From positions 32,865-96,864 of the forward strand of contig CAYVAH010000001.1 of the NCBI GenBank assembly GCA_964449215.1: 64,000 nucleotides of DNA, in the 5' to 3' direction. The position numbers were made by a program, and so were the translations under genes. Numbering within the stretch: the stretch's first letter is position 1; every line of letters starts with the position of its first letter. The notes below the pieces were generated by a model. That model was not told where the DNA came from. It saw nothing but the letters and a program-made list of their open reading frames with translations, and did not search any database. This document shows, piece after piece, positions 1 to 64,000 of this stretch. Source of the DNA: Candidatus Undinarchaeota archaeon (GTDB lineage Archaea; SpSt-1190).

Positions 1-1
1 C

Positions 2-3000
2 ACCACCCTGAACATCACAGAGATAAGATATACCTGGAAATATGGTATGCTCTTCAATGAAAGTCAAAATGCATTCACCAGGCTGAAAATATACGAGTAT
101 GTTCCCCTGATGGAAAATGCCACACTCTACATAAATGGAAACAGCAGCAGGACAACAGGGGGCTGGGGAGAAAACTTCACCCATTCACTCTGGGTAAGGG
201 ATCGCTTCGGGAGGAATGTATCGGTGTATTTCTGGCACAGGATTGTGGGCAATGAATGGGTGCTCGTGGACAACAGCACCTGTGCCTCCTGCGGAAGCTG
301 GACCCAGATGAATTTCAGCTACAACTACCAGCCGGATGACATAAACACCTGGGAATTCAAGTTCAACGCCACGAACGATGACGGGAACAACAGCCTTGAA
401 GGTTTTGTATATGTTGTCGAGAGGGACGACGTCATCCTGAACTTAAACAAGCCGGAGAATTATGAAATTGTAAACAGGAGCGGATCATATACATTCTCCA
501 CGCGGATATATGACACAGATAATCAGACATACCCGGATGGAACAATAGGAAAAATCTTTGTGTCAATATTCGACCAGAAAAACTTTGAAGACTCACCACC
601 GCCGCTATCCGCATCGGATGGCTGGCTGAACCGCACCGTAACCAATGATGACTGGTGCTCAAATGAAGGATGGTACTATCTGGGGAACCATAGCTGGTAT
701 ACCGCCACCACAGGGGACCAGTACATAAAGGACAACTCCAGCGCCGTAAGGAATTTCACCCTGATGGGAACCCTCAGTAACACAATCACCGAGTTGATAG
801 GGGAAAACGTGAGCAAAGAATACAACTCAACTGTAATAATAGAAGGGAATGTAACAACTGATTGTGGCGTGACTGTCACTTCACCAACCGCGAAGTTTAA
901 CCTCACCAATGGCCAGTATTACTGGGAGTGCACGGGGACTCCTGTCGGCAATACCTACCAATGCAACTTCCCAACATCTTCCGCACCCTATGGGTGGTAT
1001 AACATAACAATGCTTTCAAATCAGAGCCTTTATTGGGATGGATTTGCACAGCAAGTTGCTTCATTTTATCTGGCGAGCGTGCCGGATGTGAATGCAAGTG
1101 TTGACAACCTCGAGGCTCCCTGGGGGAAGAGCCCGTTCAATTTCACGTCATATGTCACGGACCAGGACAATGATACGGTGACCATCAGGTTCTGGCTCAA
1201 GAAAGGTTCAGGATCCTGGGACAATGAACACACAGACACCAAATCAAACACCAGCAACTATCTCACATATTACGAACGCACATTCACCTGCCCCGGCCCA
1301 AATGACGTTGGCACGTGGTACTTCAAAGTCAACGCAACAGATACGTCCGGCTACTGGAACGAAACCTCAATTATTCAGTTCAACGTCACCAAAGAGCCAA
1401 TCTGGGTGATGCACTACCTCGGCGATGGAAAAACAATCAACAGGAGCGATAACGAACCGGATACCCAAACACGGCTGGCCGTCAGGCTTTATGACTACAT
1501 TCTCAACACCAACCGCACAGATCTACTGGATTCAAATGTGCTCTTCTGGGTAAATGGCACATCATTCGTATCAACTCTGAACAGCAGTGGTAAAAACTAC
1601 TACCACGACTACAAACCGACCTGCTCATTCCCGGCAGGAAATCTCAGCTGGAAAGCCAATTTCTCGGGGGAATCCTGCTATGCTGACAATTCGAGTGTTA
1701 ACTTTAATATTGTTGTGATGGGGACTCTCAATGGCAGCCTCATCGTGCCAGACGGCAATACCAACTATTCGCAAGGCGAACTCTTCAACATCACCCTCAA
1801 CTTGACAGACGACTGCAATCAGACCATTGGGGATGCAGATGTGTGGTTTAACCTCACAAATACAAGAACGGGTGACTGGTATAGGTGCCCATCAAGTGGC
1901 TACGCACAATTCAACGGCACTTACTATCTATGCGAAGTCAATACTTCCGAATTCAAGGGCGGCTGGTTTGACATATATGTGAATGCAACAAGGCAGTATC
2001 ACTGGTCATACATCAAAAACTATCAAAATATCTATTTCCAGATAACGCCCGTTACTTTGAGTTCGCCACAACACAGCGCTCCGGGTGATGGCGGGTGGGG
2101 TGAGAACCACAGCTTCTCTGTGATAGTGGACCACTATGCGGATGTCCAGGTGTGCCTACTGGAAGACCTCGGAAGTGGATGGGAAATAACAGAGTGCAAG
2201 TCAATCCCGCAACCAACCAACCAGCAGGTCTTCTTCTACAGGACATACGACTGTGGGCCCGCGAGCAGCTTCGTTTCATATAAATTCAATGCAAGTGAAC
2301 CGGGAGTGCCAAGCACGCTCTCAAACACAACATCACAGAACCATTTCATCCAGAAGGATGACGTCCAGATTGTATACATAAAGGGCAATGAAAGCACGGT
2401 CAACAGGAGCAGTGGATACACCCCCTTCATCCTCCTGATAAACGACACAGACAAAGGAGAACCCGCTCCGTATGTCCAGAGCTATGATTCCCCAAGGGTC
2501 AGGTTCTTCGTCCACAATGGAACAACTTACCTTGAGGATGGAAGCAACGTGACAAACTCATCAGGTTATGTGGAATACAGATTCAACCCGAGTTGCAGCT
2601 ATGAGAGAGGTAGGGCAACCTGGTACGGATCAACAACCCTTGATGCCTGTTACAAAGCCGAGAACTCAGGCACCTACAACGTCACAATCCTGGCGGACAT
2701 TGCACCGAACATAACCTATCCAAATGGCGAAACTTTCTACAGGCTGGCTTCTCTGGTGATAAACATAACAGTTGAATACAAAGACGAATGTGGATTGCAT
2801 TACCTGAATGCAAGTGCTAACTACACCCTGATAAGCAGAGGGTTCGGAACCCACTATAACTGCACAAGCATAGATGACTACGAAAATGGCACTCAAATCT
2901 GCCATTTCGATGCGTCGTTTGCGGATCAGGGATACTATGATGTGAACATCACTGCATGGGGTGTTGAATACCACAACAATGCCACTTATCGGAAGAACAA

Positions 3001-6000
3001 GACATTCAACCTCATACAACTGTGGAAGCCACCAGTCCTCCAGAATGAGACAGTGACTCCTGAGCAGGATGGAGGTTGGGGAGAAAACTTCACGTTCTCC
3101 GTGAATGTAAGTGATGAGAACGCTGAAGACGTGAATGTTAGTTTGTGGCTGAGTCCGGACAACTCAACCTGGGAGTGGATCGAAACCCAGACCTGCTATG
3201 ACTGCGGTTCAATAACTCAACTTGATTTCAATTACAGGGATTATGACTGCTCTGATAAAGGGACGCAGTATTTCAAGTTCAACGCCACCGATTCCCACAA
3301 CTCAACTGACCGAACTGGATTGAACTTCACCGTATATGCCGATGATGTCCAGTTCTTATATGAGGGCCTCTCCACAGGAAACGATACAACTGTGAACAGG
3401 TGGGCGGGACAGTTGCTGAAAATAAGGGTCTATGACCCTGACAATGAAACCTATCTGCCAGATTCTGAAAACACACGATTCTGGGTCACCACTGATGGAT
3501 CGTCCTGGGGTGCCCCGATGGACTCTCAGACAGACAGCAGTTACACCAACGTTACCTTTACACCCGACTGCAACTATCAAGTCGGTCCACAGCTCTGGAA
3601 GGTCGGGACATTCGGAAATAACTGCTACAAAGACACCAATTCCACACTCCATCTCACCACGACAATAACTGGCTACATGTCACTCACAATTGACCAGCCC
3701 TCAGGTGAAATGTTCTTTGAAGGTGATAACGTCACAACCCGTGCGAACATCACAGATGAGTGCGGGTCCCCAACAATAGCAGATGCCACCGTAGCGTTCA
3801 ACGTCTCTCATGACAGTTTTTCAGCCCAGTGCAAACCCGTGCAGAACGAAGGAACAGGATGGTATAACTGCACCTGGAACGTCACCGGGTCTCCCGGCGG
3901 CTGGTACAGCGTGGGAATGAACGCAAGCAGGCAGTATTACAACAACGCCTCCACTATCAAGACAAATGCATTCTTCCATGAGATTGCACCTGTCCTGAGC
4001 GGTGAATATGTCACACCGAATGAAAGTCACTGGGGGACGGAATACACCTTCAAAGTGAATGTGACTGATGAAGATGACACGGTAAGAGTGAAGCTGTACC
4101 ACCGAAAATGGCCATCAACGCTGTGGTCCGAAGTCGAAACGCAGTATTGCAGCGACTGTGTAAACAAGACGCTGACCTTCAAGAGGACCTACACCCAGAC
4201 CGAGATAGGGACATGGGAATGGAAGTTCACCTCAACCGACGATGATCTCTGGTTCAACACGAGCGTCCACAACCTGACTGTGAATAAGAGGAATGTTATA
4301 GTGGAATACTACAGAGGAAACGAAAGCAACGTAACAAGATACGGCGATAATTCAACGCTGTTAACACTCGTGGTCAAGGACGCCGTCTCTAACTCCCCAA
4401 TAGGTCAGGGTCTGGATGGTGGTTTTTGGGTCACGACCAACGGCACAAGTTGGGGACCCAAAATCCCGGAGTCCACCGAAGAGGGAAGCTATCTCAACCA
4501 CAGCTTCAAGCCGGACTGCACCTATCAGACAGGAAAACAGAAATGGAAGGGCGGTGTCGATGAAAGCACGTACTACTACGCCGGTAACTCCTCGGAATAT
4601 AACGTGAGCATATACTCAATAATCAACGGAACCATAAATATCCCGAATGGCACCCGAATGGTGAGGGGCAGCGTTCTGGAAATCTATGGAGATGTCGGAG
4701 ACGAGTGCCCAGGTCTTACCAAGGGTGCAACAGTGAAATACAGGATATACAAGGGAATTGAGTTCATCCCGTCACCTGACCCGGCAAACGACCTGAACAA
4801 CGGCACATACAACGCCAGCTGGGACACCACAGGAGCAGCCCTGGGATGGTACAATATTACAATGAACATCTCAAAGGAATATCATTTCGATTATTACAGG
4901 AAGAAAGTTAATGCGTTCTATCTTGGATCGGGCACGGAGCTGCGCAATCCCTGGGTGGACAACTCACAGGACGGGTGGGGGTACAACTACACCTTCAAAG
5001 TTGAGGTCAGGGATGTTGAAAACGACGTGACAAATGTGAGCCTGTGGTATTCCAATTCATCCAGCGGGCCGTGGAAGTTGATAGACTGGCAGGAGATTCA
5101 GACCACCGTGTTCGAGAATGTTACATTCCACCACAGCTTCGAGTGCCAGGACTATTTTGACGGACCCACCACATATTACAAGTTCCTGGCAAATGACTCG
5201 AATGGTTTCATGGACGAAACTTCCCCACAGACAATCATACTCGAGCAGGATGACCTAGGATTCATAATAGAATCTGGATCAGGGGCCAGCATAGACAGGG
5301 AAGGAATCAACCCGTTTACATTCATAGTCAGCATAAACGACACAGATGCTGGAAAACTCGTTGGGGAGGGATTAAATGGCAGTTTCTACTTCACATACGA
5401 TTCCACGGAATTTGATGCAGGTCACAACACGACAACCAACGCCACCGGACAGATTCTCTACGACCACGACCCGAACTGCACATACACCACAGGGGTCCAG
5501 CTGTGGTATGTATCAATGCATGACAATGCCTGCTACAAGGACACGGATATGGGAACAAGCACATATTCCGTGATAGGCCAGCTAAAGAACAACATAGACA
5601 TTCCTATATTTGGTTCGGAGTTCAACGTCACGAACCGGATACTTATAAGATTCAACGTAACATCGGACTGTGAAGAGGAAGGAGGAATAAATGACACCAG
5701 CTCTGTGGAAATAACACCGAAGCATAATGGCACAGGAACGGAATACTCCTGCAGCGAGAATAATGAAGGTGATGGTTACTACAACTGCAGCTGGGACAGC
5801 ACAGGAAAACCGGAAGGAAACTACACCATAATTCTTCAGAGTTCCAAGGGCTCCTACAATTCCAACACCACAATACTGATGAACTGGTTCTGGCTGGAAA
5901 ATCTACCAACAAACTACACCCGCCAGTGGGTCAGCCCCAGCACTGGAGGTTGGGGTGAGAAATTCCAGTTCAACGTAACCGTGAATGACACGGAAGGGGA

Positions 6001-9000
6001 CACGGTCACCTGCAAGCTCTATGTGAACACGAGTGATGGCTTCGTTTACAAAGGGACGGACACAATCACAGGCACTGCCGGAATTGACACGGTAGGAAAC
6101 TGCTCTGTGGAAGTGAATGACTTCTCCTGTGGAGAGCAAGGGACTGCCGAATTCAAGTGGGAAATAACTGACGGAACAGCAAGCAATCCGTTGAACACCA
6201 CTGTGACGAGCGGACCCACCATAGAGCAGGACGATACCGTGACAGAATATCTCCTCGGAAACGGCTCCTATGTCAACAGATCAGGAGGTGTGACCGAACT
6301 TATTTTGAGGATAAATGACACCGATAGAGGAATTTATGTCCAGTCAAACGGAACTGTCTGGGTGTATGACGGTTCATACTTCCCGTGGAGCAACCGCTCC
6401 AACTCGACAGGACACCTGAAAATAGAGTTCACACCCGATTGTTCCTATTCCGCTGGGCTGTGGAACTGGGTTGGAGGCGCACATGGCGATGACTGCTACA
6501 AGGACTCCAACGTCAGCGGATACCTGGTCGTGAACATAACTGGGTGGATGAACACCAATGTGATAAACCCGGATGGAGAAAAATTCCTCAGGGGAACCAA
6601 CATAACAATATGGGCGAATGTGAGTGATGAGTGCAACAACTCGGTGGTTGGAGTCGCCCTCAACTTCACCATGAGAAGTGACCAGACCGGAAGCCTCTAC
6701 TACTGTGCCCCAATATATGATGAAGGAACGGGATACTACAACTGCACTTTCAACACCAGTGGAATGGACACGCAGTGGTATGACATAATCAGCAATTCCT
6801 CACGCCAGTACTTCAACCCGGCCAGTGACACCAAGGATAACGCGTTCTGGGTTGAAACTGCACCATTCCTGTTCGCACCTTTAGTGGACCCGGGTGTTGG
6901 AGGTTGGGGAGAAACATTTTCACCGAAGGTCAATGTAACGGATTATGACTATGATGATCTTACAGTAACCTGCGAGAAACGAAAGAACGGGACCAGCACA
7001 TGGTACTCCTGCGGCGCTCAAGGCAAGAAAGGAATAAACCAGCAAGCGGTGTTCTCCACCACATTTTCATCCGCCGATATAGGCAACTGGACAATCCGGT
7101 TCAATGTTACCGAGGATGACGGTGACATATGGAATGACACAATCGAAACCAACTTCACACTCGAGAAGGATGATACTGAAATACATTATGTGGATGGCAA
7201 TGAGAGCAGTGTAAACCGTGTATCCGGAATAGCTCAGCTCAAGCTCAAAGCAGTGGATACGGACAATTCCGGGCAGCAGATATCCTCCCAGCCAGCGGCA
7301 ATCTGGGTAACCACCGACGGATCCACTTGGGGGAGTGCATGGACGACCTCAACCCTCACAGATGGAACCATATCCGTTGACTTCAATCCCGGTTGCGAAT
7401 ATGATGTGGGCAAGCAAAAATGGAGGGGAGGACTCCGGCTGAATGATTACTGGAAGATGTCCAACTCCAGCGAGTTTAATGTGACCATAACCTCGGAAGC
7501 CAAGCCATACATAATAAAGCCGAAGAGCAAAATAGCCCTGAGAGGTGTAAATGATATTGAGCTGAAGGGGAACCTTACCGACCTGGGTGACTGCGGGCTG
7601 GTTTCCGGAGGTTCACTGAGCTTCTTTGTTCCAAGTGAGAATTACTATGAATGCTCTGCCACGGACCTCGGGAACGGGAACTACAGCTGCACAATACCTG
7701 CTGCAACCACGGGGAGCTGGGCATACGGCTGGCATAACCTGACATTCAACGGGACCCGCGAATATTTTGCCGTGTATAATGACACCGTGGTGGATTCGTT
7801 CTACCTTGCGGACGACCCCGAGCTGATAAATCCACATGTGAGTCAATCAAGCGTCCCGTGGGGAACCCAGCTAAACTTTGACGTAACCTTGATAGACCTC
7901 GATCCAGACAACAAGACGGTATATTTCTGGATAAAGAGACCCGGGCAGGACTGGAAACTCGAGAACAGCACTCTATATGTTGGAGCTACTGATGGTGACG
8001 GGGAGCTCATACAGTTCCCATTCATGACAAACTGCTCCGATGTTGGAACTGACTACTTCAAGTTCAACGTTACAGACACCTCCGGGTATAATGATACCAC
8101 TTCAGGGACGGACCAGTTCACAATACAGGAGCACGGAGCATTGCTGATAATAGAAGGTGGTGCAGGGGACGATGTCAGAAGAGAGGGAGACAACTTCGCC
8201 AACCTGAGTGTCAGGGTAAGAGACCAGACCACCGCAGAATATGTCGGCGCGGGAGTGAACGGAAGTTTCTGGATACCCAACAAGACAGAAAATGAAACAA
8301 TATTTGTCCAAACCAATGGGTCAGGGTATTTCAACTACCAGTTTAACCCGAACTGCACTCATGACATAGGCACACTGAACTGGAAGGTTGGGGTGGTCAA
8401 TGACATGTGCTATGTCGATGTTAACACAAGCTCCACCGTAAATGTTTATGGGCAGCTGAAGAACAATTTGCTGCTGCCGGCTTATGATGATAGCTACAAT
8501 GTGATGGACCCTGTGCCGGTGAGGTTCAACGTCTCGACAGACTGCCCGGGAGAAGGGCTTGTGGAGAATGCGACCACAACCGTGGAAATGGTGTCTCCAG
8601 GGTCCGGGGCGTTCGCATGCACACCTGTGCATAATGAAAGCGGCGGGTGGTACAACTGCACCTGGGACAGCACGGGAATGGAAGAGGGATACTGGGACAT
8701 TCGGCTGAACAGCAGCAATGAGTATTTTGACGACAACTCAAGCACATATGGGAACTGGTTCTGGCTGGAGAATGTGCCGGTGACGGCAGAAAACAGCACC
8801 GTCTGGGTGATGAACTGGACGGTGGGGGGGTGGGAATCCGCCAATCTGAGTGAGAGGCATGGGTGGACCAGAGAATTCAATTTCACCATAAACGTCAATG
8901 ATACAGAAGGCGATAATGTTACCTGCAGGCTCTGGATAAAACACAATTCTACGGGAGAGTGGAGCATTGCCGGGAGTGACGCCATTCAGGGCACACCCGG

Positions 9001-12000
9001 GATCCCAACCCAAGGGGAATGCAACGTCAGTTACCAGGGATTCTCCTGTGCGGATATAGGCACGAACGACTTCCTGTGGGAACTACAGGACGGGGAAACC
9101 GCAAACTACTGGAACACCAGCATAGAAAGTTTGAAGCTCAGGGAATCGGAAACAAATATAACAATAAGCGCAGGAGACGGCATGCAGATAGACAGGAACT
9201 ATGAGACTCTACCAATGACCGTTTTCGTATTCGACAAGGACAACAATGAATGGACCAGTGGAGTAAATGTAAGTTTCTGGGTCAGTCATGATAATCTGAA
9301 TCCTGAGCTTGACACCGTAAAGAAAACATCCGCTGGAAATGCCACATACTGGTTCTCCCCCGATTGCTCATATACCGTTGGCATCCAGAACTGGATGGCC
9401 GGGGTAAGTGATGGTTGCTTCCAGGACGTCAACACCAGCCAGTCAACAGCAACAATCTTTGGAACCCAGACACACTACCTGCTCTCGCCTGATGGAGAAG
9501 CCAGTCTGCGCGGAACTAACGTGACAATTCGAGGCAACATCACAGACGACTGTGGAAACGGACTGGACGATGCATATGTGAACTTCACGATGACCAGTGA
9601 TTTCACGGGAGAAATGTTCTATTGTGCACCGATAAGCAACGAAGGAACCGGATACTACAACTGCACCTTCAACACCAGCGGGATGCCAGCACGCTGGTAT
9701 GACGTAACGCTCAACGCCTCGAGGGATTATCACCACGATGGAAACGAGAGCTGGGACAACAGCTTCTTTGTCTCGACCGAGCCCATACTCACAACACCAA
9801 AGGTCAACACAAGCACCTATGATGGGGATGATGGACCCGTCGGTGGATACTCTGAATTCTTCAATTTCTCCGTGGTTGTCACGGATGAGGATGGCGACAC
9901 TGTCACCGCGGATCTCTGGCTGCGGTTCTGGAACAAGACAACAAACAGCTGGAATAGCTGGACTCATGAAGGGTTAAAAATATGTGCAGACTGCAACAAC
10001 ACCGTGCTTTCATACACAAAATACAACTTCTTATGTGAAAATATGGGAACCTGGCAATACAAGTGGAACGCGACCGACCAGTCGGACAATCCACCGGGTG
10101 AGGGGATAGAATACTCTGATGAGGTCTCACCAAACAACTTTACTGTAGAAGAGGACGACATACTGATAGAATATTATGCGGGAAGCGGGGGGTGGATATG
10201 GAGAAACGGAACAGAAACTGCAACCCTCAGCACAAAAGTCTGGGACGTTGATGACCAGAGATACCTCTCTACAGGAGAGGCAAGCGGCACTATATGGATA
10301 ACAAGGGATGGAACCAACTGGGATGATGGAAACCTCCTTAGTGTGCTGGCAGGCTTCTTTAACTTCACGTTCCAGCCGGACTGCACAAACAATTACAGCG
10401 TAGGGTTACAAAACTGGATCTCGGGAACCACCGGAAACTCATGCTTCAAGAATGCAAACTCCTCCACTCACAACATTACACTGAAAACGTATATGACCGG
10501 CCAGAAAGACTATCCGGATGGTGATGCCTACGAGCGCGGGAAGCTTGTAAACTTCAGTTACTATGTGGAGGACGAGTGCTCAGTCGGTATAACTGAATTA
10601 ACAAGAACACTGAAACTCAAATCGGGAACTACAACATACACGATAACTTCCGGAATAACTGACCACGGCAACGGCACATACACATACAGCTGGGATTCTG
10701 AAGGTAAGGTCCTGGGGTGGTATAACACCTCATTTGAGGTCAGCAAGGAACATTACGTGCCACTTAACATATCTGATAGCGATGTTTTCTACCTTGGAGA
10801 ACCACCGGAGCTTCAACTCGAGAGTGTTGATAAAATACTTGGGGGTTGGGGGGAAAGCTGGCATTTCCAGGTTCAGTGCAGGGACCTCGAGGGAGACACA
10901 GACATGGTCTACCTCTGGCTTAAAAAGAACTCCACAGCCCAGTGGGAGCTCCGCTCTCAACAATCCTGCACATCCACATCCTTCCTCATCCTGGACTTCT
11001 ATGACAATTACACCTGTGACTACATAACCCCACAAGCAGATAACACACTGTGGAAGTTCAACGCGAGTGATCAGTGGAACTTCACAGACGAAACCCCCGA
11101 ACACACAATAACCATAGAAAAGGATGATGTCAGCATAGAGCACGTATCAGGACATCTTGGCAACGTTGATAGAGAAGGTTTTGGCACAGTGACCCTTGCA
11201 GTGCGCGCCTACGACCCGGATAAGCTTGAATATCTCCCGGCTGGCAGGAGTGGAACAGTTTATGTAACAACGGACGGCTCCAGCTGGGACTCCGGAAACA
11301 CCAACAGCACGGACTCTTCCGGGAACGTCTATTTCATATTCAACCCCAACTGCTCCTATGGAACAGGAATCCAGAAGTGGCGGGGTGGAATAGAGGGAGA
11401 CTCCTGCTATAAGGATAGCTTCAGTCCTGACTTCACCCTGACAGTTTATGGTCAGCTAAAGATAGCACTTGACCAGCCACCGGAAGGAAGCACCTACCAG
11501 ACAACGGAAATCGTTGATATTCGACTGAATGTGAGCACTGATTGCCAGGATGAAGGACTCCTGAACGACTCCACGGTCAATATCACGTTGAACTCGCCGC
11601 TGGATGATTCAGAGTCCTGCACCCCTGTGAATAATGAAGGCGATGGTTACTACAACTGCAGCTGGGACACAACACTCAAGATGCCCGGATACTGGGACAT
11701 TTTCACCAACGCCTCGAGGGAGTATTACCATCACAACTACACGCAATACAACGACTGGATAGAGCTGAAGAACTCCCCGACCCAATACAGCGATATGAAT
11801 GTCACTCCCCAAGTCTCCGGGTGGGGAGACCTTTATAACTACTCTGTCAACATCAGCGATCCGGACTTCGACTCCGTAAACTGCACCCTGTATATATCCA
11901 CAAACGGTGGATCAAGCTATCAATCAATCGACACGATGATCCTGCCGGGTGGTAATGGAACCTGCTATTTCGAGAAGGAATACTCCTGTGATGACATTGG

Positions 12001-15000
12001 CGAGGACAACTATTTCTATTTCGTACTGAAGGACGGTTATAACTTGGTCCAAACGGATACCGTGCAGGGACCAAACATAACAAAGGACACACTGTCCATA
12101 CAGCATGAAACCGGGGACGGTGGAGAGGTCAACAGGAGCGTTAACTCTCTCACACTGAGGGTCAACGTAACGGACCTCGACAAAGAAACAATCGCTGATG
12201 ACAACATAGTTGTGTATTTCAATATCACCACCGACGGCACGAACTACATACTTGAGGACCAGGATAACACCACCCAGGGTAAAGCAAGCATAGATTTCGG
12301 TCCGGACTGCACCTATGATGTTGGGAACCAGAAATGGTTCGCATACACCGAAAACACCACCTGCTACTACCCGGCCAACACCAGCGAATTCAACCTCACA
12401 ATCATTGGCAAGCTCCAGAACACAGTAATTCTGCCAAATGGAACCGAACACTATATTGGTGAGGATAATGTCACCATACGGGTAAATGTGACAGATGACT
12501 GCGGTGACCTGATAGATGCTGAATACATAAACTTCAGTTCAATAAATCAGGACAGTTCGCAGAAATTTTACTGCTCGCCGATAGTTCATGAAGGGACGGG
12601 CTACTACAACTGCACCTTCAACACCAGCGGGATGCCAACAAGATGGTATGACGTCGAGGTGCACTCAAACCTGACATTCCACACCCTGAGCACAGCCACA
12701 CGAACAAGCGCGTTCTGGATAGAAACGCGACCAACGATATCCCTTGTGTCTGTAACCTCAGAACAGGGCGGATCGGTCGGCGGCTGGGGAGAAACATGGA
12801 CATACAAGGTGAACATAACGGACCTCGACAAGGACGAGGTAAAGGCATACCTTTGGGAGAGACCTGCCGGTGGGGAATTCCATCTGATATCTCCGTCAGG
12901 CAAGAGTAAGCCAGCCGGGATAGCCACACAGATTGTCACATTCACATATGCAGGGTATTCCTGCACCGACCTCACCACAAGCGCCAACAGGGAGTGGTTC
13001 GTGAATGGAACAGATGATCCGTCCGGAGAAATCAAGGATCCCGCCAACACATCTGTCGGCAGCTTTACCCTTGAGAGAAATGACATATTGATCTCACTTG
13101 ATCAGGGGAATAACTCAATGCTCAACCGCAGCAACGTGACCAACGGAGAACGCGCCAAGCTACGGGTTCACATACAGGATACCGACAGGGGCAGTTCAAT
13201 AAACACACAAGACACCGCGAAATTCTGGGTAACCACTGACGGGTCCAGCTATGCACTTGATAAGCAGACAACAACCGTTGAGCCTGGTGGGTATGTCAGT
13301 GACAATTTCCCAACTGCCAACAAATGCAATTATGATATTGGACCACAGAAATGGAAGGTTGACTTCGGGGAAACCTGCTACAAACCAACCATGAGTGATG
13401 AATGGAACATAACGCTATTCACCAATCCGCTAATGGTGACCTTGTACGAGCCAGATGGTGGAACATACAGGCAAAGTGAAGATGACATAAATTTCACGGG
13501 AATGGTTTCCGACGACTGTGGTGGAGTCGCAGGAGCAACTGTTGAGTTCAAGGCAAAACAGGGTCCCGAGACCAAATCGTGCACCTCCATCAACGACAAA
13601 GGAAACGGTAATTACAGCTGCACAATCCCCGCTTCCTCGACATCAACCTGGATTCTTGGATTTTACAACACGACGATAAACGCAAGTAAGCAATACTATA
13701 ACTCAAGCGATGTTCTACAAATTGATGATGGTCTGAAACTCGTAACGGATCCTTCTATAGAAAACATGCAAGTTTCAACGAGTGACTCCAACAATCCATT
13801 TGGGTGGGGGGAACTATGGACCTTCGAAGTCCAGCTATATGACAGTGACCAGGACACATACAACTTCGAAAAGGTGAACGTCAGTCTGAACTACTACAAC
13901 GGAACAAAATGGGTTGTTCTGAACACAACAATATGCAGTGCTCCAGACTGCGCAACAACATCTTTCATCGACTTCTACAGGTACTTCACCTGCGACAACA
14001 TTGGAACGGACATACCATTCAGCTTCACAGCCGAGGACTACTGGGGTTACAAAACAACCTACAACTTCACACAGACCATAACAAAAGATGACGCAGAGAT
14101 AACAATAACCCTGCAGCCTTCAAGCGTTGACAGAGAAGGTGGGATGGAAACGTTGCAGGCGCGTGTGTTTGACAAAGATCATTTCGTGTATCCGGGTACC
14201 GGTGTCAACACAAGCTTTGAAGTCACCTACGATGGCAGTAACTTCGACACACCTGTGTATAAGGCCACAGATTCGGGAAGTTACGCCTCTTACGATTTCA
14301 ATCCAAATTGCAGCTATGGAGTTGGCCAGCAGACATGGAAAGTAAGCGTACTGACTGACAGGTGCTACTCCTCATCATTCCTTGGATCTCCCTCGGCATT
14401 CATCACAGTGCTCGGTCAACTCAAGAATAACCTCATGGAACCTGAGAATGGATCAAGCTTCAACATACTTGTGGATTCTGTCTTCCTGAGGCTCAACATA
14501 AGCACCGACTGCCAGGGCGAAGGTCTCCAAGAAAATGCCACCACCACTATCGAGCTAATCTCTCCATATGGTCAGGTCTATAACTGTACTCCTGTGAAAA
14601 ACGAAACAGGAGGGTACTACAACTGCACCTGGGACACAACAGGAAAAGCTGAAGGGTGGTGGGATGTACGACTGAATTCAAGCAAGCAGAACTACAACAA
14701 GAATTCCACAACATACTGTGATAGATTCTGGCTCGAGAATTCCCCGCCAACCACCCAGAATGAAACCATACGGGTATTCAACTACAGCTCGGGAAGCTGG
14801 TACAACAGCCTCACCGGAGCCTGGAGCGCCCTCTACAATTATTCCATAAACGTGACAGACTTTGAGGGAGATGAAATAAACTGCAGCCTGTGGATAAGTA
14901 AGGACAACGGAACCAGCTGGGAGATGGTAGGTTATGACTTCCACTCGGCAACATACGGAACCACGAACAATGTCTATTGCTCCGTGGTGTATCAGGGCTT

Positions 15001-18000
15001 TGACTGTGGTGACATAGACACACCTGAAAACGGGTCATGGATCCCTGAGAAGGCAAAGAAGTTCAAGTGGACCATAATGGACAGCACCCCGGGGAACACT
15101 TATAACACGAGTTACAGATGGGGACCGAATGTTACGGAGGCCCGGGCTAGAATCGAACACATGGAAGGCAACAACAGTCTGTTCATAAGAAATCAGGATA
15201 CCAAACCACTTGTAGTGAATGTGTTCGACCTGGATAAAAATGCCTCTGCCACAAGCAATGTGTCATTCTGGGTAACCACCGATGCCTCATCATTCCGCCT
15301 TGAACTCACCAACAGGTCGGGCCCGGACGGCAACGCAACCTACTGGTTTGCCCCGAACTGCGACCACCTCGTTGGACCGAGCTACTACTACCAGAAGTGG
15401 AAAGCCATGATCAATGATGGGTGCTATCTCGAGAAAAACACCACAGAGTTCCAATATCGTCTTGTTGGATTCCTATCACCACAGATAACAGCCACAAGAA
15501 ATGAAACTCTTGATGCGAGAACAATCTTCCTGCGCGGAACCAATGTAACTGTGAATATCAGTGTGGATGACGAGTGCTCCGTTAATGTGGACAATGTTGA
15601 AATGAACGTAAGCCTCGTCAGCCAGTACGGAAATACATTCACATGCTCTCCGATTGATGAGCTCGGATCAGGGGAGTATAGCTGTGAACAAAACACAACG
15701 GGGATGCCAGCTCGCTGGTACAACATAACCGCCAGCTTCACATACCAGCCGTGGTACCTTGACGCTAATGCAAGCAAGACCTCTCCAATGAGTGGATACG
15801 GGTATGGTGCATTCTTCATAGAAACCAAGCCAATTCTCTCACTCGAAAAAGTAAACACGAGCAATTATGATGGAGATGATGGACCTGTCGGTGGGTACTC
15901 TGAATTATTCAATTACACTGTCAGGGTCACAGATGAAGATGGAGACCAGGTCAAGGTTCAACTCTGGTACAGCAAGTGGTTAGACCCCGGTTGGGGAGAC
16001 TGGGAGAAATTACTTACGACATCGACGAGCTCCGGAGGATCAGGGGTGAACTTCGCAACGTGCACCGACTGCAACAACACACTTGTATGGCTTGCAAAGG
16101 ACAATTACCTTTGCTCTGAGATGAGCAAATACAGATTCAAGATAAACGCAACGGATGAAATTGGATCCCCCGGAGGGTATGACTCTGAAAGCAATACATA
16201 TGGCTATGAAACCTCGGACCACAACTACACTGTTGAGGAAGATGATGTTGAAGTCCTGCACAGCAAAGGTAATGGATCCACAGTATGGAGAAACGGAACC
16301 GCCTCGACAACACTCGAGACGTATGTATTCGACATCGATGACCAGTCGAATCTCAGCGTGGGCGAAGCCCGCGGCAGACTGTGGATGACAAAGGACCACA
16401 GCAATTATGAGTTCATATCGACTCTTGACCTGCAGGGATCCCCGGGAGAAACAGGATATTTCACATATGACTTCTACCCGGACTGCACCTATGATGTCGG
16501 TAAACAGAAATGGATTGTGGAAACAGCCCCGATGCCGGGAACAACCTGCTATAAGTTCGTGAATTCCTCGGAGTTCGAAACGACACCAAGAGGTTTTCTC
16601 AACATGACAATAAACCTACCTGATGGTGAATATGTGGAGAGATATGAAGACAATGTCACTGTTGATTTCTATGTCTATGATGACTGTAATCAAGGAAAGA
16701 GCGGAACTGTAACTCAGATTAGGTTCATACACCCGCAGGAAACATACATCATCTATGATGCCTCAATAACCGACCACGGCAACGGCACATATACCTACGT
16801 CTGGGACCCGGACGTTGGAGGGGCGAAAATTGGACAGTACAATATAAGTATTGACTCGGACTACGAAAACTACTATGACCCCTACTATGAGAATACCACA
16901 GGATTCAAAGAGAAGGCATTCTGGATTCAGACAAGGCCAAGCCTCTGGAGCCCGACGGTGTTCAGCGTTGATGATGGCGGCTGGGGAGAGACGTGGACAT
17001 ACCAAGTGTATTGCAGGGACGAAGACTACGACAACATAAGCCTGTTGCTGTGGAAAAAGAAGGATTCAAGCTCAGAATGGGTGCTGATAGACACAAAATA
17101 CTGTCAATACTCGGGAATTGACGGCACCATAATCAGTTTCCAGAACAATTACTTCACCTGTGATGACGTAACACCCGAAGGGGAACAAACACTCTGGAAA
17201 ATAAACACAACAGACCCTTGGAACTTTAACCAAAGCACGGGAGACCAGACCCAGACAATACACAAGGATGACGTCAGTGTATTTCCATATTACCCGACAA
17301 AAACTGAAATTTCACGGGAAGGCCCGGACAATACAACATTCAAGTTCTCCATCTCGGATACAGACAGAGGGAATGCACCTGTAGGAGCAAACATAAGTTC
17401 TGTGGCCTGGGTCACATCCAACATAGCCTCAGAGTCGGGGGACTGGACAGTAGTTTCCCTGAACAAGACAGTAAGCGACTCTTCAGTCACATTCCTGTTC
17501 AATCCAAACTGCAGCCATAACGCCAGCTACCTGCTGTGGAAGGGTGGAACCTTCAACGACAGCTGCTACAAGGATGCCAACTTCTCAACCTCGTTCTACA
17601 GTTCCAAGAGCAAGATACACGTAATAGGACAGCTCAAGAACTTCATAAACCACCCGCCAAATGGAAGCAAGTTCTTTGTGGGAGAGCTCATAAACTTCAC
17701 CTTCAATGTAACAGATGAGTGCTACTCAAACTGGGGACCCATAGAGAACGCAACCGTGAACTTCAGCATAATTCTCCCGGGGATACAGCAGGACAACTAC
17801 ACTCAGGACGACTTGACTTATGTCGGTAATGGACTCTACAACTTCTCGTGGAACACCTACTTCCACAAGGGAGGGTACTGGGACATTGAGGTATTCACAA
17901 ACAAGACCCACTACTATGCGAATACCACCTATTTCGACAATTATCTCTATCTCAACAACACCCCACCACTTGTGGAAAACTTTTCCGTGACACCCGCTGT

Positions 18001-21000
18001 TGAAGGCTGGGGCAGAACCTTCACATACAGCGCGGACATCTACGACTCCCAGAAGGACAATGTAACCTGCAAACTCTTTGTCACCACAGACGGGGGATCG
18101 AACTGGGAATACAAAGGGGAACAGGTCATCTACTGGGGTAATGGAACCTGCGAAATTAACGTCACTGACTTCGACTGTTCTGACAGAGGGACTGACAACT
18201 ACTACCGCTTCCAGATAGATGATGGAACGGAAGGAAACCTCAGGAATACCACCGATATTTACGGGCCGAACATCACGGAGGACGATGTTGGTGTCTATTA
18301 TGCATACGGGAATGCCACAAATGTGAGCCGCAAGGGAACCAACTATACGAGCCTTTCATTTCTAGTCACGGATCTAGATAGAGGAAACATCACAGTGAGC
18401 GACGCTAACGGGACGTTCTGGATAACCCGAAATGGGGTAACATATGTCACACAACCTGTCGTCCAGACCAATTCGAGTGGATATGTGGTCTACCAGTTCA
18501 ACCCCGACTGTGACCCGCTGTATGAAACCATGGTCCAGAAATGGAAAGCAGGGGTTGTCGACGGCTGCTATGTGGACACCAACCTAACAGATACCTACGA
18601 ACTTACAGTGATGGGAGACCTCACCAACAATCTTGATTATATATACAAGAACAGCATACCCACAGCACCGCCAGTGAATCTGACAAAAGGCGAGGAGGAC
18701 CTGATAGCGGACATCCATGTGACGGACGATTGTGGACTCGACATAAGCTCGGCAAGCGTCAATATAAGCTGGATAAGCGAATATGGAAACAGGTACAATT
18801 GCACGGTGAGTGACAGCGGGAATGGCATATACAAGTGCAACATGCCAACCGACGCGATGAAGGCAAGGTGGTATGACATTGAAATAAATTCATCCAAGCA
18901 ACCCTATTATTATGACAGCCTGAACACCCTACAACAGAATGTGCTTTTCCTCGAGACCCGCCCGATAGTTACAAACCTCACGTGCCTCAACTGCCCGGGT
19001 GGGTGGGGCGAAACCTTCTATTTCGCCACCACACTCACCGACGAAGACCTTGACAACCTCACACTCAAGCTGTTTGTCCGCAAGCCAGGAACCGGCTTCT
19101 TCTACGAGATGAACTCAACAAACGTCACAGCTCCAATAATAAACAAGACCGTCGTGCTTTCAGTCCCGGATACCACCTTTGAATGCCCAACTCATCTTGG
19201 AACTGGAGAATTCCGCTTTGAGTCACAGGATGACAGAAAACTCACTCAGAGCAACACAACCAACTATACCGTGGAAAGGGACGACGTGAGATTCGAAGTC
19301 TCGGAAGGGGACGGAGACTTTGTGTGGAGGAACGGCACGGGAGCACTGAACCTCAGCCTTGTTGTGTGGGATGACGACAGAAACACCACAATATCTGGAA
19401 TACAGGGAACAGTATGGGTGACTGTGAACCAGAGCTCCTGGGACTCCGGCAAGGGTATTGGGACCAATGGTTCAGGATACCTTAACTATGAATTCATGAA
19501 TGAGCTCCCGCCAGGGGGGCAGAGATGTGACTATGAACTTGGACCACAGTGGTGGCGCGGGTGGGTGAATGACAGCTGCTACAAGGACACATACTCCCAA
19601 AACTACTCACTCACAATAAGGGCGGAACTCCTCCCAGTCATACATATCCCAGACGGCGAAGGTTATCTGCTCGGTGACCACATACTGGTGGCAGGAACCG
19701 TATCGGATGACTGCCCACCGCCTGTGGAAAATGCCACCGTGACCTACAAGCTCAAGAGGGGCAGCAACACATACACCTGCAGCCCAACAAACAGCTATAA
19801 CTGGACCGAGAATCTTGGGTGGTATAACTGCACCTGGGACGCCGGGTCGAGGGTGAAGGGCTGGTATGATATTGAAATGCAGACCAGCAAGGCATACTAT
19901 GCTGATAACTCGACAACCAAGGTCCAGGCATTCTTCCTTGGTGAAGCACCAACCCTGGAGAACCCGCAGGTGGATCACGACTATGGAGGCTGGGGCGAGG
20001 AGTATGTGTTCCAGGTAATATTCAGCGACCCCGATTACCACAGCAACAACGTCTCACTGTGGGTGAGCTCTGATAATGTGACATGGTGGCTAAAGGACTG
20101 GAAGAGTGCCATAGGCGTGGACACAACGGTCCAGTTCTTCGAAAGGTTCACCTGTGATGACATAAGCTCCTTCCCGGATGGTGTGAAATACTGGAAGGTT
20201 CGCGCTGTCGACCCGTTCAATTACAGTGATGAAACCCAGCCAAAGAACATAACATTCATAAGGGATGACGTGACCGTGACCCCGCAGGCAACAAGCAACT
20301 CGTCAATCAGGAGGATGGGAACTGGCGAAGCATACCTGGAATTCAGGATATATGACACCGACCTTGGGGTTTACCCGAATGAAAGTTCCACCAGAGTGTG
20401 GATAACCGAGAACTTCACGAATTACAGTGTGGTGAAGAGCTGCAACTCCACAAACGGGTATTGCAACGTCAGCTGGGACCCGACCTGCACTGCAGAAGCA
20501 GGTGTGCAAAACTGGGTGGCAGGAACCATGGACAAATGCTACCAGCAGGTCAACTCGACTCCAACGGACCTGGAGGTAATAGGCCAGCTCTACCTGCAGC
20601 CGAACCAGCCCGAGTATCACGAGATAGTGAACCGAAACACCACAACGGAGATGAACACCAGCGTAACGGATGAGTGTGGAAACTACGTGGAAAATGCAAC
20701 TGTCATCTGGTATAATGAGATATGGGACCAGATTGCCTCCGGCTATTACGCGAACTGGAGCATCGCCGCGGGCTACGAACTCGGATCGGAAACAATAAAC
20801 GTGAACGCCACCAAGACGCACTACGATGAGGGGACCAACTCCACAGTCGTGTATGTTTACGGGTGGAGCTCCATAACGGACATAAGTCCGGAAAGTGGAA
20901 GCGAGTTCGACGCAGGAAATTCCATCGTGGTTGACTGCACCGTGAAGGATGCCAACATAGGGAGCCCGATCCCGGGATACAGTGTTGATTTCTTCAAGAA

Positions 21001-24000
21001 CGGCACGTATCAAGACACAAAGGTCACACAACCAAATGGAGTGGCAACCTGGCAGTGGAACACCAACACTGAACCGCCCAGCTGGTTCAACATAAGCTGC
21101 CGCATAAATGACAGCTCCACCATGTTCTACAACACCTCGGTGGACACGGCATCGACAATGATCCGGATAAGGAGACCCTTGATATTCGAATACATAAGCA
21201 CTGTTCCGGGAACAATATACCGGAATGACTCTTATAACCCCCACGAAAGCAACATAAGTGTCAAGGTCGTAGAGGCACAGACAGGGCCAAGCGATGGTGC
21301 AAATGTAACATTCTACAACCAGACCTACTCACTCATAGACTACTGCATCACAAACTCTGACGGGAAGTGCTGGATACTTTACAATGCCACCAACACAATC
21401 ACCCCAGACATCTACAGGATATACCTGAATGCCACAAAGGATGGGACAGAGCCCTCTGTAACCAACTACACCTCCGTGAAGGTTATGGGTGTCCTGTATC
21501 TTAACATAACCAGCCCCGTGAACGGGAGTGAACACAACAAGGGAGAAACAATAGACCTGACAGTGGATGTGTGGGACGAAAACAACAACACCATAACTTC
21601 AGCAGATGCATACTGGTGGAATGAAACTGACATGGTGGGACAGGGGCTGTCAACCACTCTGAACCTGAAAACACAGCAGACGGGGTGGAGAAACATAAGC
21701 GTTGAGGTCAGAAAAGACTGCGCCAGCTATCCCGGAACGGAATGCTATGACAGGGCTTGGAACTATTCAATAATAAAAATAAACGGGCTCGCTGGGGTTA
21801 AGTGGGTATCCCCGCCAAGCTATGCGAACCCGCCGTGGTATGAGCTCACAATTTATGTCCCATACAACTTCACCTGCAATGTATATGATGAAATAACAGG
21901 CAATGGCATTTACAACTACACCACAAATGTCTGGTACCGATTCGGAACAGGACCATGGATCCACGCTGGAACCCTCCAGTCCAACATTGACGGGGACGTG
22001 AGCTACACATACGAGCCGAACCAAAAGGGAGACCTGACATTCAAGTGCAACATAACAGATGACCCGGACAAGCTGTATCAGGCAGGGGCGTCGGAAGCGA
22101 GTGCAACATTCAACGTTAAGGATAATGTGCTACCGACCATTGAGGATAATTACATCTACCCGACCTACGGGATTGAAGCTAACCTCAACCATACCACAAT
22201 CTACGCCACAATAAGTGACAATATAGGGATAAGTGCCACCTGGGTCTCTATAGAGCTGCCAAACGGGACATACTTCACGGACAGCATGGTAAGATACCCG
22301 GATGTCGTTGTTGACAAGAAAATCTCCGACCAGAACTCCACAGGATTCACCCACGTTGAGAATGCCAGTGAGCCTGGAGAAATGAAACATTTCAACGTGA
22401 CCATACACAACAATGAATCCTTCAATGTCTATTTCAACCTGACAATCAATGGAGAGCTTGTGTTCCCGAATGTGACAGCGAGCGCCGGAAGCAACACCAC
22501 CGTGGACGCCGTGGAGAATCACAGCTTTTCGCTTCCGGAGCCACTTGACGTGGAGGTCCAGTTCTTCAACGGAACAGGAGAACCAGTGAACGTGAGTCAT
22601 GTTGCATTCCTGGACTACCGGCTTAGCTCCTACAGATACAACTACAGTTATTACCCGGAAATCGGCGGAAACTACAATGTCACCATATATGCACAGGACC
22701 TGCCCCCTGAGAGCAATATACAGAGCAAGTTCACCGGCTCCTTCTATGTGTGGGGAACCACAAATGTAACAGCGAAAAACACGCCCAAGTTTGATGTTGC
22801 TGTGGGTATCACCCAGATCAATAGCTACACGTTCCAGCTGGTGGCAAACATAACCAACAATGGACCTGCAAACGCCTGGAATGTCAGCATGAACATAACG
22901 GACGATTCCTGGAACTACACGGAATACTGGAATGGCACCCACCAGCAAACGTATTTCTACTGCGGGAAGATTCCCGCAAACAAGTCGTGTGTAATCCCAA
23001 TAAACGTAACAATAAAGGAGAAAACCCCGCCTGTTGTCATCATTATAACCTCCAACGTCAGCTGGAGAAACCCGGACAAGAGCTGGAACTACACCTCGGA
23101 CACAACCGAGGTGGAAGTCGCCGACACGCCAGTAATAGAAATACTTGAAGATGAGCTGATCGCACAGGCACCACACGGTATGAGGAGCTATCTTGGCAAC
23201 CTAACAATAGCTTCCACGGGTAACTCGCCTGTGTTCGATCTGGAGGTCTTCCCGGTCGGTGGGAACCTGTTCTACGAGTGCCCCGAATGCAATTTAATAC
23301 TGTTCCCGGACTCCCAGGGGATAATGAATGCCGGAACGAATTACACGATGGACGTGGAACTCGACGTTCCGGGTGGCCAGACTCCCGGGGAATACTGGAC
23401 GGTAATCCGCGCAAACACTAGCAACGCCGCCTACGACGATGCATTATTGAATGTAACAATCCCGTGGAACAGTAGCTGGACCCGCTCGCCCTCTGGGCTC
23501 GGGACCATACTGGCACTGCTGAACACAAATGACACCATAGGGAATGTCACCATAAAGAACATAGGGAATGTCAGGGTGTATGTCACCACATACATAAGCG
23601 GTGCGGGAGCCACCCTCGTGACCGCGGAACCAAGGACCATGGGAATATCAAAGCTCACGTCGAGAAACCTCACAGTGAGTTACAGCATACCGCCGGATAT
23701 CTCGCAGGGACTTTTCCCCGTGCAACTAACACTAAGGGCAAAGGACGAAAAGGGAGACGATGCCGGACAGGAAACGGTCACATTCACTCTGAATGTCACG
23801 GACCTCCCACCAGCCATAGAAAACATCTATGTGGAACCACGGGACTTTGAAATATATCATGATGTTGTGAACATCTCCGCCACAATTACAGACAACTTTG
23901 AGGTCAGTCTGGCTTGGCTCAACATAACCCTTCCAAACGGCACATTTTACAGGAAATACATGAATAACACAGGGTCATTCTATTTCTCAGATTACAGCAC

Positions 24001-27000
24001 GAATATTACGGGCCTGTATATCCTCCGCATCTGTGCAAATGACAGCAGACAGCTGGAAGGATGCACAGCGCCCATAAACCTCACAGCCAACGCCAACACA
24101 AGCTTGAAGTTCCTGCCAAACAGGGAATTGGTAGTCGATAACGCCCGCTGGCTCGACCCCGTTAACTTTACACTCAATTACACCATAAAGAACGCCCGTT
24201 ACTCAAGAGCCTTCAACATAACTGCCAACTATTCAAGCCCCGATGGGTGGAACGTTTACCCACTGGGTGTGAACATCTCTCTGCTGTTGAAACAGGAGGA
24301 ATACAATGACACCCTGAACATTGAGGTACCGGCCGCCACCCTGCCAGGGAACTACAGCTTCAACGTCCTGCTCAACTGGACCAACCTCGATAACACCACC
24401 GGGTTGAACGACACGAACTTCACCATAGAAGTTCTTGAGAACCCACTCATAGAGTCCACTCCTGAAGAAATGAAGTTCACCATAATAAACAAGGAGTGGA
24501 AGAACAAGACGTTGTTTGTGGAGTCCGCAGGAAACGTTATTGTCAACGCTGTGAATGTTACTTGCTTCGGAGGAGTGGTATGCGAAAACATGAGCGTGAA
24601 CATCACCCCGAGCGTGCTTGGATCCATGCCACCGGGAACACTGGCACTTGTGGACATCAGAGTCCAGGTTCCGGAAATCTTTGAGACCGGACTGTATGAT
24701 GGCTACCTCTTCGTGAATGGCACGGAATCCAGCGACCTCACCCGCCTGTGGGTGAGGGTCCCACTCAACATTTCATGGGAGCACAACCCAACCAGCATTT
24801 ACAGGAAGCTTGTTCAAGGAGAAAGTGGAGAGTTCGGAGTTGTCACCATAAAGAACACAGGGAATGTTCTGACAAAACTGTGGCTCAATGTCACAGGGAA
24901 CATAACCGGTTACGTGTCCTTGAATGAAAGTTACCTCGAGATTCCAATCGAGGAGGAAAGATATGTGGCAATAAATTACAGCATGCCCCCAACATATGAC
25001 CAGCTCTATCTCAGCGGTGCCTTCATAAGTGAAAACAACAGCGCAAACATAACCCAACAGGCCACCTCGCTGGGGATGATGGTTCACCCGCTCTGGGTCA
25101 CCATAATTTCACCAACGCAGACCAGCCCAACAATAAATGTTAGCAACGGCACGACGATAAATGTAAACATAAGCGCCACCTATGGGTATTCGCTCATACA
25201 ATCCGGAATAACATTCAACGCATCACTCCACAGAAACGGAACATATTACGATGTGAATGAGAGCTACTACTACAATGACACGGATTTCCTCTGGCACCTG
25301 AACTTCACCGCACCGGACCTGAACCGGAGTACAGGCTACGACCTCGTGGTAACGGGCAACTATTCCCTCTATGATATTGCAAAGACGGACAGGGAAGACA
25401 AGGCAGTGATATACTATGATGTGATACCCCCGGTGGTTGACCTGAGACCGCCCGCGAAAGCGAGTGTCAACGGGACGGCCATGATAAGGCTGAACGCCAC
25501 AGATGCCGGTGGTGTGAAGGACGCCACCGCCACAATAACCTTCCCAGATGGGAACACTGTAAAGAGTTATGAAATGCATCTCGACTACATAGCTGGGGAC
25601 ACGTATGCGTTTTCACTGGCGTTCAACGAGACCTGGCAGGAAGGAATTTATGGGGTGTCCGCCAAAGCCTGTGACTATTCCGGGAACTGCGGATCCGACA
25701 CCGGTCAGTTCGCGACGTTCCAATACGCCAGGTTCTATGGCAGGACACTGGACCTCGAGAAGTCTGACGAGACTCCCATCAACCTGACATTCGACCTCTA
25801 TGAGGAAGGAACGATGAACCTGCTCCAGACAGTATATCCGAATGAAACTGGACATTACAACGAAACCATAGATGTGAGAACCTATGACATTGAAGCAGGC
25901 TTTTCGAATATGTCCTGCAAGTTCTACGGCGTTCCAATATTCACAGACGTTTATAACCCTGTCCAGATGGGCCGCATAAGTCCCAGCTTGATCGGGAAAG
26001 GCTCGCTGGTCGGGATGGAACTCGTCGAAAACCTGAGCTTCAGTTCCGCAAAAATAAAGTTCAGCTATGCGGGATATGAAGGAATAGATACCAGCAATCT
26101 GGCAGTATATACCTGCGAGGACTGGGTGAGGTTCAGTGGGTGTGCAAACAACAGCTGGGTCAGGAGCAACAGCACTGTGGTCGAACCCGGCACGGAAGAA
26201 GCCTACGTAATTGTAAGCGACCTTTCGGAAGCCTATGCCCTCGCAGAGTATGTTTGCGGGAACGATGTGTGCGAGACGCCCTATGGAGAAACGACTGCTG
26301 TGTGCCCGCAGGACTGCCCGGCAGGAGGGGCAGGAGCAGGGGGAGCAGCAGCAGGGGGTGGAGCCGGTGGGGGAGCAGCGGGAGGAGCAGCCGTCGCACC
26401 GGCTCCGACACCTACCATCCCGGCAGAAAAGTTCAAACCGGTACCTGTGGAGTTCAAGGCCCCTGTGATAGACATCACGATATACCCGGGTGAGTCAAAG
26501 GTCTTTGGAGTCGAAGTAACCAACAACATGGAAAATTCCACAACCGGGAGGACATATGCAGAGGGTCCTGTATGGACACTGCTGGAATTCCAGTTCGAAA
26601 ACTTCACCGTCGAGAACAAGTCAACAAGGACAGTGCAGATAAATGTTGTCCCAACTGCCAACGTGACTCCGGGTGTATATACAGGGGACATTGTCCTTGA
26701 AGTCGCGGGCATAAAGCACCGCATACCTGCTTCAGTAGCTGTGGAGATACTGGAAGAACCACTGCTCGACGTGAAGGTCAAAACACTCACAAAGAGGGTG
26801 GCACCCGGAGAGCCGTTGAAGTTTGAGGTCACCCTGATAAACATGGGTGGGACGGAGGAAATAGAGGACATAGTGGTCAACTACACGGTAATGACCCTCG
26901 AAGGGGAGGAAACCACAATAACAATAGCGGGAGAAACTGTAGCCGTTGAAAACCTGAACAGGTATGTCAGGGAGGTTACAATACCTGAAGATGTGCCTGA

Positions 27001-28387
27001 AGGGAGATATGTCGTTCAGGCAACCGCAAGCTACTGGTATGGCAGGAAATTCGCTCTGAGCACTGACAGCTTTGATGTTGTGATAGAACCGGCGCCCATA
27101 ACAGCAGTCAGAAGAATCTTTTCATCCTGGGTCACATGGGTGATATTCTTCATGCTGGCACCCATTGTATACTTCGCATACAGGTGGCTCTATCCATACT
27201 GGGTTAAGTGGAGGGAGAAGCAGAAATCCAAGCAGAGATACACCATGCCCATCGACATGGAAGAGCTTCCGAAAGAGGGACCGAGCTCCGTCAAGGTCGG
27301 GAAGCTTGCCGGGACGGATACTGATGCCTGGTTCGACCTCGATGACCTGATGACTCACGCCATAGTGGCGGGAGCCACAGGGTCCGGGAAGACCGTTTCG
27401 GCGATGGTGATAGCCGAGGAAGCACTGAAGAAGGGTAAGGCACTGGTGGTGTTCGACCCGACAGCCCAGTGGAGCGGCTTCCTTGCACCGGACAAAGACA
27501 AGAAGATGCTCAAGTTCTTCCCCAAGTTCGGGATGAAAGAAGAGGATGCGCGCTCATTCAAGGGGCTGATATTCGAAATAACTGACCCGGCACAGATATC
27601 CACAATAGACTTCAAAGAGTGGATAAGGCCCGGGGAAATAACGGTGTTCACACTCAACAAGCTCACAACCAGTCAGTTCGATGACGCCGTCAGGAATATC
27701 ATAACCACATTCTTCAACCAGGTCTGGGAGGAAAGTGCCGAGCTGAAAGTCCTGATTGTCTTCGACGAAGTTCACCGCCTGCTGGAGAAATACGGAGGTA
27801 AGGGTGGGTATGTTGCACTTGAAAAGGCTGCCAGGGAGTTCCGTAAGTGGGGCCTTGGAATGATGATGATATCGCAGGTCCTGAGCGACTTCAAGGAAGC
27901 TGTGAAGGGTAACGTGCTCACAGAGGTCCAGATGCACTCGAAGGGTCCGGACATAGAGCGTGTCAGGTCAAAGTATGGTGACGAATTCGCCGAGAGGCTG
28001 CTCCGCCAGGAAGTTGGTGTGGGCTTCGTCCAGAACCCGAAGTATAACAGGGGTAAACCCTGGTTCATAAACTTCCGCCCGCTTATCCACAGCCCGCACA
28101 AGCTACTTGAGGAGGAGCTCGACACTTATAAGCGGCTGGGAGCTATAATATGGGCAATCAGGGACAAGATAAAGGCCATGAAGGAGAAGGGCAAGGACAC
28201 AACAGACCTCGAGATGGAGCTCAAGCTCGCGGAGGACAAGCTCAAGACAGGAGCCTTCAGGATGGCCGAGATATATCTGGAAGGGCTGAGAAAGAGAGTG
28301 GGTGTCAAGGGAGAAAAACAGAAAAAAGAAAAACCAAAAAAAGGGACGGAAAAGAAGAAGAAAGCCAAAGGAGGTAAGAAGAAATGA
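2..28387 (+). CDS. Giant cell-surface repeat glycoprotein (>=9,461 aa in window, 5' end lies upstream of the window) with C-terminal TM helix and cytoplasmic HerA/FtsK-like (DUF87) P-loop ATPase domain
   Basis: Uninterrupted ORF of 28.3 kb. The frame is open from nt 2 with no upstream stop, and the first Met at 47 lies inside a repeat unit (NAF...GGWGE context), so the gene is truncated by the window. ~21 tandem ~320-aa units with conserved GGWGE, DxDxD, PDC..Y..G.Q.W, CYKD and YNCTW motifs. NxS/T sequons every ~10-15 aa. Ends with GA-rich linker, one TM helix, Walker A GATGSGKT and Walker B VLIVFDEVH, and a K-rich tail. Confidence 0.85.
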   Translation, partial: TTLNITEIRYTWKYGMLFNESQNAFTRLKIYEYVPLMENATLYINGNSSRTTGGWGENFTHSLWVRDRFGRNVSVYFWHRIVGNEWVLVDNSTCASCGSWTQMNFSYNYQPDDINTWEFKFNATNDDGNNSLEGFVYVVERDDVILNLNKPENYEIVNRSGSYTFSTRIYDTDNQTYPDGTIGKIFVSIFDQKNFEDSPPPLSASDGWLNRTVTNDDWCSNEGWYYLGNHSWYTATTGDQYIKDNSSAVRNFTLMGTLSNTITELIGENVSKEYNSTVIIEGNVTTDCGVTVTSPTAKFNLTNGQYYWECTGTPVGNTYQCNFPTSSAPYGWYNITMLSNQSLYWDGFAQQVASFYLASVPDVNASVDNLEAPWGKSPFNFTSYVTDQDNDTVTIRFWLKKGSGSWDNEHTDTKSNTSNYLTYYERTFTCPGPNDVGTWYFKVNATDTSGYWNETSIIQFNVTKEPIWVMHYLGDGKTINRSDNEPDTQTRLAVRLYDYILNTNRTDLLDSNVLFWVNGTSFVSTLNSSGKNYYHDYKPTCSFPAGNLSWKANFSGESCYADNSSVNFNIVVMGTLNGSLIVPDGNTNYSQGELFNITLNLTDDCNQTIGDADVWFNLTNTRTGDWYRCPSSGYAQFNGTYYLCEVNTSEFKGGWFDIYVNATRQYHWSYIKNYQNIYFQITPVTLSSPQHSAPGDGGWGENHSFSVIVDHYADVQVCLLEDLGSGWEITECKSIPQPTNQQVFFYRTYDCGPASSFVSYKFNASEPGVPSTLSNTTSQNHFIQKDDVQIVYIKGNESTVNRSSGYTPFILLINDTDKGEPAPYVQSYDSPRVRFFVHNGTTYLEDGSNVTNSSGYVEYRFNPSCSYERGRATWYGSTTLDACYKAENSGTYNVTILADIAPNITYPNGETFYRLASLVINITVEYKDECGLHYLNASANYTLISRGFGTHYNCTSIDDYENGTQICHFDASFADQGYYDVNITAWGVEYHNNATYRKNKTFNLIQLWKPPVLQNETVTPEQDGGWGENFTFSVNVSDENAEDVNVSLWLSPDNSTWEWIETQTCYDCGSITQLDFNYRDYDCSDKGTQYFKFNATDSHNSTDRTGLNFTVYADDVQFLYEGLSTGNDTTVNRWAGQLLKIRVYDPDNETYLPDSENTRFWVTTDGSSWGAPMDSQTDSSYTNVTFTPDCNYQVGPQLWKVGTFGNNCYKDTNSTLHLTTTITGYMSLTIDQPSGEMFFEGDNVTTRANITDECGSPTIADATVAFNVSHDSFSAQCKPVQNEGTGWYNCTWNVTGSPGGWYSVGMNASRQYYNNASTIKTNAFFHEIAPVLSGEYVTPNESHWGTEYTFKVNVTDEDDTVRVKLYHRKWPSTLWSEVETQYCSDCVNKTLTFKRTYTQTEIGTWEWKFTSTDDDLWFNTSVHNLTVNKRNVIVEYYRGNESNVTRYGDNSTLLTLVVKDAVSNSPIGQGLDGGFWVTTNGTSWGPKIPESTEEGSYLNHSFKPDCTYQTGKQKWKGGVDESTYYYAGNSSEYNVSIYSIINGTINIPNGTRMVRGSVLEIYGDVGDECPGLTKGATVKYRIYKGIEFIPSPDPANDLNNGTYNASWDTTGAALGWYNITMNISKEYHFDYYRKKVNAFYLGSGTELRNPWVDNSQDGWGYNYTFKVEVRDVENDVTNVSLWYSNSSSGPWKLIDWQEIQTTVFENVTFHHSFECQDYFDGPTTYYKFLANDSNGFMDETSPQTIILEQDDLGFIIESGSGASIDREGINPFTFIVSINDTDAGKLVGEGLNGSFYFTYDSTEFDAGHNTTTNATGQILYDHDPNCTYTTGVQLWYVSMHDNACYKDTDMGTSTYSVIGQLKNNIDIPIFGSEFNVTNRILIRFNVTSDCEEEGGINDTSSVEITPKHNGTGTEYSCSENNEGDGYYNCSWDSTGKPEGNYTIILQSSKGSYNSNTTILMNWFWLENLPTNYTRQWVSPSTGGWGEKFQFNVTVNDTEGDTVTCKLYVNTSDGFVYKGTDTITGTAGIDTVGNCSVEVNDFSCGEQGTAEFKWEITDGTASNPLNTTVTSGPTIEQDDTVTEYLLGNGSYVNRSGGVTELILRINDTDRGIYVQSNGTVWVYDGSYFPWSNRSNSTGHLKIEFTPDCSYSAGLWNWVGGAHGDDCYKDSNVSGYLVVNITGWMNTNVINPDGEKFLRGTNITIWANVSDECNNSVVGVALNFTMRSDQTGSLYYCAPIYDEGTGYYNCTFNTSGMDTQWYDIISNSSRQYFNPASDTKDNAFWVETAPFLFAPLVDPGVGGWGETFSPKVNVTDYDYDDLTVTCEKRKNGTSTWYSCGAQGKKGINQQAVFSTTFSSADIGNWTIRFNVTEDDGDIWNDTIETNFTLEKDDTEIHYVDGNESSVNRVSGIAQLKLKAVDTDNSGQQISSQPAAIWVTTDGSTWGSAWTTSTLTDGTISVDFNPGCEYDVGKQKWRGGLRLNDYWKMSNSSEFNVTITSEAKPYIIKPKSKIALRGVNDIELKGNLTDLGDCGLVSGGSLSFFVPSENYYECSATDLGNGNYSCTIPAATTGSWAYGWHNLTFNGTREYFAVYNDTVVDSFYLADDPELINPHVSQSSVPWGTQLNFDVTLIDLDPDNKTVYFWIKRPGQDWKLENSTLYVGATDGDGELIQFPFMTNCSDVGTDYFKFNVTDTSGYNDTTSGTDQFTIQEHGALLIIEGGAGDDVRREGDNFANLSVRVRDQTTAEYVGAGVNGSFWIPNKTENETIFVQTNGSGYFNYQFNPNCTHDIGTLNWKVGVVNDMCYVDVNTSSTVNVYGQLKNNLLLPAYDDSYNVMDPVPVRFNVSTDCPGEGLVENATTTVEMVSPGSGAFACTPVHNESGGWYNCTWDSTGMEEGYWDIRLNSSNEYFDDNSSTYGNWFWLENVPVTAENSTVWVMNWTVGGWESANLSERHGWTREFNFTINVNDTEGDNVTCRLWIKHNSTGEWSIAGSDAIQGTPGIPTQGECNVSYQGFSCADIGTNDFLWELQDGETANYWNTSIESLKLRESETNITISAGDGMQIDRNYETLPMTVFVFDKDNNEWTSGVNVSFWVSHDNLNPELDTVKKTSAGNATYWFSPDCSYTVGIQNWMAGVSDGCFQDVNTSQSTATIFGTQTHYLLSPDGEASLRGTNVTIRGNITDDCGNGLDDAYVNFTMTSDFTGEMFYCAPISNEGTGYYNCTFNTSGMPARWYDVTLNASRDYHHDGNESWDNSFFVSTEPILTTPKVNTSTYDGDDGPVGGYSEFFNFSVVVTDEDGDTVTADLWLRFWNKTTNSWNSWTHEGLKICADCNNTVLSYTKYNFLCENMGTWQYKWNATDQSDNPPGEGIEYSDEVSPNNFTVEEDDILIEYYAGSGGWIWRNGTETATLSTKVWDVDDQRYLSTGEASGTIWITRDGTNWDDGNLLSVLAGFFNFTFQPDCTNNYSVGLQNWISGTTGNSCFKNANSSTHNITLKTYMTGQKDYPDGDAYERGKLVNFSYYVEDECSVGITELTRTLKLKSGTTTYTITSGITDHGNGTYTYSWDSEGKVLGWYNTSFEVSKEHYVPLNISDSDVFYLGEPPELQLESVDKILGGWGESWHFQVQCRDLEGDTDMVYLWLKKNSTAQWELRSQQSCTSTSFLILDFYDNYTCDYITPQADNTLWKFNASDQWNFTDETPEHTITIEKDDVSIEHVSGHLGNVDREGFGTVTLAVRAYDPDKLEYLPAGRSGTVYVTTDGSSWDSGNTNSTDSSGNVYFIFNPNCSYGTGIQKWRGGIEGDSCYKDSFSPDFTLTVYGQLKIALDQPPEGSTYQTTEIVDIRLNVSTDCQDEGLLNDSTVNITLNSPLDDSESCTPVNNEGDGYYNCSWDTTLKMPGYWDIFTNASREYYHHNYTQYNDWIELKNSPTQYSDMNVTPQVSGWGDLYNYSVNISDPDFDSVNCTLYISTNGGSSYQSIDTMILPGGNGTCYFEKEYSCDDIGEDNYFYFVLKDGYNLVQTDTVQGPNITKDTLSIQHETGDGGEVNRSVNSLTLRVNVTDLDKETIADDNIVVYFNITTDGTNYILEDQDNTTQGKASIDFGPDCTYDVGNQKWFAYTENTTCYYPANTSEFNLTIIGKLQNTVILPNGTEHYIGEDNVTIRVNVTDDCGDLIDAEYINFSSINQDSSQKFYCSPIVHEGTGYYNCTFNTSGMPTRWYDVEVHSNLTFHTLSTATRTSAFWIETRPTISLVSVTSEQGGSVGGWGETWTYKVNITDLDKDEVKAYLWERPAGGEFHLISPSGKSKPAGIATQIVTFTYAGYSCTDLTTSANREWFVNGTDDPSGEIKDPANTSVGSFTLERNDILISLDQGNNSMLNRSNVTNGERAKLRVHIQDTDRGSSINTQDTAKFWVTTDGSSYALDKQTTTVEPGGYVSDNFPTANKCNYDIGPQKWKVDFGETCYKPTMSDEWNITLFTNPLMVTLYEPDGGTYRQSEDDINFTGMVSDDCGGVAGATVEFKAKQGPETKSCTSINDKGNGNYSCTIPASSTSTWILGFYNTTINASKQYYNSSDVLQIDDGLKLVTDPSIENMQVSTSDSNNPFGWGELWTFEVQLYDSDQDTYNFEKVNVSLNYYNGTKWVVLNTTICSAPDCATTSFIDFYRYFTCDNIGTDIPFSFTAEDYWGYKTTYNFTQTITKDDAEITITLQPSSVDREGGMETLQARVFDKDHFVYPGTGVNTSFEVTYDGSNFDTPVYKATDSGSYASYDFNPNCSYGVGQQTWKVSVLTDRCYSSSFLGSPSAFITVLGQLKNNLMEPENGSSFNILVDSVFLRLNISTDCQGEGLQENATTTIELISPYGQVYNCTPVKNETGGYYNCTWDTTGKAEGWWDVRLNSSKQNYNKNSTTYCDRFWLENSPPTTQNETIRVFNYSSGSWYNSLTGAWSALYNYSINVTDFEGDEINCSLWISKDNGTSWEMVGYDFHSATYGTTNNVYCSVVYQGFDCGDIDTPENGSWIPEKAKKFKWTIMDSTPGNTYNTSYRWGPNVTEARARIEHMEGNNSLFIRNQDTKPLVVNVFDLDKNASATSNVSFWVTTDASSFRLELTNRSGPDGNATYWFAPNCDHLVGPSYYYQKWKAMINDGCYLEKNTTEFQYRLVGFLSPQITATRNETLDARTIFLRGTNVTVNISVDDECSVNVDNVEMNVSLVSQYGNTFTCSPIDELGSGEYSCEQNTTGMPARWYNITASFTYQPWYLDANASKTSPMSGYGYGAFFIETKPILSLEKVNTSNYDGDDGPVGGYSELFNYTVRVTDEDGDQVKVQLWYSKWLDPGWGDWEKLLTTSTSSGGSGVNFATCTDCNNTLVWLAKDNYLCSEMSKYRFKINATDEIGSPGGYDSESNTYGYETSDHNYTVEEDDVEVLHSKGNGSTVWRNGTASTTLETYVFDIDDQSNLSVGEARGRLWMTKDHSNYEFISTLDLQGSPGETGYFTYDFYPDCTYDVGKQKWIVETAPMPGTTCYKFVNSSEFETTPRGFLNMTINLPDGEYVERYEDNVTVDFYVYDDCNQGKSGTVTQIRFIHPQETYIIYDASITDHGNGTYTYVWDPDVGGAKIGQYNISIDSDYENYYDPYYENTTGFKEKAFWIQTRPSLWSPTVFSVDDGGWGETWTYQVYCRDEDYDNISLLLWKKKDSSSEWVLIDTKYCQYSGIDGTIISFQNNYFTCDDVTPEGEQTLWKINTTDPWNFNQSTGDQTQTIHKDDVSVFPYYPTKTEISREGPDNTTFKFSISDTDRGNAPVGANISSVAWVTSNIASESGDWTVVSLNKTVSDSSVTFLFNPNCSHNASYLLWKGGTFNDSCYKDANFSTSFYSSKSKIHVIGQLKNFINHPPNGSKFFVGELINFTFNVTDECYSNWGPIENATVNFSIILPGIQQDNYTQDDLTYVGNGLYNFSWNTYFHKGGYWDIEVFTNKTHYYANTTYFDNYLYLNNTPPLVENFSVTPAVEGWGRTFTYSADIYDSQKDNVTCKLFVTTDGGSNWEYKGEQVIYWGNGTCEINVTDFDCSDRGTDNYYRFQIDDGTEGNLRNTTDIYGPNITEDDVGVYYAYGNATNVSRKGTNYTSLSFLVTDLDRGNITVSDANGTFWITRNGVTYVTQPVVQTNSSGYVVYQFNPDCDPLYETMVQKWKAGVVDGCYVDTNLTDTYELTVMGDLTNNLDYIYKNSIPTAPPVNLTKGEEDLIADIHVTDDCGLDISSASVNISWISEYGNRYNCTVSDSGNGIYKCNMPTDAMKARWYDIEINSSKQPYYYDSLNTLQQNVLFLETRPIVTNLTCLNCPGGWGETFYFATTLTDEDLDNLTLKLFVRKPGTGFFYEMNSTNVTAPIINKTVVLSVPDTTFECPTHLGTGEFRFESQDDRKLTQSNTTNYTVERDDVRFEVSEGDGDFVWRNGTGALNLSLVVWDDDRNTTISGIQGTVWVTVNQSSWDSGKGIGTNGSGYLNYEFMNELPPGGQRCDYELGPQWWRGWVNDSCYKDTYSQNYSLTIRAELLPVIHIPDGEGYLLGDHILVAGTVSDDCPPPVENATVTYKLKRGSNTYTCSPTNSYNWTENLGWYNCTWDAGSRVKGWYDIEMQTSKAYYADNSTTKVQAFFLGEAPTLENPQVDHDYGGWGEEYVFQVIFSDPDYHSNNVSLWVSSDNVTWWLKDWKSAIGVDTTVQFFERFTCDDISSFPDGVKYWKVRAVDPFNYSDETQPKNITFIRDDVTVTPQATSNSSIRRMGTGEAYLEFRIYDTDLGVYPNESSTRVWITENFTNYSVVKSCNSTNGYCNVSWDPTCTAEAGVQNWVAGTMDKCYQQVNSTPTDLEVIGQLYLQPNQPEYHEIVNRNTTTEMNTSVTDECGNYVENATVIWYNEIWDQIASGYYANWSIAAGYELGSETINVNATKTHYDEGTNSTVVYVYGWSSITDISPESGSEFDAGNSIVVDCTVKDANIGSPIPGYSVDFFKNGTYQDTKVTQPNGVATWQWNTNTEPPSWFNISCRINDSSTMFYNTSVDTASTMIRIRRPLIFEYISTVPGTIYRNDSYNPHESNISVKVVEAQTGPSDGANVTFYNQTYSLIDYCITNSDGKCWILYNATNTITPDIYRIYLNATKDGTEPSVTNYTSVKVMGVLYLNITSPVNGSEHNKGETIDLTVDVWDENNNTITSADAYWWNETDMVGQGLSTTLNLKTQQTGWRNISVEVRKDCASYPGTECYDRAWNYSIIKINGLAGVKWVSPPSYANPPWYELTIYVPYNFTCNVYDEITGNGIYNYTTNVWYRFGTGPWIHAGTLQSNIDGDVSYTYEPNQKGDLTFKCNITDDPDKLYQAGASEASATFNVKDNVLPTIEDNYIYPTYGIEANLNHTTIYATISDNIGISATWVSIELPNGTYFTDSMVRYPDVVVDKKISDQNSTGFTHVENASEPGEMKHFNVTIHNNESFNVYFNLTINGELVFPNVTASAGSNTTVDAVENHSFSLPEPLDVEVQFFNGTGEPVNVSHVAFLDYRLSSYRYNYSYYPEIGGNYNVTIYAQDLPPESNIQSKFTGSFYVWGTTNVTAKNTPKFDVAVGITQINSYTFQLVANITNNGPANAWNVSMNITDDSWNYTEYWNGTHQQTYFYCGKIPANKSCVIPINVTIKEKTPPVVIIITSNVSWRNPDKSWNYTSDTTEVEVADTPVIEILEDELIAQAPHGMRSYLGNLTIASTGNSPVFDLEVFPVGGNLFYECPECNLILFPDSQGIMNAGTNYTMDVELDVPGGQTPGEYWTVIRANTSNAAYDDALLNVTIPWNSSWTRSPSGLGTILALLNTNDTIGNVTIKNIGNVRVYVTTYISGAGATLVTAEPRTMGISKLTSRNLTVSYSIPPDISQGLFPVQLTLRAKDEKGDDAGQETVTFTLNVTDLPPAIENIYVEPRDFEIYHDVVNISATITDNFEVSLAWLNITLPNGTFYRKYMNNTGSFYFSDYSTNITGLYILRICANDSRQLEGCTAPINLTANANTSLKFLPNRELVVDNARWLDPVNFTLNYTIKNARYSRAFNITANYSSPDGWNVYPLGVNISLLLKQEEYNDTLNIEVPAATLPGNYSFNVLLNWTNLDNTTGLNDTNFTIEVLENPLIESTPEEMKFTIINKEWKNKTLFVESAGNVIVNAVNVTCFGGVVCENMSVNITPSVLGSMPPGTLALVDIRVQVPEIFETGLYDGYLFVNGTESSDLTRLWVRVPLNISWEHNPTSIYRKLVQGESGEFGVVTIKNTGNVLTKLWLNVTGNITGYVSLNESYLEIPIEEERYVAINYSMPPTYDQLYLSGAFISENNSANITQQATSLGMMVHPLWVTIISPTQTSPTINVSNGTTINVNISATYGYSLIQSGITFNASLHRNGTYYDVNESYYYNDTDFLWHLNFTAPDLNRSTGYDLVVTGNYSLYDIAKTDREDKAVIYYDVIPPVVDLRPPAKASVNGTAMIRLNATDAGGVKDATATITFPDGNTVKSYEMHLDYIAGDTYAFSLAFNETWQEGIYGVSAKACDYSGNCGSDTGQFATFQYARFYGRTLDLEKSDETPINLTFDLYEEGTMNLLQTVYPNETGHYNETIDVRTYDIEAGFSNMSCKFYGVPIFTDVYNPVQMGRISPSLIGKGSLVGMELVENLSFSSAKIKFSYAGYEGIDTSNLAVYTCEDWVRFSGCANNSWVRSNSTVVEPGTEEAYVIVSDLSEAYALAEYVCGNDVCETPYGETTAVCPQDCPAGGAGAGGAAAGGGAGGGAAGGAAVAPAPTPTIPAEKFKPVPVEFKAPVIDITIYPGESKVFGVEVTNNMENSTTGRTYAEGPVWTLLEFQFENFTVENKSTRTVQINVVPTANVTPGVYTGDIVLEVAGIKHRIPASVAVEILEEPLLDVKVKTLTKRVAPGEPLKFEVTLINMGGTEEIEDIVVNYTVMTLEGEETTITIAGETVAVENLNRYVREVTIPEDVPEGRYVVQATASYWYGRKFALSTDSFDVVIEPAPITAVRRIFSSWVTWVIFFMLAPIVYFAYRWLYPYWVKWREKQKSKQRYTMPIDMEELPKEGPSSVKVGKLAGTDTDAWFDLDDLMTHAIVAGATGSGKTVSAMVIAEEALKKGKALVVFDPTAQWSGFLAPDKDKKMLKFFPKFGMKEEDARSFKGLIFEITDPAQISTIDFKEWIRPGEITVFTLNKLTTSQFDDAVRNIITTFFNQVWEESAELKVLIVFDEVHRLLEKYGGKGGYVALEKAAREFRKWGLGMMMISQVLSDFKEAVKGNVLTEVQMHSKGPDIERVRSKYGDEFAERLLRQEVGVGFVQNPKYNRGKPWFINFRPLIHSPHKLLEEELDTYKRLGAIIWAIRDKIKAMKEKGKDTTDLEMELKLAEDKLKTGAFRMAEIYLEGLRKRVGVKGEKQKKEKPKKGTEKKKKAKGGKKK
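47..20250 (+). repeat. Intragenic tandem array of ~21 divergent ~0.96-1.0 kb coding repeats (tri-domain Ig-like/beta-sandwich units) of the giant protein
   Basis: GGWGE-type motif recurs at nt ~161, ~1115 (degenerate), 2091, 3070, 4030, 4975, 5945, 6898, 7858, 8830, 9845, 10845, 11820, 12785, 13805, 14825, 15895, 16980, 18010, 19000, 19990. Each unit then contains DDV..Y..GN.S.VNR.G, F.PDC.Y..G.Q.W..G..CYKD.N and GQLKNN..D.C..EG.GYYNCTW..G..WYD motifs. Units are divergent, not identical at DNA level. Confidence 0.7.
26321..26420 (+). other. Gly/Ala-rich low-complexity linker of giant protein (AGGAGAGGAAAGGGAGGGAAGGAAVAPAPTPT) encoded by purine/GC-rich tract
   Basis: Read directly: gcaggaggggcaggagcagggggagcagcagcagggggtggagccggtgggggagcagcgggaggagcagcc. 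Confidence 0.8.
27115..27190 (+). other. Single predicted transmembrane helix of giant protein (IFSSWVTWVIFFMLAPIVYFAYRWL)
   Basis: ~24 hydrophobic residues followed by a positively charged stretch (YWVKWREKQKSKQR), consistent with extracellular N-side and cytoplasmic C-side. Confidence 0.65.
27215..28320 (+). other. HerA/FtsK-superfamily (DUF87-like) P-loop ATPase domain, C-terminal cytoplasmic portion of giant protein, followed by Lys-rich tail
   Basis: Walker A HAIVAGATGSGKT (nt ~27368-27393) and Walker B KVLIVFDEVHRLL (nt ~27749-27775). The downstream EFRKWGLGMMMISQVLSDF...VLTEVQMH matches the arginine-finger/sensor region typical of HerA/VirB4/DUF87 ATPases. Tail is KQKKEKPKKGTEKKKKAKGGKKK. 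Confidence 0.7.
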
Positions 28388-29085
28388 AATGTCTGGTGGC
28401 GATGATGCTCCTGGCCGGAACATTCGCCCTCAGCTTCAGTTATGATGGCGAAGTTTTCGTGACCCCCGGTGAGGAAAGAGTGGTGAAGATATACCTGCAG
28501 AGCGAAAATGAAAGTGGAGTTTACCCTGTCACCTGCTCCTCAAGTATTTCTGTGAAATGTCCGAACTACGTGAGGATAAACCCGGGATCGGAAACCTTCG
28601 TTGCCCTGGAGCTCACAGCGGGAATCGGGCGGCATCTGGTGAATGTCTCGATAGGAGGGAGACCAATACGGTTTGTCGTTGAGTCTTCGAACCACACAGA
28701 TGTGTTTTACAATATGCTCCAGAGATACAACAACAGTTTTTTCAGGCTCGAAGCAAGGTATGGAAAGAGTGAACTCCTTGACCTGGGGAAGCTCCTGGTT
28801 TCGGAGGGGTTCTCCCACTACAAAAAAGGGGAATATCCTGCAGTCAAAGGAATTCTGGAAAATCTCGAGACGCTGCTCGGTGAATATTATGCCTCCATTG
28901 GAACCGTGGAGGAACAGCCAGCCAGACTTGAGCTGTCTTTCATTCCCCTCCTCCTAGTTGGAGGAATGCTCGGGGCTTACACCATTGCAACAAGGAAGCC
29001 GAAGAGAAACTCCGGGGCAGGGGAACTGAGCAAACTTATGGAAAAGGAGTTTGGAGGTGGAGTTGTTGGCAAAAAAGAAGACTAA
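28384..29085 (+). CDS. Small secreted/membrane-anchored protein (N-terminal signal peptide, C-terminal TM anchor), translationally coupled to the giant gene
   Basis: ATGA start/stop overlap with the giant ORF. N-terminus MKCLVAMMLLAGTFALS is signal-peptide-like. C-terminal LSFIPLLLVGGMLGAYTIATRKPKR is a TM plus stop-transfer. No recognisable family. Confidence 0.6.
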   Translation: MKCLVAMMLLAGTFALSFSYDGEVFVTPGEERVVKIYLQSENESGVYPVTCSSSISVKCPNYVRINPGSETFVALELTAGIGRHLVNVSIGGRPIRFVVESSNHTDVFYNMLQRYNNSFFRLEARYGKSELLDLGKLLVSEGFSHYKKGEYPAVKGILENLETLLGEYYASIGTVEEQPARLELSFIPLLLVGGMLGAYTIATRKPKRNSGAGELSKLMEKEFGGGVVGKKED

Positions 29086-30229
29086 GCCGAAGAAAGTCAA
29101 AAAGGAGGAAGAAAAGCCCGCGGAAGAGGCCCCAGAAGAAGAAGGCGGGGAACCGGCAGCAGAGGAAGGAGAAAGAACAATAGGAGATATTGTTGAGGAG
29201 GAGGGGCTTGTTTCCGAACCTGAAAGGGAGTCAATGCTCAAGCAGCAGGGGACACCTGAGCTCTCTGAAGTTCTGATGCGCATTGACAGAATTGACGGGA
29301 AGCTGGAGCTCTTCAAAGGGATGCTCGATTCCTTCAACGAAAGACTCATAGAACTCAATGAACGCCTCGGGGACACCCGCAGGATGGTCTTCGACAGGGA
29401 AAAATGGGCCTCAAAGCTCGAAACGGAGTTCGAGAAAGTGGCAGGCATTGTGAAGGAACTTGACCCGGAGAAAATCGTAATGAGGTTCGAGAAGTTCAAG
29501 ACAAGCATTGAAAAACAGAATGCAACCCTGGAAAAGCTCAACGACCTCCTGAAGAACCTATCGGAGCGGATGAAGATTGCGGAGGGGAAACTCGAGAACG
29601 TTAAGAGCCTCGAAAACGTGATGAAGGCCGGAAAGACCGTTGAGGAGAAATTGAAGAAGATTCAGGAAGCGAAGACATATACGGACAAAATATCCGCGAA
29701 GATAGAGGCGATGTTCCTCGAAACGAATGAAAGGGTCGCCATGATGAAGGAAAACCTTGATAAGATTGAAAAGCATGAGTCGATGCTGGGCGACCTGCTG
29801 AAGGAAATTGAATCACTGAAGTTCAAGATAGATGAAGAGCTCGTGAAAAAGAGGGAGGTTGAGGAACTTATTGAGTCCGCAAAAGACGTAATCATAGAAG
29901 AAATCGTTGGGATAAACCCAGTTGCTTTTGACAACCTTCGAAGGAGGGTCGCGATATTGGAGAACAAGGGAAAAAGCACCAGAGAGCTCGAAGAGGAGCT
30001 GAAGAAATACCAGACACTTATGGATCAGGTTGAAAGGGATTTCCAGATGGGGCGGATAAAGGACGAAGCCAGGAACGAGCTGAAGGCCAGCACGGAGAAA
30101 AAGATAGAAGAAATCCGGCTGGTCCTTGAGAGCAGAAAGGGTCCAAAAAAGGTTGAGGGGAAGAAAGCAAAGGGAAAGGAAACCAAGTTGAAGGAAAAAC
30201 TTCTGAGCATGGGAAAGAAATCTACTTGA
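29051..30229 (+). CDS. K/E-rich cytoplasmic coiled-coil protein (start uncertain: TTG/GTG at 29051-29066; first ATG at 29234)
   Basis: Long ORF with heptad-like K/E/L-rich sequence throughout and no TM. Overlaps the previous gene across an A-run (ggcaaaaaagaag). SD-like GGAGGTGG at 29053-29060. Confidence 0.55.
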   Translation: MEVELLAKKKTKPKKVKKEEEKPAEEAPEEEGGEPAAEEGERTIGDIVEEEGLVSEPERESMLKQQGTPELSEVLMRIDRIDGKLELFKGMLDSFNERLIELNERLGDTRRMVFDREKWASKLETEFEKVAGIVKELDPEKIVMRFEKFKTSIEKQNATLEKLNDLLKNLSERMKIAEGKLENVKSLENVMKAGKTVEEKLKKIQEAKTYTDKISAKIEAMFLETNERVAMMKENLDKIEKHESMLGDLLKEIESLKFKIDEELVKKREVEELIESAKDVIIEEIVGINPVAFDNLRRRVAILENKGKSTRELEEELKKYQTLMDQVERDFQMGRIKDEARNELKASTEKKIEEIRLVLESRKGPKKVEGKKAKGKETKLKEKLLSMGKKST

Positions 30230-33200
30230 AAACCCTCTTCAGTTCCTCGAAGGTCTCGCGGGATATCAGCCCCTCTTCATATTGGCTCTTCAGTGTTTGA
30301 AGAACGTCAGATCCCCCTTCTGCTTCCCTTTTCTTCTTCACTATTTCCTCGAGCTTCTTCATCGCCCTCCTCTGCTCCCTCCCTTTCAGTATCTTGAACT
30401 TGTTTATGGCTATCACAATCAGGAGAATCAGAGCAAATATGGAAACGGCAATCACATACCAGTTCGGTGGAACCTCCGGGAGCGTGACTGTCGGCAGATA
30501 CCTCGGTTTTGAAATCTCCAGCCGGTATTTTATCTCCTCGATGGTGTTCTCCACATCAGATATCGTCTTGATTGCATCAACAGTCTGGTCCTTCTCGAGG
30601 TAGGTTTCAGCCACATCGAGCATTTCCCTGGATTTCCTGAGGAGGGAAAGAATCTTGGTAACATCACCCCCCCTCGCAGCAACCTTACCCGCCTGGTCCT
30701 CCAGATCCATAAGCTCCTCCCGGAGGGAAGCAATCCTCGCCCGGAGAGCCTCCTCCTGTGTCTTAAACACTATAACCTTGTAGAACTCCGAAACCTCCAC
30801 TTCACGGGAAATTATACGCATCTTGGTCACGTAGGTTCGGGCCGTGGCGTCCTCAGGGATCGTGAACTTCACGACAAGGTATCCACTTGACCCGGGAGAG
30901 AGGGATGCCACCTCCCTGACAACCTCGAACCAGTCCTTGTCTATGTCCTCAAAGAAAACTGTTATGTCGGAAAGGCCAACATCCCCTGTGTTCTTCACCT
31001 CGATGGTGAGATAACCCACCGAACCGCGGTTTATTATCATCTCATCCGGGAAGACGTTGGTTATTGTGAGCTCCATCACAGCAGCCTCAACCGGTGTTAT
31101 AATCTCAGGGGGGACCTCCTCCGGCGCAGCAGCTTCCACCACCCTGAAACCCCTCGAAACCTCAAGCGGGGGGTACACTGTCGAGTAGTTCAGAAGGACG
31201 TGGAGCGAGTAGCCCCCCGCTGACTGGTTGGAGTATATGGAAAGATTTGCAGTTAACGTGCGGTTGCCCCTGGCAGGAACGAATGTCGGCCTGTCATGGA
31301 CATAGGCATAAGTTCGATTCTGTGAATCCTCAATCCAGTATGAGAGAAGAACATCCTGGTCAACATCCCCGTAGTTCTCGAGCAGTATGGTGAAATTCAG
31401 GTCCTCACCCTGTGGCACCTCTGGGTCTATGCTGATTATATCAACGTCATAGGGTCCGCCAAAACTGACGCGGAAAGCCTTGAGCTTCCTCACCTGCCTC
31501 CCCCCTTGCTCAACTATAAGCTCCGCCAGATAGTATCCGGTGGTCGTTGGGAGGCTGTGCTTCGTCTGGTAGAGCCTGCTATTGTTCGTGACGTTGAAAA
31601 GCGAAAGCGAGCTGTTCGTGAAATAAAGATTCTCGGCCGAGTCATACACGTTCAGCGTGACTTCGTCCGGTTCCACCATAGGACCATCAGTATAGACGAG
31701 AGCGTAAAAGTGTGCCTGTATCGGCTGGCTTGAGTACCACACATATCCTACATCAAACTCAACATTATATTCCTCCCTGACGGAGAAGGAATACGTGGTG
31801 CTGTGATTAACTGTCTTGTTCGCCACCGGGTCCCGGTGCGAGGCATTCACAGTTATGGTGTAGTTGCCCAAGGGAGCATCATCGGGAATTGAAAATGTTG
31901 GTATCGGCAGCACCGTTCCATCGGACTGGAGCTCGTCGTGATATCGCAGGTATCCGAGCGAGTCGTTGAGCTTTAGAGAAACATTTGCAGGTATGGGAAT
32001 CCCGGACTCATCAGTGGTGTTTATGTATATGGATGCCGTTTCTCCCGTGTAGTATGTCCGGAAACCCGTTCCCACACTCGTGTGGAGTATTGGATAAACA
32101 TACAAGGTCAGGTTCTGACGGGAATAAAGCCCAAGGTTGTCTCTCGTCTCAACCTGCAAGGTGTAGTAACCGAACTCGTTGCTGTTCCCCCAGGTCCCGG
32201 GGTATGTGAGCTCGTAGTAGTAAGTCTCATTTGATTGATTCACGAGGTTCATGTCAGATGCCTGCACCGAGCCCCGGGGAAGAAACACAACGAGTCTGGT
32301 GAAGCTCAACCCCTGCCCGGATTTATCAGTGATATTCGCATAAACCGTTATGTCTTCAAGCTCCTGCGTAATATTCTTTGACAGTGTGGCATTTATCTCG
32401 GCAAGCTCTCTTGGTATCATACTCACGTTCAAATATCTCCAGGAGGGCTGTGCGACGCCAGCACTCACATTGTATGTGGCATTATAATAGTCCCTCGCGA
32501 CTCCGGTGAGATTCCAGAGTATGACAAAGAGGTGCACGCCCTGCGCTGGAACGGTGAAGTTGGTCTCATTGGTGTATGTATAGTTGGCGCTTTCCGGGGA
32601 AACGGTGAAGTTCAGTTCCACGTTACCCGTGTTGTTGACCATAACGTCGCACATCTTCCCCTCATCGAAAGCTACCTCGGTTGTGCAGTTCTCCGGGTGG
32701 AGCTCCCAGGTCCGGGAAACGGGAACTGTAATATTCAGGTACACAAAATCGTAACCATCATCGGAGCTTGTGTAATTGGCAGTTCCGGTATAATTGCCGG
32801 GGGAATAGCCGGGGGAGACATTCACATTCGCAGTCACATCAATCACAGAGCCAACAGGAATGAAGTCTATCTCGGGATAAAACGTTATGTTGAAATCATC
32901 CAGCCCAAGCACCGTTACACTCACCCCATTCACCTGGTCATTACCGGTGTTCCTGACGGTGAAGCCACCGATATCCGTGCTCTGACCGTGTGGCGCCGAA
33001 CCGGCCACATACGCTTCGTCTATCTGAAACTCCTTGTTCGAAAGAACTTCCACAGTGATGTTCGTGGTGTTGTATGTCACCCCTATTCCGGGATTCGCCC
33101 AAGAAACATTGACAACAACAGTGTAGTTCCCGGGCGTGCTCCGCTTCACAGCAAGCTCAAATGTCCTGAAACAGAACCCACCCACCGGCACGTCACCGCA

Positions 33201-35903
33201 GTTATACCTGTTGCCAGAAACGTTCGTGAGCCAGTAGGCCTCCGGGAGCTCCAGGGTGATGTTTGTGTCGAGGGCCGGAGAAGACCCTATATTCGTCGTG
33301 TTCACAGAAACCGTGAAATTCTGAAATTTATACCACCTCATCCTGTCAGAGGTGAGGGCGGAGGGCGTGGCGTTCACGCTCATAAAAGTCTCTATTATGC
33401 TAACCTGGACAGGTATGGAATCCCAGACGCCATTCTCCGAGGACGCATTTAGAGTACCATCAAAGGTACCACGCTCATGGTCACTTGGCATATACACCCA
33501 GACCTCCACAGAAGCATTTTCACCCTGGAAAATCAAGGAAACATTTGAAGGGGTGAAATTGAAAGTCATGGTGGGTATTCCTGTGACGTTGAACGTCACA
33601 TTCTGCAACTCGAAGTTTCCTTCGGATAAGACGGTTATATTCCCCATATAGTTCCACTCGCCTGGAGCGGCAGTTATGGAAATGTTCTCCTCGGCAATCC
33701 TGAGTGAGGGATTCGGGTCCACGGAAATGTTGAACGTGGTGTTGTAGCTGTCGGTGGTGTTGTCGGAGTTCAACCAGTCCACTGTGGCATTCACAAGATA
33801 AAACCCTGGAGTTTCATTTTCGGGGACCCACACATCAAAAAACCTGATGGAAGATTGAAAGAGGTCTATCGTACCAAGCTGTTCGAAGCTCGTGTTCACC
33901 CACCAATTCCCGGGGAGATTCAGGGTAATGTTGGTCGCGTAGGCGGTGCCGTTCCCGAGGTTGGTCACATTCGCCACCATCGTGAAGTTCTGTCCTTCAG
34001 AAAGGGTCACGTTATCTATGGACTCCCTGCCGCCTGTGAAATTCAGACCGACAGTCACATCCGTCACATACGTCACTGAGGTAAAGGTGTCCTGCGCCGT
34101 CCCTGTGTTGCCAAGTCTCGTAGCATTACAGACAAGTGTGAACACACCATAGTATGAGGGGGACACGAATTCTATCAGGTATGTGCCGTTCCCATAGTCA
34201 GTTACATTTGGGTTCGCATCTGTGGAGTCATACACACAGCTTATATTCGCCCCGGGGATGTATGTGTCATTACGGTAGTTGGTAACCTCCATGGTCGCAT
34301 TTATGGTGCGATTAACGAACCCGTAGTCATTTGAAATATTGAGTGACGCAGTGTAGGTATCAAACACAAAAAAGCTGGCGGTGGTCGTGTTCAGGAGCAC
34401 GTTCTTCTGGTCCCAGGCATAAGCCGTGATATTCCACTGACCTGTCGAGTTCGACTCGTTCAGGATGAAATAATTTGTGTAGAGGTCGTCCCCTGCCTGC
34501 GAATCCCCATGACTCCCGTCGTCATAAAGGGTCAGCGACAGGTCGCCCCCCTCAGACACAATGGTCGCATTCACGAGGGTTATCAGCCCGGAATCCACGG
34601 TGGCATTAACAAAAACTGTTACATTCTCCCCGCGGTTATAGCTTGAGTGTTCCGTTGAAGCGTTCAGGAACACCTCCCATTTTTCCGAAAGAGTCTTTGA
34701 CGTTTCCTCCCTGAAAAGCAACCTGTTCCTGAGGTTCCTGACTTGGGCGTCAGTCGGAGATCCCTTGATCGCGGAAGGGCTGTTGAAATGAAGTGCTGTC
34801 ACCTCATATAGGGTCTCATCTGGCTGAACCGTCACATTGGAAAGTTCAATACCCCCCCTCCCCCAGCTGTTGTTCCTGTTGACGGAAGCATAGGGACCCG
34901 AATCCTCAACATTTATGATACCAACGTGGAAGTTCGCGAACTCCGCGGCAAACCAGAACCACGAGGCAGGCTCGGAGGCATTCCCGATTATTATGCTGTT
35001 CGTCCCTGCCCTTTTAACATCAAAGAGCAAAGCACCAGCAGGAGTGGAATTGCGGGTTATGTTATAGTCCGCCGTGTTCTTGTAAATTTGCTCCACCTTT
35101 ATCCACTGGCTCTGATTGTAGAATATGTAACGCTTCACAATTTCACCTTCTGTCTGGTTTGTGGAGTTCCATACAACTTCCTTCCCTCTTTGCTCCACCA
35201 CGAGCCTTGCAGGACCCTGATAGAGAACTGTCATGTTGTTGCGAAGGTCGAACGTAAAGTTGTGTGTGTCATTGGAATACTGCATATACTCAATGGGGTT
35301 CTCCCCCTCAGACGGAGGAGACCAGAACTCATTCTCAGCATAGTCCTTTATTCTATAGATGCCTGAAACGTTGGCGCCCCGGGAGGTGTCTATCCAGTAT
35401 TCAAGACCTTTTGTGGTTCCGGAATCCTCAATGGTCACGTTGACCTGCAGCTCCTCGCCATCCCAGCTGTACGGGATGACAGTGTAGTTGATGGCGGGCT
35501 TGCTGTCGGTGTCATAGTAGAGACAAAAGACCCTCAGCTCGTTGGCCGCGAGGGTACCGTTCATTATGAACGCCAGCGTTCCGTGAAAATTCATCGAGGC
35601 GTTGAACCCCTGACCCTCATCGAACTGGCTCGGCAGCTCGAACATGGCACTCCCGCTGGAGGGATCCTGCTCTATGAGGCGGAGTGAAGTGGCGTTGATA
35701 GTCCCGCTTCCCCCAGAAGCATTCAGCTCAGCAGTAAGGTTCAGCGGGAACTCTATTGGCCAGTCTTCGCGGGAATACTTGGAAGCATTTACTTCGATAC
35801 ACACACGGTAATCCCAGCTGGAATCCCACCACTCCAGCTTCGCAAAAGCCGGGAGAACCAAAAGAAGCAGCAGCAGGGCTACCCGAAACCTCACGGAATT
35901 CAA
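30222..35903 (-). CDS. Large surface (S-layer-like) glycoprotein, 1,893 aa, with N-terminal signal peptide, C-terminal coiled-coil stalk, TM anchor and short cytoplasmic tail (start codon TTG at 35903 or GTG at 35894)
   Basis: N-terminus (M)NSVRFRVALLLLLLVLPAFA is signal-peptide-like. Very high NxS/T density. Coiled-coil segment at aa ~1720-1810. TM is WYVIAVSIFALILLIVIAINKF. TATA-like GGCTTAAATTAAAAGCC at 35909-35925. Convergent with the giant-gene operon, with 3' ends overlapping by 8 nt. Confidence 0.75.
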   Translation of the reverse strand: MNSVRFRVALLLLLLVLPAFAKLEWWDSSWDYRVCIEVNASKYSREDWPIEFPLNLTAELNASGGSGTINATSLRLIEQDPSSGSAMFELPSQFDEGQGFNASMNFHGTLAFIMNGTLAANELRVFCLYYDTDSKPAINYTVIPYSWDGEELQVNVTIEDSGTTKGLEYWIDTSRGANVSGIYRIKDYAENEFWSPPSEGENPIEYMQYSNDTHNFTFDLRNNMTVLYQGPARLVVEQRGKEVVWNSTNQTEGEIVKRYIFYNQSQWIKVEQIYKNTADYNITRNSTPAGALLFDVKRAGTNSIIIGNASEPASWFWFAAEFANFHVGIINVEDSGPYASVNRNNSWGRGGIELSNVTVQPDETLYEVTALHFNSPSAIKGSPTDAQVRNLRNRLLFREETSKTLSEKWEVFLNASTEHSSYNRGENVTVFVNATVDSGLITLVNATIVSEGGDLSLTLYDDGSHGDSQAGDDLYTNYFILNESNSTGQWNITAYAWDQKNVLLNTTTASFFVFDTYTASLNISNDYGFVNRTINATMEVTNYRNDTYIPGANISCVYDSTDANPNVTDYGNGTYLIEFVSPSYYGVFTLVCNATRLGNTGTAQDTFTSVTYVTDVTVGLNFTGGRESIDNVTLSEGQNFTMVANVTNLGNGTAYATNITLNLPGNWWVNTSFEQLGTIDLFQSSIRFFDVWVPENETPGFYLVNATVDWLNSDNTTDSYNTTFNISVDPNPSLRIAEENISITAAPGEWNYMGNITVLSEGNFELQNVTFNVTGIPTMTFNFTPSNVSLIFQGENASVEVWVYMPSDHERGTFDGTLNASSENGVWDSIPVQVSIIETFMSVNATPSALTSDRMRWYKFQNFTVSVNTTNIGSSPALDTNITLELPEAYWLTNVSGNRYNCGDVPVGGFCFRTFELAVKRSTPGNYTVVVNVSWANPGIGVTYNTTNITVEVLSNKEFQIDEAYVAGSAPHGQSTDIGGFTVRNTGNDQVNGVSVTVLGLDDFNITFYPEIDFIPVGSVIDVTANVNVSPGYSPGNYTGTANYTSSDDGYDFVYLNITVPVSRTWELHPENCTTEVAFDEGKMCDVMVNNTGNVELNFTVSPESANYTYTNETNFTVPAQGVHLFVILWNLTGVARDYYNATYNVSAGVAQPSWRYLNVSMIPRELAEINATLSKNITQELEDITVYANITDKSGQGLSFTRLVVFLPRGSVQASDMNLVNQSNETYYYELTYPGTWGNSNEFGYYTLQVETRDNLGLYSRQNLTLYVYPILHTSVGTGFRTYYTGETASIYINTTDESGIPIPANVSLKLNDSLGYLRYHDELQSDGTVLPIPTFSIPDDAPLGNYTITVNASHRDPVANKTVNHSTTYSFSVREEYNVEFDVGYVWYSSQPIQAHFYALVYTDGPMVEPDEVTLNVYDSAENLYFTNSSLSLFNVTNNSRLYQTKHSLPTTTGYYLAELIVEQGGRQVRKLKAFRVSFGGPYDVDIISIDPEVPQGEDLNFTILLENYGDVDQDVLLSYWIEDSQNRTYAYVHDRPTFVPARGNRTLTANLSIYSNQSAGGYSLHVLLNYSTVYPPLEVSRGFRVVEAAAPEEVPPEIITPVEAAVMELTITNVFPDEMIINRGSVGYLTIEVKNTGDVGLSDITVFFEDIDKDWFEVVREVASLSPGSSGYLVVKFTIPEDATARTYVTKMRIISREVEVSEFYKVIVFKTQEEALRARIASLREELMDLEDQAGKVAARGGDVTKILSLLRKSREMLDVAETYLEKDQTVDAIKTISDVENTIEEIKYRLEISKPRYLPTVTLPEVPPNWYVIAVSIFALILLIVIAINKFKILKGREQRRAMKKLEEIVKKKREAEGGSDVLQTLKSQYEEGLISRETFEELKRVFK

Positions 35904-35979
35904 AAACGGCTTAAATTAAAAGCCTTGCACCGAAAAAAACACGCTCCGCCAGAATTTTAGCTACTCTTGCATTTAAACA

Positions 35980-36168
35980 TCAGTTCAGCCTTGTAAAGCT
36001 CTCCTCCTCTTCCTGTCCGGGAAAAGGATGCTCCGGAAGCTCCTCCTCATAGAGGTCGCTTACCAGTATGTTCAACACAGCGTCGAGCTTTCTCTCGAGC
36101 CCCTTAATGCGGGACTCAAGTTCCTCAAGCTGCTTTTCCAGGGTCATATGGACAAGAGCAAAAGCCAA
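35980..36168 (-). CDS. Small coiled-coil hypothetical protein (62 aa)
   Basis: ORF with LEELESRIKGLERKLDAVLNIL heptads. No family recognised and it could be non-coding. Confidence 0.25.
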   Translation of the reverse strand: MAFALVHMTLEKQLEELESRIKGLERKLDAVLNILVSDLYEEELPEHPFPGQEEEESFTRLN

Positions 36169-36192
36169 ATATAAGTTTATCTACGCAATTCC

Positions 36193-36621
36193 GTGCTTAA
36201 AGAATTTCTCACTCTGGTCCTCCTGTTAGCCGTTGTGGTATTTGTGGGGAGCGGGGAAGAACAATACTACAAGGCGGAGCTGCGGAAAGTCACAATATAC
36301 CCGCAGGTCGCCTATCTCACCCTCGAAACAAGGGATGGAAACCTTTCAATGACCGTGTCCCCATCGCAGGGTGTGGCAATAAGGGACGCCCTGAACGAGG
36401 CGAGCCACCCGAGACCCACCACTCATGACCTGGCCGCAGAACTGGCAAGACTTTCAGGGGTGAAAAAGCTTGTGGTTCACGACCTTGTGAACGGGACTTA
36501 CATTGCAAGCCTGCATCTTGGGGCGGGAGTGGTAGATATCCGACCGAGTGATGGGATTGTAGTGTGCATCCGAGATGGTTGCCCAATCTACGTGTCCCGT
36601 GAACTCATTGCCGGCGGCTAA
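36193..36621 (+). CDS. Bifunctional-nuclease (BFN/DUF151) domain protein with N-terminal TM segment (GTG start)
   Basis: Motifs GVAIRDALNE and RPTTHDLAAEL resemble the conserved core of the DUF151/BFN family. N-terminal hydrophobic segment LTLVLLLAVVVFVG. Confidence 0.5.
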   Translation: MLKEFLTLVLLLAVVVFVGSGEEQYYKAELRKVTIYPQVAYLTLETRDGNLSMTVSPSQGVAIRDALNEASHPRPTTHDLAAELARLSGVKKLVVHDLVNGTYIASLHLGAGVVDIRPSDGIVVCIRDGCPIYVSRELIAGG

Positions 36622-37153
36622 AAATGACAAGGCTGTAGAGCCGATACAAAAATGAATAGAGTGCTATTGCCGAAATAACAAAAAGCGTTTCGATACCCTT
36701 ACCAAAAAAGATGCCTGTGGCTATAACTAGTATTCTTAGTGGCCTTAGGGTTGTCTTTTCAACAAATCTTCCTCTAGCAAGTCCCTCCATGATAGCCCCG
36801 GAATAGCTGGAGAGGAGTGTGAGGAGAACTGTCATCATACCTATTAAAGGAGAGTACATAATTCCCATTCCCACAACTATTATGCTGTCACTTATACGGT
36901 CACACAATCTATCTACAGCAGACCCCACGGAAGAGACCATCCCGTATTTCCTCGCCACCGTCCCATCAATAACATCAAGCATCCCGGAAATCAACACAAA
37001 AATTGCTGAGAGGGTTGTGTGACTCATAAAAAGCAGTACTCCTGCAATTGCCATTGAAACAGCCCCCAAAACCGAGATTTTTATCGGGTCAATCTTCGGG
37101 AGGACCTTCCCCATCTTCGGCTCAAGAAATCTTTTCACAGTCAGCATATTCAC
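36605..37153 (-). CDS. CDP-alcohol phosphatidyltransferase family protein (archaeal phospholipid head-group synthase-like)
   Basis: Signature D-G-x2-A-R-x8-G-x3-D-x3-D present as DVIDGTVARKYGMVSSVGSAVDRLCDRISD. Multiple TM segments. Confidence 0.7.
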   Translation of the reverse strand: MNMLTVKRFLEPKMGKVLPKIDPIKISVLGAVSMAIAGVLLFMSHTTLSAIFVLISGMLDVIDGTVARKYGMVSSVGSAVDRLCDRISDSIIVVGMGIMYSPLIGMMTVLLTLLSSYSGAIMEGLARGRFVEKTTLRPLRILVIATGIFFGKGIETLFVISAIALYSFLYRLYSLVIFSRRQ

Positions 37154-37196
37154 AATATTCCCTAGACATGTAATAGTTAAATGTTACCACGCCAAA

Positions 37197-37210
37197 ACTT
37201 TTTAAGAAAA
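37197..37210 (+). promoter_or_regulatory. TATA/BRE-like promoter element of tRNA-Asn (ctTTTTAAGAAAAG), ~25 nt upstream of tRNA 5' end
   Basis: AT-rich TTTTAAGA box at the canonical archaeal distance. Near-identical element (TTTTAAGAAAAGCTCGACCAAAAG) precedes tRNA-Ser. Confidence 0.55.
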
Positions 37211-37229
37211 GCTTGACCAAAACTTGTAA

Positions 37230-37331
37230 GCCCCGGTAGCTTAGCGGCAGAGCGCCTGGCTGTTACCCCGTTTCGGGTCACGGAGCGGGACAGAAACCAG
37301 GCGGTCGCAGGTTCGAATCCTGCCCGGGGCG
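37230..37331 (+). tRNA. tRNA-Asn (anticodon GTT) with a 30-nt intron at the canonical 37/38 position (37266-37295)
   Basis: Hand-folded. Acceptor GCCCCGG/CCGGGGC, D-stem GCTT/GAGC, anticodon stem CCTGG/CCAGG, loop CU-GTT-A, intron ccccgtttcgggtcacggagcgggacagaa, T-arm GCAGG-TTCGAAT-CCTGC, discriminator G, no encoded CCA. Confidence 0.75.
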
Positions 37332-37376
37332 CTTCCGCCCCCAACAAAATCCCCAACAATCTGAAGTCAATAAAAT

Positions 37377-37400
37377 GCCGGGATGGCCGAATGGTAAGGC
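37377..37400 (+). repeat. Exact 24-nt duplicate of the 5' half (acceptor + D-arm) of the downstream tRNA-Ser, followed by a duplicated promoter element containing an 8-bp-stem hairpin (GAGCTTTT-AAG-AAAAGCTC)
   Basis: gccgggatggccgaatggtaaggc occurs at 37377-37400 and again at 37437-37460. The intervening 36 nt carry the TTTTAAGAAAAGCTCGACCAAAAG promoter motif. Confidence 0.8.
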
Positions 37401-37436
37401 ACCGAGCTTTTAAGAAAAGCTCGACCAAAAGTGGAT

Positions 37437-37517
37437 GCCGGGATGGCCGAATGGTAAGGCGCTAGCCTGGAGAGCTAGTTCCCTCTGGGATTAGGGGTTC
37501 GAATCCCCTTCCCGGCG
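37437..37517 (+). tRNA. tRNA-Ser (anticodon GGA), type II with long variable arm
   Basis: Acceptor GCCGGGA/TCCCGGC, anticodon stem CTAGC/GCTAG with loop CT-GGA-GA, 14-nt variable arm TTCCCTCTGGGATT, T-arm AGGGG-TTCGAAT-CCCCT, discriminator G. Confidence 0.8.
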
Positions 37518-37518
37518 T

Positions 37519-37854
37519 ATGCGTGTGTTCTGCCCCTCCAAGGCGAAGGAACCATATCGGAAGGTTATTGAGGAACTTTCAAGGAGGGCGAGGGTTGAAG
37601 TGATATTCTCCAAAAGACTTCCCGATGATGGAGTGGTCCTGGACGAGAAGGGGGAACCACTGACAATGGAATTGCTGGAGAAACTTGTGGAGTCCGGGAA
37701 AGACCTTATAGTTGGCGGACCTGATGGAACCAACGCAAAGGGAAGAAGAATCTCCCTCGGGGACTACACGCTCAATCATCAGATAGCAATAATAGTCCTG
37801 CTGGACCTTCTGTTCCGTGTCAGGTTTCCCAGGCATCCATACAACAGGCACTAG
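37519..37854 (+). CDS. rlmH: RlmH-like SPOUT rRNA (pseudouridine) methyltransferase, short form (111 aa) starting 2 nt after tRNA-Ser
   Basis: C-terminal half aligns to bacterial RlmH: LIVGGPDG...ISLGDYTLNHQIAIIVLLDLLFRVRF...HPYNRH versus LLIGGPEGL...[23 protein letters not shown]...HPYHRE. Lacks the first ~15-40 aa of typical RlmH. Confidence 0.6.
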   Translation: MRVFCPSKAKEPYRKVIEELSRRARVEVIFSKRLPDDGVVLDEKGEPLTMELLEKLVESGKDLIVGGPDGTNAKGRRISLGDYTLNHQIAIIVLLDLLFRVRFPRHPYNRH

Positions 37855-39227
37855 GGCTCGAACTTTATTTTGGGTCCTTCATTCGTGTCCTCTATCCTGA
37901 TTCCTTCCTTGGAAAGCCGCTCGCGGATTGAATCACTCAGGGAAAATTTCCGGTCCCTTCTCAGCCTCTCGCGAAGCTCCGCCAATTCCTCCGCAAGCCT
38001 AAGCTCCCTCGGGGTCCATGACTTCCCCGGAAGGAAAGCAAAAATCTGATCAACCTTCCCAAAAGCTTCATACGCCTTCTCGACAGACTTCCTGTCCGGA
38101 TCGTTCGAAAGCACAAGAGAAGCCATGAAGCTTATATTTGCATATGCCTCGGGGGTTTTGAGGTCATCCTCAAGCGCTTCCACAGCGCGCTCGAACTCTG
38201 TTTCAATTTCCCGGGAGATGTCATCCGCACCATAAAGGCCCCTTTCCTTCCTCTGCAGAATCTCAAACCAGGCCCTGGCAACCTTCCACCACTGCTCCTG
38301 TCCCTTCTTCAGTTTCTCCCAAGTAAAATCGAGCTGGGTGCGGTAATGAGCGCTCAGGAGATAATAGCGGAGAACCTCGGGGGGAAAAGAGTCAAGTATT
38401 TCATCTATGCCTATTATGTTTTTCAGGGACTTGCTCATCTTTTCCTTGGCTATCGTGAGGAAGGCTGTGTGGACCCAGTACCTGACCCAGGGCTTCTTGC
38501 CAAAAGCCGCCTCGCTCTGGGCAATTTCATTTTCGTGGTGTGGAAATATGAGGTCAGAACCACCACCGTGAATGTCAAACTGCTTCCCGAGGTACCGGAC
38601 GCTCATGGCAGAGCATTCTATATGCCAGCCCGGACGGCCATCACCAAAAGGCGCATACCAGTAGGGCTCCCCTCCCTTACGGAACTTCCACAGAGCAAAA
38701 TCCGCCGGGCTCCGCTTTCCAGGGGCCGGTTCAATTCTGGCAACCTTTGGGTCCTCAAGACCCACCCCACTGAGCTTACCGTAGTCGGGAAATTTGCCAA
38801 CATCAAAGTATATCCCGTCATCCAGCTTATAGGCAAACCCGCCATCAAGGAGGGTCTGGACAAGCTCTATAATTTCTGGCATGTGGCCAGTAACTGTTGG
38901 AAAAACCAATGGCTCCTTTATTCTGAGCTTCTCAAGGACCTTGAAGAAATGCCTTGAATAAATGTCAGGAACCATCTGCCAGCTGTCAAACTCCCGCGCC
39001 CGTTTGATTATCTTGTCGTCGATGTCCGTGAGATTTATCACCATCTTCACCTTGTTCCCTTTAAACTCAAGAAACCTGCGGAGGAAGTCAAAGAACACAT
39101 AGGTGCGGGCATGACCAACATGTGTTCTGTCGTAAGGGGTCGGACCACAAACATACATCCTGACCTCCCCTTTTTTCATGGGTTTGAAATCTTCCACCTT
39201 CCTGCTGAGGGTGTTGTATATTTTCAT
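37851..39227 (-). CDS. cysS: Cysteinyl-tRNA synthetase
   Basis: Class I HIGH motif ([11 protein letters not shown]) and KMSKS motif (KMSKSLKN), ~458 aa. Confidence 0.9.
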
Positions 39228-39526
39228 CTTACCACCTTGACCTTGATTGATGAAAGCAGTTCAGAAAGAGCCCCGCTCTCCGGTTCCCTGGTAGCCAGAA
39301 CATCCTTTCCGAAGTAGTCCGCCAGAATCATGGTGACCACAAGCTCCGGGGACACCTCACCGCCATCGTTCACCACAAGGATTGCATCGGAATCAATAAC
39401 AGCCTTCAGATATTTTTTGATTCCTCCAGAAACCCTGCTGACCAAGTGCCCCTTCTCCCGGAGATTGTTGGCTATTTTTATGGAAGTCTCCCGGGACTCC
39501 GGGCCGGAACACACGGCAATCATCAC
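39224..39526 (-). CDS. Hypothetical protein (100 aa), ATGA-coupled to cysS
   Basis: ORF in the operon. Pattern (MMIAVCSG...ILVVNDGG) may be Rossmann-like. No family recognised. Confidence 0.4.
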   Translation of the reverse strand: MMIAVCSGPESRETSIKIANNLREKGHLVSRVSGGIKKYLKAVIDSDAILVVNDGGEVSPELVVTMILADYFGKDVLATREPESGALSELLSSIKVKVVR

Positions 39527-39559
39527 CGAATGCCCTGTCGGGAAGGTATAAAAAACTAA

Positions 39560-40954
39560 TCAAGCACGCCATACCACCGTTTTCAGCGTGGTCATTTCCT
39601 CCATCGTCTTTAACAATCCTTCCCTTCCCATCCCGGCACCGGGAGCCTCACCATACGGGAACACCCCAAGGCTGTGGAAGGGCGCACCGTTTATGTGAAC
39701 AGAGCCAACATCCAGTTTTTTCACGACCTCAAAAATCTGCTTGGCGCTGCTGCCGAACACAGAAGAGTCGAGGCGGTATGGGAGGGAATTGAAGTGTCCC
39801 ACGAGCCAATTTATGTCCCGGAACTGCATCACAGGTATAACAGGACCGAATGTCTCCTCATTTGCTATCCTCATGTGCTCATTGACCCCGTCAAGCACCA
39901 AGGGGTGGAAAAGATTTCCTTCCACCCTGTATTCCGTCATGGCCCTGGCACCTTTCGAAAGGGCGTCATCAACAAGGGACTTCACATTCTCAACCGCCTT
40001 GGCATTTATTAAGGGACCGACGTCCACTTCCTTGCTCAACGGGTCGCCAACCTTCCACTTCCCCACCTCCTTAACAATCAGCTCCTCAAGAGGTTCCTTG
40101 ACTTCATCATGCACCGCAACTGCCGAGATGGCATCACATCTCTGCCCGGAAAGGGTCAGTGCACCCTTGGCAATTTCCTTGGCAGCAAGCTCAAGGTTCG
40201 CATCAGGAAGGACTATTGCAGGCGCCTTACCGCCGAGCTCGAGCTGGAGCTTCTTTATCCCGGCATTCTCAGCAATCCACTTCCCCGCCCTGTAGCTTCC
40301 CGTAAATGCAACCATCTTCACAAGTTCACTCTTGACAAAAGAACCACCGACAACACTCCCCCGGCCCGTAACAGCATTCAGAACACCGGGAGGAAGAATC
40401 TCCTTGGAAGCAGCGGCGAAGTCCATAAACACCAGAGGGTCATCGCTTGGTGGCTTCGCCACAACGGTGTTCCCCGCGGCTATTGCCGGAGCCACCTTTG
40501 CCACCAGGGTAAAGAAAGGATAATTGAAAGGACCTATGGTGGCTATCACCCCAAGTGGTTCCCTAAAAACTGTGGCAGTAACACCTTTCGTCTCGACGGT
40601 TTCCCCTTTCAGGAAGAACATTTCAGAAGCAGCCACGTTAAGCCTTTCGGCAGCCCCGTGGACCTCAGCGTCACAGTGTTTCAGGGGCTTCCCGCTCTCA
40701 AGGGCCATAAGCTTCGCCAGTCTTGACCTGTTTTTCTTCACCCATTCGGAAAGCTGGAGCAGCATCTCACGGCGATCCTCCGGCTTCGTCCGCTCAAACT
40801 CCAGAAAGGCTGAATGTGAAGAACGGATGGCCCTGTCAAGCTGTTCTGGAGAAGCCGAGAAGACCGCCCCAACAACCTCACCGTCGTAAGGATTGAAAAC
40901 ATCCATCCGCTCCCCGCGTTCTTCCCTTCCATCAATAACCATGGGTTTTTCCAT
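39560..40954 (-). CDS. NAD(P)-dependent aldehyde dehydrogenase family protein
   Basis: ALDH signatures: FTGSYRAGKWIAENAG (cofactor-binding region), ELGGKAP (catalytic Glu motif), GQRCDAISAV (catalytic Cys). Confidence 0.85.
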   Translation of the reverse strand: MEKPMVIDGREERGERMDVFNPYDGEVVGAVFSASPEQLDRAIRSSHSAFLEFERTKPEDRREMLLQLSEWVKKNRSRLAKLMALESGKPLKHCDAEVHGAAERLNVAASEMFFLKGETVETKGVTATVFREPLGVIATIGPFNYPFFTLVAKVAPAIAAGNTVVAKPPSDDPLVFMDFAAASKEILPPGVLNAVTGRGSVVGGSFVKSELVKMVAFTGSYRAGKWIAENAGIKKLQLELGGKAPAIVLPDANLELAAKEIAKGALTLSGQRCDAISAVAVHDEVKEPLEELIVKEVGKWKVGDPLSKEVDVGPLINAKAVENVKSLVDDALSKGARAMTEYRVEGNLFHPLVLDGVNEHMRIANEETFGPVIPVMQFRDINWLVGHFNSLPYRLDSSVFGSSAKQIFEVVKKLDVGSVHINGAPFHSLGVFPYGEAPGAGMGREGLLKTMEEMTTLKTVVWRA

Positions 40955-41002
40955 GAAAAACCAAAGAGCACAGAAATTTAAGAGAGATTAAGGACTCTGG
41001 AG

Positions 41003-41737
41003 TTACATCCCTGTCGGGAAATCTATGAATCTCACAGGGATATTGAACAGTCCTGCAAGCTTCTTCCCGAGCGCCTTCACACCGAAACTTTCGGTGAAGT
41101 AGTGCCCCATGGCAACAACATTTATTCCCCTTTCTCTCGCGTAGTGATAACCATAGTGCGAGAATTCCCCCGTTATGAAAGTCGAACCGGGACGGAGGGA
41201 ATGAATCTCAGAGGTTCCTGCCCCCGCACACACATAAATTTCATTCACATCCTCGGGACCGAAACCCAGAACCAGCAATGGATCAGAAAGACGTGTGAGT
41301 TTTTTCAGAAGCATGTCAAAGCTCCCGTCGAATCTCGCTCTCCACACCAGGCCAGGAGCAGGTTCGGGTTTGAGGGAGAGGGCACTTATCAGCTGGACAT
41401 TGTTACCGACCTCCGGATGAGCATCGAGCGGGAGATGGCAGGCATAAAGGCTCATTTTCTTTTTCAGCAGGGTTTTCACCCTGGAAAGCATCTCCATCTT
41501 TATGGCGGGCGAAACGCCCCTCCAGTAAAGCCCATGATGAACAATGAGCAGGTCCGCCTCAGCTTCCCGGAACACCGGGTTACAGGCATCAACAGCCACC
41601 GCCACACTGCCAACCTCGTCCCCGGACTCCACCTGAAGACCGTTCAGGGCCTGATCCTCAGGGAATTTACCTATATCAAGGTAATCGTTGAGCCATCCAA
41701 CAATCCTATGGAGACCCGGCATGTCCGGCCAATCCAC
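41003..41737 (-). CDS. Nif3-family dinuclear metal-centre protein (YqfO/GTP cyclohydrolase 1 type 2-like)
   Basis: Length ~244 aa. N-terminal LNGLQVESGDEVGSVAVAVDA...ADLLIVHHGLYW and C-terminal metal-ligand His/Glu pattern are typical of Nif3. Confidence 0.7.
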   Translation of the reverse strand: MDWPDMPGLHRIVGWLNDYLDIGKFPEDQALNGLQVESGDEVGSVAVAVDACNPVFREAEADLLIVHHGLYWRGVSPAIKMEMLSRVKTLLKKKMSLYACHLPLDAHPEVGNNVQLISALSLKPEPAPGLVWRARFDGSFDMLLKKLTRLSDPLLVLGFGPEDVNEIYVCAGAGTSEIHSLRPGSTFITGEFSHYGYHYARERGINVVAMGHYFTESFGVKALGKKLAGLFNIPVRFIDFPTGM

Positions 41738-41751
41738 AGGTGGTTAAAACA

Positions 41752-42042
41752 CTATCCAAAAAGCATCCCGACGCCGGTGGCCGCGGCATCATCAAGCTCC
41801 CTGACCCTCCTCAGTATCTCTTCCCTGTTCTTGGCCTCCTCAAGTCCCTTAAGGAGCTCGAGGGAGAAAACCCGATCGTCCCCCCGGACCACCAGCACAA
41901 CAGACCCACCGCCAAGCCCCAGAACTCCGGGGTCAAACTTCCTGGCCTCACCGAACCTTTTAACATCCGGATTCTCTAAAATTTCATCCGCCACATCTTT
42001 CCCAACCATATAAACCCTGGTTTCCACAAACACACTTCCCAC
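41752..42042 (-). CDS. Hypothetical protein (96 aa)
   Basis: ORF between nth and the Nif3 gene on the same strand. No family recognised. Confidence 0.35.
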   Translation of the reverse strand: MGSVFVETRVYMVGKDVADEILENPDVKRFGEARKFDPGVLGLGGGSVVLVVRGDDRVFSLELLKGLEEAKNREEILRRVRELDDAAATGVGMLFG

Positions 42043-42057
42043 CCGAAATAATAAGCT

Positions 42058-42705
42058 TTACCTGTGTTTTTTCACACCCACCTTGGGGCATTGCTCCTCC
42101 AAAGGGCAGGAGCTACAAAAGGGGCTTGTCGGTCTGCAAACCTCCCTCCCGAAGGGAACCAGGAGGGCGTTTATCCTGTGCCACAACCGCCGGGGAACCG
42201 CTGCACGGAGAGCAACCTCCGTCTCGTTGGGCTTCTTCGTCCGGACCAAACCCCACCGGTTGCATATCCTGTGAACGTGGGTGTCAACACAGACCCCTGG
42301 CTTCCCAAAAGCAACAATCAGCACAAGGTTCGCTGTCTTCCGCCCTACCCCGGGGAGGGACACCAGCTCCCCAAGGGTGTCCGGGACCCTACCGCCATAC
42401 TGCTGGAGTAAAACTTCAGCCAATCTCTTCAGAGACCTCGCCTTTGTCCTGTAAAACCCCGCGGGATAAAGAAGGCGCTCCAGCTCGGAGAGGGGAATAC
42501 CTGCAAGGTCATTTGCATTTCGCACCCTGGAAAGGAGCCTCTCAGAAACCTCCTTTGTAGTCTCATCCTTGGTCCTGGCAGACACCACGGTGGAAACCAG
42601 CACCCTGAATGGATCGCGGAGGCCCGAGACGTATGGATGCACATGGATTGCCTTCTCCACAGCATCAAGCGTCCTCTCAAGGGTCTCCGGCGCAATCACA
42701 ACCAA
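42058..42705 (-). CDS. nth: Endonuclease III (DNA glycosylase/AP lyase, HhH-GPD with [4Fe-4S] cluster)
   Basis: HhH-GPD motif LPGVGRKTANLVL plus C-terminal C-x6-C-x2-C-x5-C (CRPTSPFCSSCPLEEQC). Confidence 0.9.
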   Translation of the reverse strand: MVVIAPETLERTLDAVEKAIHVHPYVSGLRDPFRVLVSTVVSARTKDETTKEVSERLLSRVRNANDLAGIPLSELERLLYPAGFYRTKARSLKRLAEVLLQQYGGRVPDTLGELVSLPGVGRKTANLVLIVAFGKPGVCVDTHVHRICNRWGLVRTKKPNETEVALRAAVPRRLWHRINALLVPFGREVCRPTSPFCSSCPLEEQCPKVGVKKHR

Positions 42706-42740
42706 AATAAAAGGCGATGATTATATTGTTTCTATTCCCG

Positions 42741-42815
42741 GGGGACCGTAGTGAAGCTTGGTTATCATGCCAGCCTTGGGAGCTGGTGGTCCGGGGTTCG
42801 AATCCCCGCGGTCCC
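42741..42815 (+). tRNA. tRNA-Pro (anticodon TGG)
   Basis: Acceptor GGGACCG/CGGTCCC, anticodon stem CCAGC/GCTGG with loop CT-TGG-GA, T-arm CGGGG-TTCGAAT-CCCCG, discriminator A. AT-rich TTATATT box ~20 nt upstream. Confidence 0.8.
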
Positions 42816-42947
42816 AAACAACATATATCGCACCACCTCCGTCAACGGCTTCGAGGTGAGCCCGCACGAGCGGAGCGAGTAAGGGCGACAACGAGAAGCG
42901 GTTGATTGAAAACGCAAATTATATAACGGAAGAGTAGTTAACTGGGC

Positions 42948-43427
42948 ATGAAAAGTCTGGCTGAAAAAAGGTACCTGAAATTGGGGGACTTTGGAGTAAA
43001 AAACCCAGAAAAAGACGCGAGGCAAATAATAGCCGAATGCCAAAAAGCGGGTATCAAACCCGGAAGGATCTTGAAAGACGCCGCAAAGTATTGCAAGAAC
43101 CTGTCAAAATATGCACTCAATGGAAATGAACTCGCCAACTGGTTTTCCAGATATGCGGGGGATATCGTTGGAAGTTTGAAGAATGAAAAAACAATCAGAG
43201 AGTTCTTCAAGGAATTGTATGAACAAACAGAGGCTCTATCATACAAATCAAGGGGTATGGCACTAAATCAAATTCTGTATGCACCATTAGTAATAAGGAT
43301 GTATGCAGAGAAAGGAAAGAACCCACTGCAGGAATTCAATGAAAGGCACCGGAAATTGTGGGAGACCACAAATCATAAACCTGTGTTGCATGGATATTCG
43401 TGGGGGCCCGCCGGGATGAGAGGATGA
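42948..43427 (+). CDS. Hypothetical lysine-rich protein (159 aa), visibly lower GC than neighbours, immediately downstream of tRNA-Pro
   Basis: Clean ORF with ATG start and no TM. AT-rich codon usage differs from flanking genes by eye. Confidence 0.45.
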   Translation: MKSLAEKRYLKLGDFGVKNPEKDARQIIAECQKAGIKPGRILKDAAKYCKNLSKYALNGNELANWFSRYAGDIVGSLKNEKTIREFFKELYEQTEALSYKSRGMALNQILYAPLVIRMYAEKGKNPLQEFNERHRKLWETTNHKPVLHGYSWGPAGMRG

Positions 43428-43482
43428 ACTTATCAGTTACAGAATCATCCAACAGGGAGCCCCGACACTCGTGTTTGAGTGA

Positions 43483-44001
43483 CTATACGGGAACACATTG
43501 AGTTTCCTGGCAGGTGTTAACCAGGTGGTCAACGGAGTGCTCGTTTCCCAGGAAGAACCCGCTGGGTAGCTTGCAGAACAAATAGCTTCCATCAACCAAA
43601 TAAGGGGTTCCTCCCCTGGACTGACAGAGCTGTTGCTCGAACTCCCTACCCATAAAATAACCATCAACATCCTGCGACTCAGTCGGGAATCCCTCCAGCC
43701 CGATAAAATTCCCGCCGGCTATGGCAAACATCATGGGGACCCCGAAGTCCCACTTAACCCCGTACCGGTCCAGCACCTCTTTGAACGCAGCACCATTGGT
43801 CGTCTTTACCAGCTTTACTCCTTCATGCCGGGACTCAAGGTAGTTCATCAGGGTGTGACAGTGGGGACATGCCTCAGAATAAATGAGGTATATCACACTA
43901 TCATTTCCAGTCACGTTAAATGACTGCCCCATGGATTTCCTGCTGAAAGACAGGGCTCCCAGCACGAGAAATATCAGCAGGGCAAGCTTCCATTTCTCCA
44001 T
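43483..44001 (-). CDS. Secreted thioredoxin-fold thiol-disulfide oxidoreductase with DsbA-type CPHC active site
   Basis: N-terminal signal peptide MEKWKLALLIFLVLGALSF. CxxC motif is EACPHCHTL. Cys-rich C-terminal extension. Confidence 0.6.
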   Translation of the reverse strand: MEKWKLALLIFLVLGALSFSRKSMGQSFNVTGNDSVIYLIYSEACPHCHTLMNYLESRHEGVKLVKTTNGAAFKEVLDRYGVKWDFGVPMMFAIAGGNFIGLEGFPTESQDVDGYFMGREFEQQLCQSRGGTPYLVDGSYLFCKLPSGFFLGNEHSVDHLVNTCQETQCVPV

Positions 44002-44004
44002 CTC

Positions 44005-44658
44005 TCACACCATAAACAGCACGGCTATAAGCAGAATCCCCGCAATAAGGTGAAGTTCCTTGATATATTTCTCTTTCAACTTCATTATTCTTTGTGGACT
44101 TGTTCCAAAAGCAACCAAGACTGTAAGCACCACCATCGGCAGGGTAAAGAGAATGTTATAGTATATTAGAAAAGGAAGCATCACAAAAAAGGGGTACTTG
44201 GCCAGGATCCCCAGCGCAAGGACATACGGCCCAGAAGAGCATGGGAGCAGAAGAATTGAGCAGAGTGCAGCCACCGGAATGGCCATCAGCGGACTTTCCA
44301 CGGACTGAACCACCTTCTTTGCCAGGGGCCGGAAAGACATGGGCATTTCCATGGATGCAAACCCTGGCTTGTAGGAGAGATATGCATTGAACTCGACAAG
44401 GGCCATCACAATTAGAAGGACCTTCAAGACAAGTTGAATCTCCCTTTGAATCCCAAAGGCATACACCACCTGGAGAAGACCTGCACCATACAGGGCATAC
44501 ATCACGAACACCGTAACTGTGAAAAGCATGCCGCCCAAGAGGACATCTCTGCAACCTTTCCTGATGACCAAAGCTGAGAGCAAAAGAGCCATGACTGAAA
44601 TCGTGCACGGATTGAAGGCATCAACCAGGGCAAGTGAAGTTATCTGAGCCAGCACCAT
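44005..44658 (-). CDS. ccdA: CcdA/DsbD-family transmembrane thiol-disulfide electron transporter
   Basis: Six predicted TM segments. Conserved Cys in TM1 (DAFNPCTISV) and TM4 (LLLPCSSGPY) are typical of DsbD_2/CcdA. Adjacent to the thioredoxin-like gene. Confidence 0.7.
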   Translation of the reverse strand: MVLAQITSLALVDAFNPCTISVMALLLSALVIRKGCRDVLLGGMLFTVTVFVMYALYGAGLLQVVYAFGIQREIQLVLKVLLIVMALVEFNAYLSYKPGFASMEMPMSFRPLAKKVVQSVESPLMAIPVAALCSILLLPCSSGPYVLALGILAKYPFFVMLPFLIYYNILFTLPMVVLTVLVAFGTSPQRIMKLKEKYIKELHLIAGILLIAVLFMV

Positions 44659-44695
44659 ATAAACAACAAATTGAAACCATATATATCAATTGGTT

Positions 44696-45244
44696 TCAAT
44701 CCTTGGAACCTTCTATCAAAACAGGCTTCCGGGGAAATGAAACCCAGTTGCTTTCGGGATCAAAGAATCTGAGTGGTTCTGGAAGGTCCGCAGTGACACC
44801 AATACGGAAACTCCTCGCCAGCTTCCGTGGGGAATCGCCGGGTTCAACCCATACCCCTGTCGATTCGCAGAGAGGCAAACCATTCAAAGAGCGGTCAATC
44901 CCAAGTGCCACTGTCAATCTTCCGGGCCCGCGAGTATCAGCTTCAAAATTGAGAGGCTCAACGGCACGGATGAGAACTGCAGAGACCGGGCGGGTGGTGA
45001 AGTTCAACATCCAGTATCTGTGAACATTGTAAACAAAGAGATGCCCGGCTCCATCAAACATCGGAGCATTATACCTCTTTTTCCCGTGACGGGCCCTACT
45101 CGCCGGGTCATCACCAGAGTAATATGCCTCAGTTTCTACAATTTTCCCCCTGTATTCTTTGCCTTCAAGCCTGCGGACCAGAGTCATACCAAGAAGTTCC
45201 CTGGCAACTATCTTCGGATCCCTGTGAAAAAACTGAGCTTCCAC
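44696..45244 (-). CDS. mpg: DNA-3-methyladenine glycosylase (Mpg/AAG family), GTG start
   Basis: GKIVETEAYYSGDDPASRARHGKKRYNAPMFDGAGHLFVYNVHRYWMLNF aligns with the AAG core (IVETEAY...PGTLYVY...YGM..C.N). Confidence 0.8.
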   Translation of the reverse strand: MEAQFFHRDPKIVARELLGMTLVRRLEGKEYRGKIVETEAYYSGDDPASRARHGKKRYNAPMFDGAGHLFVYNVHRYWMLNFTTRPVSAVLIRAVEPLNFEADTRGPGRLTVALGIDRSLNGLPLCESTGVWVEPGDSPRKLARSFRIGVTADLPEPLRFFDPESNWVSFPRKPVLIEGSKD

Positions 45245-45266
45245 GTGAACTCAAAAGGAAAGCAGA

Positions 45267-46346
45267 TTATAAAGCTTGAAGTATCAGCAGGAACCACGTA
45301 ACTGAAGTAAATGTTATCATGGCGTGGGGGAGATAACCAAGTTTTCTCGCCCTGAGTGCGGCGAGCGAAACTATGAAGGCAAATACAGTAACTCCAAACC
45401 CGGCAGAGGCAACAACAAGATGAAATGGGGCATTTATGAAGAATGCTATGAAGTAAAGAAAGAAAACACCCAAGAGAGTGGCAGTAACTCCCCTCTTCCT
45501 GTCAGCAAATTTGCCAACCAGATGGAGCCCAATCAGGATAAATGACGTGTAGAAGATTACCACGGAGAAAAGGTCTATTATGGAAGAAAGCGGTTCTGAA
45601 AAGACCCCGGCAAGGTAACGGGTGGCGAGGCCGTCCACACCAGTCCCAGAAACTGCAACCGCGAACGGAAGATAGAGCAGAAGGATTATAGACATTGTCA
45701 TATAAAACGCCTTTTTCGTTGACTCCTTGCTGCGAAGAATGTTCCTGACCCTTGGAATCATATTGTGACCGAAAAACGCCAGGGCGGACACGAGGAACAG
45801 GGGAACCATCGAGTCAAAACCGACTAGGGGGGAGGAAACCGTGGAAGCGGGAGGGGTGGTTGCAGTCGTCCTCAAAAATATCTGCACAGGCAACTCCATT
45901 CTCGGGATGGTTATGAGAGTCAGGAGGGAAACAAAGAAAAGCGTGAAAAACGAAAGGAAGCTTGTGAACTCGGCGGGGAAATGAAGGTCCATCACCAGAG
46001 GAACCAGAAGTATTGACATCACAAGAAGGTGGGAAACACCAAGGTGAATCTTCAGTCCAAGGGCGTATGACACAAGGGCCAGAAACACCACTGTCAGCTC
46101 TGACACCACTAGAGCTTTCTTGGCATGGGGGCCAAGATAAGTCTCAACTTCCTCCTCAACAGTCCCGGGGGTCATATCAATTATCAGATAGCCCAGACCA
46201 AGCATATACACGAACCCTGCAAATATCACGAAAACTGAAAGCAGACCGACCTCCTTGGCCAGCACTGGAAGAGCAAAGACCCCTGCCCCAACAATAGCCG
46301 AAATTAAAAGGGATACCGAGGTATCAAATCTATCCACGTAACCCAT
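45267..46346 (-). CDS. Amino-acid permease (APC/Trp-Tyr permease-like), ~11 TM segments
   Basis: N-terminal SAIVGAGVFALP motif typical of APC transporters. Highly hydrophobic throughout. Confidence 0.55.
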   Translation of the reverse strand: MGYVDRFDTSVSLLISAIVGAGVFALPVLAKEVGLLSVFVIFAGFVYMLGLGYLIIDMTPGTVEEEVETYLGPHAKKALVVSELTVVFLALVSYALGLKIHLGVSHLLVMSILLVPLVMDLHFPAEFTSFLSFFTLFFVSLLTLITIPRMELPVQIFLRTTATTPPASTVSSPLVGFDSMVPLFLVSALAFFGHNMIPRVRNILRSKESTKKAFYMTMSIILLLYLPFAVAVSGTGVDGLATRYLAGVFSEPLSSIIDLFSVVIFYTSFILIGLHLVGKFADRKRGVTATLLGVFFLYFIAFFINAPFHLVVASAGFGVTVFAFIVSLAALRARKLGYLPHAMITFTSVTWFLLILQAL

Positions 46347-46356
46347 AAAGCAGGCA

Positions 46357-47895
46357 CTATAAAATCCTTTCCAGGTTCAGCTCAAAGGCTGCCATCGGCA
46401 TCCCAATTCTCTCAGAGATTCCAGGGAAGACCTCACCATATACACCGAAGTCAGAAACGGCAGTGCGGCCGGGCATAAAAAATGGATGTTCTCCCTGCTC
46501 CCATTTCGCATTGATGGAAAACACGGAAAGGAACCGGTCCACCACCGCTTTTATCCCCGAAAAGCCCGCACCGGCGTGAGCAACCATACCGGCAAGCCTG
46601 AGCTCCTCGGAGGGGGTGAAAACCTTCCCAATCTCAAACACCCTCTGGGGGTAATCCGCATCCTTGTTCGCCAAAAAGACATCGAATATTCCAGGGAGGA
46701 GGCTCTGCCGGAGCGCTGAATACTCACTGCTCTTTGGATTTGACACACCCAGCTCATATGGACCACAAAGAGCGAGCAAGAGGGGGGATGTCAGCATAAA
46801 TGTTTTCAGCTCGACAAACCCAAAACCAACCATCAGTTTCCGGACCTCATTTTCCAGCTCCTTCTCTCCCATGGGCTCACCCACGGAGAAGGAGTGTGGT
46901 ATCTCCCCTTTGAATTTTTCATATCCGTGTGCTATTGCAACCTCTTCAGCGATATCAATCTGACCAAAAATGTCAAGGCGATACGGGGGGACAAGAACAT
47001 CACCATCAAAACCAAGCCTCATCCTTTCCAGCCTCTCAACAACCTCATTCTTCTTCAGCTTCAAGCCAAGTATTCGGTTCACATACGAAAGATTGAGCTT
47101 CATTCTCCTTGGCAGGTAGGACGGACCTGGCGTAACAACCCCGAGCCTTCCTCCCCTTTCAGCAAGAGCCGTCGCGACAATAGCCACAATACCATCAGTT
47201 CCCTCAACGGTCCCTGTTGAGTCTATGAAAAAATTCCTGGTTTTGGGAGTAACCTTACAGAAATCGGCGTTAATTATGGGGGGCATCGAAAGAACCTGTC
47301 CCTCTGAATCCACAAGCACTGGTGCCTTCCCCTTCCCCACCAAGTGCGCGTACGCTCTCCCCTTGGCATTTGACTTCAGTATTTCCTTCCCGGTCATCTC
47401 GGACTCTTCCTCGAGGGGCTGGAACTTTATACTGTTAAGGGAAAGCTCCTTGTAAGTTATGGGGGGCTCAATCTTATCGAGGTCATAGATACCTATGCTG
47501 TATTTTTTTCTGTTCCTCCCCACGGTGGTGTGAAGCTTTTCCTGCATCTGCATGAGAGACTTTACAGCTTCACCAGACAACCTGGATCCAAGAACTGTTG
47601 AGAAGCTCAGGAACGGGCGGATTGTTGACTTTTTGACCCGGACCTCAACATCTGATGGCTCAACTTTCCAGAGAGGATACCCCGTCTCTGCCCCCAAGAA
47701 ACCGTTTAGCGAACGAGCAATCCCCTCCGTGCAGACCATGTCCATTCTGTTTGGTGAGACCTCAACCCGAAGGCCATTCTCGTCAAAGCTATCCACAGGG
47801 GTCCCGAACATGTCTAAAGCCTCGATCACCCCTTCAAGCGATTGCCTGGCCTTCAGCAAACCTGCAAGCTCCTTGAAGTTCACATCGATTATCAA
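46357..47895 (-). CDS. pheT: Phenylalanyl-tRNA synthetase beta subunit, archaeal type (revised TTG start overlapping pheS stop)
   Basis: ORF extends to 48003. The archaeal PheT N-terminus (MPxxDV.K.DLERL) aligns to (L)IIDVNFKELAGLL, which begins at TTG 47895 preceded by SD GGAGGTG. TTGA overlap with the pheS stop. Confidence 0.8.
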   Translation of the reverse strand: MIIDVNFKELAGLLKARQSLEGVIEALDMFGTPVDSFDENGLRVEVSPNRMDMVCTEGIARSLNGFLGAETGYPLWKVEPSDVEVRVKKSTIRPFLSFSTVLGSRLSGEAVKSLMQMQEKLHTTVGRNRKKYSIGIYDLDKIEPPITYKELSLNSIKFQPLEEESEMTGKEILKSNAKGRAYAHLVGKGKAPVLVDSEGQVLSMPPIINADFCKVTPKTRNFFIDSTGTVEGTDGIVAIVATALAERGGRLGVVTPGPSYLPRRMKLNLSYVNRILGLKLKKNEVVERLERMRLGFDGDVLVPPYRLDIFGQIDIAEEVAIAHGYEKFKGEIPHSFSVGEPMGEKELENEVRKLMVGFGFVELKTFMLTSPLLLALCGPYELGVSNPKSSEYSALRQSLLPGIFDVFLANKDADYPQRVFEIGKVFTPSEELRLAGMVAHAGAGFSGIKAVVDRFLSVFSINAKWEQGEHPFFMPGRTAVSDFGVYGEVFPGISERIGMPMAAFELNLERIL

Positions 47896-49277
47896 AGGAA
47901 CACCTCCCTGTCCCTGAGCCACTTCAGGTCGCTCCTGTAAAGTTCCCTTATGTCCCTCAATCCATATTTCAACATAGCTATTCTCTCTATACCCAACCCC
48001 CACGCAAGGACATGAGTATCCTTCCCGGTGAGCGGCTTCACCACCTCGGGGCGGAAGATTCCAGACCCCCCAAGTTCAATCCAGCTTTTCTTTGATTCAA
48101 ACCACACATCAACCTCTGCGGAAACCTCTGTGTAGGGGAAGTACCCCGGTCTCACACGGATCTTTGGGAAACCCAGCTTCCTGAAGAAGCTCTTCAGATA
48201 CCCAACAAGGTTGTTGAAATTCACACCCTCATCAAAAACAATTCCATCAACCTGATAAAACTCGGCAAGGTGTTTGTAATCAACAGTCTCATTCCTGAAT
48301 GCCCTGCCTATGGAAAAGACCTTGGCGGGTGGCTCCAGTTTTGAGAGCATCCTGGCCGAAACCCCGGTCATGTGGGTCCTCAAAAGTTTCCTGGTGGCTT
48401 CCTTCGGGTCCCATCCCCCCCATAAACCTTCATGAACCTTGGATACCGCCGCCGCCACCTCCGGGAGCTCTGCCTCACCCTCCATGTAGAAAGTGTCCTG
48501 CATCTCCCTTGCAGGGTGGTCCTGAGGGACGAAGAGGGCATCAAAACACCAGAACCCGCTCTCCACGTGGGGACCATCAGCCTCCATAAAACCCATCTCA
48601 AGGAAAACCCTGCGAATCTTCTCAATGATATCGGAGAGGGGATGATAGCGGCCCGCATATTTGGGTGGGACGGGAGTGTTGGGTGAAAAGGGAAGAAACT
48701 CCTTTTTCCTCCACTTCCCCCCCTTCAGAAGCCCGGGGGTGAGTTGAGTGATTGCCCCTTTCGCCTCGACCTTTTCCCCTTCTTCGGTGAGTCTGACGAG
48801 ATAATCAACTTCTTTCTTTTCCCTTGCCCACTTGCGCTTCTTTAACAGGGCCGCCTCCTTGCTCCCGGGAAGAACCTTTTTCTTCAGCGCTATCTCCTCC
48901 TCGGTCAAAGGGGGATTCTCGACAGCGGCCACAACCTTCTTTCCCTTTATCTCAACCCATTTCCTCTTCAACGCCCAGTTGAGCGCGAGCCTGTCTTCCA
49001 CCTCATCAAGTTTCTTCGGCAGTTGTTTCAACAACACCCGTTCCGGGACCCCTCTCCTGGCAACTGCCTCACCCTCCCCCGTAAGGACAATAGAAGACTT
49101 CGAAAGCTTTTCAACCTCGACCGCGCCCTTCTTACTCAAGCTGTATGCTATCCTCCCAACAGCAGACTTATCAACACCCATCTCCGGAGAAAGTTCCGAA
49201 GCAAGAGCTTCCGGCTTTCCTGTTTCCTCTTTCCTTTTTTTCAACAGCTTGACCAGTTTTGCCTCTGAGGGGTGCAC
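47892..49277 (-). CDS. pheS: Phenylalanyl-tRNA synthetase alpha subunit, archaeal/eukaryal type
   Basis: Class II motifs: motif 2 region GSGIFRPEV and motif 3 GLGIERIAMLKYG. ~461 aa with an N-terminal wHTH-like region. Confidence 0.85.
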   Translation of the reverse strand: MHPSEAKLVKLLKKRKEETGKPEALASELSPEMGVDKSAVGRIAYSLSKKGAVEVEKLSKSSIVLTGEGEAVARRGVPERVLLKQLPKKLDEVEDRLALNWALKRKWVEIKGKKVVAAVENPPLTEEEIALKKKVLPGSKEAALLKKRKWAREKKEVDYLVRLTEEGEKVEAKGAITQLTPGLLKGGKWRKKEFLPFSPNTPVPPKYAGRYHPLSDIIEKIRRVFLEMGFMEADGPHVESGFWCFDALFVPQDHPAREMQDTFYMEGEAELPEVAAAVSKVHEGLWGGWDPKEATRKLLRTHMTGVSARMLSKLEPPAKVFSIGRAFRNETVDYKHLAEFYQVDGIVFDEGVNFNNLVGYLKSFFRKLGFPKIRVRPGYFPYTEVSAEVDVWFESKKSWIELGGSGIFRPEVVKPLTGKDTHVLAWGLGIERIAMLKYGLRDIRELYRSDLKWLRDREVFL

Positions 49278-49294
49278 AAAAAGGAGTGTGTAGG

Positions 49295-49306
49295 TTCTAT
49301 AAAAGG
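49295..49306. promoter_or_regulatory. Shared TATA-like box (TTCTATAAAAGG) between divergent pheS and the regulator gene at 49325
   Basis: Located ~20-30 nt from both start codons (49277 minus, 49325 plus), consistent with leaderless divergent transcripts. Confidence 0.4.
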
Positions 49307-49324
49307 TTGTTGCGAAAGAAATAA

Positions 49325-50038
49325 GTGAAATTCACAAAGAAGCTCGGAAGGTCGGGGAAGGTCGCGGAGGTCACTGATGAACGGTCCCGCGCCTTTGACA
49401 TAGCATACTCCGGGGAGAAGGCATACCTGATAAAGGTCGTCCACAACATTGAGAGTGTCAACAGGGAGCAGGCGGAAACCATAAAGAAATGTGCCTCAGT
49501 CGTGGGTGCCGAACCCCTTTTTATAAGCGGGCACGGGAAAACCCCATTAAAGGAAAACGTCGTCTATAGGAGGCACGGAATTCCCGTTATGAAGGATAAG
49601 ACCTTCCTGAAGTTCATGAAAGGCGAAAGGACATTCTTGGCCGACCGCGGGGGCATCAAGGTCCCCATCAAGGGGCTCGGACATGCCATGAGGAAGGTTG
49701 GGATGAGCAGGTCAACACTTGCCAAGCTCGTTGGGGTAAGCGTGGAGATGGTGAGAAAATATGAAAAGGGCATGGCGCATCCGGGGGAGAAGGTGGCCGG
49801 ACGGCTGATAGACATTTTCGGGGATGGGATAGTCGAAAAACTCCATTATGAGCAGAAGGAAGTCAGGAAGGTGTATATAGGGAAGGCCCCTTTCGAAATG
49901 GCTGTGAAAAGAAAAAAGCCCATCCTGATAAGTTTCAAGTCCAGCCCGGAAAGGGTCAAGAACCTTGAAGCTGTCTCGGATGTGCTGGACGCCGAACCTG
50001 TGGTCACCAAGGACCTTGAAGGAATTGACCTGGAATAA
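49325..50038 (+). CDS. Putative archaeal transcriptional regulator with C-terminal XRE-type HTH (COG1395-like), GTG start
   Basis: HTH_XRE-like segment MSRSTLAKLVGVSVEMVRKYEKG in the second half. Overall layout resembles the conserved archaeal COG1395 family. Confidence 0.5.
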   Translation: MKFTKKLGRSGKVAEVTDERSRAFDIAYSGEKAYLIKVVHNIESVNREQAETIKKCASVVGAEPLFISGHGKTPLKENVVYRRHGIPVMKDKTFLKFMKGERTFLADRGGIKVPIKGLGHAMRKVGMSRSTLAKLVGVSVEMVRKYEKGMAHPGEKVAGRLIDIFGDGIVEKLHYEQKEVRKVYIGKAPFEMAVKRKKPILISFKSSPERVKNLEAVSDVLDAEPVVTKDLEGIDLE

Positions 50039-50048
50039 ATTTTTAAAC
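50038..50048 (+). promoter_or_regulatory. TATA box (AATTTTTAAAC) of thermosome gene
   Basis: AT-rich box ~50 nt upstream of the ATG. SD-like AGGTGA at 50083-50088. Confidence 0.45.
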
Positions 50049-50094
50049 AACCGTTTTCCCATCTAAAGTGATAGGAATTCAATAGGTGATTAAA

Positions 50095-51720
50095 ATGGCA
50101 GAAGGAAATATCAGACAGCCGGTGGTAATACTGCCGGAAAATGCACAAAGGATACTCGGGCGGGATGCCCAGAGGATAAACATAATGGCAGCCAAGGCTG
50201 TTGCGGAAGTTATACGCAGCACCCTGGGACCGAAGGGAATGGACAAAATGCTGGTGGACAACCTCGGCGACGTTGTAATAACAAATGACGGGGTGACCAT
50301 ACTTGAGACAATGGACATTGAGCACCCTGCGGCCAAGATGATAGTCGAGGTGGCAAAGGCACAGGAAGACGAGGTGGGCGATGGAACGACCACAGCCACT
50401 GTGCTGGCCGGTGAGCTGCTCAAGAGAGCAGAGGACCTTCTGGACCAGGACATACACCCCGCTGTGATAGCCCATGGATACAAGCTGGCTGCCGAGAAGG
50501 CCATGGAAGTCGTGGACAAGATAAGTTTCGAAGTAACGCTGAACGATCTGGAACTCCTGAAGAAGATTGCAAAGACCAGTATGAATGGAAGGGGAACAGA
50601 GATGGGAATAGACTACCTCGCCAAGCTATCTGTTGAAGCCATAATGAAAATAGCTGATGAGGGAGAGATAGACGTTGAAAACATAAAGATTGAAAAGAAA
50701 GCTGGCGGGAGCATGGAGGACAGCGAACTCATAGACGGGATCGTGCTCGATAAGGAAAGGGTCCACAGCGGAATGCCGCGGGTTGTCGAAGACGCCAGGA
50801 TAGCCCTGCTGAACCTCGCCCTCGAAGTGAAGGAGCCGGAGACGGACGCGCAGATACAGATAACCTCTCCAACCCAGCTGGAAACCTTCCTCGAAAAGGA
50901 GGAGGAAATGATAAAGAAAATGGTCAACAAGCTCAAGGAAGCAGGAGCAACTGCTGTCTTCTGTCAGAAGGGCATTGACGACCTGGCACAGCATCTTCTC
51001 GCAAAGGAAGGTATATTCGCCGTGAGGCGAGTGAAGAAGAGCGACATGACAGCACTGGCCAGGGCAACAGGAGGCAAGATAGTGACAGATATAAGGGACA
51101 TAAGTGAGTCAGACCTCGGGTTTGCAAAGAAAGTTGAGGAGAAGAAGGTTGCAGGGGAATCGATGACCTTTGTCGAGGGCTGCAAGGATCCGAAGGCCGT
51201 TACAATACTCCTGCGCGGTGGAACGGAGCACGTAACTGACGAAGCGGAGCGCGCCCTGAAGGACGCCATAAAAGTGCTTGCCACTGCCCTGGAAGATGGC
51301 AAGGTCGTTGCCGGCGGTGGCGCAACAGAAATCAGCGTTGGGGCGGAGCTGCTGAAGATGGCCCCGAAGGTCGGGGGAAGGGAACAGCTGGCAATCGAGG
51401 CCTTCGCGAGGGCCATGGATGTCATCCCGAGAAGCCTCGCGGAGAACGCAGGACTGAATGCAATAGACCTCCTGGTAAAGGCAAAGAGTGACCATGGATC
51501 CGGAAAAATCAGGAATGGTATAGACGTCAACAGCGGAACTGTGAAGAACATGGCGAACCTTGGAGTCATAGAACCATCAAGAGTGAAGAAACAGGCGATA
51601 AAGAGTGCAAGTGAAGCCGCGACAATGATACTCAAAATAGATGACGTCATTGCCGCGAGCAAGCTTGACAAGGGAACAGGCGACAAGGAGAATATGGGTG
51701 ATATGGGCGGCGGCTTCTAG
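50095..51720 (+). CDS. ths: Thermosome subunit (group II chaperonin)
   Basis: N-terminus [19 protein letters not shown]...[10 protein letters not shown]...ITNDGVTIL...[10 protein letters not shown] and C-terminal GDMGGGF are hallmark group II chaperonin motifs. The ORF track started at GTG 50086; ATG 50095 is preferred. Confidence 0.95.
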
Positions 51721-51732
51721 CCGCGGCAAACC

Positions 51733-51743
51733 TTTTTTATTTT
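51733..51743 (+). terminator. Oligo-T tract (TTTTTTATTTT) just after thermosome stop; archaeal intrinsic terminator candidate
   Basis: T-run 13 nt downstream of the stop codon. Confidence 0.4.
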
Positions 51744-51759
51744 CATTTCCTTTCCTTAT

Positions 51760-52578
51760 GTGATCTCGGATTATCTCAAGGAAATGAGACTGACCCATTG
51801 GTATAAAGCCTTGATAGTTTTTTCAGGACCTCTTTTCGGTGGAGCCCTGCTTTCCTCAAGTCTCCTGAGGCTCATAATGAGCTTTTTTGCCTTTGGACTC
51901 GTGGCGAGCTCCATATATGTGATAAATGACCTCAAGGACGCTGAAAAGGACAGATTGCACCCAAAGAAGAAAGAACGACCGATAGCAAGCGGAAAAATCG
52001 ACGCAAAGAACGCAGTTATCTTCAGCAGTGCACTCCTCCTCTCTTCACTCTTACTGGCCTGGGCAGTGGATAGAACTGTCCTGTGGCTGGTTCTTTGTTA
52101 TTTTTTCCTCATGCTACTCTACACATTTTTCCTGAAGGAAATTGCTGTCATCGACGCCTTTGCGATAGCAGGGGGCTTTGTAATCAGGGCACTCGCAGGT
52201 TGCTTCGCCGCTGGGATCGAGGTGACCACATGGTTCTACCTGGTAATATTCTTCTTTGCGATATACCTGGCATTCTGCAAGAGACTGACAGAGCTGTCCC
52301 TCGCCGGGAAGGAACACAAAAACAGCCTGGCCGTCTATGAGCACCTGTCGGAAATCGGGATAGCAATCTCCGGCTCCGCAACCCTTTCAATGTATGCGAT
52401 ATACACGCTCGAAAAGAGCGGGCTGGTTATGTGGTCAGTCCCCCTCGCCTTCCTTGGGATGTTGCTGCACCTCAGGGAAACCTTTGCAGGGAAGGAAGTC
52501 CATGAAAGCCTGAAGAGCCCAGAACTCATACTGACCGGCCTTGCCTTTATCGTTATTGTTCTTCTAAGCCTTTATTAA
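51760..52578 (+). CDS. UbiA-family polyprenyl transferase, decaprenyl-phosphate phosphoribosyltransferase (DPPR synthase)-like (GTG start; alternative ATG at 51784)
   Basis: Motif VINDLKDAEKDRLHPKKKERPIASG matches the NDxxDxxxD...HPxKxxRPIAxG signature of the DPPR-synthase subgroup rather than DGGGP synthases (NKPNRPIPSG). ~8 TM segments. Confidence 0.7.
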   Translation: MISDYLKEMRLTHWYKALIVFSGPLFGGALLSSSLLRLIMSFFAFGLVASSIYVINDLKDAEKDRLHPKKKERPIASGKIDAKNAVIFSSALLLSSLLLAWAVDRTVLWLVLCYFFLMLLYTFFLKEIAVIDAFAIAGGFVIRALAGCFAAGIEVTTWFYLVIFFFAIYLAFCKRLTELSLAGKEHKNSLAVYEHLSEIGIAISGSATLSMYAIYTLEKSGLVMWSVPLAFLGMLLHLRETFAGKEVHESLKSPELILTGLAFIVIVLLSLY

Positions 52579-52648
52579 ATCGGGCGATTTCTCTGGTGGT
52601 GATGAAAAGAGGGTCGTCTGACAGGTGATGAGACCTCACTGAAACTGA

Positions 52649-55615
52649 CTAAATCAGCTCTTCTTCCTTGTCCCTGCTCGAGTAAATTCCATACGCAAGA
52701 ACAGCAAGGGCGAGTATCACACGGAAGTCCAGATTCAGCTTGACCGTGGACTTCAACAAAGCATACCGGGAATAATACATGGAGGTTATGTAGTCTCCGT
52801 GCTCATATGCATCCCTGGCTTTCTCTATATAGCCCGAAGCAAGCCTTGAACTGAGCGGGTTCAGGCTCTCAACCTGCGCAAGGAGCTCCTTGGCCTGCCC
52901 CCTGTGCTTCAATGAACGCGAGAGAAAGCTCTCAAGCCCTGCGCTCCTCACCAGGCTCATATACTTTTTCACTGCAGTCTCATCATCACCCAAGTCATGC
53001 AGTCTCTTGACCTCCTCGAGCTCTGGCAAGCGAATGCACTTTAATGGTGGAAGCCTGAAATTCTCCAGCACCTCAGAAACAACATTCGCTTCGACACACC
53101 CATATGTTGTGTAGTCAATTTTATCAGACAGGTGCTCATAGGCTTCTCCGTAGCTGGAGTACCCAAAAAGGAGGGAAGAATTCAGGGAACCATTCTGGAG
53201 TCTGAGTGGTTCACCCGGGGGTTCCAACTCGAAGTTTGATCTGAGTGCCACCCGCTTCTCCTCAAGCGGGTCAAGGGCAACCCCCACCATAGCAGGCATA
53301 TCACCGGAAACATACCTGGCAGGAATCTCAAACGACAGCTCCGCAGTTGAGTTTATAAGATTCTTCACAGTCAGTTCATCCCCGGAAGACAGGACCTCAA
53401 CAGATGGACCGAAGAAACTCACATTATGCTCGCCACAAGGAACCTCCACAAGCACTTCGGAACCGTCATAGAAGAAGGGCGCTGTTGAATTCATCCTCCT
53501 GCCACTGAATGGGTGTTCTATTGGGACAAGAACAGTCTCAAACTCACAGCCCGAAATGAAAACACACCTGGCCTCAGCTTCAAGACCATCAACAGAGTAG
53601 CTACAGTGGTGGTATGCCGGGTCCAGCAAGGACTCGTAACTTACATTGAAAATCACAATGGGCCCAACGTCCTTCAAGTTCAACCGGACAGTGTCACCGG
53701 AAAAACTCACAGAGGACAGGTAGGAGGTATCACCAACAAAGTTCTGGGAGTCTATATGCCTTGGGGGGAAGGGAAGATCCAGCACCGAGCTCGCCGAATC
53801 AAGCTGAACCCCCCAGCTGTTGTTCACGAGAACCGCGCAGTGCACATCAAAGGGCCTGCCAAGGACCGGTTTTTCAGGGTAGCACAAAACCCTGGAAGGA
53901 AGGTTTGAACTGAAGTCTTTCAGCAATTCGTCATACTTTTCCCTCATTTCCTCAAGGTATGGCTCTCTGGAAAGGTAATAGATAATGCTGTCAACATAAC
54001 CGGAAAATGCTGAAATCTTTCTGTCCTCAACCTTCACATCAACCCCCCTGTCCCTAAGAAATTGGGATAGACTCAGCAGCTCCGCCTTAATCTTCATGGC
54101 GCGATCCCTGTATTTCTCAAAAAACCTTTCCTCCACGTGATCCTTGAATGCCCTGACACCCGCAAGAACCTCGCTGGCACCTTCCCCACCGAGATTCCCA
54201 GAAAGACCGACCTTCCGCTGAAGAACCCGCAACTCATCTTTGAACTCCATAAGTTCAGAAACATCAAGATAAGGTTCAATCCTTTCCAGGAGTTCCAAGG
54301 TGAAGTTCAACTCGGATTCCGCCAGCTCCAGACTGAGCCTGTCGGCCTCATCTTGAAGCTGGTTTTCCTCAAGATATTCAATTCTCGCATCCAGGAATGC
54401 CTGGGATGTTAGGAGAAGCCTCTGTGGCAGTTCCCCGTCATACTCGCACGGCCGCCCGTATGACCTGCAAAGGGCTTCCATTGTCTCAACCTGCCCGGTG
54501 AGGTATGACCAGGCAGATGCCACCAGTCCATCCATGTAGGATCCCTCAACCAGCACCCTTTCGTACCCCAGAAACTTCTCGCCTGAACTTTTCGAAACCC
54601 GAGCGGCCTCCATCGCCCTGAAGAGCTTTTCATACGCCTCCTTCACTCCTGAAAGTGTCGGCACATCCCAGCTCGACGCCACCAACTCACCGGATCCCTG
54701 AAGCAAGGAGAGTGCCAGCCTGACTGATGAGTTTGAAAGGATTGAGTTAAGGGCCTCCGCCTGCGAAACAACCAGCGACTCCTGATCCAATTTTTTCACA
54801 GCTTCCCTTTCCCTGGAACCGAGAAACTCTGATACAGCAAGCAAGTAATCTTTCAAGTCCCGGACCCATAAAAGTCTTCTGCGGAACTCAGACATATCAG
54901 GTCTCAACAGTGCATCTTCCAGCTGACCTCTTGTGTAAAAACCCTCAGGTGTGCAGGGGGAAGTCACACCAGGAAAGTAAACAGCCAGGAGGTATCTGGG
55001 AATCGAAACGGTACCATTAGAAGTTTCTATTGAGCATGAAGGCTCAAGAGGCCTGGGAAGAATTGTCGGGGAAGACTCCAAGGGGTCCATGCCTTCCACC
55101 CTCATACGCAGATCCATGTAGGTGACCCCATTTGGGAGGGCTACCCTCCCCGAAAACTCCGAAAGATCCTCTTCTTCATCCAGCAGCTCCATAAGGAGTT
55201 CGAGGTCATTTTGCATGAACTTCCCCTGAGCTGTGTCCAGCTTATAGGCAGTTCCAACAAGACGCTCTATGCCGGACCTGAGACCCCTGCCGAAGAAACT
55301 GAGGACCATGTTTTTTATGAAGGGAACCTTCTTCTTCATAGAAAGGGAGTCCTCCTGAACCTCCCTGGCAAGCACAACTGCCTCACTCCGGAGTTTGCGG
55401 AGCTCGGCGACATCCTGCTGGAGCGAATCATAGTAAAACGCCGCCCTCCCATCAATTCCAAGTTCCCCGGCACTTGGGAGGTACGGGACCTCGGGAAGGG
55501 AAGCGAACTGTGAAGCATACTCATATGCCATGTCGCTGTCCCAGAAAAGTTGGTCCACGAGCGTTCCAGTGTAGGCAAATACAGCCAGGAACAGGAAAAT
55601 GCTAACCTTTTTCAC
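52649..55615 (-). CDS. Large extracellular protein (988 aa) with N-terminal signal peptide and C-terminal TM anchor
   Basis: N-terminus MKKVSIFLFLAVFAYTGTL. C-terminal hydrophobic ILALAVLAYGIYS followed by charged tail. Several sequons. No family recognised. Confidence 0.6.
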   Translation of the reverse strand: MKKVSIFLFLAVFAYTGTLVDQLFWDSDMAYEYASQFASLPEVPYLPSAGELGIDGRAAFYYDSLQQDVAELRKLRSEAVVLAREVQEDSLSMKKKVPFIKNMVLSFFGRGLRSGIERLVGTAYKLDTAQGKFMQNDLELLMELLDEEEDLSEFSGRVALPNGVTYMDLRMRVEGMDPLESSPTILPRPLEPSCSIETSNGTVSIPRYLLAVYFPGVTSPCTPEGFYTRGQLEDALLRPDMSEFRRRLLWVRDLKDYLLAVSEFLGSREREAVKKLDQESLVVSQAEALNSILSNSSVRLALSLLQGSGELVASSWDVPTLSGVKEAYEKLFRAMEAARVSKSSGEKFLGYERVLVEGSYMDGLVASAWSYLTGQVETMEALCRSYGRPCEYDGELPQRLLLTSQAFLDARIEYLEENQLQDEADRLSLELAESELNFTLELLERIEPYLDVSELMEFKDELRVLQRKVGLSGNLGGEGASEVLAGVRAFKDHVEERFFEKYRDRAMKIKAELLSLSQFLRDRGVDVKVEDRKISAFSGYVDSIIYYLSREPYLEEMREKYDELLKDFSSNLPSRVLCYPEKPVLGRPFDVHCAVLVNNSWGVQLDSASSVLDLPFPPRHIDSQNFVGDTSYLSSVSFSGDTVRLNLKDVGPIVIFNVSYESLLDPAYHHCSYSVDGLEAEARCVFISGCEFETVLVPIEHPFSGRRMNSTAPFFYDGSEVLVEVPCGEHNVSFFGPSVEVLSSGDELTVKNLINSTAELSFEIPARYVSGDMPAMVGVALDPLEEKRVALRSNFELEPPGEPLRLQNGSLNSSLLFGYSSYGEAYEHLSDKIDYTTYGCVEANVVSEVLENFRLPPLKCIRLPELEEVKRLHDLGDDETAVKKYMSLVRSAGLESFLSRSLKHRGQAKELLAQVESLNPLSSRLASGYIEKARDAYEHGDYITSMYYSRYALLKSTVKLNLDFRVILALAVLAYGIYSSRDKEEELI

Positions 55616-56684
55616 GCTCCCACCCCCTGCGACCCCACCAGATAAGAAGCACTGCCAGAGGTAACAACATGAGATAATTTACACCAAGCTCTCTCCTTAC
55701 AGGAGTCTTTTCCACCCAAAAATTTTCCCCCTTCAAAGGAAGGGGCCTGGAGTGAAAGCTTATATTGAGTTCCGGAAGCTTTTCAACAACCCTGGGGTGT
55801 CCATCCCCAGAAACCAGAAGAAGCGGCAATTTTTCCTCTCCTTTGGAAAATATGAGGGTTTCTTCATCTATGCTATCCAAGACATAGCCGGAAAAGCTGA
55901 GGGGGCAGTCCCTCTCAAATTCGAGAAGAGCATCATAAAGTGCAAAGAACTGGGGATCCTCAACGGAAGCCATTCTCATCAGCTCGTCCCTGTAGTCCAG
56001 AACAACTTCGTGACAAAGCGGGTATCCCTCAAGCTTCCCGGCCAGAAGCTCAAGAGCCTTCCTGCCACTTATCTTCCCTTTCATGAGAGCCTCCCCAATG
56101 GAACTGTCCCGCTCATAGACTCTGGAAGGGAAGTCCGGCACCGACCAGCTGGAAACCGCCACAAGCGACTGTGGGCGGGATTTCTCCAGGAGACCCAACA
56201 AGGTCCGCAGCGAGTTTTTACCATCACAGACATCCACCAGATAATCGTCCCAGCCATACTCATAGTATATCCTCGCCGCGGATTCAATGGAATCACAGGA
56301 ATAATTCGATGAAATTGCCGTCCCAATTGCGGCTTCCATCGCTCTCTTCGTTTCCTCATACCCGAGAGCCTCGGGAGAAAGCGAGTCAGAAACCATTCTG
56401 GACAGGAACTCCGAGCTGACCGCCCCACCGCTGTTCTTGAAAAACAGGGAATTAATGAAAAATTCTGTGGCTTTCTCAAGGGAGCGAAGGGGTTTTCCAG
56501 GGCATACTGACTTGAAAAGACCATAACTCAACCGGTCATACAAATCCGGATATGTCAACGCCGCAACCCTTGGGTCGCCGGGGGGGTATGCCCTGTGCTC
56601 CTCCTGAAAAATCACAGCATAGGGCGAGTCGCAGGCAAGAACAGAAGTTAGCACAAGAACAAAGGCGATGAACGGTTTATGCAT
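55602..56684 (-). CDS. Extracellular protein (360 aa) with signal peptide and C-terminal TM anchor
   Basis: N-terminus MHKPFIAFVLVLTSVLAC. C-terminal LMLLPLAVLLIWWGRRGWEREKG. Overlaps the downstream gene by 14 nt (operon). Confidence 0.55.
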   Translation of the reverse strand: MHKPFIAFVLVLTSVLACDSPYAVIFQEEHRAYPPGDPRVAALTYPDLYDRLSYGLFKSVCPGKPLRSLEKATEFFINSLFFKNSGGAVSSEFLSRMVSDSLSPEALGYEETKRAMEAAIGTAISSNYSCDSIESAARIYYEYGWDDYLVDVCDGKNSLRTLLGLLEKSRPQSLVAVSSWSVPDFPSRVYERDSSIGEALMKGKISGRKALELLAGKLEGYPLCHEVVLDYRDELMRMASVEDPQFFALYDALLEFERDCPLSFSGYVLDSIDEETLIFSKGEEKLPLLLVSGDGHPRVVEKLPELNISFHSRPLPLKGENFWVEKTPVRRELGVNYLMLLPLAVLLIWWGRRGWEREKG

Positions 56685-57094
56685 ACCGTAGATACTACTA
56701 CGCCGTAGGTTTTAAAATATTGATGTCGGACCTCTGCGGCCAAGCAGGACCTCCCTGTCATGAGTGGGGAAAAGATGAGAGTATTTCCCCTCTGCAGAAT
56801 GGTCATATTCAGGAACTCATCAAGGCTCACATTCACCTGAACACATCTACCGTCCTGCCAGTTACCATATGTGAAATTCCATCTCTCTTTGAAGTTCTCC
56901 ACCTCCCCATCCACAACCGCCCTCCTGAAGTCATACTCAAAGTTTCTCGCCATGTAGAAAGCCTCATCCGCATCCATCAGCACCCCTTGATTTTTCAGCT
57001 CAGATGAAACAAGCGTGCCATAGATAGCATATAGATTCACGAGAGTGGATGCGAGAAGGAAGAACCATGTTATGGCAAACACTCCGCGACGCAT
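56648..57094 (-). CDS. Putative type IV pilin-like protein (class III signal peptide-like N-terminus MRRG/VFAITWFFLLASTLV)
   Basis: Short charged leader ending in Gly, followed by a ~22-aa hydrophobic segment. Paralogous N-terminus to the upstream 97-aa ORF. Overlaps neighbours in the operon. Confidence 0.4.
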   Translation of the reverse strand: MRRGVFAITWFFLLASTLVNLYAIYGTLVSSELKNQGVLMDADEAFYMARNFEYDFRRAVVDGEVENFKERWNFTYGNWQDGRCVQVNVSLDEFLNMTILQRGNTLIFSPLMTGRSCLAAEVRHQYFKTYGVVVSTVCINRSSPLFLC

Positions 57095-57363
57095 ATTCTG
57101 TGCTCACCTCCACCAAAAACTCTGTTGGTGCAGTAACGGAACCTGTAAGGGCATTTGTGGAACTCCTCCCCGTCCACCCAGATAGCAAAACTTCCCGCAG
57201 GGAGTTCCTGAGGTGAATGCCCGTACATAAGCATCTGGGCGACGTCCTGTGCATATACCTCTGTCTCCCTGAGAACCGGAACAGGCTCTGATTCCATAAC
57301 ATAGAACAGGTAAGGTAGGAGAAATATCACCAGCAGAATCTCTATTGAAAAGAAACCCCTCAC
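57070..57363 (-). CDS. Putative type IV pilin-like protein (MRG/FFSIEILLVIFLLPYLF)
   Basis: Leader MRG, then F+1 and E+4 followed by a hydrophobic stretch, reminiscent of prepilin/archaellin N-termini. First gene of the minus-strand operon. Confidence 0.4.
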   Translation of the reverse strand: MRGFFSIEILLVIFLLPYLFYVMESEPVPVLRETEVYAQDVAQMLMYGHSPQELPAGSFAIWVDGEEFHKCPYRFRYCTNRVFGGGEHRICVAECLP

Positions 57364-57382
57364 ACAAAGAACTGCAAATAAG

Positions 57383-57418
57383 CCTTAAATACCTAATGAA
57401 CCTCCAAATGCTTAAATT
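57383..57418. promoter_or_regulatory. Divergent promoter region with two TATA-like boxes (CCTTAAATA at 57383-57391; GCTTAAATT at 57410-57418)
   Basis: Each box is ~22-30 nt from the adjacent start codon (57363 minus, 57440 plus). The same GCTTAAAT motif precedes the 1,893-aa gene at 35909-35925. Confidence 0.45.
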
Positions 57419-57439
57419 CTCCCCCGGACAGATAATTCC

Positions 57440-59020
57440 GTGGCAGACTGGGTCGATGAAGTCAGACAGGGCAGGGAAGAACTCTCAATAGGTTATCTGA
57501 TAAAAGCGAAGGGAAAGCGGGGCAATGTCGTCAAGAGCTACAAGAAGAACCTGGAAGCCCATATGGTGAATATGAAGGTCGATAAAGGAATCAACACGGG
57601 ACTCGTCCCACCGATGCAACCGATGATGGTCCTGCTCGAAGGGGACAACCTTGACTTTGAATCCTTCTCAAGGGACTGGATACTGAAGTTCTCCGGGACA
57701 GGTGGGTTCAGACTAAAGGCTGTGCAACTCTTCGAGAAATTTTACTACAGTGAAGCCTCACAGGTCCACGGAACGATGCTTCAAAAAATAACATACCAGA
57801 GAAACCAGGCCAAGGAGTTCCTCGCCTCCATCCAGAACCTCAAAACCGCCATAATAAACATAGAAAGCGACCTAGAAAAGCTCAACGAGCAGTTGAAGGC
57901 CTTCCAGGACGGGGACTGGGAACAGATAAAGGGGCTGTTCATAGACAACTATGGTGGACCGCAGAGGAGCTGGACCGCCATCGCAAGGAATGTCCCCCTC
58001 GTGAGAATGGCCATGACCTGGTTCCTCCGTCTGAAGGTGAAGAAATCCAGTGAGGAAGACATGCCCATAAAGGAATTTTCCAGGCTGAAGATAAACGAAA
58101 AAACCAGCCCGGATGACCTCAAGAAAATTTCCAGGAGGATAGATGAGTGCAAGAAAAGACTCGAAAAGGGTGCGAAGGAAAACAAGAAACTCATGCTCGA
58201 GGAGATTGACAAACTCGTGAAGGACGAACAGATGAACCCGGCGATAGCAAATTATCTGAAGAGAAAGATTGAGGAATTCTGGAACTGGGTGGTTGACTAT
58301 GTGAGCTGGCTTTCGCGGACCCGAAACAACATAATGAACAATCTCATCCAGCAGAAAGCCAACCTGAAGCTCTACATGAAATGGGCAGCGGACCACATAA
58401 TACAGGCCAAGAGGATGGAAATGAAACCGGAGGATGTCGTGGGGGATTTCCCGGAATTCAGTTTCAAGGGAGCACCAAAGGAAGTGCTGGCATCAGACTA
58501 TGTATTTTATGCTGATGAGGAACATAGACCGGACATATACGAGCTGTGCAGACCCTGGACACCTGTAATAATGACCTCCATTGTTATGGCAACGACCATC
58601 GAGCTTCAGAAAAAATTCATGGAAATGGGATTCATAACCTTTCATGGGTATATGCACCACCATGATGCTGAGATGCTTCCGGAACTGGCAAAGAGTGGAG
58701 GAAAGAGCCTGCTGGATGTGATGCGTGACTCCGGGGCGATAACCGATGATGAGCTGCCAAAAATATTTACACCGGAGGAAATAGAGGAGATGAAGTGGAA
58801 GGAGAAAAAAGGGAAAGAAACTTTCAAGGATAAACTCTGGTGGCTCGGGAGCGAACTGTGGGACAACTTCCAGGGTGTGCTAAGCATCTTCGGGATGGAA
58901 CTTCCGAAGCAGAGCCTTCCCTGGACCAGGGAGCGCAGGGCGGCCTCCATGGCAGCTGATCTCGCACTGAAGGGCGTAAGAGACTTCAAAAAGAGTAAAG
59001 GAATGCTGGTGGTTGAGTAA
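57440..59020 (+). CDS. Hypothetical cytoplasmic protein (526 aa) with central coiled-coil region
   Basis: Clean ATG ORF with no TM and no recognisable catalytic motifs. Confidence 0.55.
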   Translation: MADWVDEVRQGREELSIGYLIKAKGKRGNVVKSYKKNLEAHMVNMKVDKGINTGLVPPMQPMMVLLEGDNLDFESFSRDWILKFSGTGGFRLKAVQLFEKFYYSEASQVHGTMLQKITYQRNQAKEFLASIQNLKTAIINIESDLEKLNEQLKAFQDGDWEQIKGLFIDNYGGPQRSWTAIARNVPLVRMAMTWFLRLKVKKSSEEDMPIKEFSRLKINEKTSPDDLKKISRRIDECKKRLEKGAKENKKLMLEEIDKLVKDEQMNPAIANYLKRKIEEFWNWVVDYVSWLSRTRNNIMNNLIQQKANLKLYMKWAADHIIQAKRMEMKPEDVVGDFPEFSFKGAPKEVLASDYVFYADEEHRPDIYELCRPWTPVIMTSIVMATTIELQKKFMEMGFITFHGYMHHHDAEMLPELAKSGGKSLLDVMRDSGAITDDELPKIFTPEEIEEMKWKEKKGKETFKDKLWWLGSELWDNFQGVLSIFGMELPKQSLPWTRERRAASMAADLALKGVRDFKKSKGMLVVE

Positions 59021-59050
59021 CCCATATAAATTTTTCATTCTGGGCGTTTC

Positions 59051-59260
59051 ATGTCCAACAAGTTGGTTCCCTCCGCAGCGGTTGAGAGACTCGCAAGGAA
59101 GGCAGGAGCAGAAAGAATAAGCGCAGATGCTGTTAAGGCCATCTCGGATATTCTCGAAGAATACGCAGAGCAGGTTGCCAGACGGGCAGTAAAGTACACC
59201 AAGTACGCAAAGAGGAAAACTATAAAGCGCGAGGATATTGAATTATCGGCGTCGGAATGA
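59051..59260 (+). CDS. Archaeal histone (HMf-type histone fold)
   Basis: 69 aa. LARKAGAERISADAVKAISDILEEYAEQVARRAVKYTKYAKRKTIKREDIEL aligns with HMfB ([52 protein letters not shown]). Confidence 0.9.
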   Translation: MSNKLVPSAAVERLARKAGAERISADAVKAISDILEEYAEQVARRAVKYTKYAKRKTIKREDIELSASE

Positions 59261-60267
59261 AGACACTCATAGTTTGTATAGATAGGGATGACGATTTGGG
59301 TAGGAAAGCTTCTATAGAAGGCCCTGTGATCGGGAAACGGGCCGCACTCAATGCTGCCGTAAAACTCCTTATGGTGGATCCATCGGAAACGGACGCAAAC
59401 GCAATATTTGCCGGATTGAAGCTCTATGATGAAATAAAGGACGAAAAGGAAATCGCTGTGCTGACCGGGTCGGTGAAGGTAGGGTATCAGAGTGACATCC
59501 GGATAAAGAAGCAGCTTGACTCAGTTTTAAAGAAATTCAAGGCTGATGGAGTTATTTTGGTGAGTGACGGGAAGGAGGATGAGATGGTCCTCCCAATAGT
59601 TGAGTCCGTTTCCCCCGTCATAAGTCTGCACAGAATAACAGTTCACAGTGGAGAGGAGCTCAAGGGAGTTTATTATTCGCTGGCAAACTTCCTCAAGAGA
59701 GCAACGGAGGACAGAGACCTCGCCAAGCTCATCTTTGGCGTCCCTGGCATAGTAGCCCTTACATATGCCATCCTTGGGGCACAGAGCTGGAGATTGATAT
59801 CCGGGGTCCTGGCGGCATATCTGATAGTCAAGGGTCTTCAGCTCGAAAGGCCGGTGGGGGGTCTCTTCAATTATTTCAAAAGGTCCTTCCTGAACCTGAG
59901 TCTGTCCTTCTTTCTCTACCTGGTTTCGATGGTCCTTGTCGTGATAGCAACCGTCAAGACAACATATATTCAAGCGACCTCAACCATGGAGCTGGTGGCG
60001 CGAATCTCAGTTGACACAGGACCTCTCTTCTTTTACAGCGTGCTATCCCTTCTCGTCGGACTCGCCATAGACTCCTTGCCCAACCGGCAGAAAGCCTATA
60101 GCTTCATCAGTGCTGGTGTGGGACTTGGCGTCGTTTCCCTGGTCGCGAGAAGCGTGGGCTCCTGGGTTTTAGACCCCACTTACCCGTTGTCATATGTTGT
60201 TACTACGACCCTGTTGGGTCTTATTGTCGTAACTCTCGTTAAGCTATCATCTAAATTCATAAGATAG
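59257..60267 (+). CDS. DUF373-like archaeal integral membrane protein, ATGA-coupled to the histone gene
   Basis: N-terminal MKTLIVCIDRDDDLGRKA resembles the conserved start of the archaeal DUF373 family. C-terminal half has multiple TM helices. Confidence 0.5.
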   Translation: MKTLIVCIDRDDDLGRKASIEGPVIGKRAALNAAVKLLMVDPSETDANAIFAGLKLYDEIKDEKEIAVLTGSVKVGYQSDIRIKKQLDSVLKKFKADGVILVSDGKEDEMVLPIVESVSPVISLHRITVHSGEELKGVYYSLANFLKRATEDRDLAKLIFGVPGIVALTYAILGAQSWRLISGVLAAYLIVKGLQLERPVGGLFNYFKRSFLNLSLSFFLYLVSMVLVVIATVKTTYIQATSTMELVARISVDTGPLFFYSVLSLLVGLAIDSLPNRQKAYSFISAGVGLGVVSLVARSVGSWVLDPTYPLSYVVTTTLLGLIVVTLVKLSSKFIR

Positions 60268-60344
60268 TAGTTACGTAATACTGCACTAAAACAGTTACTT
60301 TCTAAAATACATAACATATTAAAACATAAACAAAAAAGCATCAC

Positions 60345-60632
60345 GTGGGAAGCAAACAGATTGACGGAATGTTCCTGCACGAGAAGCCAGCAAGGCTGCT
60401 AATAAAGATAAAGGAAGGAAAGGGAACAAAGTATGCTTCTGTTCTGGCAAAGGAAGTGGACTGCACATATTCCCACTGCATCAGGATTTTACAGAGCATG
60501 GAAAAACTCGGGCTCATTTCCTTCAAAAAAGGTGGCAGGACGAAGATGGTGTCCATGACAAAATTCGGTGAGGACGTCGCCTTCGCACTCGAAAACATCT
60601 ACCGCCTTTTTGACCGCTCACCTAAGAGATGA
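60345..60632 (+). CDS. Small winged-helix DNA-binding protein / putative transcriptional regulator
   Basis: 95 aa with helix-turn-helix-like core ASVLAKEVDCTYSHCIRILQSMEKLGLISFKKGG. Confidence 0.45.
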   Translation: MGSKQIDGMFLHEKPARLLIKIKEGKGTKYASVLAKEVDCTYSHCIRILQSMEKLGLISFKKGGRTKMVSMTKFGEDVAFALENIYRLFDRSPKR

Positions 60633-61103
60633 AATCTCGGTCACATAGGACTCTATTCTGTCCAGCAGTTCCTCCAGGACATACCGCCGAAAGACCCTGA
60701 AAGCCACTGAAAGATCCCCTTCTGCCAGCCTGTAATTCTTTCTCCCCTCAACAAGCCTCAGGGCCTTCAGCCGTTCGAGATGATACCTGACTGCAGATGG
60801 TGTTATTTTTGCCATTTGGGCCAGTTCAGTGACCGAAACAGAGCTTTTCTGTAGAAACGCCCGGAATATTGCCTCCAGGGGGCTCTTTGAGTCACCCGGG
60901 CGGATAAGCCCCATAGAAAGCAAAAAAACACGCAAATCTCTTTCAGCATTCCCGCTCGGGGGTTCATATTTTCTCAGTGTAATTTCAAATATTGGCGAAT
61001 CTCCCATAATATTTCGCAGGTCGGCGAAACTATTAAGGTTTGCCTCCAGAGCACGCCTAAAGGTGATTGTGCGTGAGCCATTCCCGGGAACCCTATTCCG
61101 CAC
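60618..61103 (-). CDS. ArsR-family winged-HTH transcriptional regulator
   Basis: VSVTELAQMAKITPSAVRYHLERLKALRLVE matches the ArsR/SmtB HTH signature. Confidence 0.7.
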   Translation of the reverse strand: MRNRVPGNGSRTITFRRALEANLNSFADLRNIMGDSPIFEITLRKYEPPSGNAERDLRVFLLSMGLIRPGDSKSPLEAIFRAFLQKSSVSVTELAQMAKITPSAVRYHLERLKALRLVEGRKNYRLAEGDLSVAFRVFRRYVLEELLDRIESYVTEISSLR

Positions 61104-61119
61104 AACCCTGAAAAAGTAT

Positions 61120-61215
61120 TTATATGTGCGAAAATTTACACATTATGTCCGAAAAATGCTGTTTTACCAAGAGGGGGTAGAAATTTCGGAAAAACAGCGA
61201 AAAATTTCGCGGAAC
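61120..61215. promoter_or_regulatory. Divergent promoter/operator region between ArsR-family and wHTH regulator genes with repeated CGAAAAAT/AAATTTCG motifs and strong SD (GGGAGGTGG)
   Basis: Direct and inverted copies read directly: gcgaaaattt (61127), ccgaaaaatg (61150), gaaatttcggaaaaacagcgaaaaatttcgcgg (61180-61212). Confidence 0.4.
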
Positions 61216-61226
61216 AGGGAGGTGGT

Positions 61227-61613
61227 TTGATGCTCGAAATAGCTGTAAATGAAGTGCCACTTTCTGGAATAAAGTCTGCTGAACAGCTTGCGGCCTTCGT
61301 GCTGAAGTCTCTCGGTCTATCAGATCTCAATGACGAAAGGGATGTGGACATCCTGATAGCCTTCATAAGGAATAAAGGAGGGTTGAAGGTATACGAGCTA
61401 AAGGAGATTGCCGGGCTGGGGCAGACCGCCACATACTCAAGAATAAAGAAGTTCCTGAATGCGGGGCTCATCTACAAGGCCAAAGGCTCAGTCTATCGCC
61501 TCCGGGAAAGAACCCTGAAGGACACCCTGGACTTCCGCGTGCGCAAGGATATTGAAAGAGTTTTTAACAGCATAGTGGAGGTTAGCGAGGAACTGGAAAA
61601 GAAAATCAAGTAA
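61227..61613 (+). CDS. Winged-HTH transcriptional regulator (128 aa)
   Basis: HTH-like LKVYELKEIAGLGQTATYSRIKKFLNAGLIYKAKG. Confidence 0.5.
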   Translation: MMLEIAVNEVPLSGIKSAEQLAAFVLKSLGLSDLNDERDVDILIAFIRNKGGLKVYELKEIAGLGQTATYSRIKKFLNAGLIYKAKGSVYRLRERTLKDTLDFRVRKDIERVFNSIVEVSEELEKKIK

Positions 61614-61780
61614 ATTTCCACAAAAAACTATTTTGTTTTTACAAATAGATGTTTGCCACAAAACTTGAAAAGTTGCTGAAAAACACATATAATTCCTGCG
61701 AGCTATACGAAAAATAGGCAAAACTGTAAGCACTTGGAAAGGACAAACGAAGGCAGCGGCACACAAAAAACACGGCTGAC

Positions 61781-61853
61781 AGCCCCGTGGTGTAGTGGTC
61801 AAGCATGCGGGACTTTGGATCCCGAGACCCCGGTTCGAATCCGGGCGGGGCTA
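61781..61853 (+). tRNA. tRNA-Gln (anticodon TTG)
   Basis: Acceptor AGCCCCG/CGGGGCT, anticodon stem CGGGA/TCCCG with loop CT-TTG-GA, T-arm CCCGG-TTCGAAT-CCGGG, discriminator A. Confidence 0.7.
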
Positions 61854-61924
61854 TCCCGGACAGGGCGCACCCGGAGTCACAAGTTCTTATAAAAAACAAA
61901 AAACTTTTTAGAGCAGACTCTTTG

Positions 61925-62030
61925 AGCTTCGTTGACATCAATTAACCCAGATTGACGCTCAATAACGTCAAAAATCAAACCAATTTGACGTCATTTGCGC
62001 TCATTGCAGGGATTTGATGTTAATATCAAT
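61925..62030. repeat. Iteron-like array of TTGAC...CAAT(A/T)AAC direct repeats and a TGACGTCA palindrome downstream of tRNA-Gln and upstream of the helicase gene
   Basis: TTGACatCAATtAAC (61932), TTGACgctCAATAAC (61952, 20 bp later), TTGACGTCAtttgcgctCATTGC (61985, containing palindrome TGACGTCA). Inverted repeat TTGACG-n8-CGTCAA at 61952-61971. Confidence 0.5.
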
Positions 62031-62173
62031 CTCAAATAAGGGCAAATAAGGTCAAGTAAGCGTAAAAGAGCTCAATGATGTTAGTGATTTCTGTTTCTGT
62101 TAAGTGAATTTTTGCATGTCACCATCAGGTAGATTATTCCACTTATAAAGAACCCCAATTTGTGAGAGTTATT

Positions 62174-64000
62174 ATGAGTGGTGATGATGTCTTTGAGCTC
62201 GTTGGACACAGAATTGTGAGAGCTTTTGGGCTGGAAAGGCCCACCAGGGTGCAGAAAGTGAGCATTCCGGAGCTTTTGAGAGGGAAAGAATGCCTCATTG
62301 TGGCAGAAACTGGAAGCGGAAAAACAGAAGCGGTAATGATACCAATACTAAAAATGCTTCCAAGAGAGCCCCTGGCCTGCATTTATGTAACTCCCCTGCG
62401 CGCGCTGAATCGGGATATATTCACCCGGATGAAAAAAGCCTGTGAATCCCTGGACTTCAAAATAGAAACCCGCCATGGAGACACCAGCCAACGTGCACGC
62501 CATGAACAGCTCAAAGATCCGCCAAACATACTGGTTACAACTCCTGAAACCCTGCAGGCAATACTCGTCGCACCAAAGTTCCGGCAATACCTGAGAAACA
62601 CCCGCTTTGTTGTCGTTGACGAAATTCATGAACTTCTGGACAACAAGCGCGGGCCGCAGCTCGCATGTGCCATCGCCAGATTGAGACGCGTGGCCAACTT
62701 CAAATTACACGGGCTGTCCGCAACAATCTCGGAACCAAAAAAGGTTGCCGCATACTTCTGGGGTGAAAATGTCAAAACGATAGTCAGCAAAGATGAAAAG
62801 GTTAAGGAAATCACGGTCGAAGTTCCAGGATGCACGGAAGAAGATTCCGCAACCTCAAGAGAGTCAGGTATGCCGCTGCAAACTGTGGCAAAACTGCGAC
62901 GCATCAATGAGCTCATTTCAAGAAGCACAATAATCTTCACAAACACAAGAAGCACGGCTGAGATTTTAACCAGCCGGTTGAAAAGATTAATTAACATCAA
63001 AGTGCATCACGGAAGTCTCAGCAAGGAACACAGGGAGTCTGTGGAGAAGGAATTCAAAGAGGGTATAATTGACAAAGTCGTTTCCACCAGCTCACTCGAG
63101 CTCGGGATTGATGTGGGCCACGTGGAGCAGGTAATACAATATGGCTCACCCCGCAGGGCGGATGCATTCACACAAAGGGTCGGGAGGAGCGGACACTTCA
63201 TCCACAGAAAATCGCGGGGGGTCATCATATGTGATGTTGGAGAGGCTGCGGAAAGCGCTGTGATCGCAAGAAGAGTTTTGAGCGGGGAACTCGAACCAAT
63301 CGAAACCATGGAGTGCCCCCTGGATGTCCTGGCGCATCAGCTCGTCGGACTAGTACTGGAAGAACGCGAAGTGTCCATTCCCGAGGCAGTCCAACTCTTC
63401 AAGTCCACCTGGGTTTTCAGAAAACTGACCATGGAAGATTTCATGAGAACTCTCACACTACTCGAACAGCTGGGGTATATCAGAAGAGATGGGGACTTCT
63501 ACCGGAGACGGGTAAGGGCGTGGAAATACTACTACAACAACATATCAACAATCCCAGATGAACGAAAGTGCAAGCTCATAGACAGCACCACAAGAAGGCC
63601 CATCGCCACCCTGGATGCTGAATTTGTTGAAGAGCTGCAACCTGGAGAGCGCTTTGTGGTCGCGGGCACCACATGGAGTGTCGTGAGCAAGGAAGGGGAC
63701 CGCCTGTTCGCCACAAACACCGGGGAAACTGATGCAGTAGCCACGTGGTCCGGGGAGCTCATCCCCGTGGACTTCTCAGTCGCCAGGGAGATCCCGGACG
63801 CCATAAACTCGCCAGAAAAATATCCCCTTGAAAAAAGGACCGCCGAAGAGGTAAAAAAGCTGGGGGAATACTCTAAAAACATCAGGGTAGAGACCCACAG
63901 AGACCTCACCATAATAATTACCTGGGCGGGGAACAAGGTCAACAACACACTTGCTCACATTATAGGGGCTTTCCTCGCAGCACAGTTTGGAGAAAACGTG
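62174..64000 (+). CDS. lhr: Lhr-type ATP-dependent DEAD/DExH-box helicase (3' end beyond window; not in supplied ORF track because no in-window stop)
   Basis: Translated by hand from ATG 62174. Motif I AETGSGKT, Ib TPLRAL, DExH VVVDEIHEL, motif VI QRVGRSGH. ~609 codons open to the window end. Confidence 0.8.
   Translation, partial: MSGDDVFELVGHRIVRAFGLERPTRVQKVSIPELLRGKECLIVAETGSGKTEAVMIPILKMLPREPLACIYVTPLRALNRDIFTRMKKACESLDFKIETRHGDTSQRARHEQLKDPPNILVTTPETLQAILVAPKFRQYLRNTRFVVVDEIHELLDNKRGPQLACAIARLRRVANFKLHGLSATISEPKKVAAYFWGENVKTIVSKDEKVKEITVEVPGCTEEDSATSRESGMPLQTVAKLRRINELISRSTIIFTNTRSTAEILTSRLKRLINIKVHHGSLSKEHRESVEKEFKEGIIDKVVSTSSLELGIDVGHVEQVIQYGSPRRADAFTQRVGRSGHFIHRKSRGVIICDVGEAAESAVIARRVLSGELEPIETMECPLDVLAHQLVGLVLEEREVSIPEAVQLFKSTWVFRKLTMEDFMRTLTLLEQLGYIRRDGDFYRRRVRAWKYYYNNISTIPDERKCKLIDSTTRRPIATLDAEFVEELQPGERFVVAGTTWSVVSKEGDRLFATNTGETDAVATWSGELIPVDFSVAREIPDAINSPEKYPLEKRTAEEVKKLGEYSKNIRVETHRDLTIIITWAGNKVNNTLAHIIGAFLAAQFGENV

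Follow-up and report, generated by a model that had tools for sequence, protein, structure and literature searches.

SPEAREs are giant membrane-anchored surface proteins of Nanohaloarchaeota and other DPANN archaea, which are tiny symbionts. Those of Nanohaloarchaeota contain a long ectodomain, a transmembrane (TM) segment near the C-terminus, and a cytoplasmic domain that was initially taken for a type III restriction enzyme (PMC6642349). Later work reinterpreted the cytoplasmic domain as an ATPase of VirB4/TraG-like type that carries a coiled-coil tail, and SPEAREs were proposed to bind hosts and to act in secretion (PMC10266531). Their known sizes are 5,998 aa for NAR1_1133, 8,553 aa for the protein of Ca. 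Nanopetramus SG9, 9,409 aa for SVXNc_0300, and 8,880 aa for BNXNv_0298 (PMC6642349, PMC10266531). The protein of 9,409 residues is the largest reported in cultivated archaea (PMC10266531). Halomucin of Haloquadratum walsbyi, with about 9,000 aa, was for a long time given as the largest protein in archaea (PMC6642349). Archaeal proteins of more than 10,000 residues are reported to exist in small numbers (bioRxiv 10.1101/2023.11.21.568195).

The DNA analysed here is a stretch of 64,000 nt (the window), and its first 28 kb are occupied by part of a giant gene. On the plus strand, frame 2 contains no stop codon between nt 2 and the one at 28385-28387, which gives 9,461 codons in the open reading frame (ORF) listing and in the translation. 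A 233-residue gene (28384-29085, plus strand) follows, and its start overlaps the stop of the giant gene. The first residues in the frame are TTLNITEIRYTWKYG; then comes the first in-frame ATG (nt 47-49, plus strand), which encodes Met16. The original prediction had described a frame open from nt 2 with its first Met at 47, as is seen in the ORF and its translation. It had also placed the 5' end of the gene beyond the window edge, and this agrees with the homology found upstream of Met16 and with a product of 14,690 residues recorded in a sister assembly. The nucleotides 2-28387 are very probably the 3' 64% of a single 44-kb gene, whose first 5,229 codons are cut off by the edge of the window and not by the end of the contig. 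The same sister record bears out the claim that the protein exceeds 9,461 aa, and, together with the lack of an export signal after Met16, the claim that the start codon and the export signal lie upstream.

Only one TM helix was predicted by hydropathy scan in the window part of the protein (residues 9039-9057, IFSSWVTWVIFFMLAPIVY; nt 27116-27172, plus strand), and a basic stretch directly follows it. The ectodomain contains 481 N-glycosylation sequons, and the last 460 residues contain none. The predicted topology is an outside ectodomain, a single C-terminal TM helix, and a cytoplasmic C-terminal region. According to Pfam, PDB, and NCBIfam searches, this region (nt 27173-28384, plus strand) is a putative P-loop ATPase of the HerA/FtsK superfamily with a Lys/Glu-rich tail. 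It contains a Walker A motif (GATGSGKT; residues 9124-9131, nt 27371-27394) and a Walker B motif (LIVFDEVH; residues 9251-9258, nt 27752-27775). The Pfam matches were PF01935 DUF87 (1.5e-9), PF04851 ResIII (2.2e-6), the TraG/VirD4 model PF02534 (T4SS-DNA_transf, 1.9e-5), and HerA_C; the PDB match was HerA (4d2i, E 3.2e-9). All of the NCBIfam models of CedD, HerA, TraD, TraC, and VirB4 scored far below cut-off (the best was CedD, with 47.3 bits vs 600). Judged by sequence, the ATPase is not a member of the CedD, HerA, VirB4, or TraD equivalog families of NCBIfam. There were 509 ATPase homologues at E<=0.001; among the 120 matches listed, the identity was 46-63% and most were from DPANN. The Walker A/B motifs and the DUF87/HerA core are shared with HerA (4d2i), with CedD/CedB of crenarchaeal DNA import, with VirB4/TraC, and with VirD4/TraD/TraG. 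However, the ATPase here is fused behind a TM helix to a giant ectodomain, and its close homologues form a subgroup of their own.

Residues 53-6918 (nt 158-20755, plus strand) were resolved by the unit HMM into 21 units that follow one another head to tail; a unit has about 322 residues, and the last one is partial (profile positions 1-244). The AF2 model of one unit (pLDDT 90.7) consists of three tandem Ig-like β-sandwich domains, so that 21 units hold 63 domains; the three domains agree with the A, B, and C domains of the original prediction. The best Foldseek matches of the unit model were the extender regions of giant bacterial adhesins and the MG domains of complement/alpha-2-macroglobulin. 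The remaining ectodomain of about 2,100 residues, delimited by sequence and Pfam (residues 6919-9038; nt 20756-27115, plus strand), contains a Gly/Ala-rich linker (residues 8775-8786) and membrane-proximal β-sandwich domains. Pfam gave only weak matches in this region (NPCBM_assoc, Big_7, and MG4), and NCBIfam gave none. No laminin-G domain was found by Pfam in the window part of the protein.

The giant protein is rated as a SPEARE-type protein of unusual size by comparison with the published architecture. The shared features are a length of thousands of residues (9,461 in the window and 14,690 in the sister record), a tandem Ig-like ectodomain, a single C-terminal TM helix, a P-loop ATPase that matches ResIII/VirB4/TraG/HerA models, and a charged helical tail. 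Four Nanohaloarchaea MAG loci (L008, L010, L019, and L023) have the same architecture of units and spacers. However, the length of 14,690 residues exceeds the reported SPEARE maximum of 9,409. The ectodomain here is built from three-domain units of about 322 residues, arranged in blocks split by spacers of about 830 residues, and no laminin-G, β-propeller, or toxin-like domains were found in its window part. The sequons are very dense (481), about 50% of the bases are G or C, and the bin of the closest relative is assigned to Undinarchaeota, not to a halophile. A second VirB4/TraG-family ATPase gene immediately downstream has been described for SVXNc and BNXNv only. It is absent here, where the downstream genes (233 and 387-392 residues) gave no Pfam or NCBIfam match to an ATPase, and it does not define the family. 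The giant bacterial adhesins (MpIBP 4p99/5irb, SiiE 2yn3/2yn5, and the LapA-type 6xi3) also use tandem β-sandwich extenders to project a binding region from the cell. However, these adhesins are type-I-secreted and held in the outer membrane, without a membrane helix or a fused cytoplasmic ATPase, and share only 10-14% identity. Halomucin, compared by description, is likewise a very large extracellular glycoprotein of archaea, but it is secreted and mucin-like, and lacks the module of TM helix and ATPase.

The chance of 15 stop-free codons is (61/64)^15, or about 0.5. The open stretch before Met16 is thus uninformative alone, and its coding status was judged by homology. There is no in-frame ATG, GTG, or TTG upstream of nt 47 (nt 2-46). 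Over window residues 2-20, 34 relatives carry the pattern N-[VIL]-T-[VI]-x-K-I-x-Y-T-W-x-x-G-K-x-F-x-E, with K, R, T, L, or N in the column of Met16, and M in none. The residues Y10, W12, and G15, which all precede Met16, are invariant in the trimmed alignment, and the Met column is K in six of six homologues. Seven database fragments align through window residue 1 and reach 100-440 residues further upstream. The protein search with window residues 1-600 found partial fragments only (identity <=65%), in archaeal MAGs that bear the labels Aenigmarchaeota, Nanohaloarchaea, and 'Thorarchaeota', among others; the listed matches did not exceed about 1,000 residues. Among species-representative genomes, 38 related loci were identified, almost all in DPANN MAGs, the best with 69% identity and none identical. 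The metagenome and viral contig collections, scanned with window residues 1-400, gave no match.

Structural comparison pointed in the same direction. Window residue 1 corresponds to residue 410 of the AF2 model of the homologue P0008, inside a strand (396-423) of a confident domain (pLDDT 82-93), so the window would begin in the middle of a domain. Met16 corresponds to K425 of this model, between the last two strands. In the hydropathy scan of the 9,461 residues, no hydrophobic segment was found after Met16 until the single helix at 9039-9057. A start at nt 47 would therefore leave an ectodomain with 481 sequons without an export signal. When nt 1-400 were scanned for sigma-70 promoters and terminators, consensus matches appeared on the minus strand only; they were disregarded, as this consensus is not applicable to an archaeon. 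Sequence and model comparison indicate that Met16 is an internal residue and that the reading frame continues upstream.

The residues before the unit array belong to a different module. Window residues 1-57 are 68% identical to the last 57 residues of a non-repeat module of about 830 residues in L025, the closest relative. This spacer module is found full-length in about 35 relatives, where it always ends exactly where the unit array begins, and it contains NPCBM_assoc and DUF11/CARDB-type β-sandwich domains. Its tail in the window covers residues 1-52 (nt 2-157, plus strand), directly before the first unit; no second spacer copy was found within the window protein. A profile was built from the 52-residue stretches that end just before each of the 20 internal unit starts. 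Residues 1-52 scored 0.2 bits against it, and 250 of 500 shuffles scored equally well or better. Met16 sits in the last two β-strands of the spacer of about 830 residues, 37 residues before unit 1. The original prediction had placed the first Met inside a repeat unit, and the shuffle-level score and the match to the L025 spacer tail refute this. It had also aligned the surroundings of the Met with the end of domain C and the start of domain A. The second half of that alignment holds, as the first unit begins with the GGWGE at residue 53, but the likeness to the end of domain C does not (0.2 bits). At this profile score, the shared 'NAF' was rejected as a coincidence. Foldseek with the multi-domain P0008 model returned only generic β-sandwich arrays with low TM-scores.

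The full length of the gene was obtained from a sister assembly, which was found by exact-sequence look-up of the 233-residue gene (window 28384-29085). In the ENA assembly ERZ27248458, the contig k141_149502 (65,627 bp) carries this gene, and the gene preceding it has a recorded product of 14,690 residues. The fetched part of this contig (L041) differs from window positions 18384-32625 by 7 mismatches in 14,242 nt (99.95% identity). By this near-identity of sequence, k141_149502 is from the same population, independently assembled. The giant gene ends at position 4239 of the contig, and its 44,073 nt place the start near 48,311; nt 1 of the window falls at contig position 32,625, on the reverse strand. 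Another 17.3 kb of contig lie beyond this start, so the ORF call was not shortened by the contig end. The part missing from the window is therefore 5,229 residues (15,687 nt), located upstream. A contig of 113,072 bp has records of the same proteins as well. The value of 14,690 is a gene-caller record from a short-read assembly of a highly repetitive gene; the assembly may be wrong here, or the start codon may lie slightly elsewhere.

Twelve relatives, 27-69% identical, served to extrapolate how the missing part is laid out. Going upstream from the junction, a stop ends the ORF after about 2,530-3,130 residues in 11 of them; the L025 ORF (69% identity) stays open to the edge of the locus, over more than 3,333 residues. 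At the N-termini of the relatives, a basic stretch precedes a hydrophobic segment of about 20 residues, which leads into sequon-rich sequence. In L018 and L033, a winged-helix-like domain about 60 residues long lies ahead of the membrane segment. The common layout is an N-terminal anchor or signal, about 1,300-1,600 non-unit residues, about 1.6 units, a spacer, and the long unit array; the non-unit N-terminal region contains MG2/filamin-like Ig domains. Two unit-and-spacer blocks are present in L004, L007, and L025. The junction profile, searched against 1.84 billion cluster representatives, matched 178 proteins at E<=0.001. In the long targets that match the whole profile, the junction is always far inside the protein, for example at residue 2569 of 5418. 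The class III (prepilin-like) signal rule is [KRDE][GA][ALIFQMVED][ILMVTAS][ILMVAS]; the 'GQ(S/T)(Q/E)L' motif at the N-termini of the relatives does not fit it and was rejected as a class III signal.

From these sequence comparisons, the 780 or so residues immediately upstream of the window should be spacer, and the 5,229 missing residues would fit an L025-like arrangement, for which two spacers and about 5-6 units are predicted behind an N-terminal region of roughly 1,400-1,900 residues. At its N-terminus, the missing part would carry basic residues and a hydrophobic anchor or signal. Some 1,300-1,600 non-repeat residues that include MG2/filamin-like Ig domains would come next, and then short blocks of the units found in the window, each block ending in a spacer; the final 52 residues of the last spacer would be window residues 1-52. 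The suggestion that further repeats may lie upstream is thus likely to be right, since the relatives carry units upstream of the spacers. A small gene with winged-helix, TM, and CARDB features is the upstream partner in relatives, and this winged-helix partner lies directly upstream of the giant gene in L005, L012, L014, and L024. None of the 105 homologues of the partner found by profile query was on k141_149502 or on the 113,072-bp contig.

Two other readings of the window start were weighed. The true start might be the ATG at 47, in which case the window would hold a whole protein of 9,446 residues, preceded by an open frame that arose by chance. Such a stretch of 15 stop-free codons is expected about half the time, nt 47 is the first start in the ORF listing, and about 20 nt before it there is an AT-rich stretch, AAGATATA. 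However, residues 2-15 match the invariant family columns Y10, W12, and G15, the relatives have no Met at the Met16 column, and in the P0008 model the window begins in the middle of a strand of a folded domain. An ectodomain of 9,038 residues with glycosylation sites would also have neither a signal peptide nor a TM segment after that Met, and the sister product has 14,690 residues. A start at 47 is extremely improbable on this evidence. It is hardly more credible that the upstream sequence consists of more A-B-C units of about 322 residues, with the window starting inside one of them. The likeness 'NAF...P.L...GGWGE' is visible by eye, and a few such units do occur further upstream in the relatives; but the profile test stayed at shuffle level, residues 1-57 match the spacer tail at 68%, and the roughly 830 residues immediately upstream are spacer, not units, in every relative.

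A third reading accepts that the protein exceeds 9,461 residues and takes the 14,690 as an artefact of assembly or gene calling, either chimeric paralogous repeats or two adjacent ORFs, with a true length clearly below 14,690. The gene is highly repetitive, and its 5' part is spanned by one accessible assembly only. Short-read assemblies also break in neighbouring repeat genes, and two ENA contigs end within a 1,893-residue gene. However, uninterrupted ORFs of about 2,500-3,100 residues lie upstream of the same junction in 11 independent MAGs, and L025 exceeds 3,333 residues. The units share only 21-37% identity, which makes collapse or chimerism via exact repeats unlikely. The 5,229 residues also fit the L025-like layout of an N-terminal region and two unit-and-spacer blocks. 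This reading is improbable, though less so than the two readings of the window start. An in-frame stop within a few codons upstream of the window, which would have favoured a start at 47, is contradicted by the sister record and by the uninterrupted ORFs of 12 relatives (2,500 to >3,300 residues). The preferred reading is thus a single gene of 44 kb that continues upstream of the window. The truncation itself is an artefact of windowing: the rest of the gene lies in the adjacent window, and the two windows need to be joined before the protein is described.

In the proposed mechanism, an N-terminal signal or anchor would export an ectodomain of about 14,000 residues with heavy N-glycosylation. 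The ectodomain might form an extended chain of roughly 130 or more β-sandwich domains, tethered by the C-terminal helix, and might contact the host cell; SPEAREs are thought to reach and hold the host. The cytoplasmic ATPase may drive the translocation of DNA or effectors, as was proposed for SPEAREs, or may drive remodelling. A bolder proposal, which is rather unlikely as a whole, is that the protein would be the largest DPANN protein described, with 14,690 residues and about 1.6 MDa before glycans (about 1.5 times the record). An N-terminal anchor and the C-terminal helix with its ATPase may hold it in the membrane at either end, with both termini cytoplasmic, and it would act as a machine for signalling or transport from the surface to the cytoplasm and not as a passive adhesin. 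The upstream winged-helix/TM/CARDB partner, and the winged-helix domain fused to the N-terminus in two lineages, give a hint of such a machine.

The product of the 44-kb gene exceeds the 9,409-residue protein (PMC10266531) and the halomucin of about 9,000 residues (PMC6642349). Its 14,690 residues place it in the rare class of archaeal proteins above 10,000 residues (bioRxiv 10.1101/2023.11.21.568195). The anatomy of the family is also clearer, with blocks of three-Ig-domain units split by a conserved spacer of about 830 residues. The family is small (178 proteins), and the fetched genome loci are almost all binned as DPANN. Such proteins are the foremost candidates for the means by which DPANN symbionts hold on to their hosts and exploit them.

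The repeat array of the giant surface protein (window 2-28387, forward strand) ends with an incomplete unit. This final unit (19985-20755), a member of the array of repeats of about 322 residues, stops at profile position 244. It resembles the partial units of the relatives (positions 1 to about 200), which precede the spacer modules of about 830 residues. However, the sequences that follow are different. The relatives continue into spacer modules, whereas the window protein continues into about 2,100 residues (up to 27115) with no homology to the spacer and almost no family matches. In three related loci (L004, L007, and L025), the unit block and the 830-residue spacer are present twice, as a super-repeat. 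The two spacers of L025, the closest relative, share 29% sequence identity with one another. The family members span about seven-fold in size. A far shorter homologue is found in the complete 1.05-Mb Aenigmatarchaeota chromosome (L029, CP070801.1); there, the junction of spacer and unit array is preceded by about 470 residues and followed by 1,530, and the sequence is interrupted by a run of N.

In L005 (361-1209), L012, L014, and L024, the giant gene is immediately preceded by a co-directional gene of about 280 residues. Its product consists of a winged-helix domain, a transmembrane segment, a Ser/Thr-rich stretch, and a CARDB-like domain. The L022 version has no winged helix. In L018 (1775-1970) and L033 (683-860), the winged-helix domain is fused to the N-terminus of the giant protein itself, instead of being encoded by a separate partner gene. 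The profile search identified 105 homologues of the partner family, and none of these was found on the contig of the window. The giant proteins of L005, L012, L014, L015, L022, L024, and P0151 and the small upstream partner proteins share a K-x-E-x-G-Q-(S/T/V/A)-(Q/E)-(L/I) motif, which in both is located directly N-terminal of the hydrophobic segment. Judged by the archaeal prepilin-signal rule, this motif would not qualify as such a signal. Four relatives also carry, 5' of the giant gene, a gene for a MinD/ParA-like P-loop ATPase: L021 (about 1180-2050), L033 (1-545), L009 (1-575), and L023 (1-240).

Two forward-strand genes without family assignment directly follow the giant gene. The start of the 233-residue gene (28384-29085) overlaps the stop of the giant gene; the next gene (29051-30229), of 387-392 residues, has weak SMC-like coiled-coil matches. 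The three genes occur together in four assemblies, and therefore they probably form one operon. The gene that converges on the giant gene from the reverse strand (30222-35903) codes for a second large surface-type protein; it has 1,893 residues, and its domains include NPCBM_assoc and MG2. The assembly breaks off within this gene in two independent ENA contigs, k141_149502 and k141_173806, which suggests a repeat or strain-variable region that breaks assemblies.

The DNA downstream of the giant gene is an ordinary housekeeping region. It encodes CysRS, an archaeal-type two-subunit PheRS, an aldehyde dehydrogenase, and a NIF3 homologue on the reverse strand (37851-49277). The genes of tRNA-Ser (37436-37518), tRNA-Pro (42742-42816), and tRNA-Gln (61781-61853) were also located in the window. 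The window is chromosomal, and not a mobile element. Comparison of window 18384-32625 with L041, the fetched part of the ENA sister assembly, showed seven single-base differences over 14.2 kb. These differences indicate strain-level variation in the sampled population.

What the first reader, a model, noticed from the sequence alone, without database searches (positions are those of the whole stretch)
2..30229. Giant (>9,400 aa) extracellular repeat protein fused through one TM helix to a cytoplasmic HerA/FtsK-like ATPase, in an operon with two small partners: candidate novel cell-surface machine
Seen in sequence: a single uninterrupted 28.3 kb ORF. After ~9,000 aa of sequon-rich, Cys-containing (hence extracytoplasmic-looking) beta-sandwich repeats comes a Gly/Ala linker, one TM helix (27115-27190) and a cytoplasmic domain with Walker A GATGSGKT, Walker B VLIVFDEVH and a HerA/VirB4/DUF87-like arginine-finger region, ending in a poly-Lys tail. 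Established knowledge: DUF87/HerA-FtsK ATPases are hexameric translocases (HerA, VirB4/TrbE, the crenarchaeal DNA-import ATPase CedB). Giant archaeal surface proteins are known, but I am not aware of one carrying an in-frame C-terminal translocase-type ATPase. Inference: ATP-driven action coupled to a huge extracellular filament/adhesin, such as a cell-cell contact or DNA/protein transfer device, or powered remodelling of the surface protein. The Lys-rich tail and the K/E-rich coiled-coil partner suggest polyanion (nucleic acid) binding on the cytoplasmic side.
Basis: partly seen in the sequence, partly recalled or inferred. Interest (0 to 1): 0.92.

Follow-up and report, generated by a model that had tools for sequence, protein, structure and literature searches.

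The report
Giant SPEARE-type archaeal surface protein
This is a real, enormous (over 9,400, probably about 14,700 amino acids) archaeal surface protein anchored by one membrane helix to an internal HerA-type motor ATPase, but it belongs to an already described family (the "SPEARE" giant proteins of tiny symbiotic DPANN archaea) whose function is still untested.

Summary

The novelty claim fails. This is the published SPEARE / "giant membrane-anchored extracellular protein" architecture of Nanohaloarchaeota (Hamm 2019, Reva 2023).

- In 44 of 80 species-representative loci the ATPase ORF has at least 3,000 aa upstream in the same frame.
- The approximately 325-aa repeat module of three beta-sandwiches is shared across phyla.
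- The coiled-coil partner follows the ATPase in 86 of 89 loci.
- The convergent 1,893-aa glycoprotein (30222-35903) is a further conserved member of the cluster.

The most likely function is a host-contact device whose hexameric motor moves a polymer, plausibly DNA. That function is inferred, not shown. Verdict: a new member of a known kind, of moderate interest.

The parts
2..28387 (+). Giant gene, C-terminal 9,461 codons. It is open at the window start, and the full gene is called at 14,690 aa on an ENA contig.
   Evidence: Three independent assemblies (L001-L003) are collinear with the window across the 27.1-kb junction at 99.95% identity or better, without gaps; a fourth (L004) begins at 27289, downstream of it.
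50..21163 (+). Repeat region of the ectodomain: 21 full copies and 3 partial copies of an approximately 325-335-aa module. Each module is three tandem beta-sandwich (Ig/FnIII/macroglobulin-like) domains.
   Evidence: Chunked self-BLAST gives an offset period of 320-330 aa. The AF2 model of one module has pLDDT 91.4 and is all-beta with three domains. Foldseek hits are complement/A2M MG domains and the extender of a large adhesin, 6xi3. The same module is found in the giant ORFs of most related loci at E 1e-60 to 1e-88.
21164..26254 (+). Non-repetitive, beta-rich, membrane-proximal part of the ectodomain (aa 7055-8751).
   Evidence: There are almost no self-hits in this stretch. Pfam hits are weak: Big_1, Big_7, MG2, MG4, NEW3 and cadherin-like. 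The last 3,100 aa are collinear at 76%, 62% and 49% identity with L089, L009 and L010.
26255..26317 (+). Cys motif CGNDVCETPYGETTAVCPQDC. It marks the start of the conserved core of approximately 700 aa.
   Evidence: The same motif follows the signal peptide of short family members P0087 and P0031, and it precedes the linker in P0121 and P0122.
26318..26416 (+). Gly/Ala/Pro-rich linker.
26447..27079 (+). Two CARDB/NEW3-like beta-sandwich domains next to the membrane. They are conserved in every family member.
   Evidence: AF2 strands at residues 16-226 of the model, pLDDT above 90. Alignment A2. Architecture of the short homologues.
27116..27181 (+). The single transmembrane helix. It is followed by a Lys/Arg-rich juxtamembrane helix, which fits the positive-inside rule.
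   Evidence: Hydropathy scan. AF2 gives a continuous helix at 231-277 of the model. Coordinates.
27269..28096 (+). HerA-clade P-loop ATPase core. Walker A is at 27371-27394, Walker B at 27749-27775 and arginine finger R9281 at 27842-27844.
28109..28300 (+). C-terminal helical hairpin, the 'coiled coil at the tip' of the published description.
   Evidence: AF2 helices at 570-595, 601-615 and 619-633 of the model. Conserved in alignment A2.
28307..28384 (+). Lys-rich tail. It is clade-specific, not family-wide.
   Evidence: At least 12 K/R in the last 30 residues occurs in 8 of 90 family ORFs, four of which are the window's own locus.
28384..29085 (+). ORF2, 233 aa. A type I membrane protein: signal peptide, small beta-rich ectodomain with a helical region, C-terminal TM helix and a short cytoplasmic tail. 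Its start overlaps the giant gene's stop (ATGA).
   Evidence: Homologues sit between the ATPase and the coiled-coil gene in only about 10 related loci. No Pfam or NCBIfam hit.
29066..30229 (+). ORF3, 387 aa. A cytoplasmic K/E-rich coiled-coil protein and the conserved partner of the ATPase.
   Evidence: A homologue lies immediately downstream of the ATPase gene in 86 of 89 loci. It is 25-29% identical to the downstream genes in Ca. Nanohalovita, a Woesearchaeota MAG and L007. The only family similarity is to SMC coiled-coil arms, E 2.8e-5. All homologues are annotated 'hypothetical' and none has a Pfam domain.
30222..35903 (-). Convergent 1,893-aa type I membrane glycoprotein: signal peptide, 102 sequons, NEW3 and MG2-like domains, a TM helix at about aa 1815-1837 and a SHOCT-like cytoplasmic tail. 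It is a further conserved member of the cluster.
   Evidence: Full-length collinear homologues of 1,675-2,108 aa (E 0 to 1e-200) lie downstream of the coiled-coil gene in more than 40 loci, on the same strand or convergent. It is 73% identical to the L089 homologue and 56% to the L009 homologue.

Best explanation
The locus encodes an orthologue of the SPEARE-type giant surface protein that is widespread in DPANN-type archaea.

Shown here:
- The protein is a single polypeptide of about 1.6 MDa (14,690 aa on a complete contig).
- Its glycosylated ectodomain is a chain of beta-sandwich domains, built from at least 21 modules of three domains plus a unique membrane-proximal part.
- Next comes a conserved core of approximately 700 aa: a Cys motif, a linker, two beta-sandwiches, one TM helix, a HerA-clade ATPase with intact Walker A, Walker B and trans arginine finger, and a helical hairpin.
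- It sits in a conserved cluster with a cytoplasmic coiled-coil protein and a type I glycoprotein of about 1,900 aa. A small type I membrane protein (ORF2) is present in this clade, and a MinD/ParA ATPase is present in many Aenigmatarchaeota.

Inferred:
- The ATPase domains assemble into a hexameric ring under the membrane. This would bundle six ectodomains into a fibre of roughly 0.5 micrometre that binds a host cell.
- The ring uses ATP to thread a polymer across the symbiont's membrane at the contact site.
- The coiled-coil protein docks on the C-terminal hairpin as a cytoplasmic scaffold.
- The substrate is unknown. DNA or another nucleic acid, moving inward, is the best guess, because every characterised HerA-clade enzyme acts on DNA and the only characterised membrane-anchored ones (CedB and CedD) are required for DNA import between archaeal cells in contact.
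For: Family identity:
- The window ATPase matches the C-terminus of the published giant protein BNXNv_0298 at E 2.8e-127. That protein has the same order of two beta-sandwiches, TM helix, ATPase and coiled coil (PMC10266531).
- The Pfam ResIII hit (E 6e-8) reproduces the similarity on which the original SPEARE 'restriction enzyme' annotation rested (PMC6642349).

Fusion is real and common:
- Three independent assemblies cover the junction without gaps.
- 44 of 80 species-representative loci have at least 3,000 aa upstream in the same ORF, and 28 more are open to a contig end.
- Many 50%-identity cluster representatives are 1,000-7,878 aa long with the ATPase at the C-terminus.
- The ectodomain is orthologous across phyla.

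Active HerA-type motor:
-. The AF2 model has pLDDT 90.3.

Conserved partners:
- Coiled-coil protein in 86 of 89 loci.
- A protein of about 1,900 aa in more than 40 loci.
- MinD/ParA in 28 loci.

Topology.

Analogy for the substrate:
- CedD and HerA are the best NCBIfam profiles.
- CedD consists of a TM helix, an N-terminal domain and a HerA/VirB4/CedB-like ATPase, and it is essential for DNA import (PMC11868833).

Published evidence:
[quoted passage not shown] - Cytoplasmic bridges up to 11 nm wide were seen by cryo-ET in a nanohaloarchaeon-host pair (PMC11001535).
Against: - No oligomeric state, ATPase activity or substrate has been measured for any member of the family.
- Each subunit contributes only one TM helix. 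No polytopic channel protein (CedA or VirB6-like) is in the cluster, so what would form a pore is unclear.
- The HAS-barrel and the NurA partner of canonical HerA are absent.
- In anti-phage systems HerA rings act as scaffolds or activators rather than as membrane translocases, so a non-translocating role is possible.
- The Lys-rich tails are not conserved.
- The N-terminal approximately 5,200 aa were not seen, so the signal peptide and any enzymatic or laminin-G domains are untested here.
- The organism's DPANN affiliation rests only on submitter labels of the closest MAGs: Altiarchaeota at 79%, Undinarchaeota at 68%, and one syntenic relative labelled Bathyarchaeota.
Confidence: 0.55

Rival explanations
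1. A type IV secretion-like 'straw' (Reva et al. 2023). The giant protein binds the host through its Ig-like domains, and the VirB4/TraG-like ATPase drives export of protein effectors from the symbiont into the host.
For: - Proposed in PMC10266531.
- There are weak Pfam hits to T4SS-DNA_transf (E 9e-8) and TrwB_AAD_bind (E 1.7e-4).
- Altered host metabolism and methylation are reported in co-cultures (PMC10266531, PMC11001535).
Against: - The T4SS Pfam and NCBIfam hits cover only the P-loop segment and lie far below the curated cutoffs.
- No VirB4 N-terminal domain (PF03135) was detected in the window protein or listed for the short paralogue P0112.
- The four cluster proteins gave no VirB3, VirB6, VirB8 or pilin hit, and no such family stood out among the conserved neighbour clusters of 80 loci.
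- HerA ranks first by all four methods.
Confidence: 0.15
2. Primarily an adhesin or tether whose ATPase does not translocate anything across the membrane. The HerA-like ring would oligomerise and cluster the giant ectodomains. It would couple them to a cytoplasmic scaffold of coiled-coil protein and MinD/ParA that positions the structure on the cell. ATP turnover would regulate assembly, disassembly or shedding.
For: - The ectodomain resembles extender regions of large adhesins.
- There is a single TM helix per subunit and no channel protein in the cluster.
- The conserved coiled-coil partner and the frequent MinD/ParA neighbour point to positioning or scaffolding.
- HerA rings serve as scaffolds in the Sir2-HerA and DUF4297-HerA defence complexes, which are among the top structural hits.
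- Proteomics found the ectodomain and the TM-cytoplasmic parts in different size fractions, which may indicate processing (PMC6642349).
Against: Walker A, Walker B, the arginine finger and many other residues are strictly conserved across phyla. That implies a catalytically demanding role. No characterised FtsK/HerA-superfamily membrane ATPase is known to be purely structural.
Confidence: 0.2
3. An FtsK-like chromosome pump for cell division. A membrane-anchored HerA-type motor, working with MinD/ParA and a coiled-coil protein, would clear or segregate DNA at the division site. The ectodomain would be an unrelated add-on.
For: - MinD/ParA lies next to the cluster in 28 loci.
- The motor is HerA-clade.
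- From my own knowledge: Iyer et al. 2004 proposed HerA as the archaeal counterpart of FtsK.
Against: - The giant extracellular domain is orthologous and collinear across phyla, which is hard to reconcile with a division role.
- The Pfam FtsK_SpoIIIE hit is below its cutoff (E 0.0025, 17.8 bits against 24).
- There is one TM helix rather than a polytopic N-domain, and no gamma domain.
- Among the loci retrieved here the family is found almost only in MAGs labelled as DPANN-type lineages.
Confidence: 0.05
4. The original SPEARE reading. The cytoplasmic domain is a type III restriction endonuclease that degrades imported DNA, and the ectodomain carries serine protease and toxin domains.
For: Pfam ResIII E 6.1e-8 and DEAD E 8.9e-6 on the cytoplasmic domain. 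Proposed in PMC6642349.
Against: - ResIII and DEAD are helicase-motor models and match only the P-loop core. No nuclease domain is present.
- Structure and profile searches give HerA.
- Reva et al. reached the same conclusion (PMC10266531).
- No protease or toxin Pfam hit occurs in the 9,461 aa present.
Confidence: 0.03
5. Artefact: an assembly chimera or an unrecognised frameshift joins a surface protein gene to a separate ATPase gene.
For: GC content and GC skew rise after about 26 kb. Short, stand-alone versions of the ATPase exist.
Against: - Three assemblies from different runs (L001-L003) span the junction at 99.95% identity or better with no gaps.
- The same fusion occurs in at least 44 species-level genomes and in published complete genomes.
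- The composition shift is what a switch from a Thr/Asn-rich ectodomain to a Lys/Glu-rich cytoplasmic domain would produce.
Confidence: 0.01

Closest known systems
SPEARE proteins / giant membrane-anchored extracellular proteins of Nanohaloarchaeota. Examples are NAR1_1133 (5,998 aa), Ca. Nanopetramus SG9 (8,553 aa), SVXNc_0300 (9,409 aa) and BNXNv_0298 (8,880 aa). Sources: Hamm et al. 2019 (PMC6642349) and Reva et al. 2023 (PMC10266531).
   Same: - A giant, mostly extracytoplasmic chain of Ig-like domains.
- A single TM helix near the C-terminus.
- A homologous cytoplasmic ATPase (E 2.8e-127 to BNXNv_0298) followed by a helical coiled coil.
- The same two membrane-proximal beta-sandwiches.
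- The same coiled-coil gene downstream.
- Hamm et al. already noted similar sequences in Woesearchaeota, Aenigmarchaeota, Micrarchaeota and Altiarchaeales.
   Different: - It is larger: 14,690 aa as called on an ENA contig.
- It comes from a non-halophilic lineage whose closest MAGs are labelled Altiarchaeota.
- No tandem short ATPase paralogue follows it. ORF2, a small type I membrane protein, sits there instead.
- It has Lys-rich tails.
- The ectodomain is built from a three-domain module of approximately 325 aa that gives only a weak match in the Ca. Nanohalovita protein (E 6e-8).
- Laminin-G, beta-propeller, protease and toxin regions were not found in the part available.
HerA, the archaeal and bacterial HerA-NurA DNA end-resection translocase (for example Sulfolobus solfataricus HerA, PDB 4d2i).
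   Same: - Walker A, Walker B and the trans arginine finger are conserved.
   Different: - There is no HAS-barrel N-domain. AF2 shows only a beta-hairpin after the TM helix.
- No NurA, Mre11 or Rad50 neighbours were found.
- It is membrane-anchored with an extracellular domain.
- It scores 43 bits against an 800-bit cutoff for the NCBIfam HerA equivalog.
CedB and CedD, the ATPases of the crenarchaeal Ced DNA-import system (PMC11868833, PMC9905601).
   Same: - They are HerA-clade ATPases anchored by a TM helix.
- They work at cell-cell contacts.
- CedD is the top NCBIfam profile for the window domain (E 1.5e-12).
   Different: - The score is far below the equivalog cutoffs: 47 bits against 600 for CedD, and 15.5 against 700 for CedB.
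- There is no VirB4-like N-terminal domain.
- No CedA (VirB6-like) channel or Ced pilin genes lie nearby.
- Ced ATPases have no giant ectodomain.
VirB4, and the VirD4/TraG/TrwB coupling proteins of type IV secretion.
   Same: - Coupling proteins are likewise anchored at the N-terminus of the motor.
   Different: - Only the P-loop segment matches the T4SS profiles.
- No VirB4 N-terminal domain or all-alpha domain is present.
- No other T4SS genes are in the neighbourhood.
Giant extender-type adhesins, such as halomucin of Haloquadratum and the bacterial RTX ice-binding adhesin extender 6xi3.
   Same: The ectodomain is a long chain of tandem beta-sandwich domains. 6xi3 is the second Foldseek hit (TM 0.42) for the repeat module.
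   Different: Those adhesins have no cytoplasmic motor domain. In this protein the anchor is a C-terminal TM helix fused to an ATPase.

Membership tests
SPEARE / giant membrane-anchored extracellular proteins of DPANN archaea | A very long protein (several thousand aa) with most of its length extracytoplasmic. | tested here: met
   At least 9,038 aa precede the only TM helix, with 481 sequons and 1.8% Cys. The gene is called at 14,690 aa on an ENA contig.
SPEARE / giant membrane-anchored extracellular proteins of DPANN archaea | A single TM helix near the C-terminus, with the C-terminal region in the cytoplasm. | tested here: met
   One hydrophobic segment at aa 9039-9060 is followed by a K/R-rich stretch. 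No sequon or Cys occurs after it. AF2 models it as a long helix.
SPEARE / giant membrane-anchored extracellular proteins of DPANN archaea | A conserved cytoplasmic domain homologous to that of published SPEARE proteins, annotated first as 'type III restriction enzyme-like' and later as a VirB4/TraG-like ATPase. | tested here: met
   phmmer gives E 2.8e-127 to the C-terminus of BNXNv_0298 (L005) and E 5.9e-138 to a 15,808-aa Woesearchaeota protein (L006). The ResIII hit is reproduced.
SPEARE / giant membrane-anchored extracellular proteins of DPANN archaea | A coiled-coil or helical element at the extreme C-terminus. | tested here: met
   AF2 helices at 570-633 of the model, corresponding to nt 28109-28300.
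SPEARE / giant membrane-anchored extracellular proteins of DPANN archaea | At least one laminin-G domain plus other adhesion domains in the ectodomain (Hamm 2019). | tested here: inconclusive
   Adhesion-type beta-sandwiches are abundant. No Laminin_G hit occurs in the 9,461 aa available. The N-terminal approximately 5,200 aa are outside the window.
SPEARE / giant membrane-anchored extracellular proteins of DPANN archaea | An N-terminal Sec signal peptide. | not testable with these tools
   The N-terminus lies upstream of the window and could not be fetched. The protein-search collections did not return the full-length protein.
HerA (HerA-NurA DNA translocase) | A RecA-like core with Walker A, Walker B and a trans-acting arginine finger. 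| tested here: met
   [not shown]
HerA (HerA-NurA DNA translocase) | An N-terminal HAS-barrel domain. | tested here: not met
   In the AF2 model the TM helix leads straight into a short beta-hairpin and then the P-loop core. No barrel is present.
HerA (HerA-NurA DNA translocase) | A NurA nuclease partner (and Mre11/Rad50) encoded nearby. | tested here: not met
   The neighbours are ORF2, the coiled-coil protein and the 1,893-aa glycoprotein. None has a nuclease hit. No such family stood out among the conserved neighbour clusters of 80 loci, of which the largest were inspected by sequence.
HerA (HerA-NurA DNA translocase) | It reaches the curated family score. | tested here: not met
   NCBIfam HerA_Thermprot scores 43 bits against a cutoff of 800, and helicase_HerA scores 25 against 970. 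The Pfam DUF87 domain model is passed.
Type IV secretion ATPases (VirB4; VirD4/TraG/TrwB coupling proteins) | A VirB4 N-terminal domain (PF03135), or the coupling-protein all-alpha domain, together with a full-length profile match. | tested here: not met
   No PF03135 hit. T4SS-DNA_transf and TrwB_AAD_bind match only about 50 residues around the P-loop. TIGR00929 VirB4_CagE scores 16 bits against a cutoff of 643.
Type IV secretion ATPases (VirB4; VirD4/TraG/TrwB coupling proteins) | Other T4SS components (VirB3, VirB6, VirB8, pilin) encoded in the neighbourhood. | tested here: not met
   The four cluster proteins gave no such Pfam or NCBIfam hit, and no such family stood out among the conserved neighbour clusters of the related loci, of which the largest were inspected by sequence.
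Ced DNA-import ATPases (CedB/CedD) | An equivalog-level match and a VirB4-like N-terminal domain, with a CedA channel gene. | tested here: not met
   CedD scores 47 bits against a cutoff of 600, and CedB scores 15.5 against 700. No polytopic CedA-like gene lies in the cluster.
FtsK/SpoIIIE | A Pfam FtsK_SpoIIIE match above cutoff, a polytopic N-terminal membrane domain and a gamma domain. | tested here: not met
   [not shown]
FtsK-HerA superfamily of ring translocases | Assembly into a hexameric ring with a central channel. | not testable with these tools
   Only monomer prediction was available. The conserved trans arginine finger is indirect support.

The most novel reading that the evidence does not exclude
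The conserved module would be one pan-DPANN machine that builds the intercellular bridge between symbiont and host and pumps host DNA or other polymers into the symbiont. The module comprises the giant ectodomain-TM-HerA motor, the coiled-coil partner and the type I glycoprotein of about 1,900 aa. MinD/ParA, ORF2 and an HExxH membrane protein are present in some lineages. On this reading it is the long-sought molecular basis of DPANN parasitism, and its partner set has not been described in the literature I could search.
Probability: 0.25. Interest if true: 0.85.

Novelty: new member of a known kind. Interest (0 to 1): 0.5.

Why it matters
DPANN archaea depend on physical contact with a host, and how they attach and take up material is an open question. 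SPEARE-type proteins are the leading candidates, but they have been discussed almost only for Nanohaloarchaeota, and with conflicting annotations: restriction enzyme, or VirB4-like secretion ATPase.

This window and its relatives show four things:
- The whole giant protein, not just its ATPase, is conserved and collinear across several DPANN-type phyla.
- Versions of 13,000-15,800 aa exist. These are well above the 9,409 aa cited as the largest in cultivated archaea.
- The motor is closest to HerA.
- It travels with a fixed set of partners that can now be tested together.

None of this changes the category. It does provide a defined gene set for cryo-ET, interaction proteomics and biochemistry in the cultivable nanohaloarchaeon-host systems.

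Tried and rejected
What led nowhere:
- Whole-protein self-BLAST returned nothing. I replaced it with BLAST of 300-aa chunks.
- Tandem Repeats Finder found no DNA-level repeats except in the Gly/Ala linker and the Lys tail. The modules are old and diverged.
- Pfam on the first 4,733 aa gave no hit at all.
- An iterative HMM search seeded with the 325-aa membrane protein of L007 drifted into the shared CARDB/NEW3 domain. It could not show whether that protein is an ORF2 orthologue.
- Single-linkage clustering of neighbour ORFs merged the coiled-coil protein and the protein of about 1,900 aa. It also produced several spurious antisense clusters.
- Bacterial-type promoter and terminator scans showed no excess over shuffles. 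They are not suited to archaea.
- Literature searches for DPANN with DUF87 found no papers. Searches for DPANN with 'giant' and HerA found nothing relevant.
- The N-terminus could not be recovered. The full-length protein was not returned by either protein search, and the contig tools give at most 10 kb of flank.
- I left the third protein search unused rather than spend it on a housekeeping marker, so the taxonomy rests on MAG labels.

Considered and rejected:
- A chimeric join, a restriction endonuclease, FtsK membership, and full membership of HerA, VirB4 or Ced. The reasons are in the membership table.
- The Lys-rich tail as a family-level nucleic-acid-binding feature.

Full report
**1. 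The observation**

Frame 2 of the plus strand is open from base 2 to the TGA at 28385-28387, a run of 9,461 codons. No stop precedes the first ATG at 47, so the gene continues upstream of the window.

A look-up of the small downstream protein found the same locus in four other assemblies: ENA ERZ27248458 and ERZ27248070, and Logan SRR35109389 and SRR7051285. On the 65.6-kb ENA contig the giant gene lies wholly inside the contig and is called at 14,690 aa. The four loci align to the window at 99.95-99.98% identity with no gaps. Three of them span the suspected join at about 27.1 kb.

A hydropathy scan of the 9,461 aa finds exactly one TM-like segment, aa 9039-9060 (nt 27116-27181). Before it there are 481 N-X-S/T sequons and 1.8% Cys. 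After it there are no sequons, no Cys, and a Lys/Arg-rich juxtamembrane stretch.

ORF2 (28384-29085) starts in an ATGA overlap with the giant gene's stop. ORF3 (29066-30229) overlaps the end of ORF2.

**2. Anatomy of the ectodomain**

DNA-level tandem repeats are absent. At the protein level, residues 17-7054 consist of 21 full and 3 partial copies of a 325-335-aa module, 20-45% identical to one another.

An AF2 model of one module, built on the alignment of 20 copies, has pLDDT 91.4 and is three tandem beta-sandwiches. Its Foldseek neighbours are macroglobulin domains of complement and alpha-2-macroglobulin, and the extender of a large bacterial adhesin, 6xi3.

Residues 7055-8751 are non-repetitive, with only weak Big, MG2, MG4, NEW3 and cadherin-like hits.

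At three domains per 325 aa, and about 4 nm per Ig-like domain (general knowledge), the full ectodomain would reach roughly half a micrometre if extended. That figure is an inference.

**3. The conserved core and the ATPase**

From aa 8752 onward the protein has this order:
- a Cys motif (CGNDVCETPYGETTAVCPQDC);
- the Gly/Ala linker;
- two CARDB/NEW3-like beta-sandwiches;
- the TM helix;
- the ATPase;
- a helical hairpin.

The same order follows the signal peptide in short family members of 550-730 aa.

An AF2 model of the last 661 aa, built on 49 homologues, has pLDDT 90.3.

The ATPase is nearest HerA by every method used:
- Pfam DUF87 / HerA central domain, E 9.2e-12.
- phmmer against PDB sequences: Sulfolobus HerA 4d2i, E 2.5e-9.
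- A family profile against the PDB: the first seven hits are all HerA-type, with the coupling protein DotL at E 0.025 and FtsK at E 0.07.
- Foldseek: the ATPase-domain matches among the top 50 are all HerA or anti-phage HerA; the remainder match the beta-sandwich domains.

R9281 aligns with the position I recall as the Sulfolobus HerA trans arginine finger (R381) and is invariant in the family, as are the Walker residues.

It is not a canonical HerA. The HAS-barrel is missing, no NurA is nearby, and it falls far below every NCBIfam equivalog cutoff. The best scores are CedD at 47 bits against 600 and HerA at 43 bits against 800.

**4. Relatives and literature**

The protein search with the TM-ATPase part returned hundreds of proteins from Aenigmarchaeota, Woesearchaeota and Nanohaloarchaeota MAGs at 47-63% identity.

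In the complete genome of Ca. Nanohalovita haloferacivicina the 628-aa hit lies directly after an 8,880-aa gene. In a Woesearchaeota MAG the hit lies after a 15,808-aa gene. Translating the ends of those giant genes shows that they too finish with two beta-sandwiches, a TM helix, this ATPase and a helical tail. The short genes are tandem paralogues.

The 8,880-aa protein is BNXNv_0298, published by Reva et al. 2023 (PMC10266531). They describe exactly this layout: Ig-like repeats, a TM domain, a VirB4/TraG-like ATPase, then a coiled coil. They equate it with the SPEARE proteins of Hamm et al. 2019 (PMC6642349). Hamm et al. had described giant proteins with most of their length outside the cell, a TM domain near the C-terminus and a conserved intracellular "type III restriction enzyme" region, and they noted similar sequences in Woesearchaeota, Aenigmarchaeota, Micrarchaeota and Altiarchaeales.

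The window protein's ResIII hit (E 6e-8) is that same similarity. The thing is real and known.

**5. What the comparative analysis adds**

A scan of one genome per GTDB species found at least 581 loci. The 80 best come from MAGs labelled Altiarchaeota (79% and 71%), Undinarchaeota (68%), Aenigmatarchaeota, Micrarchaeota, Woesearchaeota, Pacearchaeota and Nanohaloarchaeota.

The state of the ATPase ORF in those 80 loci is as follows:
- In 44, the ORF has at least 3,000 aa upstream in frame. Nearly all of these are still open at the 10-kb flank limit.
- In 28, it is open to a contig end.
- In 8, it is closed with a shorter N-terminal part. Some of these follow a single in-frame stop.
- A split arrangement, with a separate giant gene and a short ATPase gene, occurs in L007 and L084.

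In the 50%-identity representative library, 351 clusters match at E 1e-30 or better. Many are 1,000-7,878 aa long with the ATPase at the C-terminus.

The repeat module of approximately 325 aa is found in the giant ORFs of most loci at E 1e-60 to 1e-88. The last 3,100 aa of the window protein align as one collinear HSP at 76%, 62% and 49% identity to L089, L009 and L010. So the whole protein is orthologous across these lineages, not only the motor.

**6. Partners**

- ORF3 is a cytoplasmic K/E-rich coiled-coil protein. Its only family similarity is to SMC arms, at E 2.8e-5. It has a homologue immediately downstream of the ATPase gene in 86 of 89 loci, including the nanohaloarchaeal and Woesearchaeota loci. 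All homologues are annotated 'hypothetical' and carry no Pfam domain.
- ORF2 has a signal peptide, a small ectodomain, a C-terminal TM helix and a short tail. Homologues occur in only about 10 loci, all between the ATPase and the coiled-coil gene.
- The convergent 1,893-aa gene at 30222-35903 has a signal peptide, 102 sequons, NEW3 and MG2-like domains, a C-terminal TM helix and a SHOCT-like tail. Full-length homologues lie downstream of the coiled-coil gene in more than 40 loci, on either strand.
- In 28 loci a MinD/ParA-type ATPase lies about 3 kb downstream of the ATPase gene, between the coiled-coil and large-glycoprotein genes in the loci examined. In 16 loci a small HExxH membrane protein lies in the same interval.
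- A syntenic relative, SMYQ01000001.1, carries genes of 13,237 aa, 234 aa, 430 aa and 1,878 aa (the last convergent), followed by CysRS and aldehyde dehydrogenase, as in the window.

The rest of the window is ordinary chromosome: aminoacyl-tRNA synthetases, a thermosome subunit, DNA glycosylases, UbiA and three tRNAs.

**7. How it most likely works**

Shown:
- A huge glycosylated beta-sandwich chain lies outside the cell.
- One TM helix anchors it.
- Inside is a catalytically intact HerA-clade motor with a trans arginine finger.
- The cluster contains a conserved cytoplasmic coiled-coil partner and a second large type I glycoprotein.

Inferred:
- The motor forms a hexameric ring under the membrane, as in all characterised FtsK-HerA ATPases. 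The ring would bundle six ectodomains into a host-binding fibre and thread a polymer through the membrane at the contact site.
- DNA import is the best guess for three reasons. All characterised HerA-clade enzymes act on DNA. CedB and CedD are HerA-clade, TM-anchored and required for DNA import between contacting archaeal cells (PMC11868833). DPANN symbionts are generally thought to depend on host-derived building blocks (my own knowledge).

Against:
- Each subunit has only one TM helix and the cluster holds no polytopic channel protein.
- No biochemistry exists for any family member.
- HerA rings can act as scaffolds.
- VirB4 is structurally close behind HerA, so protein export (the "straw" model of Reva et al.) is not excluded.

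My confidence is about 0.9 that this is a SPEARE-family orthologue. It is about 0.35 that the motor translocates a polymer across the membrane. DNA import is the likeliest single substrate and direction. The confidence of 0.55 given for the best explanation is for the combined statement.

**8. Verdict**

The architecture is already described, so this is a new member of a known kind, although an unusually large one from a lineage outside the halophiles.

The results that appear new, within the literature I could search, are these:
- The giant protein is orthologous across phyla.
- The motor's closest affinity is to HerA.
- The partner set is conserved: the coiled-coil protein, the glycoprotein of about 1,900 aa, and MinD/ParA.

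Interest is moderate, at 0.5.

Noticed in passing
window 43483-44001 (-) and 44005-44658 (-): A 172-aa protein with a signal peptide and a CPHC thioredoxin-like motif sits next to a 217-aa protein with 6-7 TM helices. The second protein has only a sub-threshold SfLAP hit (E 6e-6, 26 bits against a cutoff of 35). The pair may be an extracytoplasmic disulfide-handling system, which would suit the Cys-containing giant ectodomains.
   Followed up: partly
window 52649-55615 (-) and 55602-56684 (-): An overlapping gene pair with no Pfam hit. One gene encodes 988 aa with a signal peptide and 12 Cys. The other encodes 360 aa with a signal peptide and a C-terminal TM helix. This is another unannotated surface-protein pair.
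   Followed up: partly
window 57440-59020 (+): A 526-aa ORF with no TM segment and no Pfam family. Its function is unknown.
   Followed up: no
L022 (about 8532-8536), L056 (about 1042-1046), L085 (about 3577-3587): In three related genomes the giant ORF is interrupted by what looks like a single in-frame stop, with long open frames on both sides. This could be sequencing error, a pseudogene or recoding. I did not examine it.
   Followed up: no
L005 6001-7887 and L006 6001-8100: In Ca. Nanohalovita and a Woesearchaeota MAG, a short paralogue follows the giant gene with overlapping stop and start codons. It has a signal peptide, the core beta-sandwiches, a TM helix and an ATPase. Its ATPase is closely similar to the giant's own. 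This suggests mixed rings or a duplicated core. The window has no such paralogue within 36 kb downstream.
   Followed up: partly
L063 13863-14642, L007 10679-11434 and 26 other loci: A MinD/ParA-type ATPase of about 255 aa recurs about 3 kb downstream of the giant gene, after the coiled-coil gene. A membrane protein of about 155 aa with an HELGH motif recurs in 16 loci. Neither is present in the window's cluster.
   Followed up: partly
proteins P0166, P0187, P0195, P0212: A subgroup of the ATPase family has a different N-terminal ectodomain of about 600 aa. It also has a C-terminal extension of roughly 170-720 aa after the hairpin. The extension carries one or two copies of a motif of the form NG...SL.EL...L..M..D.F..HV....ND.A.WI.
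   Followed up: no
window 37436-37518, 42742-42816, 61781-61853: Three tRNA genes: Ser-GGA, Pro-TGG and Gln-TTG. Together with CysRS, PheRS alpha and beta, a thermosome subunit, NIF3, UbiA and two DNA glycosylases, they show that the giant gene sits in an ordinary chromosomal context, not in a mobile element.
   Followed up: yes
L089 (SMYQ01000001.1, GCA_007050885.1): The closest syntenic genome is labelled 'Candidatus Bathyarchaeota archaeon' at NCBI. The next closest loci are labelled Altiarchaeota and Undinarchaeota. The label may be a mis-assignment, and the lineage of the window organism remains unsettled.
   Followed up: no

Follow-up and report, generated by a model that had tools for sequence, protein, structure and literature searches.

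Quite what kind of protein is encoded by a frame that runs uninterrupted over 28 kb of archaeal DNA, and what is done by the array of large repeated units within it, is the question raised by this locus of the Candidatus Undinarchaeota archaeon SpSt-1190. It lies at the left edge of the stretch analysed here (the window; 64,000 nt, GCA_964449215.1, contig CAYVAH010000001.1, positions 32,865-96,864 of the forward strand). We infer, with a probability of roughly 0.7, that the 21 units of the array form the extracellular stalk of a SPEARE-type giant surface protein, a long, rigid and glycosylated spacer joined to a C-terminal transmembrane helix and a HerA/FtsK-type ATPase. Along the polypeptide the order is array, about 2,000 aa of further beta-sandwiches, one transmembrane helix and the cytoplasmic HerA/FtsK-type P-loop ATPase (Table 1). 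A sequence-only reading of this DNA had begun the feature at an ATG at nt 47, but with no stop before it the frame is already open at nt 2, and so that ATG is not the start of the protein, nor is a signal peptide found at the window start. That reading did not include the single-ORF context, the transmembrane helix with its C-terminal ATPase, the sequon enrichment or the three-unit super-repeat. On an independent ENA contig that holds the whole gene (ERZ27248458:k141_149502, 65.6 kb) the call for the same gene is 14,690 aa, which places about 5,244 aa of the ~1.6-MDa polypeptide upstream of the window.

Table 1. Features of the giant gene and its downstream neighbours, in nucleotide positions of the window (U, unit)
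Feature	Position	Strand	Remarks
Single giant ORF	2..28387	+	at least 9,461 codons in window; frame open at left edge
Array of 21 tandem tri-domain units	86..20881	+	aa 14-6945; domains A, B, C per unit
U01-U03	86..2998 (86-1045, 1046-2017, 2018-2998)	+	most divergent, no clear class
Super-repeat 1	2999..5872	+	U04 2999-3955 class b; U05 3956-4900 class g; U06 4901-5872 class a
U04 domains	A 3026-3343; B 3344-3706; C 3707-3955	+	from AlphaFold model
Super-repeat 2	5873..8788	+	U07 5873-6826; U08 6827-7783; U09 7784-8788
Super-repeat 3	8789..11746	+	U10 8789-9769; U11 9770-10768; U12 10769-11746
Super-repeat 4	11747..14743	+	U13 11747-12706; U14 12707-13729; U15 13730-14743
Super-repeat 5	14744..17932	+	U16 14744-15817; U17 15818-16903; U18 16904-17932
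Super-repeat 6	17933..20881	+	U19 17933-18925; U20 18926-19912; U21 19913-20881
Post-array ectodomain	20882..26320	+	~1,800 aa; other sequon-rich beta-sandwich domains
Gly/Ala-rich low-complexity linker	26321..26390	+	then Pro/Thr stretch and ~230 aa membrane-proximal beta-sandwich
Transmembrane helix	27113..27196	+	aa ~9023-9050; only hydrophobic window; then basic stretch (positive-inside)
HerA/FtsK-superfamily P-loop ATPase	27284..28096	+	Walker A GATGSGKT 27371-27394; Walker B VLIVFDEVH 27749-27775
Lys-rich C-terminal tail	28304..28384	+	low-confidence; after helical bundle
233-aa protein	28384..29085	+	signal peptide and C-terminal TM; start overlaps giant's stop codon (ATGA)
392-aa Lys/Glu-rich coiled-coil protein	29051..30229	+	
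Second sequon-rich surface protein, 1,893 aa	30222..35903	-	convergent; signal peptide, NPCBM_assoc/MG2-like, C-terminal coiled coil and TM

Searched with an HMM of the units, the protein shows exactly 21 full-length copies (265-375 bits each), the number given approximately before, and past aa 6930 weak partial matches only. The units are 315-362 aa long (945-1086 nt) and share a motif grammar that runs GGWGE...DxDxD in domain A, VNRSG...FWVT.DG...PDC...CYKD in domain B and DDC...YNCTW...WYD in domain C. The periodicity claimed for it is present far beyond chance, the GGWGE-like motifs recurring at aa 38, 358, 682, 1009, 1328, 1643, 1967, 2285, 2604, 2939, 3266, 3599, 3925, 4245, 4586, 4924, 5282, 5644, 5987, 6318 and 6647, with PDC, CYKD and YNCTW-like motifs in register. 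The array reaches as far as about nt 20,836-20,881, and the end at 20,250 proposed earlier cuts through unit 21. In orthologues the U01-equivalent is the first unit of a contiguous array, and so the 21 units are probably the whole main array.

The units fall into three classes in the fixed order b-g-a, a nine-domain super-repeat (permutation p <= 5e-5 for the period-3 class structure), and this order is found also in the homologues P0027, P0030, P0031, P0038 and others, diverged ones included. Unit orthologues are collinear: in other genomes each unit has a positional orthologue at 50-81% identity, whereas its best paralogue reaches 30-46%. In distant homologues exactly three units are left out (passing from U06 to U10). 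The number of units in homologues ranges from 2 to at least 21. The array would have grown as a block of three units and nine domains, ordered b-g-a, was duplicated, and lineages differ in array length by whole triplets.

AlphaFold2, given the 21 units as an alignment, returns an all-beta unit of three beta-sandwich domains (pLDDT 92.3), and in this model each of the three is Ig-like. In Foldseek the model's best global matches are extended rods of tandem Ig domains, namely the Lap adhesin extender 6xi3 and ICAM-5 (TM 0.42-0.43), the ice-binding adhesin 5irb being weaker (TM 0.29-0.30). By hhalign, domains A and B are homologues (probability 92.5%, E 4.8e-7), and domain C is remotely Big_7-like, Pfam Big_7 matching it in 8 of the 21 units with a best E of 0.002 (U04 at 16.7 bits versus a cut-off of 24.1); Big_1 matches three of the 21. 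The units stay below the gathering thresholds of the bacterial Ig-like families Big_1, Big_7 and Invasin_D3, although the Ig-like beta-sandwich fold is present, and for cadherins the best match is cadherin-23 at E 0.7, with no match to a Pfam cadherin family. A protein of the alpha-2-macroglobulin/complement thioester kind was rejected, the unit model being all-beta with no helical thioester domain and the macroglobulin domains of complement C3/C5 and alpha-2-macroglobulins reaching a global TM of just ~0.3. Of the thioester motif GCGEQ there is just one CGEQ, at aa 2028, which falls in a variable, non-conserved loop and looks like chance.

The unit profile has no Pfam or PDB sequence match. 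A family HMM from the aligned units, as suggested in the earlier reading, found 1,085 representative proteins in 1.84 billion, the named relatives being Aenigmatarchaeota, Nanoarchaeota, Woesearchaeota and Nanohaloarchaea MAGs. In 439 homologous units, taken from 152 further proteins, the key residues are kept in 82-98% (W26 92%, D38 82%, R131 92%, D145 95%, C191 95%, W200 98%, C254 93%, Y288 85%), which makes the motif grammar a family signature. One disulfide per domain had also been suggested, and this stands for domain B only (PDC in 21/21 units, CYKD in 18/21); domain C has three conserved Cys, and domain A one together with class-specific partners. Acidic positions 38, 40 and 42 are conserved at 83%, 68% and 69%, and positions 145 and 147 at 95% and 75%; these acidic loops, DxDxD in domain A and DxD in domain B, lie in the hairpin that follows the second strand. 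In the standard Ig-like topology that hairpin would be the N-terminal tip, at which Ca2+ is bound in cadherins and in Ig-like adhesins of bacteria; so placed in the fold, the DxDxD loop is a plausible candidate for a Ca-binding site.

Beyond the array, BLASTP detects no internal repeats in the ectodomain. Pfam Big_7 is there just over its cut-off (24.7 versus 24.1 bits), while the matches to MG2 and MG4 are weak: MG2, like NPCBM_assoc, passes solely as a summed whole-protein score, and MG4 and CarboxypepD_reg are below cut-off. The ectodomain as a whole carries 480 N-x-S/T sequons versus 143±10 in shuffles, with 61% of its Asn in sequons, and there are none after the transmembrane helix; 13 sequon positions recur across 460 units. 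From this we infer dense N-glycosylation of the ectodomain. The pI is 4.3 for the ectodomain and 9.5 for the cytoplasmic part.

In the cytoplasmic domain both Walker motifs are intact and Pfam DUF87 matches at 38.6 bits (cut-off 23.2). The nearest structure to its model (pLDDT 87) is that of hexameric HerA 4d2i (Foldseek E 9e-12), followed by TcpA, FtsK and STIV2 B204, and the C-terminal homologues, with 34-48% identity, carry the names Aenigmatarchaeota, Woesearchaeota and Nanohaloarchaea. The RecA-like core with its Walker A/B motifs is thus shared with the HerA/FtsK translocases (Sulfolobus HerA 4d2i; FtsK; TcpA/TrwB; CedD), but here it is fused to a giant ectodomain. A HerA DNA-end-resection helicase was rejected: the HAS-barrel is absent, with only ~58 aa between membrane helix and Walker A, NCBIfam scores are far under every family cut-off (for HerA 43.8 and 25.8 bits versus 800 and 970), and none of the operon partners NurA, Mre11 and Rad50 is among the 20 neighbouring ORFs scanned. 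The ATPase would work at the base of the stalk, probably as a ring translocase, and the Lys-rich tail that follows is, by its modelled confidence, likely disordered.

SPEARE-type proteins are thought to be used by DPANN archaea to contact host cells. Their published architecture matches the layout seen here and has in addition, at the N-terminus, a signal peptide and a head bearing serine protease, laminin-G or beta-propeller adhesion modules; the giants described are Ca. Nanohaloarchaeum antarcticus NAR1_1133 and Ca. Nanohalococcus occultus SVXNc_0300, the latter of 9,409 aa (PMC6642349, PMC10266531). Their cytoplasmic ATPase was first called a 'restriction endonuclease' and later VirB4/TraG-like, and in SVXNc and BNXNv a second VirB4/TraG-family ATPase gene lies directly downstream (PMC6642349, PMC10266531). 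The Undinarchaeota protein is likewise huge, a mostly extracytoplasmic tandem Ig-like polypeptide with a single transmembrane helix near its C-terminus and then a conserved P-loop ATPase followed by helices, in which Nanohaloarchaea homologues are 46% identical in the ATPase part. Unit-bearing homologues possess either a signal peptide or an N-terminal anchor, a head of ~100-3,000 aa that is not made of units, 2-17 units, a transmembrane helix and a Walker A motif, and their heads include, in complete homologues, the subtilase and beta-propeller types of the SPEARE proteins (Peptidase_S8 plus RCC1 in P0041) and, in P0045, DUF2341, which by analogy the head of this protein may resemble. It differs from the SPEARE proteins of Nanohaloarchaeota in the organism that encodes it, which is not a nanohaloarchaeon, in having no acid shift for high salt beyond the pI of 4.3, and in a gene call larger than the published examples. 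The second ATPase gene is absent downstream, neither the 233-aa nor the 392-aa protein having an ATPase match, and in its place is the conserved Lys/Glu coiled-coil protein, homologues of which come directly after the giant gene in L020 and L035 and one gene further on in L045; the 233-aa protein is known from copies of the same sequence only. The kind of protein is a known one; the ~320-aa tri-domain unit and its b-g-a nine-domain super-repeat are not described in PMC6642349 and PMC10266531.

As such a stalk, the protein would be exported N-terminus first and held in the membrane by its C-terminal helix, leaving the ATPase in the cytoplasm. The array would be a long, fairly rigid, protease-resistant spacer that sets length, stiffened and protected, as its sequence suggests, by dense N-glycosylation, conserved Cys pairs and the conserved acidic loops. 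At ~3.3-4.5 nm per Ig-like domain its 63 domains would span ~200-280 nm, so that an N-terminal head, which in homologues consists of a subtilase, a beta-propeller or LamG/DUF2341 modules, would be carried well away from the cell in the direction of a host or substrate. The closest thermosomes to that of this organism come from MAGs under the labels Altiarchaeota (72-79%) and Bathyarchaeota (88%) and not from classic episymbiotic DPANN, and so a host-contact role is less secure here than in Nanohaloarchaeota. The bacterial adhesin extenders (6xi3, MpIBP 5irb, SiiE) are similar in their long tandem runs of Ig-like beta-sandwiches, extended-rod model, acidic loops near domain junctions and variable repeat number among homologues. 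However, theirs are usually near-identical single-domain repeats whereas the present units are three-domain, of 27% mean identity and individually conserved, and in contrast to type 1 secretion with outer-membrane retention the archaeal protein has a C-terminal transmembrane helix fused to an ATPase and, from its sequons, would be N-glycosylated.

The unit, or the b-g-a triplet, might instead be a lectin-like or protein-binding module for host envelope glycans or S-layer, unit number then setting avidity rather than reach. We regard such a multivalent surface as unlikely, even though the near-invariant R131, D145, W200 and Y288 could mark a ligand site in each unit and the 50-81% conservation of individual units between species suggests a unit-specific constraint beyond that of a generic spacer. 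Structural cores, too, typically conserve Trp, Cys, Arg and Asp, the variation in unit number is that of adhesin extenders, a dense glycan coat would tend to mask surfaces, and no carbohydrate-binding or lectin family in Pfam or among PDB sequences is matched significantly. A more speculative and improbable reading is that a hexameric HerA-like ring at the membrane templates a six-chain fibre or tube with the b-g-a period, through which ATP would drive DNA or protein between this archaeon and another cell, the Lys-rich tail and the Lys/Glu coiled-coil partner handling cargo on the cytoplasmic side. Very improbable, too, is an envelope or S-layer-like component whose units form a sheath or canopy with an ATPase serving its assembly: the S-layer glycoproteins of archaea, too, consist of tandem beta-sandwiches rich in sequons and anchored at the C-terminus, and a second large, anchored, sequon-rich protein adjoins, but a ~1.6-MDa polypeptide makes a poor building block for a 2-D lattice, no match to an S-layer family is found and the heads of homologues are enzymes or propellers. 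S-layer proteins are not known to carry a fused cytoplasmic ATPase of the translocase type.

The sequence-only reading took the array to be old and constrained, its units only moderately similar, and this is upheld by unit divergence and by the collinear positional orthologues; the contrary outcomes it named, absence of periodicity or near-identical DNA copies, were looked for and neither was found. Pairwise protein identity between units is 19-45% (mean 27%) and codon-aligned DNA identity 36-54% (mean 42%), values pointing to neither mis-assembly nor recent amplification, with third codon positions ~32% identical and so near saturation. Tandem Repeats Finder detects no ~1-kb array, and the DNA repeats present are motif-coding stretches of 25-140 nt at 60-90% identity. 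Giant repetitive genes do often fragment assemblies, most database homologues are partial and one related gene is in pieces on a 1.1-Mb contig, but a collapsed or expanded repeat can be rejected here with hardly any doubt, given that divergence, the lack of long direct repeats, the unbroken frame, the whole gene on the independent contig, the collinear orthologues, and four other assemblies that reproduce nt 18384-35375 gap-free at 99.95-99.98% identity. Selection is known to act against misfolding between adjacent similar domains, and the low identity of neighbouring units fits with this.

The giant forward-strand reading frame is open from nt 2 and its first readable residues contain no signal peptide, and so it is cut by the window edge. 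ENA contig ERZ27248458:k141_149502 (65,627 bp) contains the entire gene, which should occupy about positions 4,239-48,311 there and has a predicted product of 14,690 aa, and therefore about 5,244 aa lie upstream of the window; this puts the protein above 10,000 aa, a size reported as rare for archaeal proteins (bioRxiv 10.1101/2023.11.21.568195). GGWGE-like motifs occur 21 times between aa 38 and aa 6647 at a spacing of 315-362 aa, with PDC, CYKD and YNCTW-like motifs in register, and the unit HMM finds 21 full copies in the protein at 265-375 bits each, with weak partial matches only past aa 6930. The unit count, period and motif grammar of the sequence-only reading are thereby upheld; the array end it placed at nt 20,250 is wrong, and the array stops near nt 20,881. 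With the units (U01 to U21) cut out and aligned, six columns are invariant (D39, R134, D146, C191, W200 and C255 in U04 numbering). Since the equivalent of U01 in orthologues opens a contiguous array, after 350-800 aa without units, the 21 units are probably the full main array. ORFs called antisense to the giant gene, such as those at 8494-8985 and 9443-9967 on the reverse strand, lie entirely inside the conserved coding frame.

The architecture of the array is one of tandem beta-sandwiches, the AlphaFold2 model of the unit, made with the 21 units as alignment, being all-beta with three sandwich domains, A, B and C (pLDDT 92.3, pTM 0.78). Its best global matches by Foldseek are large adhesion protein extender repeats (6xi3) and ICAM-5 (TM 0.42-0.43), both extended tandem-Ig rods, with the ice-binding adhesin 5irb weaker (TM 0.29-0.30). 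Profile comparison makes domains A and B homologous (probability 92.5%, E 4.8e-7), and hhalign detected no homology of domain C to either; domain C gives sub-threshold Big_7 matches in 8 of the 21 units. A Pfam scan found no family at threshold in any unit, and the unit profile has no match below E 0.1 among PDB sequences. The earlier proposal of one disulfide per domain was only partly right, because the conserved cysteines are unevenly distributed: domain B has a PDC/CYKD pair (conserved in 21/21 and 18/21 units), domain C has three positions (in 21, 16 and 16 of 21 units) and domain A has one together with class-specific partners, among them a CxxC. The acidic loops, DxDxD in A and DxD in B, come directly after the second strand of their own domain, and given a standard Ig-like topology they would sit, going by strand order alone, at the N-terminal tip adjoining the preceding domain, where stiffening by Ca2+ is plausible. 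A single CGEQ, the complement/alpha-2-macroglobulin thioester motif, is found in U07 within a variable domain-A loop (nt 6128-6139, aa 2028-2031); it looks like chance because all other units lack it and the all-beta model contains no helical thioester domain, and a thioester protein was rejected.

Protein identity between units is 19-45% with a mean of 27%, and codon-aligned DNA identity is 36-54% with third positions at about 32%, and so the units are not near-identical DNA copies. Tandem Repeats Finder reported no kilobase-scale array, and the direct repeats in the array DNA are only motif-coding pieces of 25-140 nt that are 60-90% identical. Nt 18384-35375 are matched without gaps at 99.95-99.98% identity in four other assemblies. 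The low unit identity and the matching assemblies bear out the view of an old array rather than an assembly artefact or a recent amplification.

Unit identity is raised at lags of 3, 6, 9 and 12 units, same-phase pairs averaging 29.6% against 25.8% for the rest (permutation p ≤ 5e-5), and from U04 onward the best partners are in phase for nearly every unit. The units fall into class b (U04, U07, U10, U13, U16, U19), class g (U05, U08, U11, U14, U17, U20) and class a (U06, U09, U12, U15, U18, U21), and class-specific HMMs applied to homologous unit-bearing proteins find the b-g-a order kept, P0027 reading ..bgabgabgabgabga and P0030, P0031, P0038 and others alike. Because homologues show the same class order, the ancestral building block is three units, that is nine domains and about 975 aa. 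Each unit of orthologous fragments is 50-81% identical to one particular unit of this array and 30-46% identical to the next paralogue, and these matches are collinear; more distant homologues pass from U06 straight to U10, exactly one triplet being lost. Growth of the array was ancient and by triplets, and the super-repeat and positional orthology together give a rule for how such stalks lengthen or shorten, namely by whole triplets.

Beyond the array the protein runs for about 1,800 aa through further beta-sandwich domains, then a Gly/Ala linker, the transmembrane helix and the cytoplasmic domain. In the post-array region Big_7 is just over the Pfam cut-off, MG2 and NPCBM_assoc exceed it only when scores are summed over the whole protein, MG4 and CarboxypepD_reg are below it, and BLASTP (E 1e-3) found no repeats within the region. 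Topology signals place the ectodomain outside the cell: the sole transmembrane helix of the giant protein is at aa ~9023-9050, the pI is 4.3 for the ectodomain and 9.5 for the cytoplasmic part, and the ectodomain has 480 N-x-S/T sequons where composition-matched shuffles have 143±10. Of its Asn residues 61% belong to a sequon, and the 426 residues that begin at the membrane contain no sequon. Across 460 aligned units, thirteen sequon positions are each shared by 35-62% of the units. The sequon and pI pattern is what an N-glycosylated surface protein of an archaeon should show, and its sequons would be occupied by glycans.

The cytoplasmic domain is an intact translocase-type ATPase. It is above threshold for Pfam DUF87, matches HerA (4d2i, E 2.4e-9) among PDB sequences and as a model (pLDDT 87) finds by Foldseek HerA (E 9e-12) and then TcpA, FtsK and a viral packaging ATPase, with Walker A (GATGSGKT) and Walker B (VLIVFDEVH) intact and with helices and a Lys-rich tail at the C-terminal end of the protein. 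A canonical HerA is ruled out by too little room for a HAS-barrel, the absence of NurA, Mre11 and Rad50 neighbours and NCBIfam scores that are all far under their cut-offs.

Among the genes of DPANN-type archaea, those for giant surface proteins are the most distinctive and the least understood, and the proteins are suspected mediators of host contact. The SPEARE proteins of Nanohaloarchaeota are giant and mainly extracellular, with one C-terminal transmembrane helix and a conserved intracellular domain, and similar intracellular sequences were noted in Woesearchaeota, Aenigmarchaeota, Micrarchaeota and Altiarchaeales (Hamm et al., PMC6642349). The intracellular domain was later re-read as a VirB4/TraG-like ATPase, and a secretion 'straw' was proposed for the class, a 9,409-aa example of which has about 75 Ig-like domains and two beta-propellers (PMC10266531). 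The present protein fits a SPEARE-type giant archaeal surface protein, agreeing on all features tested but two: the head is outside the window, and a second downstream ATPase gene is absent. New to the class are a defined, high-confidence structural unit of ~320 aa with three domains and a fixed motif grammar, the nine-domain super-repeat, the wide spread of the unit, for which there is no curated model, and this example's size. A SPEARE-type protein is also now placed outside the halophilic lineages of first description, in an organism with a thermosome nearest Altiarchaeota-labelled MAGs.

The array would be a rigid stalk, shielded by its glycans and made stiff by disulfides and perhaps also by Ca2+. 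Tandem Ig-like rods measure about 3.3-4.5 nm per domain, at which the array might span roughly 200-280 nm. Such a stalk would hold the N-terminal head towards a partner cell or surface, and an ATPase ring at its base would move some cargo. The main rival, in which every unit is itself a binding module, is unlikely, and an ATP-driven conduit built of six chains is more doubtful still. The altiarchaeal hami, or grappling hooks, prompted by the thermosome's Altiarchaeota affinity, were rejected because a hamus is assembled from many copies of a single subunit protein (PMC4460559) and because the split pheT reported as a mark of Altiarchaeales (PMC4975002) is not seen here.

The metagenome search with a family HMM of all units proposed by the sequence-only reading, run exhaustively, recovered 1,085 representative proteins at E ≤ 1e-3, 353 of them at ≤ 1e-30, and many hold tandem full-length units, up to 17. 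U01 as single-protein query against genome and metagenome contigs has a best match of 46% identity in each. The unit marks more than 1,000 metagenome protein clusters yet is captured by no Pfam model or PDB sequence, and its HMM would let fragmentary giant genes be identified and joined up. Among species-level genomes, unit relatives occur in ones labelled Aenigmatarchaeota, Nanohaloarchaea, Nanoarchaeota, Woesearchaeota and Norongarragalinales. Large homologues carry either a signal peptide or an anchor at the N-terminus, a head of about 100-3,000 aa that contains no units, then 2-17 units, a transmembrane helix and a Walker A; scans of N-terminal pieces gave Peptidase_S8 and an RCC1-propeller as the head of the complete protein P0041, and DUF2341 in P0045. 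Short proteins of 836-1,324 aa that share the C-terminal module exist too. A Woesearchaeota MAG locus (L046, 4926-10961) has an 836-aa transmembrane and ATPase protein, three small genes and then an ORF of at least 3,027 aa, and so ATPase module and giant ectodomain may sometimes be separate genes. The related giant gene at 1-21314 of L005 (ENA ERZ25039515 contig_22876, 1,105,251 bp) is called in pieces of 3,990, 437 and 3,533 aa and more, which may reflect long-read assembly frameshifts or a decayed gene.

The gene neighbourhood is archaeal, with thermosome, both subunits (alpha and beta) of an archaeal PheRS, CysRS, DUF373 and a tRNA that contains an intron. JGI and ENA metagenomes contain a 100% match to the thermosome, whose nearest named relatives are in MAGs labelled Bathyarchaeota (88%) and Altiarchaeota (72-79%), with the latter of which the undivided pheT conflicts.

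Features of the window and related loci
Feature	Position	Strand	Remarks
Giant ORF	47-28387	+	9,446 aa as called from ATG
Unit array	86-20881	+	21 units
233-aa protein	28384-29085	+	signal peptide, C-terminal TM
392-aa coiled-coil protein	29051-30229	+	Lys/Glu-rich; downstream of giant gene
Its homologues	L020 12911-14824; L035 13101-15026; L045 12153-12992
1,893-aa surface protein	30222-35903	-	large, sequon-rich; convergent with giant gene
tRNA	37230-37331	+	102 nt; Rfam match
ORF, 359 aa	45267-46346	-	no Pfam match (E ≤ 1e-3)
PheRS beta	46357-48003	-	single 548-aa ORF; B3_4, B5, core domains
ORF, 988 aa	52649-55615	-	no Pfam match (E ≤ 1e-3)
ORF, 360 aa	55602-56684	-	no Pfam match (E ≤ 1e-3)
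ORF, 526 aa	57440-59020	+	no Pfam match (E ≤ 1e-3)

Homologues of the coiled-coil protein occupy the corresponding place after the giant gene in three distant loci, directly next to it in L020 and L035 and one gene further on in L045 (BLASTP E about 1e-17); the protein's other matches are weak and SMC-like only, and it may partner the ATPase in the cytoplasm. The ATG of the 233-aa protein overlaps the stop codon of the giant gene (ATGA), and no homologue of this protein was found in the related loci. That these two genes are a split form of the relatives' 637-641-aa neighbour was rejected, homology being confined to the coiled-coil part; the N-terminus of that neighbour is charged and of low complexity, without signal peptide or transmembrane helix. 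The 1,893-aa protein, the second of its kind here, starts with a signal peptide, contains NPCBM_assoc (E 2.4e-16) and MG2-like domains and has a coiled coil and transmembrane helix at its C-terminus; in its middle part it is similar to the regions that follow the array in the giant homologues of loci L020, L035 and L040. The tRNA, missed by ARAGORN, is an intron-containing archaeal tRNA because it carries a ~30-nt insert after the anticodon loop around GTT, and judged by its sequence it is probably tRNA-Asn.
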